A stretch of DNA of 64,000 bases from sequence record MN988522.1; one strand, given 5' to 3'. Numbering within the stretch: the first letter of the stretch is position 1; each line of letters starts with the position of its first letter. The position numbers were made by a program, and so were the translations under genes. This document shows positions 1 through 64,000 of the stretch, one piece after another. Below the pieces are notes generated by a model. It was not told the origin of the DNA and searched no databases. It saw only the letters and a list, made by a program, of their open reading frames with translations.

Positions 1-26
1 AAATTCAGCATGACTTAACTTCTCGA

Positions 27-67
27 TAGGTTCACTTCACGTCCTTAAGGGATTCTTCTTTGAAGGG
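27..67 (+). promoter_or_regulatory. Repeated bipartite promoter-like element, copy 1
   Basis: TAGGTTCACTT-cacgtccttaag-GGATTCTTCTTTGAAGGG; RBS and ATG 83 follow. Confidence 0.75.
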
Positions 68-82
68 TCGAAGGAGCCACCT

Positions 83-355
83 ATGTTTTACACGATCAAG
101 AAGAACTCTGAAAATTCGGATTATAAAATCTCGTCGTTCAACGACTATGAAACTCATCCGAACAATACCTACGAATTAAAAGTCAGAGGTAGAGCAGTCT
201 ATTGCAATTGTCCTGCAAGTAGACATGCTTGTCGTCACGTACAAATGTACTGGCGTACTAAAGAACAGAGTCTCCTTGATAAGCCTAACCTCATCGACTT
301 CACTAACAATAGTGAAATGATTGTCAAACCTATCAAAGCTTTCATCGTGGAGTGA
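83..355 (+). CDS. SWIM-type zinc finger protein
   Basis: YCNCPASRHACRH fits CxC-xn-CxH; AAGGAG RBS. Confidence 0.55.
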   Translation: MFYTIKKNSENSDYKISSFNDYETHPNNTYELKVRGRAVYCNCPASRHACRHVQMYWRTKEQSLLDKPNLIDFTNNSEMIVKPIKAFIVE

Positions 356-614
356 ATCATGGCTAAGCCTACATGCTGCTGGATAATCCGTCCTGCCTCC
401 TATAACAAGGAGACTGGTGAATCTGTTAAGGCTATCTATTGTGGTAAGCCTGTACGATACAAGATTGAAATTGACGACGATATGAATAAGCGTCGTAAGT
501 ATAACAATCTTTGTGATACTCATCAGAAGGAGTCTGATGAGATTTCTAAGAATAATCCAGAAGATGATGACTGGAATTTTACCTGATCATCATAAATAAA
601 GGAGACAACCTGAA

Positions 615-1130
615 ATGAGACTAGTCGTAGCTGTTAGTCGGAATGACGTCATAGGTACAGAGTTGAATGGTAGACATATCATTCCATGGAGTCTACCTTC
701 TGACATGACTAGATTCGCTAGACTGACGAATGGTCATACGATGATATGTGGGAGGAGAACATATGAGTCTCTTCCATCATCTTTTGATCTCGGCAATCGA
801 GATATCATTGTCATGACTCGACAAGGCCGTATGAAATCTTCTGATCCTCGTATTCGTTATGCGAATAGTCGGACTGATGTCATGGAAATGATTCAAGGTG
901 AGGAAGATCGTACTGCAGTCATTGGAGGATCTGAAGTTTATGCTCAGTTCGTCGATGATTGCGACGAGGTATGCATCACATTCGTTCAAGTAGAAGTTGA
1001 ATACGGTACAGCATATTTTCCATCGAAGTTCTTGAAGTCAAATGGATGGACTCCGATGCTTACTCATATTGAACGTCATGTTGACGATGAGTACGATACT
1101 GTATTCCAACATTACAAGAGGTCGTCATGA
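615..1130 (+). CDS. folA: Dihydrofolate reductase
   Basis: VAVSRNDVIG, IPWSLPSDMTRF, ICGRRTYESLP and IGGSEVY are DHFR motifs. Confidence 0.9.
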   Translation: MRLVVAVSRNDVIGTELNGRHIIPWSLPSDMTRFARLTNGHTMICGRRTYESLPSSFDLGNRDIIVMTRQGRMKSSDPRIRYANSRTDVMEMIQGEEDRTAVIGGSEVYAQFVDDCDEVCITFVQVEVEYGTAYFPSKFLKSNGWTPMLTHIERHVDDEYDTVFQHYKRSS

Positions 1131-1439
1131 AGTATCATTTAGAGATTTTCAGTTTCATCAACGATCGTGATCGTCTGAAACGCGATAATCCTCTACTTCC
1201 TGCAGGTCCTGTACTGAAAGGAGAAACTCTGTACACTATTCGAGATATCGTGTCTGATCGGTATTTCAATTGGTGCTACATTCACCAGCACTCAGCTGAA
1301 TTCATCATGAAGAAGATGATGGAGAACTGGGAAGCTCATCCTGAGATGGTGGAGAGGAATCTGAAGTCGTCATTCTTACCGACTTATCAGAAATCTGTCC
1401 ACTCCACCCGTACACCTAGTGAATTGGAGGCTACGTTCC

Positions 1440-2216
1440 ATGAAACTGATTAAAGGTAAGGACTACTACGATAGTGCTCTTGCATTCGGACGAGATGAGT
1501 CTATCATCTTCGTACGTAAGAGTGAGACGCTGAGTCGTAAAGATGCCAGAGAGCGTCAACTATCCTATACAGGTATGCATTGGACTCCTACGATTTACAT
1601 GAAGAATCATCGAGGAGATACCATGAAGAATCATCGAGGAGATACCATCAAGAAAGATATGAGCACATGGAAGCATCCTGATGGTCATTCTATAACGATG
1701 GATGCGATATCTATACTTCTTGCAGGTAAGCTTTATCGTGGACTGAAGACCACCAAGAAGGCTCACTGGACTCATGGTAGTCTATCTGACGAGATTGAGA
1801 TCTTCTGGACTAAGGACTCTTTCACAAGATACATGAACAAGCACGACATGTATCCGTTTCAGTCTGAGTCCTTCACTCATCCGAATTCTACGATTGACAT
1901 GTACTTCTTGCCTGACAATCAGACTCAGCAGAAGACGATGGAGTTTATGATCGAACATAAGATGTCGATCATGACAGTTGACGATAGTGTAGGTGAGTGG
2001 CACGATCCTAATGGATATGTCGTCATCGATGGAGATAACCTGAAGGACTACTGCTTGCAGAAGATCGTAGGTCCGTATACGGTTATGCAGGAATTGTCAA
2101 TGTGGATCGGCGGTATACTACCGAGACCTGAAAAAGAAATTATTACTATCAACGATAAAAATAAGATTAGCAAGCATGGATTTGACAAATGGTCTTTCAG
2201 AAAAATGCCTAAGTGA
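1440..2216 (+). CDS. Hypothetical protein with internal 8-aa duplication
   Basis: ORF; ATG 1440 overlaps the end of the upstream gene; MKNHRGDT twice. Confidence 0.7.
   Translation: MKLIKGKDYYDSALAFGRDESIIFVRKSETLSRKDARERQLSYTGMHWTPTIYMKNHRGDTMKNHRGDTIKKDMSTWKHPDGHSITMDAISILLAGKLYRGLKTTKKAHWTHGSLSDEIEIFWTKDSFTRYMNKHDMYPFQSESFTHPNSTIDMYFLPDNQTQQKTMEFMIEHKMSIMTVDDSVGEWHDPNGYVVIDGDNLKDYCLQKIVGPYTVMQELSMWIGGILPRPEKEIITINDKNKISKHGFDKWSFRKMPK
1599..1646 (+). repeat. Perfect 24-bp tandem duplication
   Basis: atgaagaatcatcgaggagatacc x2. Confidence 0.95.
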
Positions 2217-2874
2217 TCCGTTTAAAGGATATGACGGCAGGTACCACTACGTTTACATTATAGCGCATAAAAGTGATGGAAGTTATTATGTAGGCAAGCA
2301 CTCTTCTAATTATCCAAATGACTCCTATTTAGGCTCAGGAGGATATATAAAAGAAGCGATCGAATCTAAAGGATCCTACAACTTCGACAAAATCATAATT
2401 TCTTATCATAACTCTAGTGAGGAAGCCTATGATGCAGAGAAGAGTTTGATCTCACTAGAAATGATTGAATCAGATCAGTGCTATAACTTTAATGGAGGTG
2501 GCAGAGGATTTGCATCAGGTCAGTTGAATCCTATTCATCTTAAGCCTAATCCGTTTAAGAGTCTTCCTTATGAGAGGAATGGTGGAGTTGTTAAGGTAAG
2601 AAATGGAACTCATCAGTGGTTAGGTCAACGTGGATGGAAAAATCCTAAATCTACTAATCTTTCTCATCAGACATGGATGAATGCTGACTCTCTGTACGAA
2701 ATTTATGTAAGTACTAAGTACGGTTACTCGAGATTACTCAAGATTCACTGGGATAAGTACAAAATTAAGTTGAGTAGAAAGGTCGTCGAGAGTATGGTGA
2801 CGAAATTCAGATCAAATTGGATACCGTCTCATGATGAAGAATGGATGAAATTTAAAATGGAGAATTCGAAGTGA
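2176..2874 (+). CDS. GIY-YIG homing endonuclease (Seg-like), free-standing
   Basis: YVYII-x7-YYVGKH, YLGSG, A-x2-E and CYN motifs; AT-richer than neighbours; overlaps both flanking genes. Confidence 0.85.
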   Translation: MDLTNGLSEKCLSDPFKGYDGRYHYVYIIAHKSDGSYYVGKHSSNYPNDSYLGSGGYIKEAIESKGSYNFDKIIISYHNSSEEAYDAEKSLISLEMIESDQCYNFNGGGRGFASGQLNPIHLKPNPFKSLPYERNGGVVKVRNGTHQWLGQRGWKNPKSTNLSHQTWMNADSLYEIYVSTKYGYSRLLKIHWDKYKIKLSRKVVESMVTKFRSNWIPSHDEEWMKFKMENSK

Positions 2875-3524
2875 TGGAAATTCGTAGGTTTATCGGAGAC
2901 GTACACGGTAAGTACTCTCAGTACAAGAAGATCCTGAAGGAGTCTCCATATCCTACGATTCAAGTTGGTGATATGGGAGTAGGCTTCTACGAAAGAGATC
3001 GTGTTACTCATGAGATCAAGGCATCTGCCAATCCTCCGTATGATCTCATGGTGAAAGCTGAAGCTAGATTCGAAAGAGGTAATCATGATAATCCGAGAGT
3101 ATGTAAGAATCATACTCAGTGGATTCCTGATGGCCATACAGAGACAATCGGTAAGTCTAAGGTCATGTTCATTGGAGGTGGCCTCAGTATCGATCGTGGA
3201 ATGCGTATCGAAGGTGAATCTTGGTGGCCGGATGAAGAACTCAGTATGACTGAGTTGTATGATATGGTCGACAAGTATGCTGAATATCGTCCAGACGTTA
3301 TGGTAACTCATGACTGCCCAGACATTATGGCTGCTATTATCTTCGGTGTGACAGATAAAGGTAATTATCCATCACGTACTCGGCAGGCATTTCAATCTAT
3401 GTTCGAGATCTATCAACCTAAATTGTGGATCTTTGGTCATTGGCATAGGTCAGCCAGGTATCATCACAACGGAACGAAATTCATATGCTTAGCAGAATTA
3501 GAATACTTGGATATCGAACTTTAA
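2871..3524 (+). CDS. Calcineurin-like metallophosphoesterase
   Basis: GDVHG, VGDMG, RGNHD, THDCP, FGHWH motifs. Confidence 0.85.
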   Translation: MMEIRRFIGDVHGKYSQYKKILKESPYPTIQVGDMGVGFYERDRVTHEIKASANPPYDLMVKAEARFERGNHDNPRVCKNHTQWIPDGHTETIGKSKVMFIGGGLSIDRGMRIEGESWWPDEELSMTELYDMVDKYAEYRPDVMVTHDCPDIMAAIIFGVTDKGNYPSRTRQAFQSMFEIYQPKLWIFGHWHRSARYHHNGTKFICLAELEYLDIEL

Positions 3525-3536
3525 ATGAACTCAGTG

Positions 3537-3580
3537 AATGCAGATTAGCGATACAGATAATGGCATTGCTAATCTGCATT
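3537..3580. other. Long intergenic inverted repeat (16-bp stem)
   Basis: AATGCAGATTAGCGAT ... ATTGCTAATCTGCATT, one G-U pair, 12-nt loop. Confidence 0.7.
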
Positions 3581-3820
3581 GATTTCTGGGTAGCAGTCCT
3601 GAAATATGGTTTCAGACTATGGTGAATAAGATGTTTCAAGACAACGTATCAAAGGTCCTCAAGCCTTCCTCTGAGTGGAGCGTTCTGAAGAACGTTACTG
3701 TTATGGATCCTGATGGATGGGATCGTCAGAACTTCGAGATCAGTTGGAATGAATTGATCTCTGAGGAAGAATTCGATCGACGTGCAATGATGTCAACTGT
3801 ACTCTTTGTTAGGAAAGACG

Positions 3821-4549
3821 ATGTTCAATCTGACATTAGCTAAATTTGTACTCGAAGCTCATAAGTCTGACAAAGATATTACTAGTCGTAATGGATACGG
3901 TGGATACAATATCCACAAGGAGTCTTATGGATTTCTTCAGAAGATTGAGAAGAAGTTCGGAGCTAAGAGTGTAGCTGATCTCGAACGAATGATCAAGAAA
4001 GAAGAGACCAGACGTAAGACTCCTGTACCAGATCCTAATCCGATCTACAAGAATCAGCGTGCTCGGTATCGTCTTCTCAGAGACTATCTTGGAAATAGTT
4101 CAGACCTGAATGTTTACATCAGCAGCCAGGAATGGGACGTACATAACTATTTAGGTCAAGGATGGGTTGAGAAATTTAAGAGTGATTCCATTCTCCACCG
4201 TTGGTGCTGGAATGTGATGAAGCTCCAGTTTGATCTCGATGCTTTGATCATTAAGGTACGTACTCATTCTAATGTTGTAGGCTTCGAGAAAACTAATGAA
4301 GAGAATGATATCACCTGGACTGAATTCGTCCTAGGTGAGCAAGCTCTCAATAAGTATATTGAAGTCCTAGAGATCCGTGCTAATCGTAAAGCTGAACGTG
4401 AGTACGAAGAGCATCAAGAGTATCTTCGTCGTCTAGCCATTGAAGACTGGAAACGTGAACAGTTAGCTAAGATTCGTCTCGTACAGATCAGAGATGATGT
4501 CAAGGACAAATCTCGAGCTGACAAAAGGAAGAGGAGAGTAGCAGTATGA
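3821..4549 (+). CDS. Hypothetical protein with charged coiled-coil C-terminus
   Basis: Long ORF with AGGA RBS before ATG 3821. Confidence 0.7.
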   Translation: MFNLTLAKFVLEAHKSDKDITSRNGYGGYNIHKESYGFLQKIEKKFGAKSVADLERMIKKEETRRKTPVPDPNPIYKNQRARYRLLRDYLGNSSDLNVYISSQEWDVHNYLGQGWVEKFKSDSILHRWCWNVMKLQFDLDALIIKVRTHSNVVGFEKTNEENDITWTEFVLGEQALNKYIEVLEIRANRKAEREYEEHQEYLRRLAIEDWKREQLAKIRLVQIRDDVKDKSRADKRKRRVAV

Positions 4550-5238
4550 CTAAGATTCGACATATTTCTTTCGACGTATGGAATACTCTAGTAATTCCTA
4601 ATCCAGATTATGCCAGAGCACGATCCATGTACCTTGGTAAGGTATTCAATATGGTCTCGGAGGATGCTGCTAAGCTCTACTCGAGAGTTAAGAAATGGAT
4701 CGATGAACTTGCTGTTCAGACTGGTATGGGTCCTGATGCTGAGAGCAATGTACTCATGCTTCTGAATATGGCTGATCGTTATGCAGATCCTCAGGAGATC
4801 CTCATTAACTTTGAGAATCTCTTCTTCAAGTATCCTCCGATTATTCATCATGCAGTACGTGATGGACTTCGTGCACTGAAGCATCATGGATATACGTTCT
4901 CTGTCGCTAGTAATAGCAATTTCATATCTGGCAGAACGATGACTAAGTTCATTCATGCTGAATTTGGATGCATGGCTTATGAAGTTTATTCTGATCTCGA
5001 AGGCTATGCTAAGCCTCATCTCAGATTCTTTGAAGAAGTATTTCATGGTGCGAGGTTACAAGGTCTCGCAGACTACTCGAGTGAAATTCTACATGTCGGA
5101 GATCATGAGATCTGTGATGTGAAGGGTGCAAACGACTACGGATTTAAGTCATTACTTTTCACCAATCCTGAAGATATGTCCAAAGTTATTAAGAGAGTCC
5201 AGCAAAATGAACAACCACCAAGTGTACTATGCGCATAA
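4546..5238 (+). CDS. HAD-superfamily hydrolase
   Basis: Motif I SFDVWNTL, motif II ASNS, motif III KP, motif IV HVGD-x4-D. Confidence 0.8.
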   Translation: MTKIRHISFDVWNTLVIPNPDYARARSMYLGKVFNMVSEDAAKLYSRVKKWIDELAVQTGMGPDAESNVLMLLNMADRYADPQEILINFENLFFKYPPIIHHAVRDGLRALKHHGYTFSVASNSNFISGRTMTKFIHAEFGCMAYEVYSDLEGYAKPHLRFFEEVFHGARLQGLADYSSEILHVGDHEICDVKGANDYGFKSLLFTNPEDMSKVIKRVQQNEQPPSVLCA

Positions 5239-6061
5239 ATTTACTTCGATGGAAGATCTTCCATTCGACGCTGTAGACTATTGTGCTCTTAAGTTCGGAT
5301 CTGACGAGGTAGCTCGTCGATTTGGATATGAATTAGCTGAGAAGTTCTTCGAGGAGCATTCCAGTCGAATCGTGACGAATCATTGTGCAGTGATTCCATC
5401 TCCTTATAACTTCGTACCCAATGCAGCAACCATTCTATCGAAGCATTTCATTAATCGTCTGAATGAACTCATCGTTGAGGTCAATGGCGATTACGTTGAC
5501 TACGTTAGAATCCATCGTAAGGTCACATATACTGGTGACTTTGGTAAGCTCAATGAGGATGCTCGTCGAAAGCTTATTGGACAGGATTCATTCTATGTCA
5601 ACAAGCAGATTCTGAAGAATAAGCTCCTGATCTACTTGGACGACGTGATCATTACTGGTGCTCACGAAGATCGTCTCAAGGAAGTCATGGTCAAGAACAA
5701 GATGAAGAATGATTGTTTCTTCGTCTACTATGGTAAGTACTTCGGTACTGAACCTACGATCGAGAATAAGATCAACTTCGGAGGTATTGAAACTGTCGAA
5801 GATTATGTTAATTTTATTACCGATCGAGATCATCTCATTGTTCGTCCGATCAAGTACCTCCTAAGTCTACCTAATGAACAATTTAAGTTCTATCTCAACA
5901 AGACAAGTAGAACTCGTCTTGAGGAACTATTCCACTCATGCTTAGGTGAAGGGTACAATCGTATTCCTCAGTACCAGGAGAATTTTGTAGCTCTGAGAGA
6001 TCAGGTCAAGTATCTGTCTGAAGAGAATAGAGTATCTCGAATTTATGACAAGGTAGGTTAA
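5207..6061 (+). CDS. Type I phosphoribosyltransferase-like protein
   Basis: PRPP-binding motif LIYLDDVIITGAH; probable start ATG 5207 overlapping the HAD gene. Confidence 0.75.
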   Translation: MNNHQVYYAHKFTSMEDLPFDAVDYCALKFGSDEVARRFGYELAEKFFEEHSSRIVTNHCAVIPSPYNFVPNAATILSKHFINRLNELIVEVNGDYVDYVRIHRKVTYTGDFGKLNEDARRKLIGQDSFYVNKQILKNKLLIYLDDVIITGAHEDRLKEVMVKNKMKNDCFFVYYGKYFGTEPTIENKINFGGIETVEDYVNFITDRDHLIVRPIKYLLSLPNEQFKFYLNKTSRTRLEELFHSCLGEGYNRIPQYQENFVALRDQVKYLSEENRVSRIYDKVG

Positions 6062-6255
6062 TGATTAATAAAATTGAGATCGCTGAGCAGGAGTCAATAG
6101 AATTCAAACTTGAATTCGATCTTGCTGAAGTACGTAAATCTAACTATGTTATGGTCCCTATCAGTCTAGCTCGTAAGATTGATGCGTACTTCACAGAGGA
6201 GTTCAAGCGTAATCCTACGTTTGATCCTACGACTAACACCTTCAAGTAATCATCG

Positions 6256-6289
6256 GCCCTCATCTATGAAAGTAGGTGAGGGCTATTTT
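6256..6289 (+). terminator. Rho-independent terminator
   Basis: GCCCTCATCTAT-GAAA-GTAGGTGAGGGC followed by TATTTT. Confidence 0.75.
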
Positions 6290-6309
6290 CATGCATCATA
6301 GGTGGAACC

Positions 6310-6882
6310 ATGATCTTTAGTCTTAGTAATTCAGAATACTTCAGTCTTGCAGATGCAGTATGCACAGCTGAAGACTCTCAAGGTCGAGTACCTGTTGACA
6401 AGCACATTGTCAAGAAGCTCATTGCATATCTGGAAGCAGACAAGTACTTTAATCTCGGTACAGTATGTGTAGCATTACTTCCTGTTGAGGATGGTCTTCT
6501 ATTGATTCGTCGTAATCGTCAAGGTGACCCTGGATTCGGTATGCTAGCTCTACCTGGTGGATTCCAGAAGGGTAGTAAAGCTCAGAATATGTACGATGCT
6601 GTCGTCGAAGAGGTACTGGAAGAAACTCGTATCCAGACTAAGCGAGATGACTACATACTCATGGATGGCGATACGGATGAGTACGAACATAATGTTCTAT
6701 TCTTCAGGCATATCGGTCTGCCAGGTAAAGCAGAAGACTACATCAAAGATTTTGTACCTCTGGACGATGAGGTATCTGAACTTGTTCATATCAAGAAGAC
6801 TGTTGAGACAGCTTTCCCTATGCATACTCGAGCGATCGATAGATTCTTTCAGGACGAATTCGTTAAAGATTTCCTCCCTTGA
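6310..6882 (+). CDS. Nudix hydrolase (ADP-ribose pyrophosphatase-like)
   Basis: LLLIRR, ALPGGF and degenerate Nudix box AVVEEVLEETRI. Confidence 0.75.
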   Translation: MIFSLSNSEYFSLADAVCTAEDSQGRVPVDKHIVKKLIAYLEADKYFNLGTVCVALLPVEDGLLLIRRNRQGDPGFGMLALPGGFQKGSKAQNMYDAVVEEVLEETRIQTKRDDYILMDGDTDEYEHNVLFFRHIGLPGKAEDYIKDFVPLDDEVSELVHIKKTVETAFPMHTRAIDRFFQDEFVKDFLP

Positions 6883-6883
6883 A

Positions 6884-6924
6884 TAGGTGCAGTTAGGTCC
6901 TTCGAAGGCTTCTTCCTTGTAAGG
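6884..6924 (+). promoter_or_regulatory. Repeated element, copy 2 (GGCTTCTT variant)
   Basis: TAGGTGCAGTT-N12-GGCTTCTTCCTTGTAAGG upstream of the gene at about 6970. Confidence 0.7.
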
Positions 6925-6969
6925 CCTTCGAGCCTTCTCCACCATCGTTTTAAATTGCAGGAGAATGAG

Positions 6970-7839
6970 ATGTCAATGGCTATTGATCATTATCTTCCAA
7001 TGAGGTATACCAATGCTTTCTGGTATACTGAAGGAAGTATCCTTCACTTCGGTCGTGAGTACTACCGACAGTATGGATTCTGGAGAGTCGAGAGTAAAAT
7101 CCTCGTACGTGTCGATATGGAAGGGAATGAGATCATTCCTATCGAGACACAGAAGATTCCTGAGACTCCTCGTGGATGGCATCTCGTTCATGCGGGTACC
7201 AATCGGTATCCTGTGCAACCTCTTGTCATTGCTCATGACAAGAATGCTCTCGAGAAGTATCTGGAAACTCCGGATGAAGTAGTCATCGAGCGAGAGCGTC
7301 TCGCAGATGAGGAGAGAGCTCGTCGTCAACGAGAATATGATGAATGGTATGCCAATGCATCTGATCTCGAGCGACGTCTTCGTAGTTTCGACTGGACCTA
7401 CGAGATGGCAGATCGTCCTCCGAATCTAGGACCTGCTCTGCAGAAGATGTGCGATGAACTCGAGAAGCTTCCTTACGAGGAAGCTAAGGCGATCTGGAAT
7501 AAGTACTACGTCTCGAAGGTCGGGATTATGTACTTCCCAGATTTTCGTAAGTGCGAAGGATTCAAGTATCCTGAGGTCGCACTTATCTCCTACTCGTACA
7601 AGGAGCATAAGCTCAATAATCACGAGAAGTGGACTCTCTGGAGGAATGGAGTCGAGGATGTAGTCCGTGAAGGTACTCCTCGCAGGTACACGCATGAGAT
7701 TGATCGTCTCGGAGAAGCTCTCCGACATCTTCTCAATACGGGTATCATCCGTCTGGATACTCCCATCTTCACTGAAGGTCGTCAATGGTCGACTGTAGGT
7801 GAACTCTCTATCTTCCAGAAGAAGGATCAAGCAGCATGA
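6970..7839 (+). CDS. Hypothetical protein
   Basis: Long ORF with CAGGAG RBS, downstream of element copy 2. Confidence 0.7.
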   Translation: MSMAIDHYLPMRYTNAFWYTEGSILHFGREYYRQYGFWRVESKILVRVDMEGNEIIPIETQKIPETPRGWHLVHAGTNRYPVQPLVIAHDKNALEKYLETPDEVVIERERLADEERARRQREYDEWYANASDLERRLRSFDWTYEMADRPPNLGPALQKMCDELEKLPYEEAKAIWNKYYVSKVGIMYFPDFRKCEGFKYPEVALISYSYKEHKLNNHEKWTLWRNGVEDVVREGTPRRYTHEIDRLGEALRHLLNTGIIRLDTPIFTEGRQWSTVGELSIFQKKDQAA

Positions 7840-8390
7840 TGACAGGTGAAGCAGGTCTCTTAGAGTCGTCGAGACCTCAGATGAATAAGGAATTCATCGA
7901 ATTCCTCGATGCTAATAGCAAGGTAGTATCTGCTCCAGCTTATTGGCATGCTCGAGGTATCGGATGCGAGTGGAATCTGCCATGCTTAGTCACAGGAGTG
8001 CATGATAAAAATGCTCTCATGGAGAACATCAGCGGATTCGTATCCACTCGTGAAGAAGGATATCGTGTCGTCAATATGTTCTTCGGTGGACGTGCTCGAC
8101 TTGATGTGCGTAAACATGAGCCTAACTATCTTCAAGTGAAGGTAGGAGTCAAGAAGGAACATAAAGATGTTCTTGAACGACTCATGAAGGCTAATATAAT
8201 CTCTGGCGGTATTCTTACCGTCAAGAATGTTATGTGGGCTATCGATCCTGAGAATCATCCAGGATATGATCCCATCAAGAAGCTCTTACAGACAGCGGAG
8301 TACTATAAATGATTTAGATCTGAGAAAACTCGTCAACTCAACCTCAGTGAAAATGTGAATAAATCTCAAGTGATTCAAGGAGAATCCAAA

Positions 8391-9185
8391 ATGAATAATC
8401 CTTTCAGCAAGAACATGATGGACCGTATGTTCAAGCAGGTCGACGGTGTCGTCTGGGACCTGATGTCTGGTTCGAAGATCGGTATCAAGACGAAGGAAGG
8501 TATCGCTACCGTCGATCTCAATCTCGAAGATGAGACTGCAGCTGTAGCTCCTGTCAAGACGACTACTCGTCGTAAGGCTGGTGCAGAACCTGTAGCTCCT
8601 CTCGCTATTCCGACTCCGTCTCCGATCATGGAAGCTCCGGATGCTCAGGTCTCGATCAATCTGTTCGATGACTTCGGTATGGCTCTGCCTGCATTCGCTC
8701 AGTCGACTCCTGTCGAGGCTATCGGTCTCGGTGATATGATCTGGAACTCGGCTCAGAATCGTGTCATGGGATGGGTCGTCAAGGTCAGTCCCAATCGTAA
8801 GAGCTTCAAGGTTCTCAAGACGGACGGTATGCGTAGCGAGTGGTCTCCTCCGAAGGTCAATGTACTCGGATTCGAGACTGGTACGATGGTCGTACGTTCT
8901 CTGATCAACATGCTTCCTGGTGGAGCTACTGGTCAGAATGGTCTGGAAGGCATGCAGTCGTCTCTCGGTCAGATGCTCATGATGTCGTCCATGATGGGTG
9001 GCAGTGAAGGTGACTCTGAGAACATGCTCAAGGACATCATGCCGATGATGCTCATGTCGCAGATGGGCATCGGTGGTGCTCAGGGTGGTATGGGTCAGAT
9101 GATGCAGACCATGATGATGATGAAAATGATGGGTGGTATGAATCGCGGTAGCGGTGGTACCAAGCGTAGTTTTTTCGACAACTAA
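8391..9185 (+). CDS. Hypothetical protein with Met/Gly-rich C-terminal low-complexity region
   Basis: AAGGAG RBS before ATG 8391; C-terminus MMMMKMMGGMNRG. Confidence 0.8.
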   Translation: MNNPFSKNMMDRMFKQVDGVVWDLMSGSKIGIKTKEGIATVDLNLEDETAAVAPVKTTTRRKAGAEPVAPLAIPTPSPIMEAPDAQVSINLFDDFGMALPAFAQSTPVEAIGLGDMIWNSAQNRVMGWVVKVSPNRKSFKVLKTDGMRSEWSPPKVNVLGFETGTMVVRSLINMLPGGATGQNGLEGMQSSLGQMLMMSSMMGGSEGDSENMLKDIMPMMLMSQMGIGGAQGGMGQMMQTMMMMKMMGGMNRGSGGTKRSFFDN

Positions 9186-9295
9186 GCTCTGATTCTGGAG
9201 AGGATGGATCTCGGATTAGATTCCGAGATCTGTCTTCGGAGCTTAGACATCTCCGTATCGTAGGAGAGACATATAGATCACGGTATGCACAGAAT

Positions 9296-9613
9296 GTGTA
9301 TCGTGATACTAAAGAGGATGATCCAGTCATCCTCGAGTGGGAAAAGACCAATCGTATGGATGGTTGTGCTCACAAAGTTCTCGTCTACGATCCAATCAAT
9401 GAACGAGGTACCCATGTAGGGTATGTCGACCGAAATCAAGCAGCTAGGATTGTTAGTGAGCTTGCCAAGTACAAATACACTGAGAAGACTCATCGTATTG
9501 TTGGTAAGATCACGAGGAACAATCCTGGTAAGTACAACGAAATCGAGATACTAGGACTCATCAGCACTACAGAGTCTGAACAGCATCTCAAAGATTATTA
9601 TAGAAGGAAATAA
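9296..9613 (+). CDS. HIRAN-domain protein; the open frame begins at 9170, so the true start is upstream of the GTG or reached by frameshift
   Basis: In-frame IVGETYR (upstream of the GTG), then VILEWEKTNRMDGCAHKV and HVGYVDRNQAARI, match the HIRAN pattern (V.G..Y...L..E..N..D..A..V...GY.P). Confidence 0.6.
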   Translation: MYRDTKEDDPVILEWEKTNRMDGCAHKVLVYDPINERGTHVGYVDRNQAARIVSELAKYKYTEKTHRIVGKITRNNPGKYNEIEILGLISTTESEQHLKDYYRRK

Positions 9614-9617
9614 CCAC

Positions 9618-10541
9618 ATGGGTGGCGGACGTTTTGATACTAATGCATATGCAAGCCTGTCGACTGCTCGTACAGTTCGTACTGACGGTACTCGTATGCA
9701 TCACACTGAAGTCTTCAAGGCTAAGGTCGTGGATAGCAAGTTCTCTCCACGAAATATCAAGCTTCGTGAGTCGGTTGACTCGGAGACATCTCCGAACTCT
9801 CGTCCGATCATCGTCGGTCTTGACTTCAGTGGATCGATGGGATCGATTGCAGGTGAGATGGCTAACAATCAGCTCGGTAAGCTGATGGAGAATGTCGTTG
9901 GTACGAAGGCAGTAGCTGATCCTCATCTGCTGTTCCTCGGTATTGATGACGTTCATGCATCATTCTCGTCTGAATCTCTCCAGGCTACTCAGTTCGAAGC
10001 TGATATTCGTATCGCTGAACAGCTGACTGAACTGAAGAATATCGGTCGAGGTGGAGGTAATGGATTCGAATCCTACAACCTCGCATGGTACTTCGCTGCA
10101 TACAAGACGAAGATCGACTCCTTCAAGAAGCGTGGTAAGAAGGGACTCCTCTTCACTATCGGCGATGAAGGTGTACCTGCAGATCTGAATGCATCTCATC
10201 TTGAGACTGTCTTCGGATCAGATGATCTTCCTGTTCTCAGCAACGATAGTCTCCTGAGCACTGTTCGTCAGGAATGGGATGTATTCCACATCATCGCAGA
10301 GGAAGGTGACTACTGCAGAGGTGGTAGCTCGCATGTCAGCAGGCAGTGGTATGGTCTGCTTGGCAATCGTGCTATTCTGATGAGCGACTATCGCTACGTC
10401 TCGGATATCATCGTTGCTACGATCGCTGTCAATGAAGGTCGTGATCCGGATGATCTCCTGTCCACGTACAAGAACGATGGATCTCGTGAAGTCATTGAGC
10501 GTGCACTCTACGGTATGCGAGATTTCGCTAAGTCTCTGTAA
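9618..10541 (+). CDS. von Willebrand factor A (vWA) domain protein
   Basis: MIDAS DFSGSMG, GGGGNGFESY and FTIGDE motifs. Confidence 0.75.
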   Translation: MGGGRFDTNAYASLSTARTVRTDGTRMHHTEVFKAKVVDSKFSPRNIKLRESVDSETSPNSRPIIVGLDFSGSMGSIAGEMANNQLGKLMENVVGTKAVADPHLLFLGIDDVHASFSSESLQATQFEADIRIAEQLTELKNIGRGGGNGFESYNLAWYFAAYKTKIDSFKKRGKKGLLFTIGDEGVPADLNASHLETVFGSDDLPVLSNDSLLSTVRQEWDVFHIIAEEGDYCRGGSSHVSRQWYGLLGNRAILMSDYRYVSDIIVATIAVNEGRDPDDLLSTYKNDGSREVIERALYGMRDFAKSL

Positions 10542-10566
10542 TCTGCTCCAATAATCTTGGACTGAA

Positions 10567-10608
10567 TAGGTGAACTAGAGCTCCCTAAGAGATTTCTTCT
10601 TAGGGAGC
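10567..10608 (+). promoter_or_regulatory. Repeated element, copy 3 (degenerate), overlapping a GCTCCCTAAGA/TCTTAGGGAGC hairpin
   Basis: TAGGTGAACTA-N12-AGATTTCTTCTTAGGGAG upstream of ATG 10642. Confidence 0.55.
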
Positions 10609-10641
10609 AATCCCGTTTAACTCAACTAGGATTTCACTACT

Positions 10642-11892
10642 ATGAAGAATGCTCATATCGTTATTGGCGCACAATACGGAGATGAAGGCAAGGGTGCCAC
10701 TGTGAATCTCCTTGCTCAGAAATATCCAGATGCATTGAATGTCAGATTCAATGGTGGAGCTCAAGCAGGACATACTGTGACACTCGAGGATGGTCGTCGT
10801 CACGTATTCTCTCACTTTGGATCAGGTACTCTCCAAGGACTGGATACGTATTTCAACGAATCCTCCATCGTTAATCCTTGGAGATTCAAGGATGAGCATA
10901 CTGTAATCATGAGTGAATTCGGTCTGAGTCCTCTTGTTTTTGTACATGAGAATGCTCTGGTCACGTCGCCATACGATATGGCAATCAATCAACTCTGGGA
11001 GACTTGCCGTAGTGGAGATCGTCATGGATCCTGCGGTATGGGTATTTATGAGACAATCCTGAGATCTCGTAAGTCTGAATCTCTTGTGCGAGTACATGAA
11101 CTAGTTTATCATGTCTTTGAAGACATCAATGATCGATACAAAGAATATGCGTATCGTAGACTCCAAGATGTTAGGGATTTTCATCCTGATTGTGAAGAAT
11201 TCATTAAGGATACTGAGAAATTCATCGATAGTGAAGATGTTACTCGTCAGTTCTTTCTCGACTACTCATTCTTCATGTCGATGATTAATGTCGTTAAAGA
11301 CGATATTAATATCTACTCGCAGTACGATACTGTGATCTTCGAAGGAGCTCAAGGTCTCCAGCTCGATCAGAATTATGTTGAGTATCAAGGTAATCTGCCT
11401 CATGCTACTCCGTCCAATCCTGGACTTGGTAGTAAGTCACTCCATAATGCATTCGAGAAGTACGATCTCACTGAAGACAATATTCACGTGTACTATCTGA
11501 CGAGATTCTATCAGACTCGTCATGGTAATGGACCATTCGATCGTGAGGTTAATCCTGACGTTCTAGGTGACATTGTTGATCTCACCAACATCGACAATCC
11601 TCATCAAGGATCGATTCGATACGCTCCACTCAATGTCTTTAGTCTACTCGAAGCAGTAGAATTCGATCTTCAGTACATCGATAACTGCAGACCATATCTT
11701 GTGGTCACATGTGTTGACCAAGTTGTCAACGATGAAGTTGTCATCAAAGCACTGCATGATGACAGTCACGTTAAGATTCCATTCGAGGATTTGAAGATGA
11801 TCCTACGTGATAACTTTGAATTCATGTACGGTATCTTCTATTCTGACGGAAAATCTATGAAATACGAGGAACATCTTTATGTCGCAGCATGA
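10642..11892 (+). CDS. purA: Divergent adenylosuccinate synthetase-like enzyme (PurA fold)
   Basis: GAQYGDEGKG, RFNGGAQAGHT, FEGAQG, TRHGNGPF; the aspartate-binding loop is non-canonical. Confidence 0.8.
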   Translation: MKNAHIVIGAQYGDEGKGATVNLLAQKYPDALNVRFNGGAQAGHTVTLEDGRRHVFSHFGSGTLQGLDTYFNESSIVNPWRFKDEHTVIMSEFGLSPLVFVHENALVTSPYDMAINQLWETCRSGDRHGSCGMGIYETILRSRKSESLVRVHELVYHVFEDINDRYKEYAYRRLQDVRDFHPDCEEFIKDTEKFIDSEDVTRQFFLDYSFFMSMINVVKDDINIYSQYDTVIFEGAQGLQLDQNYVEYQGNLPHATPSNPGLGSKSLHNAFEKYDLTEDNIHVYYLTRFYQTRHGNGPFDREVNPDVLGDIVDLTNIDNPHQGSIRYAPLNVFSLLEAVEFDLQYIDNCRPYLVVTCVDQVVNDEVVIKALHDDSHVKIPFEDLKMILRDNFEFMYGIFYSDGKSMKYEEHLYVAA

Positions 11893-14373
11893 CTCTGAGG
11901 GAGATCAGATCGAACAAGCGATCGCTGAATACTTCCAGATGAAGCATAGTGGAACTAGTTTCACTGTTAGTGAACCATTCAAGTTCACGATTGAGACTAC
12001 TCGACGAGAGAAGACATTATGCATTGCTGAAGATAAGATGCATCGTGGTGGAGTGACGATGTGGTACGCAGAGGATCAAATACTACCTGATCCTGAAACT
12101 GCTACTCTACGTGAAATTTCTGACGCAATCTCCAGATTGCAGAATCTTGTTCTCAATAGTAGTGCAGGTTCTGCTAGAGATGATGCTGTCAAAGATCGTG
12201 ATCGATTGAATAGAGCTATCACAGTAAAGATGGGATCACACAAGGCTATGGAGTATCTTGGAGGTATTCTTCATTATCTCCAAGATCTGCATCCAGATGA
12301 TCAGTGCAAAGCATATGACGATGCTCTGTTCTTCTACAACTTCCATAATCCCAACTCACGAGTAGAACCTACTGGTCTAGGCTATACTAGTCTCGTGCAG
12401 CCTTCCTTGTTAGGAGACGATAGTGAATCGCGTTGATAAGATTAAAGCATTGGATAATGCTACTGAATGCAAGTGGTACGTCGATATCGCATTTGACGTA
12501 GGTACCGCAGAAGCTCGTACTATGATGTACGGATCAGAAATGAATCGATGGAAGTTCAGTGGATCACCTGATGATCTTGACGAACTTATCGACAATTCTC
12601 TCCAAGCTGCTTATGAAGAAGTAGTAGAACATAAAGTTAAGCTGTACTCTGATATGCCTTGTCATGACTTTCTACCTGATGATCGTAATCTGATGAACTC
12701 GTACGATAATGCATCTTTCCATAACCTAGAACATCTGTGGGTAGGACTATGAGTGGATTTGAACGTATTAAACCTGAAGATATTGACGTAGGCGTATACA
12801 TCTGGTATGGTGGACAGATGTCAGTATCTGGATGGGATTGCCCAGGTATCATCTATGAGGTCAATGAAGAGGAGCAATGGTTCCGTATCCAATCTCTAGA
12901 TGATCTCAATAAGAATGAACAGAAGTATGAGTTCGTACCTGATGATCGTAGTGCTACGTCTAGTCTTACTATTCGTAAGATTTCTGTTGAGGAGGCATTC
13001 GACTATGTCCGTAAGATTAAGGATGCTAAGCATTCTCGTATCGGTGATGTCGAAGAGACTCTCCGTAAGGCTAAGCAGGATGCACTGAATTTTCAGGTGT
13101 TCTTTGACAATATGAAGAAAGAGATCAAGAATGTTGAATCTGTCTGAGATTAAGGTAGGAGACTACCTGTGGATGGAATTTGAATTCGAAGATGACTATC
13201 CTGGACGAGAGGATATTGATGAGCCTCTCAGAATTATGGCGATCAATGGAAATGTTCTTCTAGTAATGTACTTGAAGAGTCTCTCAGGTACATTACGATC
13301 GATTGATCTTGATACTATTCATTCTCGTACTAAATTGTACAAACCTACTACTGACAAATTGAGATCATTCCTGCTTCATCTTGCTGCTAAGACGAGAGAT
13401 CGTATTGAGGCTTTGAAGAAAGAGAAGAGTGACAACGATGTTCTCCTTAATAATACTCGTAGCATTCTCAAAGAATTGATGGAATCAGATGATGCAAGCA
13501 AAGCTACCGTATGATCTTGTGATTGACAATGATACTATGTGGTTCGCAGGAGATGATGTCAAGTTTGAATGCCATGTATGGAGTGACGGATCTATGTCCA
13601 TCATGATACATCGAGGTACTGAATCTGTTCTTCTCCATTTTGATAACATCAGTGAAGCTGAAAAGTCAGGATGGAATGTATGATGTATAATACGAATCTC
13701 GGATTCTGGGTAGATCTCAATCAGATCGCTATGATTAGTGAGTTCCTCAAAGGACGAGATCATCATTCGATTAAATTCTGCATATTGTACAAATATAGCT
13801 CTCAAGAAATATGGTACGAGTACGGAGTATTTGGTGACTCTACTCCGTACTTCATTCAGAAGAAGATGTATGAAGCATACAGGAAACTGAATGAAGCTTA
13901 CGATTACAGTGAGATACCGAAGTTTACGACTGAGTTCTACCTCGAGATGTTTGAAGACTTGGTAGAGTCTATCGAAGAGCATCTTATCAACCTTATTAAT
14001 GAGAAGATTAAGCACGATGCTAAGTAAGAGATTCTATGATACTGGTCTGGGATTTTATGTCGATCTCGAGCATATCCAAGCAGTTTCTAATGCTCAGGAT
14101 ACTCATCGATATGGTGAAGTGTGTTTCTCGATAAAGTACATGATGGGTGCAGGTAATCACACATTGTATAACTTTAGTACGTACTATGGTGATACTGAAT
14201 TCGAGAAGGAAGTACTCGCAGCTACCAGAGCACTTTCAGACTCTCCTGAATGGAGAAAGCTCACTCAAGATCCTGACAAGAGGAGAATGCTAAGTAGAGT
14301 TACGATACCTATTCTCCAAAAGTACATTGACAGGATGTGGGAAGCTAAGAGCGAATTCCTCTCATCACAATAG
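11879..14373 (+). other. Block of small hypothetical CDSs, including a clear (13680/14017) and a weaker (12749/13131) tandem paralog pair
   Basis: Coupled ORFs; shared motifs Y[ND]T.LGF[WY]VDL and [IV].VG.Y[IL]W. Confidence 0.65.
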
Positions 14374-14411
14374 GTTCACTTAGGGTCCTAAGAGGATTCT
14401 TCCTTGAAGGG
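14371..14411 (+). promoter_or_regulatory. Repeated element, copy 4
   Basis: TAGGTTCACTT-agggtcctaaga-GGATTCTTCCTTGAAGGG; ATG 14447 follows. Confidence 0.75.
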
Positions 14412-14446
14412 TGCGAGGGCATCCGAAATTCAACGGAGAAAAGATT

Positions 14447-15025
14447 ATGACGCAGATTGCAGAAGAATTCCAGAAGATTGGTCTCATCTCGGAGAAGATG
14501 AAGAACGATCTCGAGCTCGATCTTGACGAGCAGTTCATGGTCGGTCTGGAACTTGGTAACAAGTACGACCTCGTGAGCTGGGGATCCTTCAATGAGTTCA
14601 TCAAACCGACTCTGAAGAATTTCTTCAAGGAGTACGTCAACTATCGGTTCTCGATCGGGATCGTAATCCTCCGTGAAGATCTCGAAAGGATCCTGATTCG
14701 GATTCTTGAGGAGCGCTGCAAGGGAGTTATCGCTACGACCTGCAAGGCTAAGAAAATCAATCCCTTCCAGATTCGAGAAATCGAGAAGGATAAGGGATTG
14801 ACGATGGGAATCGTCCGAGGCATTCGTGTCTTCAAGAAGCGTCGTAAGTTGATCGTGAAAGAAGACCAGATCCTCCAGTACGATTCTCAGCTTCGCTCGG
14901 TCAACATCGTCTACCTCTGGGAGATGGTGAAGAAGGTCCGCCAGGATATGGAGAAGGCTAATCGCGATCTCGTCGCATCCTTCGATCCTTCCAAGATCAC
15001 TCGAGTAGAAGTGGCTAAGAAGTAA
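14447..15025 (+). CDS. Hypothetical basic protein
   Basis: GGAG RBS; first gene after element copy 4; C-ending codons frequent. Confidence 0.75.
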   Translation: MTQIAEEFQKIGLISEKMKNDLELDLDEQFMVGLELGNKYDLVSWGSFNEFIKPTLKNFFKEYVNYRFSIGIVILREDLERILIRILEERCKGVIATTCKAKKINPFQIREIEKDKGLTMGIVRGIRVFKKRRKLIVKEDQILQYDSQLRSVNIVYLWEMVKKVRQDMEKANRDLVASFDPSKITRVEVAKK

Positions 15026-17612
15026 ACGTGGAGAAGCAGTAAAGGAGTCACACGTGAATGAAGTGAAATCAGAGATCTCCCTATCGGACAAGTCTGTTAA
15101 GGAGATCGACCAGATCATTCTTGAGAGATGTCACGAGATCGAGAGTGAACATGATGGAATTGACCATGATGTAGCTCTCGCTCAAGCGACTGAAGAGATC
15201 GTCAAGAAACTGTCTGAAGAATTTCGAGCAGTCTAATGCTGGAAGTGCTCAGCTTTAAACTAGTAGCTACGGGTATTTATTATATCCGTAGCAGAGGTAC
15301 CGAAAGAGTAGGCAGTAGATTCTACGACACATCATATGTCAATGAGTCTACTGCCAATCTTTTAAAGGATTTTCTCATCAAACGATGGGAAGAATGTCCA
15401 ATTGAGCGAATTACCGACCTAAGAGACTTCTTTGTTATACCTCATGGGCATATCTCCTTCTCATCTATGACACCTAAGGAATTATTTGACTCACAATTTA
15501 GTCGATTCAAATTTGGTACATCTAAGATGAAGAGAAACGTTATGAAACATCTAATTGGATTGTATCCAGATTTGAAATAGTACTAATGAGCTTTACGCAT
15601 AAAATTATCTTTATTGTAGTTATAGTTTTGACGATTGGATTCACTTCATTGTTCCTGTTCGACGAATCCATGTACTACCCATCAAATAGGTTGAGACAAG
15701 TATGTAGACCTGTCTCCCAGAACAAGTGCGCGATTTATATCTACGAGGTCAAATAATGAAAGCTAAGCATGTCTCTGATGAACGTAAGCTCTATGATCTC
15801 TGTAAGGAATTCATCGAAGAGCAGTTTATCCATGACAAGGATGATGCTGAATGGGTCACTGAAGATGACAAATTTAAGTTCATCATGAAAGTTTGTGAGA
15901 TCGTAGGATTCAAGGAATTGGTGAAATGAAATTACTAGGTGAGACTATCGAAGTCACTACATCAACTGTCTTCAAGGGTGAGCTAGGTACTGTTATCGAA
16001 CAGTCGAGAACTACTCTGACAGTAGACTTCGATGGTCGCATCGGTAAGTATGATCTGTTCAAGAATGAGTTCATCGTCTACAAGAACTTCAAACTCGAGA
16101 GACCAGTCGAATTGATCAGTCTCAAATCTATCGAAGGAGAACCAGTCTATGCAAAGTACTCAGAACGAGTCGTGCGACCGATTAAGTGTTAAGAGACCTG
16201 ATCCTATGGTCTCTCCTAGTCGTCCTCTCACGAATGATGAGAGATACCATCTCATCAAAGCTTCTCAGAGGACTCAGTCGGATTATCCTAAGGTACGTCT
16301 CTGGTATGAATACTTCAGAGACAGTGGTCAGTGCAGCATGATGGATACTCAATACGTTATCTCGATCGCTATCACAGCGATGATCCAAGATGAGCTCGAA
16401 TCCAATGAAGTATGATCAGAATTTATACAGCAAATACGGATACTGGATTAAGTCCGACGGTACAATTCTATACTTGGACTCGATCTACGGTCACAACGAT
16501 CTCGCTAAGGAGAGTGGTGACTTCGATCCAAGTATGTCTGGTCATGACTGCTATTCTGCAGCTATCGACAGTGGATGGATTCGGATCAATATCAGTGCGT
16601 ATACTGCAGCATGGGGACTTCATTGGAACTATGCTGAAGCCAAGATCACTGATGAAGCAGTCAAGGGATTCAAGCATCTGATTAGATTGCATGGACCTCA
16701 TGAAGTCGATACTGGTGTAGCTCTCCAGATTCACTACAAAGATGCGATCGAACTTATGCAAGGTCGGATGAGCATCGATCAATTGAATGAGAAAATCAAG
16801 AAGAAGGAAGATGAATATTACTGACACTATTTCATGGTATCTCACGTTTGTTACTACTGTATCTTATTTGATGATACTGGTTGTAATGCGAGTCCATTAC
16901 ATTCATAATTATTCAAGAGATACAAGATGGTACTATGCATCGATGATGATCATCTTTAGTATTCAAGGTACGGTCGGATTGATGCTTCTCATGATTCACA
17001 ATGGAGTTATTAGATGAAAAGATACAGAGAGTGGCGATATGGATTCCGAATAGGTACCAACTATTCGGAGTTATCCAATGTCAAGTCAAAGTGGAGGATC
17101 TGGATTCGTATGTGAGTCCATGAGTCCTCAGCGCATGCCTAATATGAAGGCATTCAAACCATTCTGCTTGTGCTGTGTAGGTAAGGTATATCGTAAGGGA
17201 TACGTTCTCAGCAAAGCTAAGTCTCGATTTAAGAATCGTCGACTTCATCGCGGTAAGCCTCGTTATAAGGATCATCGCGCATAATGTCTAGGACCACGAG
17301 ACTCTGCAAACCTTATATCATTTACTACAATTACCATAACCTCGGAGATCCTGATCCTCGAGATGCGTCTCAAAATGGACGTGATGGTAGTAAGTACAAG
17401 AGTGCACTGTACGACGATTACATTAAACAACCTGGATGGTCTCGAGATCATTATACAGGAATTGGTCAACGTCAGTGGAAGAAGAAATGTGCTCGTCGTC
17501 ATCGTCGACGTGAAGATCTTCAGATTGTCTGCAAGGAGACTCTGGAGTACTTTCATGACGACGAATTCAGCGTTGATGAGCCTTCCTCTTTGTAAGTAAG
17601 AATATATTTTAT

Positions 17613-17654
17613 AGGCCTCATTTAGTAGAAATGCTAGATGAGGCCTTTTCTTTT
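17613..17654 (+). terminator. Rho-independent terminator
   Basis: AGGCCTCATTTAGTA-GAAA-TGCTAGATGAGGCCT then TTTCTTTT. Confidence 0.8.
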
Positions 17655-18244
17655 ACCTTATTGGAGCATCAATGAATTACAACATTGACACGACTGAAGC
17701 AGAGCTACGAGAACAGCTTCAGCAGAAGAATCGTGAGATAGATCTGAAGTCACCTGATCTTCCCGATTTCACAATCAGCAAGAACATGAAGAAAGATCGG
17801 GATGATCTCAAGAAGTATCTTTACTTCTTGATCAGTAATCAATCCGATTTTGTCAAGACACTTTACAAATACAGTGACAAGACTATGGAGATGACAGTCT
17901 CTTCAGACGAGTGTGGATGGAGACCTAAGTCACATATCTCTCGTGTCGTATGTAACTTGAATCTGAAGACTCTTAAAGTCACGTACGAAGCATATGAGAC
18001 TTCATTTGGTATTCTCAATTCATATGCGAATCGTCCAGTTGAACATAAACTTATATTCAAGTACAAGTTTATTATTCCTCCATCTGCACTAATGAAGCTT
18101 ACTGAAAGATTCGAGAATGCTGCATGTGAGTGTATGAAGAAGCTCGAGATCGATCGTGAGATTGCTAAGAAGAAGCAAGATGAGAAGGATCGTCTACTCG
18201 GACTGATTGACTTTGAGGTAGAGCAACAATTAAATCGTAAGTCG

Positions 18245-18284
18245 TAGGTGCAGTTAGAGTTCTCGAGGGATTCTTCTTTGAAGG
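18245..18284 (+). promoter_or_regulatory. Repeated element, copy 5
   Basis: TAGGTGCAGTT-N12-GGATTCTTCTTTGAAGG; ATG 18315 follows. Confidence 0.75.
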
Positions 18285-19726
18285 CTCCGAAGGTCGGAGT
18301 TCAAGGAGAATGATATGTCGACTTCTGTTACAACTGCGACGTACTACGTAGCCAAGACGAAGGCTACTCGTACTCGTGACGATCAAGTCCTCAAGCACAA
18401 TATCGGTGATGAGTTCACTCTCGTCGCTGGTGAGTGGATTGGTATGGATGGTTATCGTATGCCTGGATGGACTGAGTATCTTCCTGCCAAGTTCCCTCTC
18501 CTCATCAATGCGATGGACTACATCAAGCATCTTCCTGGAGAGATGTACGGATTCAAGGTGATCCCTGATACGGTCAGTTTCAGTAAGGTCACGGTAACGA
18601 CTACGACTGAAGAAGAGGAGGTCACTCTCGATGCCTAGCAAGGAAATGCAGGAGATTCAGAAGAGATGGAATGACAAGTATGGTCATCTGTCTCTCGAGG
18701 ATCGTGAAGCACTGATCAAGAAGGAGACTGAAGAAGGTCTTCGTCGATTGAAAGATGCAGGCATTGTACCTACGATGACTGCTGATGAACTCATGAAACT
18801 CACGAGGGATAGATAATGGCATACGGAGACTATAACGGACCTAACAAGTCTGATAAAGGTCAGGAGAACGGTAGCTGTAATCGTACCAGATGCCAGTGCT
18901 CTCCTGCAATCTGGTATAACCATGGATCATTTTCATGGTATTGTACTGAGTGCAAGAACGATATATGGAATGCTAATAAGCATACCTTCCATATCGATAT
19001 GCCGAATGTCAAGCATCCGATGTTCGAGACTCGTGAGATGATCGACAAGAGAGTCGCTAATGAGTTCTTCTCAAGCTTCGGTACAGGTACTGGCAAGGGT
19101 ATGCTAGAGGATCAGGTCAGGAGAAAGCTGGTCATCGACAAATCTGAGCCATTCTCAGATGTTCTCATGAAACTGATGATGTATCGTGGACTTGAGGAGG
19201 TATCCTAATGGCATATGGTGAGTATCGTGGTCAGACTCTTGGTCGCATCATGCACTTCTTGTACAAGATGGACTTCAACTCCGACTCATGGGCTCGGATC
19301 GGATTCGATAAGGTGAAGGGTAAGATTGTAATCTACAATACTTACTTCTCTCATCCTGACAATCTTCGATTCGAGTCTAAGGACTCGCATCCTGATGGTC
19401 GTATCTTCGGATACATCACGTGGGAGAATGATGGCGACTCCGATTATCCTATCCTTGAACTCGATGAATTCTTCAAGGATGACATTCATAACTCCTGGCA
19501 GGAGAGATGGGACGAGGCAGTCAGACGTATCAAGCAGACTGACAAGTATCTCGATCGTCCAATGTACTCCAAGAAGGAAGACGATTATCGTAAGCGTATC
19601 AAGGATATGACCGATAGAGCACATCTGACAGCAGGTGTCTTTGAGTATCCTTATTCCAAGGTCGTTCAGCAGATACGTGTATCATCTTAATTAGCATTAT
19701 CTTTTATAAAACGAGGAACAGTTAAT

Positions 19727-20254
19727 ATGCATGAATTCTCTGGTACGTTTGCATGGCTTCATCCCGATCGTCAAACTCTTATCAACATGCTTGGATGGCT
19801 TGAAGATAATGAAGTCGAGGAGCCGTGCATTACTCAGTATGGTCGTCATCTGCATACGACTATCTACAACCACGGCTACGAGATCTTTGTACCTCGTAAG
19901 AAACTCGAGAAGCCTATTGTAGTTACTCCGGATCAGCTCGAATACAAGAATCTGAGTGGTCGATTCTTGATTCGTCTCAACAATCCGACTCTGAAGAATT
20001 ATGCTCGTGGATACTACAGTCGTATCCCTGAGTTCAATATGGCAGAATGGGAGTCGACGTTCAGTCCTCACATGTTGCTAGGTATGGTAGGTCGTAAGAG
20101 AAGTCTGAAGAAGCCTATCGACTTTCCTATTGTATTCATAGGTGTCAACTCTAGTCCTCGTCTGAAGACTAAGGCAGATATCATCGAGGAGATTCGTGCT
20201 AAGACATTGAGTCAATCTCGTAAGAATCACATTGTCAAACTCATGGAGAGTTAA
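19727..20254 (+). CDS. 2H phosphoesterase resembling T4 57B/Acb1 (anti-CBASS nuclease)
   Basis: LHTTI and SPHML motifs, spacing and flanks resemble T4 57B (IHSTI...TPHITL) as recalled. Confidence 0.6.
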   Translation: MHEFSGTFAWLHPDRQTLINMLGWLEDNEVEEPCITQYGRHLHTTIYNHGYEIFVPRKKLEKPIVVTPDQLEYKNLSGRFLIRLNNPTLKNYARGYYSRIPEFNMAEWESTFSPHMLLGMVGRKRSLKKPIDFPIVFIGVNSSPRLKTKADIIEEIRAKTLSQSRKNHIVKLMES

Positions 20255-21412
20255 GTGGACTCTAAGAAATTCCATGGATTCGATGAGTACTGTGATACTA
20301 TCGCAGACGATATCAAGTCACAAGAAGATCGTAGAGTTTTGAGTGAACTCTACATAAATAGAGACGATCCAGAGTATCTGAAAGATCCTATAGGCTATGC
20401 TGTGAAGACATTCTGGAGAAGTCTCGATAACACTCCATCAAAAGGAAATTCTTGATGTTCAAGACATGGACGTTCTTTGGATTAAGGTTCCAGATACACA
20501 TCTTACCTAGATTCAAAGTACGTCTATATTTTGACTCAGGTAAATATTGGAGAAAGAATGAATGATTGTATGTGTGGTAGTATTCACAATCGTCACCCAT
20601 TTTCTATCAGGTCGACGCAGACGTTACTGGAAAGTACTCTAAGAATTATTTAATGGAGTTGGATTTGTGATCATTCAACATGAAGAGAAATGGTGGATTA
20701 AGATTGTTCAAGATATCTATCCTGAGAAAGATGATGTCTTCTATGTATACGAAGGTGACCTCGATACAGAGAATATGATCGCCATTGGATTCATTAGTCC
20801 CAATCGTACGATTCGAGGACTGAAGATCATCAAAGAACTCGGTACTCTGGAGGATTGGAAGATCGTCTGTGAGGCTGTTGAGAGGATTATACTGAATGTC
20901 AAGCATTAGTTTCGCAGATATGGATCGTTATGAGAAGATGATTCTCAATAATCTCACGGTTCCTGATAGTGAGAGGAAAGATATCTGGTCAGAAATCGCT
21001 CGTGAGCGTCTAGGTAAGCAAGATGTCTCCATTGAAGAACGTAGAGCAATTAAGTTACTGTACTGGCAGACTGCATACGGTATTGAGAAGAAGCCTCCCT
21101 CTGAACCTTGGGATACTCTCGATATCAAGATTAAATCTCTTACACTTGGATCGATTGCATGTCCATCAGCATGGGATATTGTTGATGAGAATGGTAAGAG
21201 GTATTCTGCAAGATATCGTGGAGCCACTCTTCGAGTATATGAAGAACCTGCATACGAGGAGATCTTCAAGGTTGTCGTAAGTGACATTCCACTTGATGGT
21301 ATGATGCCGACAATCGTGATGCTTAATCTGACAGGTATGGAACTTGTCGATGGAGCTACCGTCGAGATCTGAGAAAATAAAAACGCTGATTATTGCGAAT
21401 AAAAGAAAAAGA

Positions 21413-21453
21413 TGGGTGCAGTTGTGGGCTCAGAAGGATTCTTCTTTGAAGGG
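21413..21453 (+). promoter_or_regulatory. Repeated element, copy 6
   Basis: TGGGTGCAGTT-N12-GGATTCTTCTTTGAAGGG; ATG 21536 follows. Confidence 0.72.
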
Positions 21454-21892
21454 GCTGGAATGGTTCTACCCTTCTGGTAAGCTCCATCTTACGCACAGGA
21501 TGGAGTAGATTGTTGATTGTGCGTTAACAAGGAGAATGGAAATGTTCGCAGTTTATGCTCGTACGACGAAGGATGGTACCGATCATATCGAAATGTATGA
21601 ACGGAAGCAGGATCGCAACTTCGTCGAGACCATGGACCAGATGTCCAAGAACTATGGTCACAAGATGCACAAGGCTCAGGTCTTCGAATCGGAGGAGAAT
21701 CTCCGTGAGTGGGTCAAGAAGGAGCTCGGTGCTAACTGGATCACGCTCCTGGACAAGACGATCGAAGATCAGAAGAAGGACCATCGTCTGAAGGGCAATC
21801 GTGGTGACACGGCTCCTCAGAAGGCAGCTGATGCCAAGAAGGATTCTGGTCAGTCTGCAAGCAGGTGATCCTGACCAGGACTAAGCAATATC

Positions 21893-21930
21893 GCCTAGTG
21901 GAGAGCAATCTTCACTAGGCCTTTTCTTTT
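21893..21930 (+). terminator. Rho-independent terminator
   Basis: GCCTAGTGGA...TTCACTAGGC then CTTTTCTTTT. Confidence 0.75.
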
Positions 21931-22425
21931 ATCTAAACGTGACATATGATATTTCTTGAAGATACTGACATTGATACAGTCAATACAACATCCACTCACT
22001 TTGAGAAACTGGAAGGACCATTCTTTCAGATTACTCACAATACTGCATATACTCGTGCGACTTATACGATTAAGAGAGCACTCATTATCAAGAAGAGTCT
22101 TGAAGAGAAGAAGGTCGATAAGAGACCATTTCACATTCACATGAAAGATCATCCTAGTAGCAGGAAACATAAATAATGGCATATGACTTGAATATCCTCG
22201 ACGATGGTGAGACAGAGATCGTTGCTAATGTCATGGGAAATCTAGGTCTCGAAGAAGGAGACGATGACGATCATGAGAAGTTCGTAGAATTTCTAAAGAC
22301 TGCTGATGAATTCGACATTCTGGATAAGTATCTTACATGGATCGGTATCATCGGATTCACTAACGAGATCCTTGATGTGATCGAGAAGATCCGTGAAGCT
22401 AAGATCAAGACTGAGGACGAATCTA

Positions 22426-23382
22426 GTGATTGAAGAGAATCAGAATGTAGCTAATCATCTTAATCGTCTTGTCTCATTCTACAAGATCGCAGGTGAGACT
22501 AATAAGGCTACATCATTCGCTAAGGCTGCTGCGTCTATCCTTGCTATGGATGAATCTGTTCAAGGATATGACTTCTGGAAGAATAAGATTCCAGGGATTG
22601 GCGGATCGACGATTAAAGAGATCAGTGAGTATCTGAAATGGGGTACGACTGAGAGAATGAAGGATCTAGAATCCAAGCATGCGACTCGTAATCCTGATCT
22701 TGCAGGACTTCAGACGATTCCTGGAGTAGGGATCATGAAAGCTCTGGAGCTATGGAAGAAGTATGGAGTAGCTGACGTCATCGAAGCTATCAAAGCTGCT
22801 CAGAATGGACGTATTCCTGATGAAGAACTCAAGAAGAATATCCTCTCAATGGCAATTCAGCAGGATACTCTTGTTTACAGTGATGTGATTATCGCTGCTC
22901 AAGATCTATGCAATGCTGTAGGTAAGATCAACGGATATGCACATACTCAATTTGTAGGATCAATCCGGCGTAAGATCGAGACATTGACAGAGATTGAGAT
23001 CTTGTCAACGATTGAGGATGGAGATCTCATCCAAGTTCTGAGTGGTCTAGGTATTGACAAGATCGAATGGGTTGATCAGAGTCATGCTCGATTCAATCTA
23101 CCTATTGGTGACAAGAGCATCACTACTTCCATCTATCTGACAACTCCTGAAGAATACTACACAGGATTGTTGTATCGTACTGGTCCTAAGTCATTCATCA
23201 AAGCTATTCAATCCTTCGCTAAGGAGAGGGGATGGAAGATGAATGAGCATCGACTCTTGTTGATCAGTGATCCTAAGATCTCCCGACATATGCCTACTGA
23301 AGAATTGTTGTTCAGATTCCTAGGACTTGAGTACGTAGCTCCTGAAGATCGAGTTGATGAAACCTCAATCAAGAAGATATGA
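22426..23382 (+). CDS. polX: DNA polymerase X family-like protein with degenerate active site and no PHP domain
   Basis: HhH motifs IPGIG and IPGVG, GSIRR, YRTGPK; catalytic DxD replaced by EIE; GTG 22426 has a GAGGA RBS. Confidence 0.75.
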   Translation: MIEENQNVANHLNRLVSFYKIAGETNKATSFAKAAASILAMDESVQGYDFWKNKIPGIGGSTIKEISEYLKWGTTERMKDLESKHATRNPDLAGLQTIPGVGIMKALELWKKYGVADVIEAIKAAQNGRIPDEELKKNILSMAIQQDTLVYSDVIIAAQDLCNAVGKINGYAHTQFVGSIRRKIETLTEIEILSTIEDGDLIQVLSGLGIDKIEWVDQSHARFNLPIGDKSITTSIYLTTPEEYYTGLLYRTGPKSFIKAIQSFAKERGWKMNEHRLLLISDPKISRHMPTEELLFRFLGLEYVAPEDRVDETSIKKI

Positions 23383-23796
23383 AGATGATTATAAATAATG
23401 TCCTTCAGTCCTTAGATAAGATACCTGAAGCAATATTTGAGTATCTGCTAGTTGATTTGAATGTATTTCATGGCAAAGGATATCTTGACGTAGAAAGGAT
23501 GATGAATGACTATCTGCGTCAAGCTAAGTATCAGCGTAAGCTGCTAGTCATCACAATTCCTGCAGCTGATCTCAAAGTCAGATGGAAGATCGATGCTTAC
23601 AATGCTAGAGACTATGAGATTCCTTTATGGACAGCACCGTATTCTCGATCTGTGTATCAGTTAGCTCATATCGTTGTAGCTTATGGTGACAGGATTGTTC
23701 TCATCAAAGGTCGACCTGATCGTAGACATGATGAGAGAATCAAGTATGAGATTCATCAACAGATAAAGATGCTTCAGGATAATTCTAATTAAGCCA

Positions 23797-23845
23797 ATTC
23801 AGCGGTCAGGAGCCTTCCTCGTTGTGAGGTTCCCTATGGAGACTA
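23797..23845 (+). repeat. Second repeated leader element, copy A
   Basis: ATTCAGC...AGCCTTCCTCGTTGTGAGG...TATGGAGACTA; matches 52707-52762. Confidence 0.6.
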
Positions 23846-24447
23846 TCTGTGACTCTTTCCATTCATCCTAGAATCATTTACTTCCAGAATATCGTAGCAG
23901 AACATCATTCGAATCTTGAAAATGATTGCTCTATGTATAGAGTCATCAATGGAGATTTCTATATTAAAGTAGATCATAAGACCAATGAGGTATATGATAT
24001 TCCGAGAGGTGATGGTACATCTCGTAAAGACAGATTTAAGATTGAGTATACAGGTCCATTTCCTACATGGTATGACTACAATGGATTGCTAGCTCACGCT
24101 AAGAAGGCGCTGATTGATGATAGTATCAATGATGCTTATCGTAAGTACGAGAATGGTGAACCTATCTGTACTCAGAAGAATTTCGTTGAGACTAATGAGT
24201 ATTTCACACTCCACGGTATGATCGGAGCATCTAAAGTTTACTATGGAGCTCGCGGATACGAAGCAGTAGAGTGGTCAGCATATGTAACACCATATCCATT
24301 CAGGACTGCTGAAGAAGCTCAGTCTACTTTGACAGGTAAGTATGCTGATCCTCCTCCTAAGAAGATAAGAGATATCGTTATTACTCATGTCAAACGACGA
24401 GTCACGAAGACTGTTGAGACTGAGACATCAATCATTAAGGTTAAATC

Positions 24448-24747
24448 ATGACAACTCATACCGTAAAGAGCTGGTCTCACTTCTATGACGAGATCGTCGC
24501 AGGTCGTAAAATGCACGATATGCGAGACATGAAGGATCGAGACTACAAGGTAGGTGACTTCCTTGATCTCCAGAGATATGATAACGTGAATGGTAAGTAC
24601 ACTGGCGAGAGTGCTCTCGTAGAGATTACCTATATCACGTCAAGAAATACTCCTTGTGCATTCAGTAGTTCTGCACTGGATCGAGACTATTGCATTCTAA
24701 GTTTGAAACTCATTGAGGATGGGATAGACGGAGATGAGCACCATTGA
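24448..24747 (+). CDS. ASCH/DUF3850-like protein
   Basis: HTVKSWSHFYDEIVAGRK-HDMR--DRDYKVGDFL-L pattern. Confidence 0.7.
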   Translation: MTTHTVKSWSHFYDEIVAGRKMHDMRDMKDRDYKVGDFLDLQRYDNVNGKYTGESALVEITYITSRNTPCAFSSSALDRDYCILSLKLIEDGIDGDEHH

Positions 24748-26202
24748 GATCATGTTTGATATGGAACTGAAGAAGCCTGCTTGTGTATTGCTACAAGCTG
24801 CACATGGATGCAGTGAAGCACGATCACTCGTAGGTACTCTTGTTGATCCAGGACTATGGTTACTTGCACCTACTGAGCATATGCAGAAATTCTCTGGTCC
24901 TTATGATCTGATCAGACAGAATCTCGAACAATTGAATGACTATCATAATAATCTGAAGGATTCATCCTGTGAAGTTCGAACCTAGACAATTTTCAGATGT
25001 CACTAAAGACGATCCGTACAGCATTCTTAATTATGTTAAGTCCACGTACATTCAATTTTGCAGATTGACGAGATGGAAGACTCTGAGTGAAAGTAATGAG
25101 ACAATCGCTCAATTGAATAAAGATATCGGCAATGTCATCAACGTTGTAGGTATCGGAACATATGACCAAGCTGAGTGCTATCGTCATTACTTGAATGACT
25201 TCAATTCTGCATTGAGGATCATTCGAGATGATTGGTTCCATATTAGTCATCTCGAAATGTCTTATATACCTACAGTAGGGTCTGTCGTATCTAATTCCAA
25301 AATGTATGACGATAGTGGTCGACCAATCTCCTTCAGGACTCTTGTAGATCTTGATGTTGATCATTCTGTAGAGCTGTCGAGAGATATTGTAGATGTATAT
25401 CTACAAGCATGTCTAGGTTACATGATTAGTATTACTGCACGTATCAGTCTGAAGGATAAAATCTTCCAAAGTTCATTAGGTCCTACCATCGTCTCCAAGA
25501 ATGGTAGATATTATAAATTACCTCACGATCTATACTTTGACGTGGAAGGTCTTCGTCCTCGTACTCGAGAAGATCGTGGTGGAGTTAATCCTGCAACATA
25601 CGCAGGAGGAGTCAGAGTTAATAGCAATGGATACTTTGAAATCTGAGAATGTAAGAAGACTGTTGAATGCAGTTGAGTCAGCAGTCGAGCCTTATCTTGA
25701 CCATCCGATTCATGAGGTAGTCAAGGAAGATTATGGTCCTGACCCAATTGATCATCGATTCTACGCCAGAAAATCTCAGACAAGGACTCATCCAACATCC
25801 GTTAAGAAAGGACGATGGCGATGAATAGACTTGTAATTATCCTTGCTATCTCAGGAGCTATTGCTACTGCTAACTTCACTCGTGCACGAGGATCGAGTCT
25901 GGAGACAGATGCATATGCCTGGGAGATCTGTCAGATGATGCAGTCTACCTACAATGAGTTTGTTGGTGAGGTAGACAACAATGTGACTGATGAGAAGATC
26001 ATGTCTCGCATTCAGATCAAACTGGATAAGGATTATGTTTATCCTGGCATCTTCTATAATGCGACAGTAGTGACTGAACGACTTGACAATAACCATAAAG
26101 AATTTGTAGTTCTAGCTAAATTAAATGAAGGTCCTGCATGGATTGAGATTCGTGCATCTGACCCTGAGTGTATTGAATTTCCAAGATAATTGAGATATAA
26201 AG

Positions 26203-26622
26203 TTGACTACAGTCGCATATCGTAATGGTATTTTAGCAGCAGACTCATTAATCAACGTATCAGGTACACGTGTAGGAAAGATAGTTAAGGTACGTCGTAT
26301 TAACGACTACCTCGTAGGATTCTCAGGTGATGTGGCTTGTTCCATGAGATTCATCAGAGGATTTGAACTATCTGAATTTAAGTATCCAGTCCCTAGTGAT
26401 ATGACTGCACTGATCGTTGATCGTAAAAACAGAGTCATGAGAGTCGAAGGTGGAGAGTTCTTTGAATTTCTGAGAACTGACTATGACTCTATTGGTAGTG
26501 GATTTAACTTTGCATTAGGTGCTATGGCTCATGGAGCTAATGCAGTAGATGCTGTTAAATGTGCTATGAAGCATGATGTATATACAGGTGGACGCATTAT
26601 GTCTATCTCGTTTAAGGATTAA
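26203..26622 (+). CDS. Ntn-hydrolase / proteasome beta (HslV-like) peptidase
   Basis: N-terminal (M)TTVA, AADS, GFSG, SIGSG..FALGAM..GA.AVDAV..A...D.YTGG. Confidence 0.8.
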   Translation: MTTVAYRNGILAADSLINVSGTRVGKIVKVRRINDYLVGFSGDVACSMRFIRGFELSEFKYPVPSDMTALIVDRKNRVMRVEGGEFFEFLRTDYDSIGSGFNFALGAMAHGANAVDAVKCAMKHDVYTGGRIMSISFKD

Positions 26623-26623
26623 T

Positions 26624-27076
26624 ATGAATCGCAGATTATTTTTATCAGCATTAGCATCTACCTTATTACTATCCTCGACTCCTGCATTCTCTATTTTAGA
26701 AAACGATATTGCTGAAATACCTCCTCTCATGAAGTTGAGGTATCGTCAAATCGTTAATCGTATTAGAGATGCTATCCTCACATCCTACCTCGATACAGAG
26801 GAAGAGTCAGATAAGACTCAGAAGCGTAAGTATATTGCGAGTTACGCTACCAATTTCCTGAACTACTACAAAGACAATCGCATCATCCACAACTACGGAG
26901 CACTTGTCTACAATACGGTTCAATACGGTACTTTCACTCCAATGAGTGAGGAGACTGTCGTATCAATCTGTGTTGAGCTGGTGAAAGATGTTAAAGTCTA
27001 CATGATATTTGCTCCGTACTATGTCGAAAGAGATCCTGATCTTGTACTAGCTGAGCAATATACCTCGACACAATAG
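26624..27076 (+). CDS. Tat-signal protein with tail-sheath C-terminal-like domain
   Basis: MNRRLFLSAL signal; mature region pattern resembles the T4 gp18 C-terminus (by eye). Confidence 0.5.
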   Translation: MNRRLFLSALASTLLLSSTPAFSILENDIAEIPPLMKLRYRQIVNRIRDAILTSYLDTEEESDKTQKRKYIASYATNFLNYYKDNRIIHNYGALVYNTVQYGTFTPMSEETVVSICVELVKDVKVYMIFAPYYVERDPDLVLAEQYTSTQ

Positions 27077-27111
27077 GTTCAGTTAGCGTTCTGAAGGGAT
27101 TCTTCTTTGAG
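27074..27111 (+). promoter_or_regulatory. Repeated element, copy 7
   Basis: TAGGTTCAGTT-N12-GGATTCTTCTTTGAG; ATG 27145 follows. Confidence 0.75.
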
Positions 27112-27756
27112 TGAGGGTTGGCCTTGCGATTAAAGGAGAGTGGAATGTCTAACGTATTCTTGTTTAAATCCGACAAGAAAGCATTCGAAGATCTTTGTGA
27201 ACAGCTGGAAGATCAGGATGTTCAGTTTCATGTGACGATAATCACAGTCAATGGCATGTTGACCAAGTCTCTGACGATTGGAGAACTCGTCATCGCTGCA
27301 CTGATCGGTGAAGAATCTCACATCTATCTTACAATCTGAGGTGGACAATGGCACTAGGTCATACAATCTTCGAGTACTCTGCATTTGTACTCGAGAGAAA
27401 CAAGATGAAACTCTCGAATGTGGATCTTGCGACTACACTTCAGCAGATTTACTATACGGATCTGACTGTCTACGGATACACTGGAGTTCTGCTCAAGGAC
27501 GAGAATGAGAAGGATGTCATTATCCACGATATCATTCTCCAGGATGAGCAGTCGTTCTTCAATCACACAGGATATGTCCGACTTCCTGAACTACTCTCAA
27601 AATATCACAGTCTCTTGAATAAGACAATTGGACATGATTTCGTCAAGTTGCATTATCGAGACGGAAGATGGTATGATCCTGCTGAGCTTACAAGCATGCC
27701 AGGATACGTTGATGGCGCTCTACTGGAGCATCTGAGAAAATGTGACTATTAACGCT

Positions 27757-27800
27757 ATGCCGTATCTGGGATGAGGGTCCTAGGTACGGCATTTATTTTT
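27757..27800 (+). terminator. Rho-independent terminator
   Basis: ATGCCGTATCTGGGA...TCCTAGGTACGGCAT then TTATTTTT. Confidence 0.75.
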
Positions 27801-28636
27801 GCCTATATGAACCTGAGGGAGATTAAAATGAATACTCGTATGGTCAATATCAAATGGCCTAGTGGTAAAGTCGAAGCTTATCCATTCGACGAGGTAGATT
27901 ATCCTACGAGATACGGACCTCTACCTGTACTCATGCCACCTGAGATTCCTGGATGGAAGATTAGGAATACTGGTACTGAGTGGATTGCAATTGTTGATGA
28001 GGATTATGTTAATGAAGACTCGTGAAGAAGATCTCGAGCAAGCACTGAAGTGGACTCTTCAGTACATCGATGCGATTCCTAAAGATATCGATCTACCTAC
28101 GATGCCAGGATTCGATCGAGACTACGTTGATAGTCTTCTGACTCCTGTTATCGTACCGAGATACAGTCAAGACCTGACTCTTCAAGATAAGATGACATTG
28201 ATTCAGGATATCGATGTAAATGCTTGTATCGAGAAAGGAGTGGCTCACGGATACTATCATTTCAATTCTAGGATTAGTCTCTGGAATGAGCATAGTGAGA
28301 AGATGGTACCCTATCCATTCAGATTAGTACCTGAAGCAGTCACATATGACGTGTTTGAATTGATGACGAATAAGTATATAGTTCTTTCATTCAGACGACA
28401 AGTCAATGAGAATATCTCATGCTTCAAATGGAATGGTGAAAGATTCATCAAAGTATCTCGTAGCAAGTACAAGTGGATGGATAGATGAGTGAAGCTCAGA
28501 AAGAATTAGCTCGGAAGGTCATGGAGATGAAACATGGTGGTAGGTACAACATCATGGGACTCTTCAAGAGGAAGTCTCAGTGGGTAGAAAATAAAGAGCT
28601 ACCGAATCGATTCAGGACTAAGAAGAGGAAGAGTTA

Positions 28637-29440
28637 ATGTACTGGATTCTGCAGGACTTCGAGGACAATCATAAACTCGGAGACGTTCTCGAGAGAATGG
28701 GTAAGGAGTATTCCTACCACAAGGTCGTACCATTCGTAGGTGAGCTCATGCCTAAGCCTACGGACATTGTTGAACTCGACCGTGTGGTCATGTTTGGGTC
28801 ATATAGTCTGAGACATTACGCTAAGAAGCATGGATATACTCCAGGAGTATTTAAACTCAATCCGTACTTCGATGAATCAAGATGGTGGCCATATCTTCTG
28901 AATGGTCCTCACAATATGAAGACTGCTGAGCTCAGAGATTTGTTGTATGAACTTCAGATCAATCCTCAGGAAGCATACTTCATACGTCCTGTCGAGGATA
29001 GTAAGGAGATTGCAGGTCGAGTAATGGATCGTCAAGAGATCATCGACATGGTTGAAGGAGTACTAGCTCTCGAACCTAATGAGTTGATCGGAGGGTCTCT
29101 CGCTCCTCAGACAAGAATGATGTTCGGTGAACCTCAGAAGATCACTCGTGAGTGGAGACTCTGGGTAGTTAACGATAAGATCATTACTGCAAGTCTCTAC
29201 AAGGAAGGATCTCGTGTAGTCTATCGAGAAGAACTGGATCCGTATGCTGAGGAGTTCGCTAAGTTCGTTATCTCTCTGAATCCTAAGTACTCTCCTGCAT
29301 ATGTTCTTGACATTTGTCGTACGAGAGATAGCTACAAGATCATTGAGACGAACTGCATCAATGCTGCAGGATTCTATGCTGCTGATCTTCAGAAACTAGT
29401 GATGGCTATCGAAGATCTCAACCATTGGGATATCACATGA
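28637..29440 (+). CDS. ATP-grasp fold ligase (R2K/DUF4343-like)
   Basis: FIRP, EWRLWVV, YVLDI, KIIETN...GFY motifs. Confidence 0.75.
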   Translation: MYWILQDFEDNHKLGDVLERMGKEYSYHKVVPFVGELMPKPTDIVELDRVVMFGSYSLRHYAKKHGYTPGVFKLNPYFDESRWWPYLLNGPHNMKTAELRDLLYELQINPQEAYFIRPVEDSKEIAGRVMDRQEIIDMVEGVLALEPNELIGGSLAPQTRMMFGEPQKITREWRLWVVNDKIITASLYKEGSRVVYREELDPYAEEFAKFVISLNPKYSPAYVLDICRTRDSYKIIETNCINAAGFYAADLQKLVMAIEDLNHWDIT

Positions 29441-29760
29441 ATCGTCGATCATTTCTGCTAGGTCTCTTAGGTACGACTGTCTCAGCATCTCTACCTAAGA
29501 TTCCATCTGCACCTATATCAGGTGATGTAGGTATGTTCTACTGTCCGTATATTCCAGATCTTACAGGAATGTACTTATCTGATGTACCACCTGTAACGTA
29601 CATCACTAGTTTATCTCAATTCGTTAGTCTGTATGGACGTCCGACTAGTAATGCCACATATGTCTTAGATCTTGAGACTAACAAATTAGAACTAGAAAAT
29701 TATATGGAAGAAAGAGGATATGAGAAAGTCATTGCAGAATCGAGTCATGGAAGGACTTGA
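29437..29760 (+). CDS. Tat-signal small protein carrying capsid-like and sheath-like peptides
   Basis: MNRRSFLLGL; DVGMFYCPYIP; ITSLSQFVSLYGRPTS. Confidence 0.55.
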   Translation: MNRRSFLLGLLGTTVSASLPKIPSAPISGDVGMFYCPYIPDLTGMYLSDVPPVTYITSLSQFVSLYGRPTSNATYVLDLETNKLELENYMEERGYEKVIAESSHGRT

Positions 29761-29997
29761 TAATCTCCGTCGAAACATCGCTAGCTACCCATTCATCTGC
29801 TATACGAAAGGATTGACATATCCTCCTCGATCTGTAGAGGTAGATTTCTCTCCATGTAAGCGATTTGAACTGAGTAATCGTGTCGTATGGATGTTCAAAA
29901 CTCCTGATGAGATGCGTCAATTCAAGAGAACATACGTCACTATTGACAATAGTATGGGGAATTATTCTCCTGAATCAGCGTATTATCCGAATGAGGA

Positions 29998-30038
29998 TAG
30001 GTGCAGTTAAGGTGTATAAAGGATTCTTCTTCAGGAAG
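29998..30038 (+). promoter_or_regulatory. Repeated element, copy 8
   Basis: TAGGTGCAGTT-N12-GGATTCTTCTTCAGGAAG; ATG 30085 follows. Confidence 0.75.
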
Positions 30039-32216
30039 CGTCGTGGGGATGCCTTCCTAACCATCAAGCATTAAAGGACATAAGATGCTTAAACTCATTG
30101 AAGCTCAGAATTCCACTAACTTCGTCAACGAGATCATCGCTGGTATCTTCCAGTCGAATGTGGTGGAATCTGATCTGCAAGAAGAACTGAGTGCGCTGAG
30201 TGATGAGTTCGCGACTTCGTTCTTCTGCATGGCAGTTGAGGGACTGTCTTTCTGGACGTACGTAGGAACTCGTAAGTCCTGGGAGATCTGCGGTCATACG
30301 ATCTTGACCAAGGAGATTCTTGGGATTCTGAATTCCTAAGTTCGATCGTTAATGCTCCCTATCAATCCTGGTAGGGAGTTGTCCCTCTAACTTACTAAGG
30401 TAAGATGATGCAATTAGATGTTGCTCTATTTGAATCCCACCGTATCGCTGTCATAACGAAGGCGATCATCGATTGTGGTCGAGTTAATGGAGCATTGATG
30501 TTCCAATTGATCGACTCTGAGGAAGAGTTTCTCATTGTCGATCCGCAGTTGATCATTACCGTAGGTCCTCATCGTCTCTCTGGAGTTGATGAAATGACCT
30601 GCGTACGTAACTACGACGCTCTGAAAGTCAACCTGAATACTCTCCGAGTCGTCAGAGTCCACTAATCCTGTAATCCTCCAAATCCGTTTAACTCATAGGA
30701 GAATTAAAATGTCGAAATGGAATTCACTCTCTGGTCTCATCCAGACTCATGGTCTCAAGAATCTCCGATTCTTCTTCGAGACAACGATGCCTACGAAGAA
30801 GTTCTTCGGACTGGTCACGATCTCTGAGCCATTCAGTCAGAGGTACGTCGTCGAAGGTCGAGCTATTCGTTCGATCAAAGATGGGAAGATCTTCCTCCGT
30901 ACTCTCGACAAGAAGTACGCATCTCTGAACTTCCATGTCTCGGATCTGGAGATGCTCAGTTCATCATTCCCTGATCGTTACTACGTGATGGTCGGGAATG
31001 TCAAGTACAATCTCGGAGAGGATCTCACTCTTCCAGTTCTTGAGGAGGCATGAAATGTCTGCAGTAGTCGCTCGTCTCAAGTCGATCGATATCGACAATA
31101 CGGACAATCTCTTCTCAGGAGCATTCAAGCTTCTGATCGCAGGAGTAGGATTCCGTACTGAAGATAACAAGTTCTATGAAGTCTTCTCGCACTATGGAGA
31201 TTACTGCGGGAAGATACCGACCTACATGGTCAACTCTCTTCAAGCTCATCTGAAGAGACAGTACCAATTACTGTCTGAGAAGATTCCGTACAATCCTTCT
31301 CATGAACGTGATAACCTGACGTACGGATGGATGAATCTTGTTCCATTCGATAAGGTCGAAGATATGATGGAATTTTATGCTGACAAGCCACTGGAGATCG
31401 CATAATGTCTGCTTCATTCACAGGTCTGGACTTCCTCATCAATGGTCTCAAGGATCAGATCCTTGGTCGTCAGCCTACTCGTCGTACGGACAATCCGTGC
31501 TTCATCGTATGCTTCGATACTCGTACGTCGGATCATGGATACGATCCTAACGATGGTAACAAGCAATTGTACGATGAGATCAGCGATGCTCGATCCTTCT
31601 ACTTCGTCTTCTGCAACAATACGACTGTATGGTCGCTCGTACGTAAGGATGAGATCTTTCCTGATCCTAAGGATCTCGAATACATCCGAGATCACGCTAC
31701 GATGAATATACTTCTTCCTGCATTCAAGCATGAGAGCGATCATGATTCATGCTGGAGAAGTATTACGAGTGATGTTCTCTTCAAACATCACTGCGAGATT
31801 TATGAGAAGCTCTCAGTTCATCGCTTAGCTGCTGGAGAGAAGATCGTTCCTAACGATTATACTCCTTTCATCACTAACTTCAAGATCGCTACTGGTACTC
31901 TTGACTATGAGTACCATGGCTATGATAAACCTGTCAATGGTAATACGTCGACTCTCCTGAAGGTGACTGTCGATGATGTTATCACCAATAGGAAAATCGA
32001 ACGATGAGAGTCCATCGAGCTACATCTATCACTCGACGTTGTTCTGCGTATTCTGTTGAGTACTACATCGACGTATCTGTGAGTGGATTTGAAGCTCGAG
32101 GTAGTCTATTCTACAAGGGTAGTTTGATCAGGTCATTCCAGGCAATCAAGATCAAGAATAATAAGTTCTCAGTTACGACTGGTATGAATGGTCACAAGGC
32201 TACATTTGTAGTCACG

Positions 32217-32258
32217 TAGGTTCAGTTAGCTTCTTGGAAGGATTCTTCCTTGAAGAAG
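32217..32258 (+). promoter_or_regulatory. Repeated element, copy 9
   Basis: TAGGTTCAGTT-N12-GGATTCTTCCTTGAAGAAG; GTG 32274 follows an AAGGAG RBS. Confidence 0.75.
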
Positions 32259-34531
32259 CCAAGGAGAATTGTCGTGGAAATCGCAGATTTAAAGTTCGTT
32301 GACAAGGAAGTCAACAACTGGATGTACGAGTGGGGACGTAATTGTGCCACCATGTTGTACTCCAAGGAGACTACTCAGAAAGTCCTCGAAGGATGGCAGA
32401 CTGAGACTCATCAGTTCAGTGCTGACGATGTCGATCAGTACTGGGTAGGATTCAATGAGGGTCCTCGTGAGACGCAGGAGATCTTGGTGATCCCTCCTCA
32501 TGTGACTCCAGGTATCAATAAGGAGATTTGAAATGCGCAAGTATCGTAAAGTCTGTGAGAAGTGCAATGGTGATGGATACGTCTCCAAGACTGATTGGGG
32601 ATATACTATAGCCACCATCGGTATGGCATTCCTGTTCGGAGCTCATCAAGATCATGAGCGATGCAAGGTATGCACAGGTAACGGATACATCGTCGTGGAG
32701 GAGTGCTGATCATGCGTTATGAAGTTGGTCAAAAGTATCCATTCATCGACGTCAAGTTTCATGCACGTGATGGAGTCATTAATCCGTTCATGAATCTCTT
32801 TCATCCTCAGTACCATGAACTCGACTCGATCGAAGTCAAGATGCTTGAAGTCACTGAGCATCACAAGGTACCTATCGAGTACTCGAATGCGACTGCTGAT
32901 GGATTTATCCTGAAGGAAGTCAAGGGATCTGAGATCGATCGTATCTGGTACAATCAGTATCCTACTGCTCATTACGGTCAGATCAGTACTGATAACGACT
33001 GGAGAGTCAATCGTCATCTTACGGATGATGAAGGTAATCGTGTCGATAAGATGTCGAATGAAGAGATTGACTATCTTGTCGAGCGATGGGACTATGCTCT
33101 ATCCTTCGTAGGATCGATCTTCCGTGCACTCAATGGTCCTGCTAATCAGAGGTTGACTCTGACATCTGAGGTTCGATCGGCATTCGTCACGTATCTCGAT
33201 CAGGTCGTCGAAAAGATCGAGGATGCAACTGAGATGAAGGTCATCTTCGAAGAACTCACGATGAAGAAGATTGATGGTACCTTCACTGAGCCAGTTCCTC
33301 TCTATTGGGTTGCTCGTCTTGTTAAGGTCGAGGATAGGAAGGCAGCATAATGTCTGAGAAACATCTCGATCTCGAGCGTATCCAGATGATCTGTAATGCG
33401 ATCATCATGTCTCGAGGTCTACCTGATGGACGCGTACAATTCACTCACGTGGATGGATACGTTGTAGTCCTGAAGGATCCTGAGCTCCATGTGAGTCACG
33501 CACTCAATCGAATCTCTGGGAAGGGTCCTTTCAAGACGACTAAGTCGTACGACATTTGGGAGATCAAGCGGGATACTATTCAAATCCTTAGTGCAGGACA
33601 AGTCGTATGAGTTTCGAACAGGCTATGAAGAGACCTAAGAACTACTTCAAACTCGGAAGTGGTGAGCAATGGTTTATCGATAAGGAACTTGGCATCCTTG
33701 ACTGGGATGGCAGGATGACTAAGGAACAAGAAGATCAGATGTATGAACATTTCAATCTGAAAAGGAGACGTCGTGAAGATCTTATCCTACAAGGATAGCA
33801 TGTATCCTGAAGACAATCGCATCCTTGGTATCTTCGACGACGATACTGATGAAAGTATCCTCAACGAGATGGTCAAGGATGAAATCCTCTCGAGCATCAT
33901 GGCAATAGGTCGTCGTGAAGGATTTCATAAGCAGAACGAGATGTACTACCATATCGAGTACGATGTCCCGTATCTCGGTAATAAATTGAAGGAGGATGAA
34001 GATGACGAAGCGTCAGTGGCGTAGGTATCGAGGTAAGATCATTGCTAACGGTAATGGTCTCGAGAATCTCCGTAATGTGAGATTCTCCTCGATGGTCATG
34101 ACTGACCTCACCAATGTGTTCCACTTCAAGACTGAGTCTAAGTGGCACCTCGATTTCTGGTATCAATAACAGGAGAGTAAAATGGCTATTTATCAAGTAC
34201 GTAAGAGTGGTGGTGGATGGGAAACTGTCACTAAGAAGCAGTGGATCGAAGAAGAACGTGCATGTGGATTTCGTCCGAAAGATATCTCTGGTAGCGATCC
34301 TGACTACTGGACGACATGTGCTACTGCAGGATTCTCGTGCACTCGTGGAGGATCCTCGGTAGAAGGTCAGATCCTCGAAGAGGATGATTGATCTAGAAGC
34401 TTATGTCAACGATGAATGGGTTGTCTTAAGATTTAGGATCGTCTATACGAGAGTTGATCAATTCGGTAAGAAATGGTTAGTCTGTTACAATAAAGAATGG
34501 GACAGACTCGTTATGGTCAAGGAGAGATTAA

Positions 34532-34966
34532 ATGGAATTGTCAAGACGTAATCTGATTGTCGGATCTGCTGCAGTACTCGCTATGAGTGCAGTACCTGTA
34601 GTAGCAACTGAGATCGTAGAGAGAAAGATCAGTCCTGATCTTATTGTACCTGATGTCATGAAACTATCGATCAGTCGTGACGAGTACAGGTTCGCTAACT
34701 ATGAGATGAACACTTGGACCTATGTCTACGACTGGATGGAGAGATGGTTTCTTGACGAGAATGGTAAGATCACATCTATCCAATCCGTCCATCGTATTCG
34801 AGATAAAGAAATCTACGATCGATGGGTTTATGAAACAGGTCGATGGAATATTCCTCCTCATATTGTATTCGGTGGAGCCATCGTAGCAGGTGAAGGTGAC
34901 TTTCTTTTCTATCAGAAATGGGAAGATCATACCAAGATGCTTCTACGTACTGGACAACTATCTTAA
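34532..34966 (+). CDS. Tat-signal hypothetical protein
   Basis: MELSRRNLIVGSAAVLAM twin-arginine signal. Confidence 0.6.
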   Translation: MELSRRNLIVGSAAVLAMSAVPVVATEIVERKISPDLIVPDVMKLSISRDEYRFANYEMNTWTYVYDWMERWFLDENGKITSIQSVHRIRDKEIYDRWVYETGRWNIPPHIVFGGAIVAGEGDFLFYQKWEDHTKMLLRTGQLS

Positions 34967-34973
34967 ACCTGGA

Positions 34974-35015
34974 TAGGTTCACTTAAGGTGAAGGAAGGAT
35001 TCTTTCTCAGGGAAG
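34974..35015 (+). promoter_or_regulatory. Repeated element, copy 10
   Basis: TAGGTTCACTT-N12-GGATTCTTTCTCAGGGAAG; ATG 35047 follows. Confidence 0.75.
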
Positions 35016-35984
35016 AAGGTTGTCCCTAACTTTAAGGAGAAATAAGATGCAAGTTGTAATTCGCGATGATGGCAAGGAGAGGGATCAGAGCTTCGAGGCA
35101 ACTATCGAGTTGTCAGATTCTGAGTATGAAGGTTCTGCTACTTTCACTGCGACTGGATATGGATCCAGTGAGATCGAAGCTCGATCCAACCTCCTCGCTA
35201 TCGTAATGAGAATGCATGCTCAGATTGGTCAACTGGAGATCGGCTAGTGGAATACGAAACTGAAGAGAAGGTCTTGGCTACGATGGCTAGGGCACTCGAT
35301 GCTCATCGGAATAAAGGATTCGATGGCAAGGAACATCCTGAACTGATCCCTGAGATCAAGACGATGTTCAATAGTGTCTACCCATTCAAGGTCGAACATA
35401 TCGCAGCTATCCTGAACGGAGGGAAGATCGTATGAGTGATATGATGATTACTGTAGTCGAAGTCGAGGTTAATGAAGACTTCATCAAGCATCCTGCTACT
35501 CTCAGTACATCTGAGGTATACTTCCTGAAGGATGGTAAGATCGTCGGTGAAGGACGTATCGGTGGTCGTTATATGGGGATAGTAAATGTCTATCCTACTA
35601 ACGATCAAGCATTCGAGTTCTTCAAGGATGACTTCATTCTTCAGACTCTCGATATACTAGAGACTGATGAACGTAAGAAGTGGATACACTTCAAGTTCCA
35701 TCAGTACACTGGAGAGTATGCAGGTACATTCAGTGATGAACCTGAGAATCGAGGAGAAGGTCTGTCAGTCGTTGACAAATTCTACTTCGACTTCGGTATT
35801 CATTCGAAGAGGTACGAGCATATCGAAGGATATGGTAAGACGAATACTGCCAGATCTCAGAATGTTACTCAGGAATCTCTTCAGGCACTCGCTGATCGAT
35901 TCAATAACTGAAGTCACTTTGTGATAGGAAGTCAGAGTCCTATCCTACGGTCACTTCCGACCGATTTCCTAGAAAGGGATATTA

Positions 35985-36731
35985 ATGCGTAAGTATAATA
36001 TTGCACTGGCAGCTGCATTCTCGCTATCTGCCGTACTCTTTTCCTCAACTGCATCTGCTGCCACATGTGGTGGTCAGGCATGGTCCTGGGAGTCCTTCCT
36101 GAGTGGAGCATGTAAGTCTGCAGGAGTCTCCAACTCTGGAGATAACAAGTCCCAGAATCGTATCTCGTCACGTACTCGTCCGAGCACTCCTGGTAACTCG
36201 TCATCCAATCCGTCATCTGGTGTAACCAATCCAGGTGATAATGGTTCGAGCAATCCTGGAGACGATGACGACTCTGGATCGGATAATCCTGGTCATGAGA
36301 ATCCAGGTGATGATACTCCTGGTGGCGATGATCATGGAAATGATAATCCCGGACATGACAATCCGGATGGTGATCACAATGACGATGGTCACAACGATAA
36401 TGGCGACAATGGCAACCATGACAACGATGATAATGGGAACCATAACGGTGACGACAATGGTCACAATAATGATCATGGAGATCATGATGGTGACAATGAC
36501 TCTGGCAACAATGGTCATGACAATGATCATAACGGTCCATCTGGCGATCATAACAATGATGGCCATAACGACAATGGCCAGGATAATGGTCACAATCAGG
36601 ATCAGTCTGGTAACGACGATAATGGCGGCGATCAGCCTTCTAATAATGAAGGCTCGAACAATGGTCACGACAACGATCACAACGACAATGGTCATGGTAA
36701 TGATGGTAAGGGACCAGGTAAAGGTAAGTAG
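35985..36731 (+). CDS. Secreted protein with long Asn/Asp/Gly/His low-complexity tail
   Basis: Sec signal (ASA-A cleavage), Cys pair, then about 165 aa of GHDN-type repeats. Confidence 0.8.
   Translation: MRKYNIALAAAFSLSAVLFSSTASAATCGGQAWSWESFLSGACKSAGVSNSGDNKSQNRISSRTRPSTPGNSSSNPSSGVTNPGDNGSSNPGDDDDSGSDNPGHENPGDDTPGGDDHGNDNPGHDNPDGDHNDDGHNDNGDNGNHDNDDNGNHNGDDNGHNNDHGDHDGDNDSGNNGHDNDHNGPSGDHNNDGHNDNGQDNGHNQDQSGNDDNGGDQPSNNEGSNNGHDNDHNDNGHGNDGKGPGKGK
36226..36720 (+). repeat. Imperfect coding repeats (GAC/AAC/AAT/GGT/CAT rich)
   Basis: Repeated gacaatgg, gatcat and aacgat units. Confidence 0.8.
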
Positions 36732-36748
36732 TACCTGAGTCCGTTGAT

Positions 36749-36787
36749 GTGGGAGGTATCAGAAATGGTATCTCCCACTTTTATTTT
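36749..36787 (+). terminator. Rho-independent terminator
   Basis: GTGGGAGGTATC-AGAAAT-GGTATCTCCCAC then TTTTATTTT. Confidence 0.8.
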
Positions 36788-37422
36788 GTCTGGAGGTCAG
36801 ATGCGCATATTGATTGTAGTGATCTACGTATTGACAGGACTTGGATACTACCAAGAGATGAAAGATCGTAAGATCATCTATGAAACTCAAGGTCAGGGTA
36901 TTGCAGAAGCAGCACTATGGCCTATCATGTTCGGTAAACAAGTAGCTCGAGGATCATTCAATGATAACCGTGATTAAGCATGTAGTCATAGGGACATTCA
37001 CTCTAGTCCTTTCAATCATCTGCATTGATAAGATGTTTGATCCTGTTGAAGCTCAATCATCTAGTGTCAGTGTACTCAACGTTCCAGGTCATCCAGATAT
37101 CATTTGCATGAAATATGGTGACCGTACTCTCTCATGTGTGAAGAAATAAGATGCAGACTGTAGCAGATACTAACATGTGGAAGATCAAGGCTATGAAGCT
37201 TCAGGCTGATATCTTGATGATGGACATGTACAAGCAATTGATCGAGACTCAGGATGAATTTGGTAATCCTATTCGAATCATCCAACCTCAGATTCTCACG
37301 ACCTACGAACATTTTACGATCATAGGTGTTGATGAGAAAGCACTATTAGAAGAAGGACGTGAAGAGCCTATCATGCTTTATCATGACTGGTACATGACGT
37401 ATGAAGTTAAGGATAGAATTCT

Positions 37423-37698
37423 GTGAAAAATCTTATTTTAGTATCTCTCGTTCTACTTGCAGGATGTGAAGTTCATATCGGAGGATATCCTGAAGGTTCT
37501 AAGACCGAGACTAAAGCTAGTGTCGATCGTACAGTTGTACCATTTCCGTATGATACCAAGATCTATTACTTCAAAGATCCTCGTACATCAGTATGTTTCG
37601 CAGTTAGTGGGTATCAGGATAATCGGATGTTAACTACAGTAACTTGCAGTGATGATGTACTGAAAGCTATTGACGATGATGAAATAAGGGCACGATAA
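37423..37698 (+). CDS. Putative lipoprotein
   Basis: Lipobox LAGC after a hydrophobic stretch. Confidence 0.7.
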   Translation: MKNLILVSLVLLAGCEVHIGGYPEGSKTETKASVDRTVVPFPYDTKIYYFKDPRTSVCFAVSGYQDNRMLTTVTCSDDVLKAIDDDEIRAR

Positions 37699-38291
37699 TG
37701 AAATGGGTACTCGCTGATCCTCATCTTTTCCACAAGAAGATTGTAACACACTTTATGTTCAGACCTTATGCATCTGTCGAGGAGATGAATGAGGACATCA
37801 TCGATACCATTAATCAATATGTCAAAGAGAGTCATACTCTGTATCTCTTAGGTGATATCTCTTTTGAGTACGATCCAGATAAGAATCTCGAGATTCTCAA
37901 GAAGATTAATTGTAAGAATATTCACTTAGTTGTAGGTAACCATGATCACACAGAGATGCGTGAACTTCCGATCTGGAAGTCTGTCAATCATTATCTCGAA
38001 GTCAAGAACGATAAGAAATTCTTTGTACTGTGTCACTACCCATTCGAGAGTTGGAACAAGTCCTCTAAAGGATCCATTATGGTCCACGGACATTGCCATG
38101 GATCTTCTAAGAAAGTCCCTAATCGATTCGACGTCGGTTGGGATGTCAGAGGTAGACCAGTCTCGCTCGATGAGTTGATCCTTGAATGGAATGACAATCC
38201 TGACTCTTGGGTTGATCATCATGCTCATGAATCTGATGGAACTGTGAAGAGTCTCTGGAAGAGAATCTCTAATCTAATAGGAATGAAATAA
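37698..38291 (+). CDS. Calcineurin-like metallophosphoesterase
   Basis: ADPH, LGDI, VGNHD, CHYP, HGHCH motifs. Confidence 0.85.
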   Translation: MKWVLADPHLFHKKIVTHFMFRPYASVEEMNEDIIDTINQYVKESHTLYLLGDISFEYDPDKNLEILKKINCKNIHLVVGNHDHTEMRELPIWKSVNHYLEVKNDKKFFVLCHYPFESWNKSSKGSIMVHGHCHGSSKKVPNRFDVGWDVRGRPVSLDELILEWNDNPDSWVDHHAHESDGTVKSLWKRISNLIGMK

Positions 38292-38560
38292 TGCGTAATG
38301 TTCTTGTAGTAGCATCTCTTGCTGTAGTACTAGTATCCTGTGGTAAGTCTCCTGAGGACCTTCAGACGGACAAAATGAATATTGATCGTCAGCTACCAGA
38401 GGGATGTGAGTTTCACTTCTATGGTTGGTACGACAACATGAGAGTAGCTGCTATCGTCTGCGATAATGCTAACGTAACCAATACTAATGTCAGATGGTCC
38501 GAAGGTAGTGGTAAGAATGAGACAATTCATAATGGTCTCGTAGCAAAGATTGAGAAGTAA
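38291..38560 (+). CDS. Putative lipoprotein
   Basis: Lipobox LVSC. Confidence 0.65.
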   Translation: MRNVLVVASLAVVLVSCGKSPEDLQTDKMNIDRQLPEGCEFHFYGWYDNMRVAAIVCDNANVTNTNVRWSEGSGKNETIHNGLVAKIEK

Positions 38561-39542
38561 GATGGGAAGCCTGCATAACGATCTAGCATCCTGGGCTAGT
38601 AAAGCTAATGCTCAAGGTCAAGATAGGATTGAGATCACTAACGAGACTGCACTGAAGATTGCTGATCAGATAGTTGAGATGGCTACTCGTATCGAAGAAT
38701 TAGAGTATCATGTTCGTAATCCTCGTCATCCTGCGTACAAGGACCTGACAGATTATCAGTACGGTCTCAATCCATGGCGTAGATTCAGACCATACAAGCC
38801 AGATCAGATCCGTATCGAACGAGGTGAGGATTATCGAGCTGGTACTCATACGATCTGTGACCATTGTGGATGTGAATATGCAGACCACGAACCGGTCGTA
38901 GGGTACGAATTCTTGAACAGAATATGCAATGGAAATCTGGTAAAGCTATGAGTGAAGAACGTAAATGTCCTCCTGGAATCACATGGCGAGATCCTGAGTA
39001 CTTGAAGTTCTATACTCCTTGTGATGTCTGCAAGAAGTATGGTGATGAAGGATCTCCAATCCACTGGGTAGGAGGATCTAGTTGTACCGTATGTTCTCGA
39101 CCTGAATGTGAAGAGATCGCTAAAGGATGGTACGAGGATACTGCTCGTCATGTTGAAGAACAACTAGCAGAGACTCGACGTCAATTCTATAGTGATGAGG
39201 ATGAATAACATGTGGAGTGACTGGTTTCATCTAATCCCTAAACAGACTCTCAGTGAGAAGATACGTAGGAAGATCTTATTGGTCGGATTCATTCTCTCAT
39301 TAACTATACCTTGGATCTATGGTGCGTACACATTCTACAGGGACTATGTGCAATGAGTCCTGTACGTGTCATTCAAACATTTATTCGAGTATGTGCTGAT
39401 TGTCCACATTGTACTTATTACTCTGGTGGGATGAGTCATTGTACTTTGACAGAAGCACTCATTCGACCAGATGATAAAGCATACTCGATTCATGAGAATT
39501 GTCCTCTACCGTATGCTGGTCCTCCAGTAATTAGGAATACGA

Positions 39543-39926
39543 ATGACTGAGTCTTTTGAACTACGATTAAGTAATTATGAATTAGGTACATGGTTTCATG
39601 TACACGACATTGATGAGATGGAGAAATTCTATCTGTCTCGTCTACCTGCAATCAGATCAGCTGCTCGTCAGTTAGGATACGCTATTGGAGTCCATGGATC
39701 TTGTCGACGAGACTTTGATCTGATGGCGATGAGATGGACAGACAAGTATGCTAGCAAGGATACTCTAGCTCGAGCTATCCAGAATGCAGCATGTGGGATT
39801 ATGTCCTCCAGATATACGTGGGAGACTAAGCCTAGTGGTCGAGTAGCTACTTCTATGGCTATCTGCTGGCCTGAGTGGTATGAAATGATCGGTGCAGGTA
39901 CGATCGATCTTTCGATTCTAGAGTAA
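39543..39926 (+). CDS. Possible minimal nucleotidyltransferase-like protein
   Basis: HGSCRRDFDL resembles a compact GS...DxD motif. Confidence 0.35.
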   Translation: MTESFELRLSNYELGTWFHVHDIDEMEKFYLSRLPAIRSAARQLGYAIGVHGSCRRDFDLMAMRWTDKYASKDTLARAIQNAACGIMSSRYTWETKPSGRVATSMAICWPEWYEMIGAGTIDLSILE

Positions 39927-41464
39927 GGATTCTATTCATGTTTTATCAACAAATACCGATGGGAGCAGGAGATCATTCATCTGCTCAATGTTTCAGATTG
40001 ACATCTTTGTTGCATGATACTCTGAATGATATCTCAACTCTTCAACAAGCAGGTGGAAGAGATCCGTCTTTTGATGACGACTACGATCTTCGTATTAAAG
40101 TAGCTGCATGTGAGATCTTTCTGAAGTTAACAGGTTACAAGATCAGTGATATCAAATTGCTTGATCTTCTAAAGGAATACGAATAATGTCTGAGAATGTA
40201 TTTGACTACGGATTCATGGTACCTCTGAAAGAGAAGATGACCGATGATGATCGATATGATCTCTCTGAGAGACTCTGGAATGAGAAGACTGGAATCCATA
40301 TTAATCATGAAGGTACGATAATCTACTCTGCTATTCGAGGAAACGAGTATGGGATTAGATTCACTCAGACGTCTGAGATGGATTCCTCTGCATTCATGGA
40401 TTCGATTCCTGACTACGTACCTGAGGTCGACGATACGGAGATTCGAGGATACTCGTGCTACTGGTACAATGGATCTGATAGCGATATGGACTGCATGACT
40501 TTGGAAAGATATAGGAGTTACAATAATGACTCAGAAACGTGATCGACTAAAGATGACTCTCCGAGAAGAAGTAGCATTCGTCTTCGGAGGAGTAATGGCT
40601 ATCAATCCTGAGTGGTACAAACAAGCACTCGAGATGATAGCGAAGAATCAGAATGTATCTGTCGATGAGGTGAAGAAAGCCGTCGAGAGCCTTCCTTCTG
40701 AGGACTTCGACTGAATCAATTTAAAGGAGAGGGTGACATGACTTCTGAATTGACAGTATCCCAGGTCTGGGGAATCGATCTGACTAAGGTCGATGATATG
40801 TGCAAGATACTCACATGGTATGAGTATCGTAGAAATATGGCAATCAATGCATTGCTACCAGATAGGATGACTGAAGATGATCTTCGATGGAAGGATGTCA
40901 CTCTCACAAGAGATCGTAGACAAGCAGATAGAGTCGTACGAGTAACTCTCTGTTTGAAAGATGAGAATCATACTCGGATCAGTCACAAGTTTACTCAGAA
41001 TGAATTCTTCTCTGACGGAGATCTGAAAGAGATTTATCGTAAGCATCTAGCTGAAGAGAAAGAACGTAAAGCTGCTGAGAAGAGAGAACAGGAGAAGATA
41101 TTTGCACTGTCTGAGGAGAGTAAACGAGAGAAGGAACTCGAGCATCTCAGAGGTCTAATGAAGAAGTATCCTCTCGAGATCGATGAGGAGATCAAACGTC
41201 GTCAACGTGAAATAGATCTGGATGATTAATTATGAAGCATGAAATCCGTATTGTAGTCGATACTTCTGAAATCGATGATAAGTTTGATAACTTCGATGCT
41301 GAGTCACTTCTGAGAGATTTGTACTTTCACAAGGTAGTTCAGAATATCAATGAGATCAATCGAGTTGCTCAGATGACTTCCTCTTCGACAGGAGGTAATC
41401 CATACATGCTCGCTCTGAAGAACATGGTCACGTATGCTGGTATTAACATCACGAGGATTGACTG

Positions 41465-41956
41465 ATGAAACCTGAGTATGAAGCATATCTCCGAGAGCTT
41501 ATCGACGAGGATAAGAAACGTACCCATTATCTCGGCTACGATGAGAAGGGTCCTCCTGACTCTGCAGTACTACGTGCTAAGTGCATGGAGTACACGAAGA
41601 AGTTCATCGAGAAGTTCCCTCATCTTAAGAGAGTGAGTGGATTTATTGCTAACAAGGATTTCATCTTCAATCCTGAGGAAGATGTATCTCCAGGTACTGA
41701 ACATTGGTGGTGTATTGACGTAGATAGGACGATTGTTGATCCTACTCGAGGTCAGTTCACTCGTAATGTTGAACTTAAGTACATTGAATTTGATGAGAAG
41801 ATCCATCAGATCCAGATTGGTAAGTGTCCTAATTGTGGCATGGAGATCTACGGTCTTGTATCTGATGTAGGTAAGCACGGTGGACTCTGCTCAGAAGAGT
41901 GCTTCGATGATTACTCAGAATATATGAATGGTGAAATGAAGTCATGTCGATCCTGA
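41465..41956 (+). CDS. Putative Cys-His-Asp (transglutaminase/papain-like) protein with C-terminal Zn-binding Cys motifs
   Basis: AKCMEY...HWWC...IVDPT; CPNC and CSEEC. Confidence 0.45.
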   Translation: MKPEYEAYLRELIDEDKKRTHYLGYDEKGPPDSAVLRAKCMEYTKKFIEKFPHLKRVSGFIANKDFIFNPEEDVSPGTEHWWCIDVDRTIVDPTRGQFTRNVELKYIEFDEKIHQIQIGKCPNCGMEIYGLVSDVGKHGGLCSEECFDDYSEYMNGEMKSCRS

Positions 41957-42421
41957 ATACTGAAAATGTTAAGTCTCTCAAGTGGTCTCCTCTAGAGGAG
42001 AGTGGTACTATATACGCATGGTCTCCATTCGGTGGAATTTACTCGATTCAGATGACGCCTAATGGAGCATGTACTGTCAACTTTCGTAATGATAAGTTTG
42101 AGAACTACGGTAGTCTAGAAGATGGAATCGTAGCTGCACAGAATCATCATGTCTCTAAAATCACGGATCTTTTTGATTCTGAACCTACATGGAATATTTA
42201 GATGTCTGCCAATTTAAGCACCGTATATTATGCGATTAAAGATCCTGTCACTGATACTCTGCAATGCGGGTACACATCTCTGACGAATGGACTGTATTCG
42301 ACTCCAGGTAAGGCTCAGTCGTACATCGATCGTAAGGTCAGACGTTCTCGATATCCATCTCAAGCTGAAGAATATAAGAAATGGAAGATCGTACCTGTCA
42401 AGATCGTTGAGGTGACTGAAG

Positions 42422-42970
42422 ATGAAGCTAATTGATTATGTAATGGTGCTTGACAATGTCCTGGATCATCAGACATGTCATCAGATCATCGACAAGTTTC
42501 AGAGTCATGGTGAACTAGAGTCTCAGAGACGTGAGGGATTGTATCAGTTTGATCAGCTCAATCTCAATACTGCTGGACCTAACTGGGACGGTGAGCTACG
42601 TACGATCATTACTGCTCTACGAGGATCACTGACCACCTATCGTCAGGAAGTACCTACATCTGGATGGCCTCAGCAATTCGGATGGGAGCAGGTACGTATG
42701 AAGAGATATCTTCCTAACGATAACGATCAGTTTCCTGTTCATGTGGACGTAGCTGACTACAAGTCTGCTCGACGATTCCTAGTATTCTTCATGTACCTGA
42801 ACGATGTCGATGAAGGTGGAGAGACTACATTCCCAGAATTGAATGTAGCAGTGAAGCCTAAGGCTGGACGAGTACTCATCTTCCCTCCGATGTGGCAGTA
42901 TCCTCATACTGGTGAGAAGCCTATCTCTGCTCCTAAGTTCATCATCGGGAGTTATCTCCATTATGTGTGA
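42422..42970 (+). CDS. 2OG-Fe(II) oxygenase (prolyl-4-hydroxylase-like)
   Basis: HVD...YLNDVDEGGETTF...FPP...HTG...K facial triad and 2OG-binding residue. Confidence 0.85.
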   Translation: MKLIDYVMVLDNVLDHQTCHQIIDKFQSHGELESQRREGLYQFDQLNLNTAGPNWDGELRTIITALRGSLTTYRQEVPTSGWPQQFGWEQVRMKRYLPNDNDQFPVHVDVADYKSARRFLVFFMYLNDVDEGGETTFPELNVAVKPKAGRVLIFPPMWQYPHTGEKPISAPKFIIGSYLHYV

Positions 42971-44198
42971 GTCGACATGTTAAATATCAACAGGACATAT
43001 TATGCTCTGATCACAGAGAGTGGAGACATTCTCAAGGGATCTCAATCAATGCTGAATGGATTGTATGACTCTCATGCTAAAGCTACTAGGTACAAGAAAT
43101 CTCTCATTGATAAAGCTAAGCCGTTCAGTAGTCAAAGTACTAGTCCTCACAAACATCTGTGGGATCCTAGGAATACAGCAGAATGGGATAAGACTCTGGA
43201 GACGTATGAGTCTCTTGAAGTCACTCCTGTCAAGATTGTAAAGGATAAGTAGAATGATCCGAGGACGTAAGAGTATCAAGAATGCAGCTACTGATGCATG
43301 GATGATTGAGTACGGTAGTCTAGAAGGACCTGGATATCCTGTCTGGAAGTTGTACGACATCCCTGAGATCATGAGTACTGCTAGTCGAATCATGGACGCT
43401 ACTCGTAAGGAGTTTGTCAAGAAATCGAAGAGTAGTGAGCTGCCACAAGTATCGTACATGCTTCAGGCTAATGATGAAGGTGTATACATTGAATACGAGA
43501 TCAGATAATGTGCGTACCTAAAAATGAACATGAGACTGCATACAAGCTAGCTCGTAAGCACTACGAAGCTCAGGATCCTACTGAACGAGATCCATTTAGG
43601 AAGCATCTTGATGATGCCTACCAACATCTTCTGTCTAAACGTAGAGGTATTGGTGAGGAGAGTGATCCATATGCAAGAGACTCATTTTGGTGAGATAAGA
43701 CAATGATACTTGAAGATGTCCTCGAGACTAAGAAATACTATATCAATTCTCTACGTGAGTACTCTCGCAAGCAGATAGATCTATGGAGAATGGTGCCATG
43801 GCTAGTTCTACAAGCTCAAGGTAGATCTGGATGGTCTGACGCATATGGTAGATGTATCCGTAATGGTATCTGGACGATTAATTCTGCTACCAATGGAGGA
43901 TATTGTGCTACGTCAGTCGACTGTGATTCAGGTGAATTGATGTACTTCAATAAGCCTATGCGTGACAACTGTAAAGAATTGATGCTGATCGATCCTAAGG
44001 AACTGGATGCAAGTCTTGTAATCGCATACCTGAATCAACGTATCCTGAATGACAAGGAGGATCACTCAATTAAGCAGAAGGGTCCTACGTGGAGAGAGGA
44101 TACTGCTAAGGAATTAGGTATCGAGAGAGTATATCATAGGACTCGTACGATCCCTGAACCGTCATGGAGTTATGACTAACGAATTTACCTCGAGGAGA

Positions 44199-44239
44199 TA
44201 GGTTCACTTAGCCTCCTCAAGGGATTCTTCTTTAGAGGG
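44199..44239 (+). promoter_or_regulatory. Repeated element, copy 11
   Basis: TAGGTTCACTT-N12-GGATTCTTCTTTAGAGGG; ATG 44277 follows. Confidence 0.75.
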
Positions 44240-44751
44240 TCCGGATCGTCTGGGTCCTCTGGAAAAGGAGAATCGTATGTCAATGGTTGTGTCTCTGTAT
44301 CGTGCTAAGTTTTCTAGCAAGTTCGCAGGATCTGGTGAGTTTCCGATCTATGCTTTGAACTTGAAGGATGCTGAGGATCGTGCTGAGAAGATCTTCTTCC
44401 TCATGAATGTGAAGGTCGATGGTGATACCTTCACATCTGAAGTCGCTCTGGTTGAATTCTGAGGAGAACGATCTTGTACATTAATGGTTGGATGACCAAT
44501 GTCAATGTGAGTGAGATTGCTCAGACCAAGAAGTTCATCGAGGAGAACGATGGTCTCGATCTCAAGGTCGATACAACTGGTGCTAATGGTCCTGAGTACA
44601 AGTGGACCCAGTACTGCGATGACGATGAGGACATGGTGAAGATCGCTGCGGTCATGATGTTCTACAACGATCGTAGTCCTGAGCAGATCGAGGAGTTCAA
44701 ATCTGATCTCCGTGAACTGATGAAGAAGTATCCACGTGTATAACTCAATCT

Positions 44752-44784
44752 GGGAGCATGTCTTCGGATGTGCTCCCTATTTCT
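44752..44784 (+). terminator. Rho-independent terminator
   Basis: GGGAGCATGTC-TTCG-GATGTGCTCCC then TATTTCT. Confidence 0.7.
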
Positions 44785-45242
44785 CTGGAGATATGAAATG
44801 TCAAGTCGTCAAGATCTGAGTACTCCTCATCGTTGCCTCGTATCGAAGTGCAAGGGATCTCTTGTAGATCCTAAAGACTCGTATGGGAAGTATGCATACT
44901 GGTGGGGTAAGGTAGATCATCCTCGTGATAGTGGATGGCACAATGCTCCTCGTCCTGAGAACTATGGAGCACAGTCATGACGTCAGTCGTAGCTGAGTGG
45001 TACAATGTCAAGTTCGTTGACATGAATGAGGAGTTCAACTTCTCTGAGATGTCTCTCGTTCGTCGATCCTTGGATATCTCGTACTCCAAGATCCCTGATC
45101 AGAAACCTACGATGGTCGCTGAGCCTCAGGTACCTGGACTGTGGTATCTGATGGATGCTAACAATCAGTGCGTAGGTCAGGTCAAGCATATGAGATTCGG
45201 ATCAACGATCCTCACTGAGCCGACTCACTTCTGATTAATTAT

Positions 45243-45279
45243 GGGTAGTATGCCGAGAGGTATGCTACCCTATTCTTTT
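45243..45279 (+). terminator. Rho-independent terminator
   Basis: GGGTAGTATGCC-GAGA-GGTATGCTACCC then TATTCTTTT. Confidence 0.75.
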
Positions 45280-46093
45280 GTCCATATGGAGATGACTACA
45301 ATGAGAATGTCCAGTATTAAGCATGAGATGAAATTGTTCATCGTCAAGTCAGCTGATGGTACTCAGACTCTTGTCGAGAATGATGGAGATGGTCCTGAGT
45401 TCATCTTCACAGAAGATACAAAGATCTCTTCTGGAGACGATACTCGTCAGATCGTAGTATCGTCGAACAAGGGTGATCTCCAGATGGTATGTGGATCATT
45501 CTTGACGGATGAAGAACGATCCAATGTCAAGATTATCGAGACCACAGGATCGATCAGGATCTATGTCGCTCCAGGAGATCTTCTCTGATGTCGTATGAAG
45601 GATACGGAGAGTACATCTGCCTGAGTGGTCACTATGTGAAGGCTCGAGACATCTTTGATCATCCTGAGACTGAATGTGCTATCTGCAAGTCAGGGATGAA
45701 GTACTACCACTCAGTCGATGTGACCAATGGTTATGATGAGACGAGTGCGATGTCATGTGATGCTCCCAAGATCGTGATCGGATCTGATGACTGGTGGCAG
45801 ACTGATCACTACGACAATCGATATGCTCAGAGGATCCATCTGTATGGAATTCCTGAGGGTATGAATCCATGGATCGATTTACAATCGTCAGAATCCTAAC
45901 ATGTTGAGGGGTACAGGATTCTGACGGTCGACCTGAGCATGTCGTTATAAAGGCTCATCAATTTCATAGGAGACACATTATGAATCATGAGAAACTCTAT
46001 CGTCGATTTCTGATCATCAAGATAGTCGGACTATCACTCGTAGCTATCGGATTAATATGGCTATCTAAACTACCGAATTAATTCTCAAACAAA

Positions 46094-46136
46094 TAGGTGC
46101 ACTTGAGGTCGTAGAAGGATTCTTCTTCAGGAAGGG
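46094..46136 (+). promoter_or_regulatory. Repeated element, copy 12
   Basis: TAGGTGCACTT-N12-GGATTCTTCTTCAGGAAGGG; ATG 46177 follows. Confidence 0.75.
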
Positions 46137-46669
46137 TTGCCCTGGTAGGGAACTCGAGAATTGTCTTTAAGGAGAAATGAAAATGTTCGCTATCGTTGCT
46201 GCTAATGGAAAGTCCTCTCAGCCGATCCGCAAGACTGGTCAGGAGACGATCTGGGGACTTGATGATGTGAAGAGGATCAAGCAGTTCAAGACTGCTAAGA
46301 AGGCTCAAGAGTTCATCGACGAGAAGTTGTCCTGGGATGGGTACTCCTTCGAGGTTGTACCGATGTCTGAAGTTCACAAGTACTACTGGATCAATCGTGA
46401 ACTCAGTCAGGATGCTTCGATGGTAGCGATGTTCTCCGACAAGATCAAGAAGTTCCGTGAGCTGGTCGAGGATGCTACCAAGCAAGGTGATGTGAATCGT
46501 GCTGCCTATCTCAATAGCGTTATCCGCGACAGTCTCTTCCGGATCATCGGATCTGGTCAGACTGAAGAGGAATTCCACTACTCCGGTATCGCTCGCTAAG
46601 AATACCTCCTGAGCCATGAGGTTAAACTGGCTCCATTTCTTGTATCTAAACGTAATAGTTAGTACGAGA

Positions 46670-46711
46670 TAGGTTCAGTTAGGGTCCTAAGAGGATTCTT
46701 CCTTAGGAGGG
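46670..46711 (+). promoter_or_regulatory. Repeated element, copy 13
   Basis: TAGGTTCAGTT-agggtcctaaga-GGATTCTTCCTTAGGAGGG (spacer identical to copy 4); ATG 46755 follows. Confidence 0.75.
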
Positions 46712-49700
46712 CTTGAAGAACCAGCCCAGAGAATTGTCTTTAAGGAGAAATGCAATGAACAAGATTTCTGAAGTAGTCCGCGATGTTGAGTTCACCTTTT
46801 ATTGCACTGGTGGATTCCGTACGAAGGACATGACAATCTTCGCTAAAATTGATCAGCACTTCTTCAATGAAATCTGTGCTCGTCAGTACGCTAACTTTCC
46901 TAAGCAGCTTCCTCTGAAAGGTAAGGAGACTGCTGATGGTGTACTGATCGGATGGCTCGATTACAAGAAGAATCGGTACCATGCTGAAACGACTATCGGT
47001 CACGCGATGTACTACAATCGTCTTCGCGATACGATCTAAGGAGAATAAATAATGGCTGACAAGTCAAAAGATAAGGATCGTGAGAAGAGATCTCGTCGTT
47101 ATGCTGATCTCGTCTCGAGGTTCTACTCTCGTCAGGTAGAAGGAGACTTGGATAAGTCTCTGGTGAATGCTTACATCTCCAGTCAGTCTGCTCCGTCAAT
47201 GGATCTCGTTGACGTGATGGATGCTATTGTCGCGTATGGTGATGCGAGAGTAGCTGAAGCTAAGCAGAAATGGAAAGGATCTAAGTGATGGCTAAGAAAC
47301 GTTCTCGTAGCGACGTAGTCTACTCGATCGCTAATCTCTTGATCGTACTCGGTCAGGAGAAATCAATTGTGGATCTGATGAATCAGGTTCTCGCCTATCA
47401 GGACGTGACAACGGACGATGATCTCGAGATTCATCTCAGAGCGATGATCAAGCCTGTCGAGTCTGACTGGAAACTCAAAGGATCCAAGACGAAGATGGAC
47501 GATGAAGTAATCGTCGAAGTCGATCCTTATCTCGAAGGGATTAAGGATCGTGGTCAGTAATAAAACGAATCTCGTAGCAGAATCTCCTGAAGAGAAGATG
47601 GAGAATCTCGCTCATGAAATCTGGGCAGTAGCTCAGACATCTCCAGGTGAAGGTATCGAGGATGGAGTACAGCGTATCCTCGATCTTCTGAAGGAGACTG
47701 TCATCATGAAGATGGATGACAAGGATATGGATATCGAGAACGATCCTACATGGGATGAGTTCGAGATCCCTCGTCCTCCTAAGGAGTGGAAGTGATGGCC
47801 AATCGGATTAATCGTGGGATCTACAAGTTCACATACAAGAATATCAAATTTGAACTGGAGAGATATCCTGATAGATCCTGGCATCTTTTCTACGAAGATG
47901 AGTCTTGTCCTCGTGAGTGGATTAATGACTACAGTACTAAGAGACTAGCAATCACTCGAGCTAAGGAGATGGCAGACAATGGCTCACTCAGTTGATCGTC
48001 AGGAAGATGGTACCATTGTTGTCACATGGGACAATGGACGTAAGACCGTACGTACTGCTAAGTTCAGCAGTGATTCTATCATGCGTACGGATCCTCTTGG
48101 TGGACTAGTGAAGGATCATACGGACGATGAGATCTTCGCCTATGCTCAGTACTCCATCAAGGCGATCCGTAGAATGAAGAGATCAATGAAGGGATTATTG
48201 TAATGGTTTATCATGCAACTGAGGCTCATCGAATGGCATGTCAATATGCTAATGAGATGACGGATATTGAGTATCCGGATGTTGCTCGAGCTAGTGATAC
48301 GAGTGACTCTCATGAGTACTGGCTGAAGATGTACGACGAGAAGATTCTGGAGCAGATGAAGAAGTCTGTCATGGAAGAGAATAACAATGGCTGACTATAT
48401 CCGACTCTATCGTCCTGAAGGTAAGGGAGTATGTCTCGAGTTTGCTCGTGCGAACGACTATGAGACTGCTACCAAGTTCGCTGATCTCTTCAAGGAGATC
48501 ATGCCTAAGAAGTTCAACTGGTTTCATCAAGGTGGATATACCTCCAGTGGTGAATCATCGGACTGGCATCTCTTTGAATTCTGGGGATATGATAGTAATC
48601 CTCTCAGGATCCGATGCTACTGTGTAGTCCTGGCGGACATGTTGGGACTATCGCTGATGATCCATGACTCTGCAGGAGAGGCTGTGACGATATGATCAAG
48701 ATATACATTCAACGTATAGGCTCTCAGAGCGGTGACCACCTTATTCAGGAGATTCCTGAAGAAATAAAGATCAAGGATTGTCATGTAGATCTCGAGAGAC
48801 TGTTCCAGAGTGTCTACAATCTTGGTCGACGTGATGAGCGTGATGAGATCAATAGCGATCTCATTCAATTAATGAACAGGAGACGTTAAGATGATTTATC
48901 GTGTATGGTACTGGTCGTCCAATGGATACTGGAAGCATTTTCAGGATCATGAGAAGGTCGAAGCTGCAAATGAGTGCATGGCGATCTTGATGAGACCTGA
49001 TAGTCTCAAGCCTGGACTGATGCATATCGTTCCTAAGAATCATCCGTTCACTGATCGTGTCGTTGACATGACTGAAAACTTCTACATTCCTGAGGATGGT
49101 GAGGACTTCGTACCTTCTGAAGGTCAGATCATCTACGGTCAGAAAGCGATTGATGCATTCAATCCGACGTTCAATGTCGTCAGTAAAAAGTCCTCATGGT
49201 CTCCAATGGTAAGGAAGTACGACTGGTGATTGAAGAAACTCACAAGAATCATCCTGGAGTGACTGCTAGTGAATGTCCTGCCAGGATCACTGTTAATGCT
49301 CAGCCATCTTCCAACCATGGCAGTGGATACGCATGTAGTGTAACTGGTGGTCATTGCATACCATCATCCGACTGTGATGCTCGGAGAAAGATCTGGAGGG
49401 ATCATAATGAAGTTCAAACGTGAATTCTATACTGTTGAGGATAGCACAGGTAAGCTGATCCTCATTCGAGATGAGATCGGATCGTACATCTTCATGTTGA
49501 AGGAAGTGATCGAACGTCTCGAACTCCAGGATCAGATCGTAATGGACTCTGATCGTCGGCATCTTGTAGGAGTCTGTGTAGATTGGCATCTACCTACTCC
49601 GAAGATCGTACCTGTGTCCGTCGAAGTTGAGATCGTTGTCAAGGAGTCTGCATAATGTGGAAGTGGCTATGTGGATTCTTTGGTTCATTCGAGGATCCTA

Positions 49701-51722
49701 TTGTTGCATCAGAGGATCCGTCTGTTCCGACATTCGTCACATGTTCGTACAACTACGTGCATCGTGACAATTCGAATAAGATCCATTTCTGGAGTCATCC
49801 GTACAGACATCCGTATCAAGTCTATGGTGGTCCTCATCATCCTGAACCTAGTACTGCTACTCAGTCTGAGAGAAGACAGATATGGACTAATGTCTACGAT
49901 CTGCCAGGATATGAGCTCATCGAGGATGACTATACGGATCGTCTGTATCTCGTATGGAGACATGAAGGATATGTCAACGAGTACGAGCCATATGCTAGTG
50001 CATTCGGGTCACGTAGGAAGAAGGTAGCACTGGCATGAGCGGACCTCGAATGAAGTACGTGACTGTAGCAGGTTATGGTGAGGATGAGATATACATCTTC
50101 AATGAGACATTGTCTCATCAGAACTTCTGCTTCAGGATGAACATCGATCCTAAAGATGTTATGACTGCAGGATTCTTCACTGTCGATCCTAGTAATGGTC
50201 CGAAGTTCTTCGGTAAATCGACTACTCTGAGGAAAGAGTCGAGTCCTGCTGATCTGATAATCTTCAAACGTCATTGTGGATGGGACGATTAAGATGAATG
50301 ACTTATTCATATCTAACAAATTCAGTGAGCTTAAGTCGACTGGACTGAGTCTCACTAAGAAAGAGACCGTTGTCGTACATAAGTATGTATCGATCGGAGG
50401 AGTCTCTTTCGATGTCGAGGAGTTGTTAGACTTCTTTGATGACATCGACTCGAATGTATGGACTGTCGAGAAGACTGGTAAGATTCTTATCGAGTACGGA
50501 ATCCTCGAGAGTCTTGGTAGTCAGAGATGGATGACAGGTGCTGGTAAGGGACCTAACTTCGACGAATTTCAATCTATGTTAAGGAATATTGCAGATGAAT
50601 GACTTGATCGAATCACTTCAGATCTTCTCGAAGTATTTCAGAGCAGATAGCTATGCTCCGATTCATTGTGAACATGACATCCTAATGTTATGTGTAGCAG
50701 ATGTGGAGGTCTTTAATCATATCGACCATACTGATGCTAATCGAGTCATCGAGTTAGGATGGCACTGGTCAAATGAATTCAACTGCTGGTGCTCATTTAG
50801 ATTCGGGAGTTGCTGATATGTCCCAGAGAGTATCCGAGTTGATGAAGAAAGAACTACCTCATGTCGAGGACCATGGATCTGTGAAGATTACCTATTCACT
50901 CAGTCCGAATGGATTGATCCTTGGTATCCATGCTGGTTATCTTACCTTCATGATGGATAAGAAAGCAGTAGGTGAGTTTGTCGATGAACTTACTGATCAG
51001 TACAGAAAGATGAAGGAAGAATAAGATGCGCATTGCAGATGTCCTCGTAGGTCAGCATTTCACATTCGATCTTGCCAGAGGTCGATTCACCTACGAGAAA
51101 CTCAAGAAGGGATATGTTCGATCAGATGGATTGAAGATCCGTAAGGCTCAGTGGCTACCTGACTTCGAAGTAGAACTTGTACAGACTCCTCGTGGGATCG
51201 AAGAGCTTCACTCTCATTCTGATGAGAATGGATCTGTCCGAGTACTGAAGGTACCGATCGAGAATGTCCAGATGATCGTCCAGATGCACTTTGCAGGTAT
51301 GAAGGATGGAGTCAAGTCAAACATCCTTGTGAAGTCATCTGATGGCAAGGATCTAGAAGTGGATCATATGCTCGTATTCCTGGAGCAGAGAGTGTGACTG
51401 AGTCAGATAAGCCTATCAGACCTACTGGTAAATCGATCTCGACTGGTAAGTCTATGAGTCCTGTCGAGTATATGAAGATATACGAAGAGATTGTCAAAGT
51501 CGTTGTAATTGATCATCGGAGGAGATTCTATGGAAGATCAGAAACCTAGACTAGGTGAGATCATCGAGGACTGCTACCTGTATGGTCATACAACACTGTT
51601 GACAGGATTCGTTGTAAGGATTCTTGAGATCGACGGTGATGATGTCTCGATTGAGTTCGAGGATTATCGAGACAATACTGTTAATTGGACTATCAAGTCG
51701 AATTTCATTAAGGAGATTACTG

Positions 51723-52019
51723 ATGAAACAACTTGATCTGACTCCTGAGCAGATTGAGTTCCGAGATCTACTCCTGGAGAATATCTATCAGAGTTATCCA
51801 GACGACTGGAAGACATGGACGATCGATGAGAAGGTACGTAATCGTTGTGGGAATATCTCTCCTCCATTCTCTAAGTTCTTCGGTTTGACAATTGCATCAG
51901 GATTCTGTAATGATCAACCTCACTTCTGGTGTAAGGATAGTGAAGGTAATATCATCGATCCTACACGTGAACAATTTGGTCCTGGACCATACGAATATGA
52001 GGAGAATGCACATGACTGA
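51723..52019 (+). CDS. Paralog of the 41465 Cys-His-Asp protein
   Basis: NRCGNI...HFWC...IIDPTREQF. Confidence 0.45.
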   Translation: MKQLDLTPEQIEFRDLLLENIYQSYPDDWKTWTIDEKVRNRCGNISPPFSKFFGLTIASGFCNDQPHFWCKDSEGNIIDPTREQFGPGPYEYEENAHD

Positions 52020-52706
52020 ACATAATCATCGTCGAGGTACGAAATCAACAACTCGACATACTAAAGAATCGGTCGAGAGCAGACTGTACACTCGAGCAGA
52101 TATCGGTGGATTCAATAAGTTCTTGAATCGATTCATTACACCTAACTGTGGACTTGAAGTGATTGAGAGAGGTAAGGTAGGACTAGCTCACTCTAAAGCT
52201 GGTGCTAAGAAGTACGTCAGATCTCGTACTCGATTCCATGAGAATGCTGCTACTCGTCAATTAGCTAAGGAAATCAGTGATGACTGAAGTCGTAATGAAT
52301 ACCACATACTACACGATGATGGATGAGGACAAGAAGATGGTCCTCACTGACTATCAAGGTCGACGTATGTTCATGTTAATGAGTGAGCTCATCCAACGTA
52401 ATATCGAGGACATGATTGTCCTTGGTGATCAGGATAGCTTGTACGAAGAGTCCAAGCACTTCACAGGTATTAAGATCATCATCGTACCTGTTGCTACGAC
52501 AATGAGGATTCAGGTATGAGTGAACCTACCTACGCGATTCATGTCCTGGATACTCTGAAGTCATCATATCATTGTTCATACAATGAGGCTATGGTAAGGG
52601 GTCAGACGATCAGTCGTAGTCGAGGTTTTACGAAGATCGATGATCGTACCATAGCATTCTTCGATAAAGAAGGATCTCTGAAGGTACTCGTTCAACGAGA
52701 ATAACG

Positions 52707-52762
52707 ATTCAGCTTATTCCAGTGGGATAAGCCTTCCTAGTTGTGAAGGAATATGGAGACTA
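52707..52762 (+). repeat. Second repeated leader element, copy B
   Basis: ATTCAGC-(hairpin)-AGCCTTCCTAGTTGTGAAGG-AA-TATGGAGACTA. Confidence 0.6.
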
Positions 52763-52990
52763 CAATGGGTATGTTTAATGAAGTCATCATCAAATGTCCT
52801 AAGTGTGAAGGTACATTCATCGAGCAGACTAAGTCAGGTTCATGTTTGCTGAAGACATTCAGACTGGAATGTGCTCCTGCAGAAGAGCTCAGTGGACTAC
52901 TGACAGATGATGGTAGTGTATGGTGCCAGAATTGTGGAGCTAAGCTAGGTCTTCAGATTCAGGTACGTGTCGTAGAGAAAGATAGCGAAG

Positions 52991-53392
52991 ATGGATGGAG
53001 AAGTATCTGAGGATCTTGAAGAGGTAGCTCGGAATCTAGAAGAGATCACTCGAAAGATGCATGAGGAAGCTCGAGAGATTCTGAGGAATCGTCCTAAGAG
53101 ATTCAAGATTCCTCGTGCTAAGATCATTGACCCTATCGAGAAGATTATCATGGATGGTCTCGATAAGGCTAACATTAAATACATTCATGACAGTAACAAT
53201 CCTAAGCATCATCGTCTGGATTTCTATCTTCCAACCATAGGAATCTTTATTGAAGTTAAACAATTTCATTCAATGAGAATTGCTGAGCAGATGGCACGAG
53301 TTGATAATGTGATTGTAATCCAAGGTCGTCATGCAGCAGAAATGTTCGTCAAGATGATTAACTCTTCAACTGACATTAAGGATTACGACTGA
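52991..53392 (+). CDS. PD-(D/E)xK / DUF559-like endonuclease
   Basis: RLDFYLP...IFIEVK motif; the real start may be slightly downstream. Confidence 0.6.
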   Translation: MDGEVSEDLEEVARNLEEITRKMHEEAREILRNRPKRFKIPRAKIIDPIEKIIMDGLDKANIKYIHDSNNPKHHRLDFYLPTIGIFIEVKQFHSMRIAEQMARVDNVIVIQGRHAAEMFVKMINSSTDIKDYD

Positions 53393-54323
53393 TGAGATGG
53401 GGACGACATAATCAGAGTGACTGGTATAAGGATAGTGGACTGTATGTCCTGGAGTTATGTGGATCTTACTACATGACTGTATGGAGTAAGGATTCACTAC
53501 CTCAGGCTCTACGTACTCTGAGTAACTGGAATAGTGAAGTCATCTCCGTAGTAAGATCTGACGAGGATGGATGGGAGTTCACCTATACGATTGTATCGAA
53601 GGTATCTCATCGAGTAGCAGATCAGAATAAAGTACAGTTTCACTTGATGGAGACTCTCAAGAATGTAGGTCACTATGAGGGATAGGTTGATGCGATACGA
53701 AGAAGCATTGAGTATGCGTAAGGATGGTCAGTACATCTATCGTGCAAGTGAGAAGTACGTCAAGTACTATTCTGGCGATGAGGTACCGGATATCTATAAG
53801 GGTGCATCTGATTGGAAGATAGGGAATAACAATGAGTGACAAGATCACTGGACATGAGTTCGAGATCCTGCTGACGTACGACGATAAGCATCGACTCGTA
53901 AGTGTCAATACTGAGATTCTGAGTCTAGCCAAGCTAGGTAAGCCATACTATGAGACGACGAACCTCGTGGACATGGATGTACATCGTATCAAGATTGGCG
54001 CGGAAAATTCTCGAGAGATCATCGTTAAATCGAGCATCCTTGATGAGTTCTGGGATCATCATCTGAAATCCTCTGGACTGGATCCTGAGGACCATGACGT
54101 AGCGAAGATCGAGCAGTGGATCCATAGCCGTCTGAACGATCCTACCGTGACATCCATTACATTCTCTCCTGACTGCTCTCTCGTCACTGATGGAGATGCA
54201 TTCTGGTTTGATACCTAATGTCGTAGTCGGACATAAACTTGACTTGCAATAGCTCGCATAGTAACTGTCATTCTACGCATGAGGAGCATCATATGACTAC
54301 CATCGCCTACATTACTGGTTCAT

Positions 54324-55103
54324 ATGTTAAATCAAGAAATCGAATACATTATCCATCGAGATGCTGATGATAAAAGATACGCAGATCGATACATTAAATT
54401 TATAAATAACTATATGCATCCTTCCCAGGAGAGCGGTGCGTGGCATCATGTTCTACCTAGATCGCTTTATAGTGAGCATGCAGAGAACCCGAACAACATC
54501 GTTAGATTATCACATCGTGCTCACTTTATCTCACATCGAATGCTTCTGAAAGTATTTAATACTCGTCAGATGTTCAATGCACTTCATCTTATGATTCATG
54601 GACATCGTGGAGACTATCGAGTACTCTCGAATAAGCAGTATCAAACATTCATGGATAAAAGATCTGAGCATCTCAGTGAATTCTTTCGTGAAGAGAGTCG
54701 AGGTGGAGTTAGTTGTATTGAAATATCAACTGGACGAAATGTCAGAGTCAGTCGTGAAACTTATCGATTAAATCCTGATAAGTATACGCACTGGTTTAAA
54801 TCTAATAATCCAGGTGGAGATACTGTTCATCTTCCGTGGTCTCATCCTCGTGCACTAGAGTCTACTAAAGTAATCTGGAGTATCTGTGATGAGATTCATA
54901 ATCTATGGTCAAATGTGTTCCGTAGTCAGAAGATGACGTACTATAATTTCATGTTACATTGTCAGAAAGAGACTGATTTCATTAAACGATTTGAAATCGA
55001 AATGCATCTCAAACCTGTACGTAGCATGATCCGTAAATTCGAATCAGGTTGGGATCCTACCTCAGATGAAAAGTGGATCAACTTTAGAAAGTCAAGACAA
55101 TGA
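54324..55103 (+). CDS. HNH homing endonuclease, free-standing
   Basis: HHVLPRS...N..NIVRLSHRAHFISH (HNH/MobE-like); overlaps the next ATG. Confidence 0.85.
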   Translation: MLNQEIEYIIHRDADDKRYADRYIKFINNYMHPSQESGAWHHVLPRSLYSEHAENPNNIVRLSHRAHFISHRMLLKVFNTRQMFNALHLMIHGHRGDYRVLSNKQYQTFMDKRSEHLSEFFREESRGGVSCIEISTGRNVRVSRETYRLNPDKYTHWFKSNNPGGDTVHLPWSHPRALESTKVIWSICDEIHNLWSNVFRSQKMTYYNFMLHCQKETDFIKRFEIEMHLKPVRSMIRKFESGWDPTSDEKWINFRKSRQ

Positions 55104-57452
55104 AATATTTCCAATGCGATCTCTCCCAAGGTACTGGACGTACTACTGCTTACATTGAAGAGCGTGGTGCTAAGGTAGGAGCATTCGTAGAAGTGAAGGA
55201 CGAGAACTTTAATGGACTCTGGAGAGTCGATCAGGTCTCAGATCATGGAGTAGAAGGTGAACATCTTCGTGACCTCCAGAAGAACAATCGTAACATCTTT
55301 GGCTCTATTGCTCCGAGGACTTAATCAATGAACGATCGTGGCAAGGCACTCTGGAAAATTCTAGAGGATGCAAGAGATAATACCGAACAACGTCTCAGGG
55401 AACATGGATTCGCAGGTAACTTGATTGCTATCCGTGCTAAGAAATGTCTCGTCAAGGGATGTATGAACGAGTCTGATCAAGGTACATTCATAGGAGATCT
55501 CTGCTTACCTTGCCACGATATGATTACTACTGGTAAGATTCATCATACGAATCCTACTTTTATCGGTGATCTTCAACGTCAGATAGGAAAGTATGACAAG
55601 ATTGCTAAATTTCATCAACAATTCATGGAGGTAATGAAGGATGAGTGATCGATTTGTTGCACTCAGACATGTTCTGAACGCTATGATCAACAATGAGAAT
55701 ACGGACTGGTGTGTCAGTGAACGTAGTGCAAATACTGCTATGAAACTGATCGATGTTCTGGAATTTGCTAATGCTGAAGCACCTTTGATCTTACCTGAGG
55801 ATGGTCTAGTCGTTCTCACATACACAGATCGTACTAAGAAATACTTCATCCGATGTGATGAGGATATAGATATTCAGGTACTGGAGAAGTCAAATGTCAG
55901 ATCAAACTGAAGAAAAGCTGGTAGAACGATCCGAGTACTACACAGTAGAAGTACGTACTTGGCATCTTCATGAAGTTGGATTACAACGTGAGGTCGATGC
56001 AGATGTATGGAATGATTGCATCTGGCATTTACTATTCGACTCACCTGGTAGTGTTTATACTCAGAAGAGTGAAGCTATCGACGTACGTAATCGAATCGTT
56101 AATGAGGCTCACATTCCCTCAGAGGATATTAGAGTTACTCGAGTCATCCATGAAGTATTGGATATTGAATGAAAATCTCATCCATGAAACCTCTGATGAG
56201 TACAGAGGATCTTAAAGATTACAATTACTCTATCGCAGCTATTACTACTGAAAGTGTAATGGTGATGGCAGACCTATTTCAATTTCCTCCATCTGAAGAT
56301 GATATCATTGACTTCATCAAGAAGGTCGAAGAAGATCCTGATATGGTTCAGTACGGTGAACTCACTGTAGGTCTAGGTGACCAAGAGTTTACTGAATGGG
56401 TACGATCAGTTGTCAGTGATCGTTTCGATGAAGTCACGATGGAAGATCATAAACGATTGAACTAACTTAGGTCACTAGAGCCTTCCTAGTTACTAGCGAC
56501 CTCATTGGATATTGTGATGACAAATATTAAAGGATATCTACCAGGATTCCTGATTCTAGCCGTATGTTTAACGATTACTTTCGTAGCTAAACATTATTAT
56601 AATCCTGCTCCTGTGCAGGTATTTGATTATACGAAGAAGGAGTCATCGAATGGATGCTCATAGTCATCTCGAAATGATCATACAAGAAATCATTTATGAG
56701 CATGGAGGATTCATCAAGTCAGTTAATCTCGTATCTCAAGTCTATGGTCGACTGTCAACGACTTTTAGTAAGGACATCATTACAGAAGAGATGTTCAAGG
56801 AACTTACTGAAATCAATCTTGTCGAGAAGTTGAATCAGATGGTCACTGACAAGAAACTAGGTGAGATTGAGTACTCAGATATGAACTTAGCTTATCGTAT
56901 CAAATCTGTTTACTATAATCCTGAGATTACTAAAGATGTTAGGATTGTCCAGTGAGCGATCAGAGTAAGAATCTGAAATGGCCTGAGGATCATGACCCTA
57001 ACAAATTTCTATTCTCTGTGCATGGAGTATTTGCACTAGCACCTGATGGTTATATCCAGAGGAAATATAATGGTATCAAAACTCGTGACTCTGATAGCCT
57101 TGTGCATGATCATCTATGTGATAGTGATGGTAAGGTAGACATGATGAAGCTGAAGCAACTTCTGATCGAAGCACGTCAGCACGGTTATGCAACTGCTAAG
57201 AATGAAGTCACGTATGCTATTACACGTACGACATTCAAAGGAGTACCAGGACTTGATACAGAGTGATAATCGTAGATTAGCTCAGCCTGGAGATCAGTCT
57301 CATCGAGTATGGGTCATTATTTATGAAGATGCAGATATGAGTACTGCAGTCTTTACAGGACCTGATGCAGAGAAGGAGGCTCGTGAGCAGTATGAACGTA
57401 GTAAGATCGGATGGAATTGTTATCTGATGTGTACTGCATATGAGGAAGCATA

Positions 57453-57704
57453 ATGCCTGCATCATATTTAAATGATACTATCCATCGAAAGAGTTATCAT
57501 CGAGTAGCTCAACTCCGTGCTACTCATGGATACACTCAGAAACAAGTAGCTGAAGCTATCAACATGAGTCGTGACCATCTTGCATCTATCGAGTCGGGTC
57601 GTTGTTGGATGAGTACTAAATCACTCGTCAATCTCTCAAGATTCTATGGTGTCTCGACTGACTATCTACTAGGACTCTCTGATGTGAGGACTAGAGCAGC
57701 ATGA
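57453..57704 (+). CDS. XRE-family helix-turn-helix regulator
   Basis: LRATHGYTQKQVAEAINMSRDHLASIESG...YGVSTDYLLG. Confidence 0.9.
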   Translation: MPASYLNDTIHRKSYHRVAQLRATHGYTQKQVAEAINMSRDHLASIESGRCWMSTKSLVNLSRFYGVSTDYLLGLSDVRTRAA

Positions 57705-58102
57705 CATTAACAGGTACTGACGCATTAATAATTTCATCCATTATTGCTATTGTTCTAGCTATCTTGTATATCATGATCAAGATAGGATTTCTAGACTGTC
57801 TGGCTATGCTTGTAGTAGCCATCATCGAGAGTATATTTGATTAATGTCATCCATTCATTTAGTTGTAGTTACAATTCAACCTACGTATGTCGAGTCACGT
57901 ATAAGAATGTGGCAGAGACGACTAGGTGCAGACCGTGATCTCAAGCCTGGTGCTACATTCTCCTTGTACAAGATTGTCGAGTCTGAGAATGATTACATTA
58001 AAGTGATGGGCACATTAGATGTTTATGTTCAGAGACATCTTCATCTCAAACCTTATCGAGAGAACATTCCACCATTCAGACTATCTTTAGTCCAGTGATA
58101 TT

Positions 58103-58140
58103 AGGCCTACTAGGAGAGATCTTAGTAGGCCTTTTCTTTT
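58103..58140 (+). terminator. Rho-independent terminator just upstream of element copy 14
   Basis: AGGCCTACTAGGA-GAGA-TCTTAGTAGGCCT then TTTCTTTT. Confidence 0.8.
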
Positions 58141-58148
58141 ACCCTCAG

Positions 58149-58189
58149 TAGGTTCACTTAAGGTCCTGGAGGGATTCTTCTTTGAAGGG
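58149..58189 (+). promoter_or_regulatory. Repeated element, copy 14
   Basis: TAGGTTCACTT-N12-GGATTCTTCTTTGAAGGG; AAGGAG RBS and TTG 58224 follow. Confidence 0.75.
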
Positions 58190-61100
58190 AGCGTTGTGCT
58201 CCGAGTCTTTAAGGAGAATTGTCTTGAGGTACAAGTTCGAGCATCAGTCTGTAATTCCTGCATCCGACTTCGATCCTGATGGATTGGACATTGTCTGGAT
58301 CGACGATACCTATGCGTCGGCAGATAGCTTGGATACGATTTCCAAGTACATGTGCTGCGAAGTCAATGAGATCCAGCAGTATACTTCTGTTGAGGAGATC
58401 TGAGATGGCTAAGCTTGATCGTGCAAAATGGCCTACTCTGGCTAAAGCATTTGATGACTACGGACATTCGTATAAGTTCGACGATATGTTCGATGCGAAG
58501 GTACGTAGCGACAGTAACTACGTAGTCCTCTGCTGGAAGATCGACGAGGATTTCTATGAGATGGCTGATCTCGCTAGTGATGGGAATGGTAATTGGGAGA
58601 TGCAGAACGACATGTTCGATGGCATCAGTCTCAAGCAGTGGAAGTCCCTGAAGATCACTCCTCAGTGTGACTGGTTTACTTACGATGGGGACGGTAACTA
58701 AGATGATTCTTCTCGTTAGAATGTTCTTATTCTCAGTTCGGATCTATGAGTTCTTCACTGGAGACAAGTCAGGTCTCGAAGTCCTCATCAAGGTACGTGA
58801 GGATAAGTGGGACAAGTATAAGTCTGATCTCCTGAAGGATGGATTCGTCTTTCATGAGATCGATGGAACAATTCGTGTGACCAATGTAAAGTTCAATGGA
58901 CGATACGTTGAGGTCATTGCTACGAGAGAGGATGCAGCATGAATGGTCTTGAGAAGCATCGTCGAGAAGCTACCGAGTATCGTATGAAGTACGAGAATGG
59001 GATTGATCCCCGTAAGGTCAAGCGATATGAAGCTTCTCATCTCGATCCTGTCCATTGGGCATACGTCGAAGGATCTGATGCTGGATACTTCAACTATGGT
59101 AATCGTAATCCCTATCCTCCTGGTCGTCGTCATGACGAATACAATCGTGGATATGAAATCTCAAAGGATGAAGCATAATGGCTAAGAATAAGCAGGACAA
59201 GAATAATACTCTTGTCAACTTCATGGATGTCTTCAATGATATCTCTGAGGAGAATCGTCGGAAGGATAATGAGTATCTCAAGCTTCGTACTGAGTCGTTT
59301 GATAGTGATTGCGAAGACATTATCAAAATGAGCGACTTTGATCTCATCGACTACCTCAGCTCTTATCGAGGATATAGCGATCCTCGTATCGTTGAGATTG
59401 AAGGTAAGCTTAAGGAGGTAGCATTCAATGAAGCACTCAGGAGGATGAAACATGGCGATCAAGCTTGATGCTCGTATGGGAGAGTATACTGGTCGTCAAG
59501 GTATCTCATATCTGTTCAAGGATGAGAAGGGATATCCTCATCGTCTCGCAGCAGCTGAGATTAAGGACATTGATCTCAGCGATCTCGTACCTGGTCATAA
59601 GGTATGGCTAGAGAACTGGAAACATCATGGTGGCATCACTCAATGGTATGCTACTCCTAGACACATATAAGGAGACTATCATGCAACATCGTTATGTGAA
59701 TGAACGTAGGATACCTGAACCAGTCACAGGATCGGATATGGTATCTGCACTCATGAGCTATTGTGAGGAGTACAATGTCGAGATCGAAGATATCGTCATC
59801 CTCGCAGATAAGATGGATGCTGATGTAGGTCATATAGCTGATGCTATCATTATCTGCACTCGTCATCTCGGAGACGAGGTGGATCCCTCCTAGTCCCCAG
59901 GAGGACCCTTCGTGGAAACTAACTCAAAATAAAGCATAAAAGGAGTAAAGAAATGTCTTTCATCATGGCGTGGGTCACATTGATCCTCGTCTTCCTTCTG
60001 TACTGCGTAGGTATCATAACAGCGGTAGCTATCTTCTTTCTACCATATATTTTGATCGGTATCGTTTCTTATTTAGTTGTAAGAATCCTTACTAAAGCTG
60101 CCAAGTAGGAGACGTGGATGAGCATGAAATTTCAGGAAGGTATGCACTTCAAATTGGAAGGAGCTACTCTGAAAGGTAAGAATAGGATTCGAGATAACGG
60201 ATCTGAATGGCAAGTCGTCAGTGTCAAGGATGGAGAAGTCTTGTTCGAATCTGTTCTGACAAGCTATCTGAAATGGCATCCTCTCAATGAAGAATCTGAC
60301 TTCATTGTAGTTGAGAGAATGCAGGATGTCGAAGATGTGAATGACTCGATCGAAATCGAAGGTCATTTCCTATAAGGAGTAACGAAATGCAATTCGAAGT
60401 CAATCTGAATAACTATCCTGTTATGCGTAAGGCATTTCAGTTCATCGAGGTAGACAATGGTGCAGGCATTATTCCTGGAGTACCTCTGAAGAATTCATAT
60501 GTCGTTGATTTGAGTGATGAGTCTTCACTCGAAGAGATGTACGGTATGCAGTCATTCTCAGATAATGGTGCAGGTGCTCTCATGAATGCTGTCGAGGCCA
60601 CTCTTGCTCAGATGAGTGATGATGAACTTCTTACATTCTGCACAGGTGGTGATCATGAAGTCAAGATGATCGCCGAGAAGTACGAGTATGGCGCTATCGC
60701 TAGTGAGTTTCTGGATGCATGGTTCGAAGGTCACTTCGATGAGACTCCAAGATTCACATGGCATCAGGTCTGGTACTTCACTAAAGTTTATCCTGAGACT
60801 GTTACTCCGGATGAAGCATATGAAGCATGGGTCAAGGAGAATCCTGACCCTAATGGCATGACAACCTACAACGAGGAAATATGGGAGGGTGATGAGTCCT
60901 GGGTTAAGTCAGTTTGTAGACTACTTCGAGTTGAACTGACTGATTACATTCCACCACCGAAGGATGAAGGTGATGAACCGATCAATACTGAGAAGGTTAA
61001 CCAGTGAGGAGTACGAAATATCTGGTCCAGAGAAATACTGGATGAGATTGTACATATTGCCGATAGCTTCTATCTATTTTATATCGGCAATACTTCTATT

Positions 61101-61201
61101 TCCATTCTATGGACCGTCTATTTTCAGGACGGTCCAGGATATGATCAAGAGTCACTTCAATAGTTAGTAACGAGTTGATGCGTTTGAGTATTTGAATAAG
61201 T

Positions 61202-61240
61202 GGCTCTAGGCGAATCATTGTGCCTAGAGCCTTCCTTTTT
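61202..61240 (+). terminator. Rho-independent terminator
   Basis: GGCTCTAGGC...GCCTAGAGCC then TTCCTTTTT. Confidence 0.7.
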
Positions 61241-61265
61241 ATTAGAATAACATTGAAAGTTTAAA

Positions 61266-61784
61266 ATGCAGTCTTTTGGATATACAATACTAGCTCTCGT
61301 AGTAATTCTTATTCTCTACAAGATCATCAGATCACTTATCGTTCATGAGCAGAAAGCATCTGAATCAACCATTGACAATGGATACAATCTTCCGATCAAA
61401 GAAGCAGTTGATACGTCGATCAGTACGAGGACTACGACGTCTACTGCTATACGTCGTCAACCTGAGCATCGTAGACAGGAAGTCAAGTCTGAGAAACGTC
61501 AGTCATATGACAATGATACGGTTGCCACTTCATACGATGATAATTCGGATACTGTAACTGCTGCAGTTATCTCAACGATCCTCTCGATTGAATCCAACAA
61601 TTCTAGCTCGTCTCATTCAGATCATTCAAGTAGCTCGTCGTCTTCTCACTCAGATACCTCGAGTAGTTGGTCGTCATCTCACTCGGATAGTTCATCTTCT
61701 CACTCATCGTCTTACGACTCAGGATCGTCCAGCTCATACGACTCTGGTAGTAGCACGTCAGACTCTGGTGGTGGAGGATGGTAG
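61266..61784 (+). CDS. Membrane-anchored protein with Ser/Asp-rich tail
   Basis: N-terminal TM helix; C-terminus SSSHSD/SYDSGSS repeats ending GGGGW. Confidence 0.75.
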   Translation: MQSFGYTILALVVILILYKIIRSLIVHEQKASESTIDNGYNLPIKEAVDTSISTRTTTSTAIRRQPEHRRQEVKSEKRQSYDNDTVATSYDDNSDTVTAAVISTILSIESNNSSSSHSDHSSSSSSSHSDTSSSWSSSHSDSSSSHSSSYDSGSSSSYDSGSSTSDSGGGGW

Positions 61785-61803
61785 GCGAATTTATTTTAAC
61801 GAA

Positions 61804-61844
61804 TAGGTTCACTTGAGGTCGTTAAGGGATTCTTCTCTGAAGGG
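61804..61844 (+). promoter_or_regulatory. Repeated element, copy 15
   Basis: TAGGTTCACTT-N12-GGATTCTTCTCTGAAGGG; ATG 61878 follows. Confidence 0.75.
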
Positions 61845-61877
61845 TCGGGTGGTCCGTCCCTCCTAGGAGAATTTAAA

Positions 61878-62009
61878 ATGAAACTCTCTGCTCTTGTTCT
61901 GCTTTCAGTTGGTCTCGGTTGGTACTTGATGGGTTCGACTCAGTCGGATGCAATCAATAAGTGCCTTCAGAAGTTCTCTGAATCGACGTGCATTAATCAA
62001 TACCGTTAA
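61878..62009 (+). CDS. 43-aa putative membrane/secreted peptide (below the ORF-track cutoff)
   Basis: AGGAG RBS; MKLSALVLLSVGLGWYLMGSTQSDAINKCLQKFSESTCINQYR. Confidence 0.7.
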   Translation: MKLSALVLLSVGLGWYLMGSTQSDAINKCLQKFSESTCINQYR

Positions 62010-62253
62010 GTTCACTCCATCAAAAGAGGGGAATCAAGATGGTAATGTTCGGTGTATCGAAAGATCCCATCGTACGTAAAGGATTTGAGGTACTGGCTCA
62101 TCAAGCTGGTACCTCAGCAGCAAGAGATAATGAGCAGAGGGTAGTACCTGATCCGTGGATAGGTTTTGAGGACCACTGGAAATCTGGATACGACTCCTTT
62201 GTTAAAGGAGTTATGAGTTACGACTTCCTTCGACGTACGTAACTGGTGAATTG

Positions 62254-62295
62254 TCTGGGATACTTGCTTAGGTAGGTATCCCAGATTACTTGTTT
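62254..62295 (+). terminator. Probable terminator hairpin
   Basis: TCTGGGATACTTGC-TTAG-GTAGGTATCCCAGA then TTACTTGTTT. Confidence 0.55.
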
Positions 62296-63830
62296 CTAGA
62301 CTAACTCTGAGGATCGTAAGATCCGATGAGGGATGCATTATTATTACACGGACCCCTCCCTTGGAGATTGTTAATGACTAAGACATATAAGACTCGAGAG
62401 ATTAGTCCAGGTCAATCTGTATCTGTTGACAAGGCTAAGTTTACATTCTACAAGGAATCAGGAAAGTATTACACAGAGGGTGAGGGTATTGCTCCATTGT
62501 ACTCTCATTATGACAACTCTCGTGAAGCTCTCATGAAGTTGAATGGAGGTAAGATGCCAGGACTCAGTGGTCCAGGAAATGATTTCTATCTTGTAATCTA
62601 TCCTCTCAATGACGAGAGCGATATTGTCCCACGTTTACTGAAACCAGGAGAGTAGTATGAGTGACGTGCGTCTTCAGGAATTGGATGAGATAGTTGAAGT
62701 TTCTCGTCAATCGAACACTCTGGATATCACATATCCAGTTTCACATATTCTGAGATACTATCATGAAGACTCAGATAAATATGATGTGGATCAGATGCTC
62801 GAGATCTTCAACAAATGGCTTGATAGTTATCTGCGCACTCATATAAATTCTGAAATGCACATACTCTCGATTGATGCTATTCTTGTGAAATTCTTTGAAG
62901 ATCACAAGGTAGAATTTCCATCGTACCTCATTTCTAACAAGGACCTTGACTAGCATGAGAGACTATAATCTTAGATATGATCAGGATGCACTGGTATCGG
63001 TAAAATTGAAGAAGGGTAACGATCGTAGAGATCGTAATTCTAGATCTCTTAAAGAACTGACTGGTAAGATTAAACTAGTCATTCCATCTGGTGCAGATGA
63101 GTACACTTATCTGAGATATAAAGGTTTAGTAAAGAGGCCTCGGAGGAATACTAAGTCATTAAAATCTGCACCTAAGACATCGATACGATACGCTATTGTT
63201 ACTAGAAATGGTAATACAATATGTAATCACACTCGACTGAGATCAACTAAAGAAGAAACTGAGCGACGAAAACGGATTCGTGAGTTAGCTAATCGAGCTC
63301 GTGAGATGTTTGATGACATGGACTGTGATGTGTTCGCAGATAATGTCTGGAAGCTACTCAATGGAGACGAATCAGGTAAGATGTACTTTGGAGTGAATGA
63401 ACAATGAACTGGTCAGATCTTACAATTGCATTTCAGTACATCGTTAGTAATGTACCAGAACCTATGGGCAAGTCTAGTGATGGGATTCTGAAAGTCGAGT
63501 TTGGTAATGAGAGTCTGTGGGATAAAGAATTCCACATCAAACCTCTAGTCTCAGTTGAACTCGGAGGTTATCAAATAGGTACCTGGAATAGACATACAGT
63601 TATCGGACCATTCGATACTGAAGAAGATGCTATGGAAGGTACACGTAAGAAGATTCTTGAAGCATTCGATATTGTTAATCAAGAAATTTTCGAACATCTT
63701 CGACCTGAGTACTATCATCTTGAGGATGATCAGATCCCTCGATGGAACAATGAAGTTAGTAGATTCTCGGACTCAGAGAAGTCTAAGATGATGAGTCTTG
63801 AGAACGAATTTCTCTCTGTATTAAGCGATC

Positions 63831-63856
63831 GGAAGGCTTGATAGCCTTCCTTTCTT
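63831..63856 (+). terminator. Rho-independent terminator
   Basis: GGAAGGCT-TGAT-AGCCTTCC then TTTCTT. Confidence 0.7.
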
Positions 63857-64000
63857 GATAAGAATAATATAGAGATTATTATGAATAATACTATATCTAC
63901 CCAATTGATTTGGGAAGAAGTAGATGAGGACCAGTGGTTTCTTTACTATAATCCTACTGATAATTCTTCTAAGATTTTCATCGGAGAAGTGTACTGGTCT

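Follow-up and report, generated by a model that had tools for sequence, protein, structure and literature searches.

The 207-kb genome of Rhizobium phage RHph_TM40 carries 17 strong copies of a bipartite element, C1 (TAGGTKCASTT-N12-GGATTCTTC), which, as judged from sequence, are probably phage-genus-specific promoters that act at the level of DNA on a bacterial-type multisubunit RNA polymerase. Within the window analysed here (bases 1-64,000 of the genome), 14 of these copies lie on the + strand with zero or one mismatch each, where shuffled sequence gives a chance expectation of 0.03 matches; the sole - strand match (63143) has three mismatches and is noise. The motif was found at every site listed in a first-pass annotation of this DNA, with 10567 degenerate, as that annotation had stated. 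Outside the window, C1 also occurs at 107114, 142528 and 154094, all on the + strand, and the whole-genome scan found no copy in the late, - strand module. The 15 sites from which at least 15 transcription units had been proposed are real (one being degenerate), and the regulon would comprise 17 units genome-wide. The copies in the window, together with one associated terminator, are as follows (scores in bits are from a weight matrix).

27-69, + strand: C1 copy 1 (60.7 bits), heading the first + strand gene (83-355).
6884-6926, + strand: C1 copy 2 (50.6 bits), with the box 2 variant GGCTTCTTC; it begins 1 nt past the stop of gene 6310-6882, and the next gene (6970-7839) is hypervariable.
10567-10609, + strand: degenerate C1-like copy (18.3 bits), TAGGTGAACTA-N12-AGATTTCTT, 5' of a PurA-like gene; its box 2 lies within the loop of a 9-bp hairpin.
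14371-14413, + strand: C1 copy 3, the TAG of the motif being the stop codon of gene 14017-14373.
18245-18287, + strand: C1 copy 4, its TAG being the stop codon of gene 17672-18247.
21413-21455, + strand: C1 copy 5, a TGGG variant, followed by a 97-nt structured leader and then gene 21542.
27074-27116, + strand: C1 copy 6, its TAG being the stop codon of gene 26624-27076; it contains a perfect GTTC-N7-GTTC, and the next gene (27145-27339) is hypervariable.
29998-30040, + strand: C1 copy 7, overlapping the final 13 nt of gene 29747-30010.
32217-32259, + strand: C1 copy 8, its TAG being the stop codon of gene 32004-32219.
34974-35016, + strand: C1 copy 9, with GGATTCTTT as box 2.
44199-44241, + strand: C1 copy 10, the top score of all copies (61.8 bits); in read-through RNA its box 2 is predicted to pair with the ribosome-binding site more strongly than that of any other copy.
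46094-46136, + strand: C1 copy 11; the 136 bp directly 5' of it (45958-46093) are absent in the related genome TM21B.
46670-46712, + strand: C1 copy 12; the leader GAGAATTGTCTTTAAGGAGAAATG is common to copies 11 and 12.
58103-58141, + strand: intrinsic-terminator-like hairpin (58103-58132) and T-tract; C1 copy 13 starts 8 nt after its end.
58149-58191, + strand: C1 copy 13; next come a ribosome-binding site, AAGGAGAAT, and an unannotated ORF of 59 codons (58224-58403) whose first codon is the TTG at 58224.
61804-61846, + strand: C1 copy 14, a motif match.

This family is sharply bounded. When a position weight matrix was scanned across the whole genome, as the first-pass annotation had proposed, scores proved bimodal: the C1 copies scored 46-62 bits, the degenerate copy at 10567 scored 18 bits, and everything else fell below -3. 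The distance between box 1 and box 2, which had been described as 12 nt in every copy, is 12 nt in 17/17 pairs even with the boxes loosened in the search, and no exact box 1 was found without a box 2. An exact-pattern scan of IMG/VR gave no match, scans of metagenomes and species-representative genomes returned 45 single matches, all of them coding-sequence coincidences unrelated to the phage, and C1 was not above chance in Rhizobium or in any other genome scanned.

All 17 copies lie on the + strand and in gaps, with at least 70% of each outside annotated coding sequence in a + strand array whose non-coding share is only 8.9%; the earlier descriptions of a single orientation and of a position in or at the edge of intergenic gaps extend to the whole genome, and copies in both orientations or at random inside genes were not seen. 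The end of box 2 falls 24-57 nt from the next start codon in 15 of the 17 copies. At the other side, six copies extend back into the end of the gene before them, and in five the TAG of the motif doubles as that gene's stop codon. Copy 1 stands at the head of the whole + strand array, immediately beyond a 730-nt non-coding region that separates this array from the divergently transcribed late module, and copy 13 does begin 8 nt after a terminator, with a hairpin at 58103-58132 and a T-tract. Terminator scans of 1-20000 and 44001-64000 reported no C1 copy as a terminator; genuine terminators, seen in other gaps, look different and end in TTTTCTTTT. Downstream of C1 lies a stereotyped ribosome-binding site, AAGGAGAA(T): GGAGAA is found at 11 of the 17 genes after C1 versus 15/292 elsewhere (P=1e-9), and GGAGAAU at 6/17 versus 6/292. 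Leaders taken from position 36 have a 5'-proximal hairpin in 12/15 copies (mean z -1.7, P=2.5e-5), the sequence of which differs between copies.

The conservation of the element was assessed against two related genomes, Y65 and TM21B, which are 3-4% diverged and are not independent samples. In this comparison substitutions number 0/520 in the C1 boxes and 7/312 in the spacer, with divergence of about 3% in the rest of the intergenic DNA and of 6-7% at third codon positions; purifying selection on the two boxes is stronger than on any other site class. All window copies are present in both genomes with zero indels within the element, and the boxes are unchanged even where the adjacent downstream gene is 26-29% diverged. 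Among the relatives fetched via protein homologues, a single locus (L055) was informative. It comes from a more distant relative, in which the homologue of protein 325, a conserved neighbour linked to the RNA polymerase beta' homologue discussed below, has 63% protein identity; 5' of the orthologous gene, GGATTCTTC and the 12-nt distance are retained and box 1 has drifted (6/11). Locus L056 is cut by a sequencing adapter, and L057 and L058 have just a NUDIX gene in common with the phage. Two distant relatives, Va2 (Vibrio) and IME392 (E. coli), have motifs that contain the pyrimidine-rich core TTCTTYTTG as well.

Internally, C1 is a contiguous block of about 44 nt, with conservation unbroken from position 0 to about 43. 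The spacer, which the first-pass annotation had taken for free sequence, has its own consensus (A-R-G-G-T-C-Y-T-n-R-A-R, at 0.3-1.0 bit per position, with ARGGTCY as its core) and is a third, weaker element, common to C1 and to a second motif class, C2. The mini-hairpin that had been proposed at CTTC-N3-GAAG did not survive: its pairing is no better than that of arms slid by 1-3 nt, covariation is absent, and the sequence passes from a run of pyrimidines to one of purines, a matter of composition only. The remark that GATTCT (positions 25-30) keeps the A-11/T-7 pattern of a -10 box was borne out, with A second and T sixth in 16 of the 17 copies. The exception, copy 2 at 6884, has GCTTCT; since a C at -11 in this conserved copy would cripple a sigma70-type -10, it counts against the promoter model. 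Farther upstream, CGAAT occurs within 40 nt in 9/17 copies, against 4% expected.

C2 (AGCGAA-N13-AGCCTTCC) is built on the plan of C1. It heads 20 other gaps, replication and tRNA genes follow it, and in two copies the AGCCTTCC box ends 10 and 18 nt 5' of tRNA genes. The two classes have in common their spacing, the spacer consensus and the TTCTTYTTG core, and A22 and R23 are conserved in both alike. C2 copies lie at these positions:

17558-17593, + strand: C2 copy with a weak box 1, followed by a terminator at 17613-17646.
23790-23825, + strand: C2 copy in the gap 23792-23849.
52709-52744, + strand: C2 copy in the gap 52704-52765.
56458-56493, + strand: C2 copy in the gap 56465-56517.
61207-61242, + strand: C2 copy embedded in a terminator-like hairpin (61202-61231).
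63822-63857, + strand: C2 copy embedded in the hairpin GGAAGGCT-TGAT-AGCCTTCC.

C2 was also considered as a family of terminators and rejected as such, strong hairpins being present in only 3 of the 21 folded copies.

Taken as a promoter, C1 would have box 2 (GGATTCTTC, positions 24-32) as its -10-like element, with GATTCT (25-30) supplying A at -11 and T at -7, and transcription is predicted to start about 6-7 nt further on, at G36 or R37 of a conserved YTTG-RRGGG. Box 1 (TAGGTKCASTT, 1-11) would then lie at about -36 to -26, replacing a -35 element, the semi-conserved ARGGTCY (12-18) would lie at about -25 to -19, and CGAAT with a T-rich stretch, 10-35 nt farther upstream, would fall in the zone where an UP element lies. 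Each transcript would open with a short purine run, followed by a stable copy-specific stem-loop and then the ribosome-binding site AAGGAGAA(T). As to timing, C1 would be early (from map position only), C2 would serve replication and tRNA genes, and an AT-rich TTTATAT class would be late.

Sigma70 promoters have the form TTGACA-17-TATAAT, and CTTGAC-N17-CTATAT in rhizobia. C1 has the A and T of such a -10 and lacks the -35 hexamer: the hexamer at -35 distance is AGGTKC (positions 2-7), a 1-2/6 match to TTGACA. Because box 1 is so unlike a -35 hexamer, the reader would not be host sigma70 in its usual mode. Scans for sigma70-like sites in 1-20000 and 44001-64000 gave 38 versus 46.9 and 34 versus 47.7 expected from shuffles and picked up no C1 copy, and the MotA box is unrelated, in agreement with the earlier statement that C1 matches neither the sigma70 nor the T4 consensus.

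Several known systems resemble C1 in part. T4 middle promoters combine a MotA box near -30 with a sigma70 -10, through sigma appropriation by MotA and AsiA. C1 is similar in that a box of about 10 nt farther upstream stands in for the -35, at 12 nt from GGATTCTTC and 13 nt from GATTCT in 17/17 copies, in that its -10-like hexamer keeps A at -11 and T at -7, and in that its many copies are oriented with genes within long same-strand arrays. Unlike those promoters, it has TAGGTKCASTT rather than the MotA TGCTT in a phage without a detectable MotA or AsiA domain, a -10-like box invariant over 9 nt and not at TAnnnT alone, and a spacer with its own consensus. With the promoters of alternative and phage sigma factors (ECF sigmas, SPO1 gp28 and gp33-34) C1 shares two class-specific boxes at a fixed distance, and C1 and C2 differ in both boxes with a common spacing; here, however, the phage has no detectable sigma-family protein, and we know of no alternative or phage sigma class that matches the C1 sequences and box-to-box distance. 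Like T4-type promoter-stem-loop cassettes and early promoters, C1 forms repeated extended blocks with conserved flanks that head small genes without assigned function in a variable early region, although an upstream stem-loop is present only at 58149, where it is the terminator hairpin, and the sequence is not sigma70-like.

We searched for the reader with Pfam, PHROGs and NCBIfam, covering the beta' homologue and its neighbours, large proteins without assigned function, and 261 + strand proteins. No sigma factor, MotA, AsiA or beta subunit was detected by any of the three, and Pfam found no sigma70-family, MotA, AsiA, gp55-type or single-subunit RNA polymerase domain among the 261 + strand proteins. 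The phage sigma factor, RNA polymerase or activator that had been put forward as reader was not detected in this set. The phage-specific promoter class that had been proposed has indirect support from orientation, position in gaps, selection and strong ribosome-binding sites; the two-box form with a free spacer does not stand, and candidates for the reader were not found. The sole polymerase gene in the phage encodes a lone bacterial-like RNA polymerase beta' homologue and lies downstream of a C1 copy; no relatives of this protein were found in IMG/VR, our search of the literature found no paper on transcription in the phage genus or in its beta'-bearing relatives, and we know of no characterised precedent for a lone beta'. 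The promoters of phiKZ and AR9 polymerases offer a parallel, in that those phages encode polymerase subunit homologues and have motifs unlike the host's, with the difference that they encode beta-like and beta'-like proteins and use short AT-rich motifs, whereas here there is beta' only and a long bipartite motif. That protein 325 has a sigma region-4 helix-turn-helix was considered and not supported (a poor model with pLDDT 57, no fold match or Pfam signal).

The reader may be some specificity factor that is phage-encoded or virion-delivered, or it may reflect an unusual use of the host holoenzyme, and it probably comes from the same system as the reader of C2. A further point against the promoter reading is that, were the C1 copies the first promoters to act, a factor competent to read them would have to be there from the moment of infection. 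It is also possible that bases in the virion DNA are modified, in which case the letters may differ from what a binding protein sees; the PurA-like protein, considered in connection with a Z-base genome, scored under the curated cut-offs for PurA and PurZ alike. A bolder conjecture, and as a joint claim an unlikely one, is that of a hybrid RNA polymerase in which phage beta' replaces host beta', with C1 and C2 as its two promoter classes, a non-sigma70-like specificity factor (possibly protein 325), TTCTTYTTG as the signature of the polymerase across the phage clade, and box 2 doubling as a silencer of read-through RNAs, by acting as an anti-ribosome-binding-site sequence.

Four other accounts of C1 have to be weighed against the promoter assignment given above. 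The first, which we regard as distinctly unlikely, shifts the register, so that TARGGT (T11-A12-R-G-G-T16) would melt as a TAnnnT-type -10, transcription would start at A22 or R23, and box 2 would become a transcript leader, AUUCUUCUUU, that pairs with AAAGGAGAAU and controls translation or stability. T11 is present in 17/17 C1 copies, A12 in 13/17 and T16 in 14/17, and A22 and R23 are kept in both classes; the supposed -10 is nevertheless poor in C2 (T11 in 7/22, T16 in 11/22), nothing -35-like lies 17 bp upstream, and conservation would peak in transcribed sequence and at -21 to -11, which is unusual for a promoter. Box 2 is complementary, with G-U pairs allowed, to the stereotyped AAGGAGAAU, a motif enriched after C1 copies, and the predicted folds leave the ribosome-binding site less accessible when box 2 is part of the RNA (mean unpaired probability 0.25, versus 0.45 for RNAs starting at position 36). 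This pairing would occur only in RNAs starting upstream, as in the control of T4 lysozyme and soc, whose ribosome-binding sites are hidden in read-through RNA and exposed in promoter-proximal RNA; unlike that control, the effect is statistically weak (P=0.10 versus the short RNA, P=0.035 versus shuffles) and clear in just 7/17 copies. Also against this register, the leader hairpins start right past position 36.

Still less probable is an operator, in which a protein would bind GGTNC-like units about 11 bp apart (3-7, 14-18 and 24-29) on one helix face, with the units switched on or off jointly by a phage regulator or by host LexA. The alpha-proteobacterial LexA/SOS box is GTTC-N7-GTTC, two tetramers 11 bp apart. 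Self-similarity of C1 shows peaks when the element is shifted against itself by 10-11 and 20-22 nt, the spacer GGTCY resembles the GGTKC of box 1, and the phage encodes an XRE-type helix-turn-helix protein (57453-57704). The periodicity is not significant, however (p about 0.09), and the perfect GTTC-N7-GTTC at 27074 is the only one among the 17 copies, the others having GTKC with GTCC, GTCG, GTGT and similar. A promoter would still be needed, in gaps that hold no other promoter-like signal, and a core promoter element is the better fit for box 2, the most conserved part and the one retained in the distant relative.

There is very little to recommend an RNA-level element on read-through transcripts, whether for processing, for antitermination of the boxA/boxB kind or as a translational operator. 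C1 is strand-specific, many copies overlap an upstream stop codon and so are probably transcribed from upstream, and the ribosome-binding site can base-pair with box 2; yet the RNAalifold consensus fold of the core reaches only -1.7 kcal/mol with zero compensatory pairs, the proposed hairpin does not surpass its slid controls, an Rfam search of the window gave no matches, and there would be little to act on at copy 13, after a terminator, or at copy 1, at the head of the array. Nor does C1 resemble the N4-type hairpin promoter, a conserved DNA hairpin with a 3-nt loop that serves a giant virion RNA polymerase, given that CTTC-N3-GAAG has neither pairing excess nor covariation, and no single-subunit polymerase domain or gene for an N4-type virion RNA polymerase was found in the phage. 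Equally remote is the idea of recombination cassettes that shuffle early-region gene modules, with promoter activity secondary, since, although the region is highly mosaic (36 divergent segments in 64 kb versus Y65), divergent alleles of 6970-7839 and 27145-27339 start right after copies, the TM21B indel ends exactly at the 5' edge of the copy at 46094 and long leaders are common to some copies, 2 of the 72 mosaic boundaries versus Y65 fall near copies (about 1.6 expected, in a comparison of three genomes), an upstream stem-loop is present at only one copy, and all copies occupy the identical place in the three genomes.

Phages equipped with a promoter code of their own illustrate ways of rewiring host transcription, and in the past new promoter codes have led to new kinds of factor, including MotA/AsiA, gp55/gp33 and the phiKZ polymerases. 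The code in this phage is unusually clean, with 17 near-identical sites, a second class in the same frame, and the usual readers absent. Were host polymerase alone to read C1, the element would be a strong non-canonical rhizobial promoter, with practical use limited to expression tools. Should start sites bear out this map, the factor could be isolated with the 44-bp element as bait, and the result would also chart transcription across a genome of 207 kb, where most early-region genes are of no known function.

The sequence is identical to bases 1-64000 of Rhizobium phage RHph_TM40 (TM40; MN988522.1, 207,431 bp), which is classified in the Kleczkowskaviridae, genus Cuauhnahuacvirus, and motif counts were made across this whole genome. 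Genes 1-329 occupy the + strand from position 83 to ~159 kb, beginning with ~170 small genes, mostly of no known function, and continuing with nucleotide-metabolism, replication and tRNA genes; the virion genes, on the - strand, take up 159-207 kb. The late and early modules are divided by a 730-nt non-coding region that adjoins window position 1 (genome 206702-207431; L005:6702-7431, a TM40 genome part); it contains extended AT-rich runs (TTATAATAATTATATAATAATTATAATTATTATAATATAATAA) as well as a single copy of C2, a second motif class described below, and could be the site of a replication origin, packaging signals or more transcription signals.

C1, a repeated element of ~44 nt in which box 1 (TAGGTKCASTT) is followed by a 12-nt spacer and box 2, is present in the window in 14 + strand copies with 0-1 mismatch, against 0.03 expected, and its sole - strand match there has 3 mismatches. 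The first-pass annotation had counted 15 copies, which corresponds to these 14 strong copies plus a degenerate one at 10567; genome-wide the total is 17, all on the + strand, with those outside the window at 107114, 142528 and 154094, and with none in the late module in the whole-genome count. When both strands of the genome were scanned with a 44-position weight matrix, as that annotation had proposed, the 17 copies scored 46-62 bits, the degenerate copy 18 bits, and all other positions on either strand less than -3 bits. As originally described, the copies lie in or at the edge of gaps and only on the + strand: all 17 fall within the 8.9% of the + array that is non-coding. Of 80 gaps on the + strand that are 40 nt or longer, 17 contain a C1 copy, most of them from 0 to 62 kb, and in 15 of 17 cases the distance from the end of box 2 to the next start is 24-57 nt. 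In five copies the motif's TAG doubles as the upstream gene's stop codon, a sixth overlaps the end of the upstream gene by 13 nt, and the copy at 58149 does indeed directly follow a terminator, lying 8 nt 3' of its hairpin and T-tract.

The claim of a fixed 12-nt spacer also held, since all 17 pairs found with loosened boxes have a box-to-box distance of 12. The sequence of the spacer, which had been thought free, proved to be constrained: C1 is conserved without a break from position 0 to ~43 of its 44-nt frame, as A-TAGGTKCASTT-ARGGTCYTnRAR-GGATTCTTC-YTTGRRGGGnS, so that the spacer has a consensus of its own (ARGGTCYTnRAR) and carries 0.3-1.0 bit per position. A mini-hairpin (CTTC-N3-GAAG) proposed at the second box was rejected as a selected structure, because 79% of cells pair, against 72-78% after a shift of the 3' arm by 1-3 nt, while covariation was equal to that of shuffles. 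CGAAT is found within 40 nt upstream of 9 of the 17 copies, mostly at -17 to -20, compared with 4% expected (P=5e-9).

Two close relatives, RHph_Y65 (Y65; 3.9% diverged from TM40) and RHph_TM21B (TM21B; 3.2%), keep all window copies at the same place. Across both comparisons, the boxes show no substitution in 520 aligned positions and the spacers 7 in 312, against divergences of 2.6-3.4% in other intergenic DNA, 1.5-1.9% at second codon positions and 6-7% at third positions; the associated P values (1e-8 for boxes versus background, 0.001 versus spacer) are only indicative because the two comparisons share ancestry. The boxes are perfect even beside two hypervariable genes located directly 3' of C1 copies (6970..7839 and 27145..27339), whose nucleotide divergence from Y65 is 29% and 26%, with flanks of 1-7%. 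The C1 repeat is genuine, has clear-cut limits and is under selection. Y65 also carries an intact RtcB RNA ligase gene (L054:4074-5477, a Y65 stretch), in the place of which TM40 (window 53852-55084) has an unalignable 1.2-kb block with an ORF of 128 aa and a gene for a homing endonuclease.

The exact C1 pattern is absent from IMG/VR. Metagenomes together with one genome per bacterial species yielded 45 exact matches, all of them single, in coding sequence, without the extended consensus and with no relation to this phage; none lies in a Rhizobium genome of this species-representative set, and C1 is therefore not a host promoter type. A distant relative was reached through a homologue (63% identity) of protein 325, a phage product discussed below, on a Logan contig from run ERR1198915. 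Here the sequence 5' of the orthologous gene reads TGGGGTAACTA-AGGGCCTAGGAG-GGATTCTTC-gttgaggga, which retains box 2 together with the 12-nt distance and matches the spacer at 9/12 but box 1 at only 6/11, a single example whose pattern fits a core element (box 2) joined to what may be a faster-evolving specificity element (box 1). Another Logan contig, ERR11138852_30341, begins with a Nextera adapter remnant (AGATGTGTATAAGAGACAG; L056:1-24), so that the region in which a homologous promoter would be expected is cut off.

K-mer counting revealed C2 as AGCCTTCCT, with 26 copies on the + strand and 2 on the - strand. An alignment of 22 copies (21 + and one -) gave AGCGAA-N13-AGCCTTCC-YYTTGT, which in the 44-nt frame becomes T-C-AGCGAA-s-T-x / A-R-S-G-T-y...A-G / CCTTCCTyx / TTGT.

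Copies of C2 and AT-rich boxes of the late gaps (genome coordinates)
17558-17593, 23790-23825, 52709-52744, 56458-56493, 61207-61242, 63822-63857; + strand; C2 copies in the window
64865-148955, 207185 (+ strand), 160551 (- strand); C2 copies in the rest of the genome
160475-160586, 163741-163811, 198985-199077, 206702-206800; - strand; TTTATAT(A/T) boxes ahead of structural genes, the major capsid gene among them

Of the same 80 + strand gaps, another 20 contain C2, most of them from 52 to 149 kb; C2 heads gaps of the replication and tRNA region, where two copies have a AGCCTTCC box whose end lies 10 and 18 nt 5' of tRNA genes (128439, 137360). C1 and C2 have in common the box-to-box distance, the spacer residues A12-R13-S14-G15-T16-Y17, A22-R23 and the core T27.C29-T30-T31..TTG, and differ in box 1 and at positions 24-26. 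The idea that C2 is a terminator family was discarded, because strong hairpins appeared in only 3 of the 21 copies that were folded. The late - strand gaps are marked instead by TTTATAT(A/T), which may represent a third, late promoter class.

Genes after C1 are distinguished by their ribosome-binding sites: GGAGAA precedes 11 of 17, compared with 15 of the 292 remaining + strand genes (P=1e-9), and GGAGAAU 6 of 17 compared with 6 of 292. For transcripts assumed to begin at position 36, a predicted hairpin starts within a few nucleotides of the 5' end in 12 of 15 leaders, with a sequence that differs from copy to copy (mean z -1.7 versus shuffles, P=2.5e-5). A stable phage mRNA leader would be expected to have such a 5'-proximal stem-loop ahead of a strong ribosome-binding site, and the position of the hairpin argues for a start near 36-37. 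The best explanation of C1 is a promoter class specific to the genus, with two boxes in a sigma-like geometry, initiation near 36-37, and a leader that combines a 5' hairpin with a strong ribosome-binding site. The promoter reading of the first-pass annotation stands, its free spacer, mini-hairpin and count of 15 having been revised, and its early timing and phage sigma factor or activator being proposals; a literature search returned nothing on transcription in phages of the RHph_TM40 type. Directly after the copy at 58149 is a likely unannotated ORF of 59 codons (58224-58403, TTG start), preceded at the proper distance by AAGGAGAAT; the next annotated gene begins only at 58405.

The main rival places the promoter in another register, with TARGGT (11-16) as a TAnnnT-type hexamer, a start at A22/R23, and box 2 transcribed as a leader directed against the ribosome-binding site. 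Box 2 (AUUCUUCUUU) does pair with AAAGGAGAAU, and in RNAs that contain it the ribosome-binding site is predicted to be more buried, with a mean unpaired probability of 0.25 versus 0.45 (P=0.10), or versus 0.36 with a shuffled element (P=0.035); however, this effect is weak and the hexamer is poor in C2. Equally, the action of this pairing might be confined to read-through RNAs, in the manner of T4 lysozyme and soc, which box 2 of C1 would then resemble. An operator array would account for self-similarity peaks at 10-11 and 20-22 nt and for the return of GGTKC, GGTCY and GGATTC ~11 nt apart, but the periodicity has p ~0.09 and a perfect GTTC-N7-GTTC is found only in copy 27074. If the copies were recombination cassettes, one might point to a 136-bp block (45958-46093) missing in TM21B that ends exactly at the 5' edge of copy 46094; yet among the 72 boundaries of the 36 segments divergent between TM40 and Y65 in 64 kb, 2 lie at copies, against ~1.6 expected. 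Action as an RNA element is opposed by a consensus fold of only -1.7 kcal/mol, with no compensatory pair and no Rfam match in the window.

What might read C1 as a promoter was approached through the encoded proteins. Sigma70-like sites are fewer than in dinucleotide shuffles (38 versus 46.9 in 1-20000; 34 versus 47.7 in 44001-64000), the scan of these two segments reported no sigma70-consensus site at a C1 copy, and the hexamer 17 bp 5' of GATTCT is AGGTKC, unlike TTGACA. The C1 copy at 154094 heads a unit whose third gene codes for a full-length, bacterial-type RNA polymerase beta' homologue of 1127 aa (genome 155072..158455, +; L004:5072-8455, a TM40 genome part), with Rpb1 domains 1-5, ~33% identity to bacterial RpoC and an rpoC score of 652 bits, short of the family cut-off (963). 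A search of the large unknown proteins of TM40 for a beta subunit was negative, a beta-like partner is not detectable in the genome, and no sigma, MotA, AsiA or single-subunit polymerase domains turned up among 261 + strand proteins. Two genes upstream of beta' lies protein 325 (154167..154823; L004:4167-4823), a product of 218 aa whose function is not known and whose predicted structure is poor, with no fold match. Its homologue in Vibrio phage Va2 (L053:5254-5895; E=2e-9) is three genes upstream of beta', a linkage kept although the TM40 and Va2 beta' proteins are only 28% identical. The Va2 stretch, too, has a lone annotated beta', in the same single-subunit arrangement. Three small TM40 proteins may touch transcription.

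Small TM40 proteins
L003:1450-1662; DksA/TraR-type zinc finger
L002:18531-18743; PC4-like single-strand-DNA-binding coactivator fold
window 57453-57704; XRE-type helix-turn-helix

By terminase and beta', the closest phages are RP13, IME392, EP_H11, Ab1-TPeters, Va2 and the YerA41 group, at 28-42% identity, two of which, Va2 and IME392, were examined for repeated motifs of their own.

Repeated gap motifs in distant relatives
L053 (Va2) 5149, 6265, 11074, 13266; GAACCY-N4-AACCTTGCTTCTTGAAT, 4 copies in 17.5 kb
L059 (IME392) 4044, 4399, 7867, 12977, 16476; ACGAA-N16-AGCCCGTTCTTTTGGGTGGGG (also given as ACGAA-N16-AGCCCGTTCTTTTGGG), 5 copies in 19.5 kb, of which some precede beta' gene pieces

These motifs seem to resemble C2 and the shared TTCTTYTTG core, which hints that this core may belong to machinery conserved across the clade. 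Since the IME392 beta' genes sit behind such motifs, beta' is not the sole requirement for reading them.

The early region also codes for a divergent adenylosuccinate-synthetase-like protein (window 10642-11892; PurA 101 bits against a cut-off of 402, PurZ 38 against 300), the RefSeq relatives of which are named as a 2-amino-type enzyme, together with a ComF-like phosphoribosyltransferase, R2K-type ATP-grasp enzymes and a 2OG-Fe(II) oxygenase. Such proteins go with base modification, making it possible that the bases of TM40 DNA are modified; if virion DNA is modified, the chemical signal seen by the polymerase may not equal the sequence letters. The simplest picture is of three promoter classes on one map, and on this view a single polymerase would read both C1 and C2 by means of related specificity devices.

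Follow-up and report, generated by a model that had tools for sequence, protein, structure and literature searches.

A Met/Gly-rich protein gene and its overlapping reading frame

The stretch of DNA analyzed here (the window; 64,000 nucleotides of sequence record MN988522.1) comes from Rhizobium phage RHph_TM40. Within it, a gene for a Met/Gly-rich protein lies in a neighborhood of nucleotide/NAD metabolism genes (NAD-salvage-like, PurA-like) and hypothetical genes, and its 3' end is overlapped by a reading frame encoding a HIRAN domain. The features of the locus are the following:

8391..9185, + strand: EVB94_016, the Met/Gly-rich protein gene, 0 frame, 264 aa
9170..9176, + strand: slippery heptamer T_TTT_TTC (0-frame codons 261-262, Phe-Phe), from the sequence
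9177..9181, + strand: spacer of 5 nt from the heptamer to the putative stimulatory structure, from folding
9182..9246, + strand: putative stimulatory bulged hairpin, 25 bp, MFE -37.5 kcal/mol
9176..9613, + strand: -1-frame coding continuation, 145 codons plus stop, a linker (about 9176-9247) and then HIRAN
9248..9610, + strand: HIRAN-fold domain, from Pfam PF08797, AF2, and Foldseek
9296..9613, + strand: EVB94_017, the CDS of the GenBank annotation, GTG start, 105 aa
9618..10541, + strand: downstream partner gene, phrog_2971, 307 aa, conserved after the Met-rich gene

The EVB94_016 product has a beta-rich N-terminal region, three Met-rich helices, and a C-terminal Phe motif conserved family-wide. 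At least 361 homologs were found; searches of Pfam, PHROG, NCBIfam, and PDB sequences gave zero matches to the protein. Its AF2 model (pLDDT 70) had no fold match in the PDB at E < 0.2 by Foldseek, which returned only weak similarities to small beta-barrels (Tudor/SH3/KOW-like). The phrog_2971 protein carries a DxSxS motif (residues 69-73) that, judged by eye, resembles vWA/MIDAS, and, whether or not HIRAN was present, the Met-rich gene was followed by a homolog of this protein in 66 of the 79 loci having enough downstream sequence. No promoter-like or terminator-like site was found on the + strand between 8200 and 9800, and no tRNA genes were found within the window.

The 3' end of the Met/Gly-rich gene reads AGT TTT TTC GAC AAC TAA and thus places T_TTT_TTC in the X_XXY_YYZ register of the 0 frame (codons TTT TTC), two codons upstream of the stop. 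Heptamers of its type, H_HH.U_UU.Y, rank with the most efficient of the -1 motifs in E. coli (PMC4066793). In-frame X_XXY_YYZ heptamers (Y = A/T) were scarce, with only 4 per 16,014 codons in the window's ATG-initiated open reading frames of at least 100 aa, and the one at 9170-9176 was the sole member of the four that opened a long -1 frame. As a TAG occupies 9167-9169, the open stretch of the -1 frame begins precisely with the heptamer's first base; it then runs for 147 codons, from 9170 to the stop at 9611-9613.

An earlier note, made from the sequence alone, had proposed that this frame lacks any ATG, GTG, or TTG before 9296 and that the annotated start truncates a HIRAN domain; both proposals were borne out. 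The first such codon is the annotated GTG itself, preceded by 42 start-free codons and located already inside the HIRAN fold. With the stretch upstream of 9296 included, Pfam HIRAN (PF08797) scored 30.9 bits over profile positions 7-77, against 26.8 bits over positions 18-77 for the annotated 105-aa product, which also lies above the cut-off of 24.7. The AF2 model of the domain (pLDDT 75.6, pTM 0.74) matched HIRAN structures (HLTF, lp_0118) in all of its 17 best Foldseek PDB hits, at probabilities of 0.99-1.00. Strand 1 and helix 1 fall at residues 25-29 and 36-43 of the -1 piece and hence lie entirely or for the most part ahead of the annotated start, which on our present reading is an annotation artefact that cuts off strand 1 and most of helix 1. 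The linker aligned from its first residues with the -1 products of two other loci (L051, at 45% identity, and L052).

Immediately 3' of the spacer, the RNA was predicted to fold into a bulged hairpin that also contains the 0-frame stop codon (9183-9185). The outer stem given in the earlier note, 9182-9192 paired with 9236-9246, was recovered (11 bp including one G-U), whereas the inner stem, put there at 9 bp, came to 14 bp upon folding (9202-9215/9222-9235), with a 6-nt loop (9216-9221) and a 9-nt 5' bulge (9193-9201) between the stems. The heptamer, the 5-nt spacer, which falls within the canonical range of 5-9 nt, the hairpin at 9182-9246, and the -1 frame at 9170-9613 all stood as that note had described them. 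None of 200 dinucleotide shuffles was as stable as the hairpin (z = -3.9), and against synonymous-codon shuffles of the -1 frame the score was z = -6.0. No Rfam family was identified in 9000-9400. An intrinsic transcription terminator was considered and rejected, because no T run follows the stem (3' flank, ACATCTCC).

Conservation across the Met/Gly-rich protein family

Searches with the HIRAN piece itself reached few sequences: tblastn against 50,697 phage records returned only the close relatives among the Cuauhnahuacvirus genomes, a word-indexed protein search matched the annotated protein alone, and a full HMMER scan gave 6 matches, sufficient for a shallow alignment only. The seven close relatives among the Cuauhnahuacvirus genomes were uninformative, being 95-100% identical across the junction with only two substitutions, and the contig of the nearest relative outside the genus (P0002) ends short of the junction. 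The comparative set instead consisted of 128 loci encoding homologs of the Met/Gly-rich protein, about 100 of them unique (103 in the association table).

A HIRAN reading frame was present in about 40 of the roughly 100 unique loci, in every case in the -1 frame and with an overlap of the gene's 3' end; it was never seen in the 0 or +1 frame, and there was no 0-frame HIRAN fusion among the 128 loci. Pfam HIRAN matched 10 of 13 of the relatives' -1 pieces at E ≤ 0.01; of other relatives, Ralstonia phage RP13 scored 47.3 bits and Roseobacter phage RDJL3 41.1 bits. The HIRAN reading frames were intact and conserved at the amino acid level, with -1-frame sequence conservation from the slip site onward and the HMM match beginning a few codons from the heptamer in almost every locus. 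No ATG, GTG, or TTG codon stood ahead of the HIRAN core in at least 10 of 34 loci. Identity in the N domain among HIRAN-bearing loci fell as low as 26%, and on a rough neighbor-joining tree of the family the presence of HIRAN required at least 11 gains or losses.

An in-frame slippery heptamer was found at the conserved C-terminal Phe in 34 of the approximately 40 HIRAN-bearing loci. It took four forms at the homologous site (C_CCT_TTY, T_TTT_TTC, G_GGT_TTY, and A_AAA_AAG), of which C_CCU_UUY and U_UUU_UUC belong to the most efficient heptamer class in E. coli (PMC4066793). The A_AAA_AAG loci L022-24 were rejected as members, their -1 reading frame being other than HIRAN and having an ATG at codon 7. 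With HIRAN scored by HMM in the 103 unique loci, the heptamer was present in 30 and absent from 2 HIRAN-bearing loci, against 8 and 63 HIRAN-less ones (Fisher p = 2e-16, with loci treated as independent, as in all family statistics here, although the large C_CCT_TTY groups are partly clades); after addition of Pfam- or motif-confirmed loci, these counts became 34 and 6 against 4 and 59. Heptamers do arise by chance at the C-terminal Phe motif, since four HIRAN-less loci have a full one (e.g., L114). Of the six HIRAN-bearing loci without a full heptamer, five retain the tetramer U_UUY and one, L061, retains four consecutive U (CUU_UUC).

Codon choice at the motif followed the presence of HIRAN. 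Where the motif is Pro-Phe, the Pro codon was CCT in 28/28 HIRAN-bearing versus 1/17 HIRAN-less loci, and 24 of the 28 had the complete C_CCT_TTY, while in the remainder of these genes CCT accounted for just 23% of Pro codons. Where it is Phe-Phe, as in the window, T_TTT_TTC was found in 6/7 HIRAN-bearing versus 3/29 HIRAN-less loci.

The RNA 3' of the heptamer was also more stable than expected. Against synonymous-codon shuffles the mean z was -2.6, and 26 of the 34 loci reached a level of 5% or lower; against dinucleotide shuffles it was -3.2. HIRAN-less controls had a mean z of -1.05. Stem sequences varied between loci while a stable 3' structure was maintained, and clade-wise analyses yielded 9 compensatory pairs in a clade of 8 sequences and 8 in a clade of 7. 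There was not one fold, with a bulged hairpin in some clades and a three-way junction in others, and apparent spacers in the MFE folds ranged from 0 to 13 nt. RNAalifold found no consensus in two MAFFT alignments of heterogeneous junctions (17 and 12 sequences), which were non-structural and included some sequences that were too short. Slip site, frame relationship, and stimulator, for which the earlier note had suggested a check of conservation, were thus kept in divergent homologs. Relatives with an ATG-started HIRAN gene and no heptamer, named there as what would refute a frameshift, were the opposite of what the family displayed.

A predicted frameshift and its alternatives

Family-wide conservation, codon bias, structural covariation, and the anatomy of the sequence are observed directly; we infer the slip itself, its efficiency, and its function. 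Judged from sequence, the Met/Gly-rich gene and the HIRAN reading frame are very probably joined by programmed -1 ribosomal frameshifting. Ribosomes on the Met/Gly-rich mRNA would reach U_UUU_UUC with tRNA-Phe in both P and A sites while the 25-bp bulged hairpin, 5 nt downstream, stands at the mRNA entrance. The majority would stay in the 0 frame and terminate at UAA 9183, yielding the 264-aa protein; a minority would slip back one base, both tRNAs re-pairing on UUU UUU, and translate 145 further codons in the -1 frame. One message would give two proteins because some ribosomes slip back before the stop. The longer, put at about 400 aa when the two products were first proposed, comes to 407 aa by codon count (262 + 145) and would comprise the Met/Gly-rich protein, a linker, and a C-terminal HIRAN domain, at a ratio to the shorter set by frameshift efficiency. 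By analogy with the HIRAN domain of HLTF, the long isoform would presumably tether the Met/Gly-rich protein and its neighbor of about 300 aa to DNA 3' ends or single-stranded DNA, a binding activity suggested by fold similarity.

Independent initiation of HIRAN past the stop, at a weak or non-canonical start (ATT 9215 or CTG 9230 here; internal GTG, TTG, or ATG elsewhere), with hairpin and heptamer incidental or regulating coupling, seems improbable, though it leads the alternatives. Both codons do lie in the HIRAN frame, as the earlier note had pointed out, and a GGAG sits in the accessible hairpin bulge at 9197-9200; RP13 has an ATG with a plausible SD-like ribosome-binding site 23 codons ahead of the HIRAN core, so that independent initiation is possible there, and several loci have a GTG or TTG in the linker. 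Yet both window candidates are buried in the inner stem, the GGAG is 14 nt from ATT 9215, at least 10 of the 34 loci are start-free before the core, and an SD sequence is missing at most other candidate starts. Across the family, moreover, the heptamer marks the beginning of both -1-frame conservation and HMM matches, ahead of any candidate start, and they continue across the 0-frame stop. Independent initiation also leaves unexplained why fixation of the heptamer codons is confined to loci with a HIRAN frame and why the HIRAN frame is absent from frames 0 and +1. Termination at the 0-frame stop and reinitiation nearby, at a non-canonical codon of the -1 frame, is less plausible again. It would fit the overlap of the stop with a conserved -1-frame Leu codon (CTG A / CTA A), but the window codon, CTA, is not an initiation codon, in-frame conservation begins upstream of the stop, and the codon bias of the heptamer stays unexplained.

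The same fusion could be reached through normal translation if, in a minority of transcripts, RNA polymerase inserted an extra U while copying the T run. Long homopolymers are known to give rise to slippage of this kind (review, PMC5009743), and in the window six T follow one another at 9170-9175. Most relatives, however, have the same arrangement with three T only (C_CCT_TTC), far too short a run, and the conserved X_XXY_YYZ register matters for tRNA re-pairing rather than for a polymerase. The conserved structure, furthermore, lies 3' of the site, whereas stem-loop-mediated transcriptional slippage, as Penno et al. reportedly described in 2015, uses a structure 5' of it; we regard this explanation as very unlikely. 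Hardly credible, on a par with reinitiation, is an absence of recoding altogether, in which a decayed or mis-sequenced fusion or a chance juxtaposition leaves HIRAN untranslated or N-terminally truncated. Homopolymer runs are prone to error and the annotated GTG product still exceeds the Pfam threshold, but the sequence is identical in seven independently sequenced phages and the arrangement recurs in about 40 loci with differing heptamers and identities down to 26%, the HIRAN frames are intact and conserved, and no in-frame version was found.

Beyond the window, programmed -1 frameshifting likely defines a widespread recoding family, in which a protein is made as two isoforms via a -1 shift at a conserved C-terminal Phe and the module is gained or lost repeatedly together with its codons and RNA structure. 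Hosts of the phages concerned include Rhizobium, Ralstonia, Roseobacter, and probably Acinetobacter, and many members come from uncultured jumbo-phage contigs. The appended HIRAN-containing module sometimes also carries a DnaJ-type zinc finger or other segments.

Significance and comparison with known systems

All 10 database records of the genus (8 phages and 2 RefSeq copies) annotate HIRAN as a separate, N-terminally truncated open reading frame, as do those of the cultured phages RP13 and RDJL3, from which the long isoform is likewise missing; the problem is common to dozens of metagenomic genomes. The literature searched on HIRAN and frameshifting, on the phage genus, and on PRFect, together with recoding reviews, contained no description of a HIRAN frameshift and yielded no proteomic or ribosome-profiling detection of the trans-frame protein; the arrangement appears to be undescribed. 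Tail assembly chaperones account for 2397 of 2476 annotated joined genes (PMC10885494), in agreement with the earlier note, which had named them as one of the main sources of known phage frameshifts. If the present reading is correct, this family would be the first with a conserved frameshift outside the tail chaperone and capsid genes of phages. It would add an accessory/DNA-metabolism gene family with a domain-appending frameshift to phage recoding, and a single homologous site would offer for natural comparison four or more heptamer types, U_UUY tetramers, and several kinds of stimulator architecture. A fixed ratio of HIRAN-tagged to untagged protein suggests an assembly with DNA-end contacts made by only a subset of its subunits, and offers a handle on an abundant but wholly uncharacterised pair of phage proteins, the Met/Gly-rich one and that of phrog_2971.

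The phage lambda G/GT tail assembly chaperone frameshift, reportedly described by Xu, Hendrix and Duda in 2004, is alike in that a -1 slip near the first reading frame's stop gives a minor, C-terminally extended isoform, with position rather than sequence conserved across very divergent phages; it differs from the present case, which has a non-tail context and a strong 3' structure. A tail assembly chaperone identity for the Met/Gly-rich protein was rejected given its neighbors, where such a chaperone gene would sit between those for tail tube and tape measure, and the lack of any PHROG or Pfam chaperone match. In the T7 capsid gene 10A/10B, a -1 shift on U-rich sequence, a few codons short of the stop, extends some molecules at the C terminus, but that protein is structural and its extension is short and without a recognisable domain. 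E. coli dnaX (tau/gamma) shares the heptamer, the 3' hairpin, two products with a common N terminus, and a DNA-metabolism setting, yet it uses an SD-like stimulator, about 10 nt upstream of its heptamer, and its shifted product is the shorter, as the shift ends translation almost at once. Here, no SD-like GGAG, GAGG, or AGGA was found within 20 nt on the 5' side of the heptamer (9150-9169) and the shift would add 145 residues, making the product 143 residues longer, so a dnaX-type frameshift was rejected.

The IS3-family OrfA/OrfAB pairs (IS911, IS3) likewise combine a -1 slip on X_XXY_YYZ near the end of the upstream reading frame with a 3' structure, append a whole functional domain, and fix the ratio of short to long product; heptamers of IS elements include U_UUU_UUC (PMC4066793). 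The family described here differs from them in having no transposase or mobile element, in using HIRAN as the module, and in its main heptamer, C_CCU_UUY instead of A_AAA_AAG. The module itself is closest in fold to the HIRAN domains of human HLTF and lp_0118 (PDB 4s0n, 4xzg, and 3k2y; Foldseek probability 1.00; TM 0.73-0.76, normalised to 3k2y), from which it differs in sequence (16-20% identity); and whereas in HLTF HIRAN is the N-terminal domain of an SNF2 helicase, here it would be a C-terminal appendage acquired through predicted recoding.

The proposed frameshift site and the HIRAN domain in the window

RHph_TM40 (MN988522) is a 207-kb Rhizobium phage of the genus Cuauhnahuacvirus (Kleczkowskaviridae), and its sequence was 100% identical to the window region. 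An earlier note, made from sequence alone, had proposed that a -1 programmed ribosomal frameshift joins its Met/Gly-rich protein to a HIRAN domain. The relevant features, all on the presented strand, are as follows.

8391-9185: EVB94_016, annotated in GenBank as a hypothetical gene; encodes the Met/Gly-rich protein
9170-9176: slippery heptamer T_TTT_TTC, in X_XXY_YYZ register with the 0 frame
9182-9192/9236-9246 (outer stem), 9193-9201 (bulge), 9202-9215/9222-9235 (inner stem), 9216-9221 (loop): bulged hairpin of 25 bp, from RNA folding
9296-9613: EVB94_017, GTG start, a separate hypothetical gene in GenBank with HIRAN-type GO terms

The register of the heptamer follows from the 3' end of the 0-frame gene, AGT TTT TTC GAC AAC TAA. 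The -1 frame has a TAG at 9167-9169, is open from the first base of the heptamer for 147 codons (to 9613), and has as its earliest ATG, GTG, or TTG the annotated GTG at 9296. In-frame X_XXY_YYZ heptamers of this type numbered 4 per 16,014 ORF codons in the whole window, and the one at 9170-9176 alone opened a long -1 ORF. Heptamer, hairpin, open -1 frame, and the missing start before 9296 were thus all present as the earlier note had described them; the GenBank annotation of EVB94_016 and EVB94_017 carries no ribosomal slippage feature. Within 9197-9206, an SD-like GGAGAGGA that falls partly in the hairpin bulge precedes an ATG at 9204, which opens only a 19-codon ORF in the 0 frame.

The annotated GTG start truncates the HIRAN domain, as had been claimed. 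Pfam HIRAN (PF08797) scored 30.9 bits on the full -1 piece (profile positions 7-77) versus 26.8 bits on the annotated 105-aa product (positions 18-77). When the 145-residue -1 piece was modeled with AF2 (pLDDT 75.6, pTM 0.74), strand 1 (residues 25-29) lay upstream of the annotated start, at residue 41, which itself falls within helix 1 (residues 36-43). The best 17 Foldseek PDB matches were all HIRAN structures (human HLTF or lp_0118; probability 0.99-1.00).

Heptamer and HIRAN across the Met/Gly-rich family

Seven other phages of the genus matched the window region at 97-100% and showed two differing positions in the junction; close relatives were therefore uninformative. The 264-aa protein matched nothing in Pfam, PHROG, or NCBIfam and belongs to a large, unannotated family, with at least 361 members at E < 0.001. 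The N-terminal region of the family is conserved, as is a Phe motif at the C terminus (Pro-Phe, Phe-Phe, or Gly-Phe), and the tail is rich in Met and Gly. The AF2 model of the 264-aa protein (pLDDT 70) showed beta-rich small barrels and then three Met-rich helices, and had no significant structural neighbor. In two homologs (P0044 and P0112), the N terminus bears a topoisomerase-type zinc ribbon (PF01396, annotated as ssDNA-binding), which may connect the family to DNA-binding modules a second time, independently, or may be due to a mis-called start or gene fusion. We collected 128 homolog-encoding loci: 38 from IMG/VR, 80 from metagenomes, 4 from MAG contigs, 5 from cultured phages (of Vibrio, Ralstonia, Acinetobacter, and Roseobacter), and the window.

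An HMM of the -1-frame pieces (alignment A3) was run against stop-to-stop ORFs of all loci; here and throughout, the 0 and -1 frames were kept apart in searches, folding, and alignments. Adjacent HIRAN-type matches were without exception in frame -1, on an ORF that overlaps the Met-rich gene at its end, and no 0-frame HIRAN fusion occurred among the loci. In-frame X_XXY_YYZ heptamers no more than 30 nt from the stop were present in 30/32 loci with an HMM match versus 8/71 without (Fisher p = 2e-16; 103 unique loci of sufficient length). In four of those eight, the -1 ORF proved to contain a HIRAN motif: three have Pfam support (RDJL3, 41 bits, and L073, 24.7 bits, at or above the 24.7-bit cut-off; L129, 21.5 bits, below it), and the fourth, L083, cut by a contig end, was recognized by eye only. 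Four more loci had the motif in the -1 ORF with the full heptamer missing, of which L092 was confirmed by Pfam (28.3 bits) and L061 and two Acinetobacter phages were assigned by eye only. The revised counts with and without heptamer were 34/6 for HIRAN-bearing versus 4/59 for HIRAN-less loci. Together with stable 3' structures, these counts bear out the conservation of slip site, downstream structure, and stop-free -1 frame in homologs, a check that the earlier note had named. N-domain identity between HIRAN-bearing loci was 26-99% (median 51%), and an NJ tree of 101 loci required at least 11 gains or losses of HIRAN, with the heptamer tracking it. Although the tree is rough and the association statistics ignore phylogeny, an effect of this direction and size is hard to explain otherwise. 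Two loci (L114 and L064) have T_TTT_TTC and T_TTT_TTT at the Phe-Phe motif with the -1 frame shut after 4 and 26 codons, so chance can produce the heptamer by itself in this family.

Codon choice at the slip site followed the same division. At the Pro-Phe motif of HIRAN-bearing loci the Pro codon was CCT in 28/28 and the complete C_CCT_TTY was present in 24/28, versus a CCT share of 23% for Pro in the rest of these genes (binomial p about 2e-18, phylogeny ignored) and 1/17 at the motif in HIRAN-less loci. T_TTT_TTC stood at the Phe-Phe motif in 6/7 HIRAN-bearing versus 3/29 HIRAN-less loci, all three Gly-Phe loci with HIRAN had G_GGT_TTY, and one HIRAN-bearing locus used A_AAA_AAG. Where the full heptamer was missing from HIRAN-bearing loci, a U_UUY tetramer was kept in 5/6, and the sixth, L061, had a run of four U. 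C_CCU_UUY and U_UUU_UUC belong to the H_HH.U_UU.Y class, rated in the top group of -1 motifs for efficiency in E. coli, with U_UUC and U_UUU the best tetramers after A_AAG (Sharma et al., PMC4066793).

RNA structure and probable translation of the linker

The window hairpin begins 5 nt 3' of the heptamer, and none of 200 dinucleotide shuffles was as stable (MFE, -37.5 kcal/mol); it was not terminator-like and matched no Rfam family. Across loci, the 90-96 nt 3' of the heptamer had a mean z of -3.2 against dinucleotide shuffles (24/30 loci below -2). When the -1-frame protein was kept and synonymous codons were resampled, the mean z was -2.6 across 34 loci (-6.0 for the window), and at most 5% of shuffles were equally stable in 26/34; the equivalent stretch of HIRAN-less loci had a mean z of -1.05. 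Stem sequences vary from locus to locus. In a gapless clade of 8 sequences, a two-helix model was 74.5% paired versus 33-45% in slid controls, with two-sided changes in 9 pairs and a covariation score reached by 5/500 shuffles. For a clade of 7 sequences, RNAalifold predicted a three-way junction with 8 compensatory pairs, its closing 7-bp helix invariant and 9 nt 3' of the heptamer. Because stems and folds differ among loci and clades, with compensatory pairs, the architecture is conserved in kind, not in detail.

Sequence conservation indicates that the linker is translated. In 28 of the 32 HMM-found HIRAN loci the match begins at model position 1-5 (mostly 2), no more than a few codons from the heptamer; -1-frame amino acids are conserved from the slip site on, including the Leu codon overlapping the 0-frame stop; and the linkers of L051 (45% identity) and L052, the window's nearest relatives outside the genus, can be aligned with that of the window from the first residues on. 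ATG, GTG, and TTG were wholly absent before the HIRAN core in at least 10/34 loci, and in many others the earliest ATG was a Met within the first strand.

In Roseobacter phage RDJL3 (OK283305; L049 3067-3885) and in L134, the Met-rich gene ends in G_GGT_TTT, followed by a -43 kcal/mol hairpin; in the -1 ORF, about 270 codons long, HIRAN (Pfam, 41 bits) is preceded by a DnaJ-type CxxCxGxG zinc finger, within which the annotated ATG falls. Ralstonia phage RP13 (LC554890, ORF194/ORF195; L047 3076-3567) has G_GGT_TTC directly before the stop and HIRAN in the -1 ORF (47 bits); an ATG lies upstream of the HIRAN core, which makes independent initiation possible there as well as frameshifting. Acinetobacter phages vB_AbaM_3098 (L048 3154-4152) and Ab1-TPeters (L050 3112-3978) end the gene in CCT TTT TAA, with no full heptamer; their -1 frame, open for 280-330 codons straight from the gene end, carries a VVGMRF/IVGMRY motif without a Pfam match, and 150-330 nt there are unannotated in GenBank.

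Mechanism, rival explanations, and gene context

A tandem -1 slip is the best explanation: both tRNA-Phe would slip on U_UUU_UUC, stimulated by the hairpin, to yield products of 264 aa and, by codon count, 407 aa, in agreement with the two products (264 and about 400 aa) of the earlier proposal. Independent initiation of HIRAN, at ATT 9215, CTG 9230, or internal codons, would explain a subset of the observations, and the same holds for transcriptional slippage, for decay or sequencing error, and for termination-reinitiation; however, all four leave unexplained a codon bias that is both frame-specific and HIRAN-linked.

A protein of about 300 aa (phrog_2971) is encoded next after the Met/Gly-rich gene in 66/79 loci. 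In the window copy (9618-10541, 307 aa), residues 69-73 form a DxSxS motif that looks vWA/MIDAS-like by eye; the protein has no Pfam, NCBIfam, or PDB sequence match. At 10642-11892 lies a PurA-like adenylosuccinate synthase gene far under NCBIfam cut-offs (101 versus 402 bits; PurZ model, 37.7 versus 300). Vibrio phage phiKT1024 has the same kind of gene after its Met-rich/phrog_2971 pair, which points to a conserved module. In the window, just upstream at 5207-6882, are annotated phosphoribosyltransferase-like and NMN adenylyltransferase/Nudix genes, an NAD-salvage-like cluster. By analogy with the HIRAN domain of HLTF, the long product of the tandem slip would bring the Met/Gly-rich and phrog_2971 pair to DNA 3' ends.

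No frameshift is annotated in GenBank records of the genus phages or the cultured relatives, HIRAN is not mentioned in the recoding review of Atkins et al. or in the PRFect paper, and full-text literature searches returned nothing relevant to a HIRAN frameshift. What appears to be new is the gene family, the domain that is appended, and how widely the arrangement is conserved; the mechanism itself is classical.
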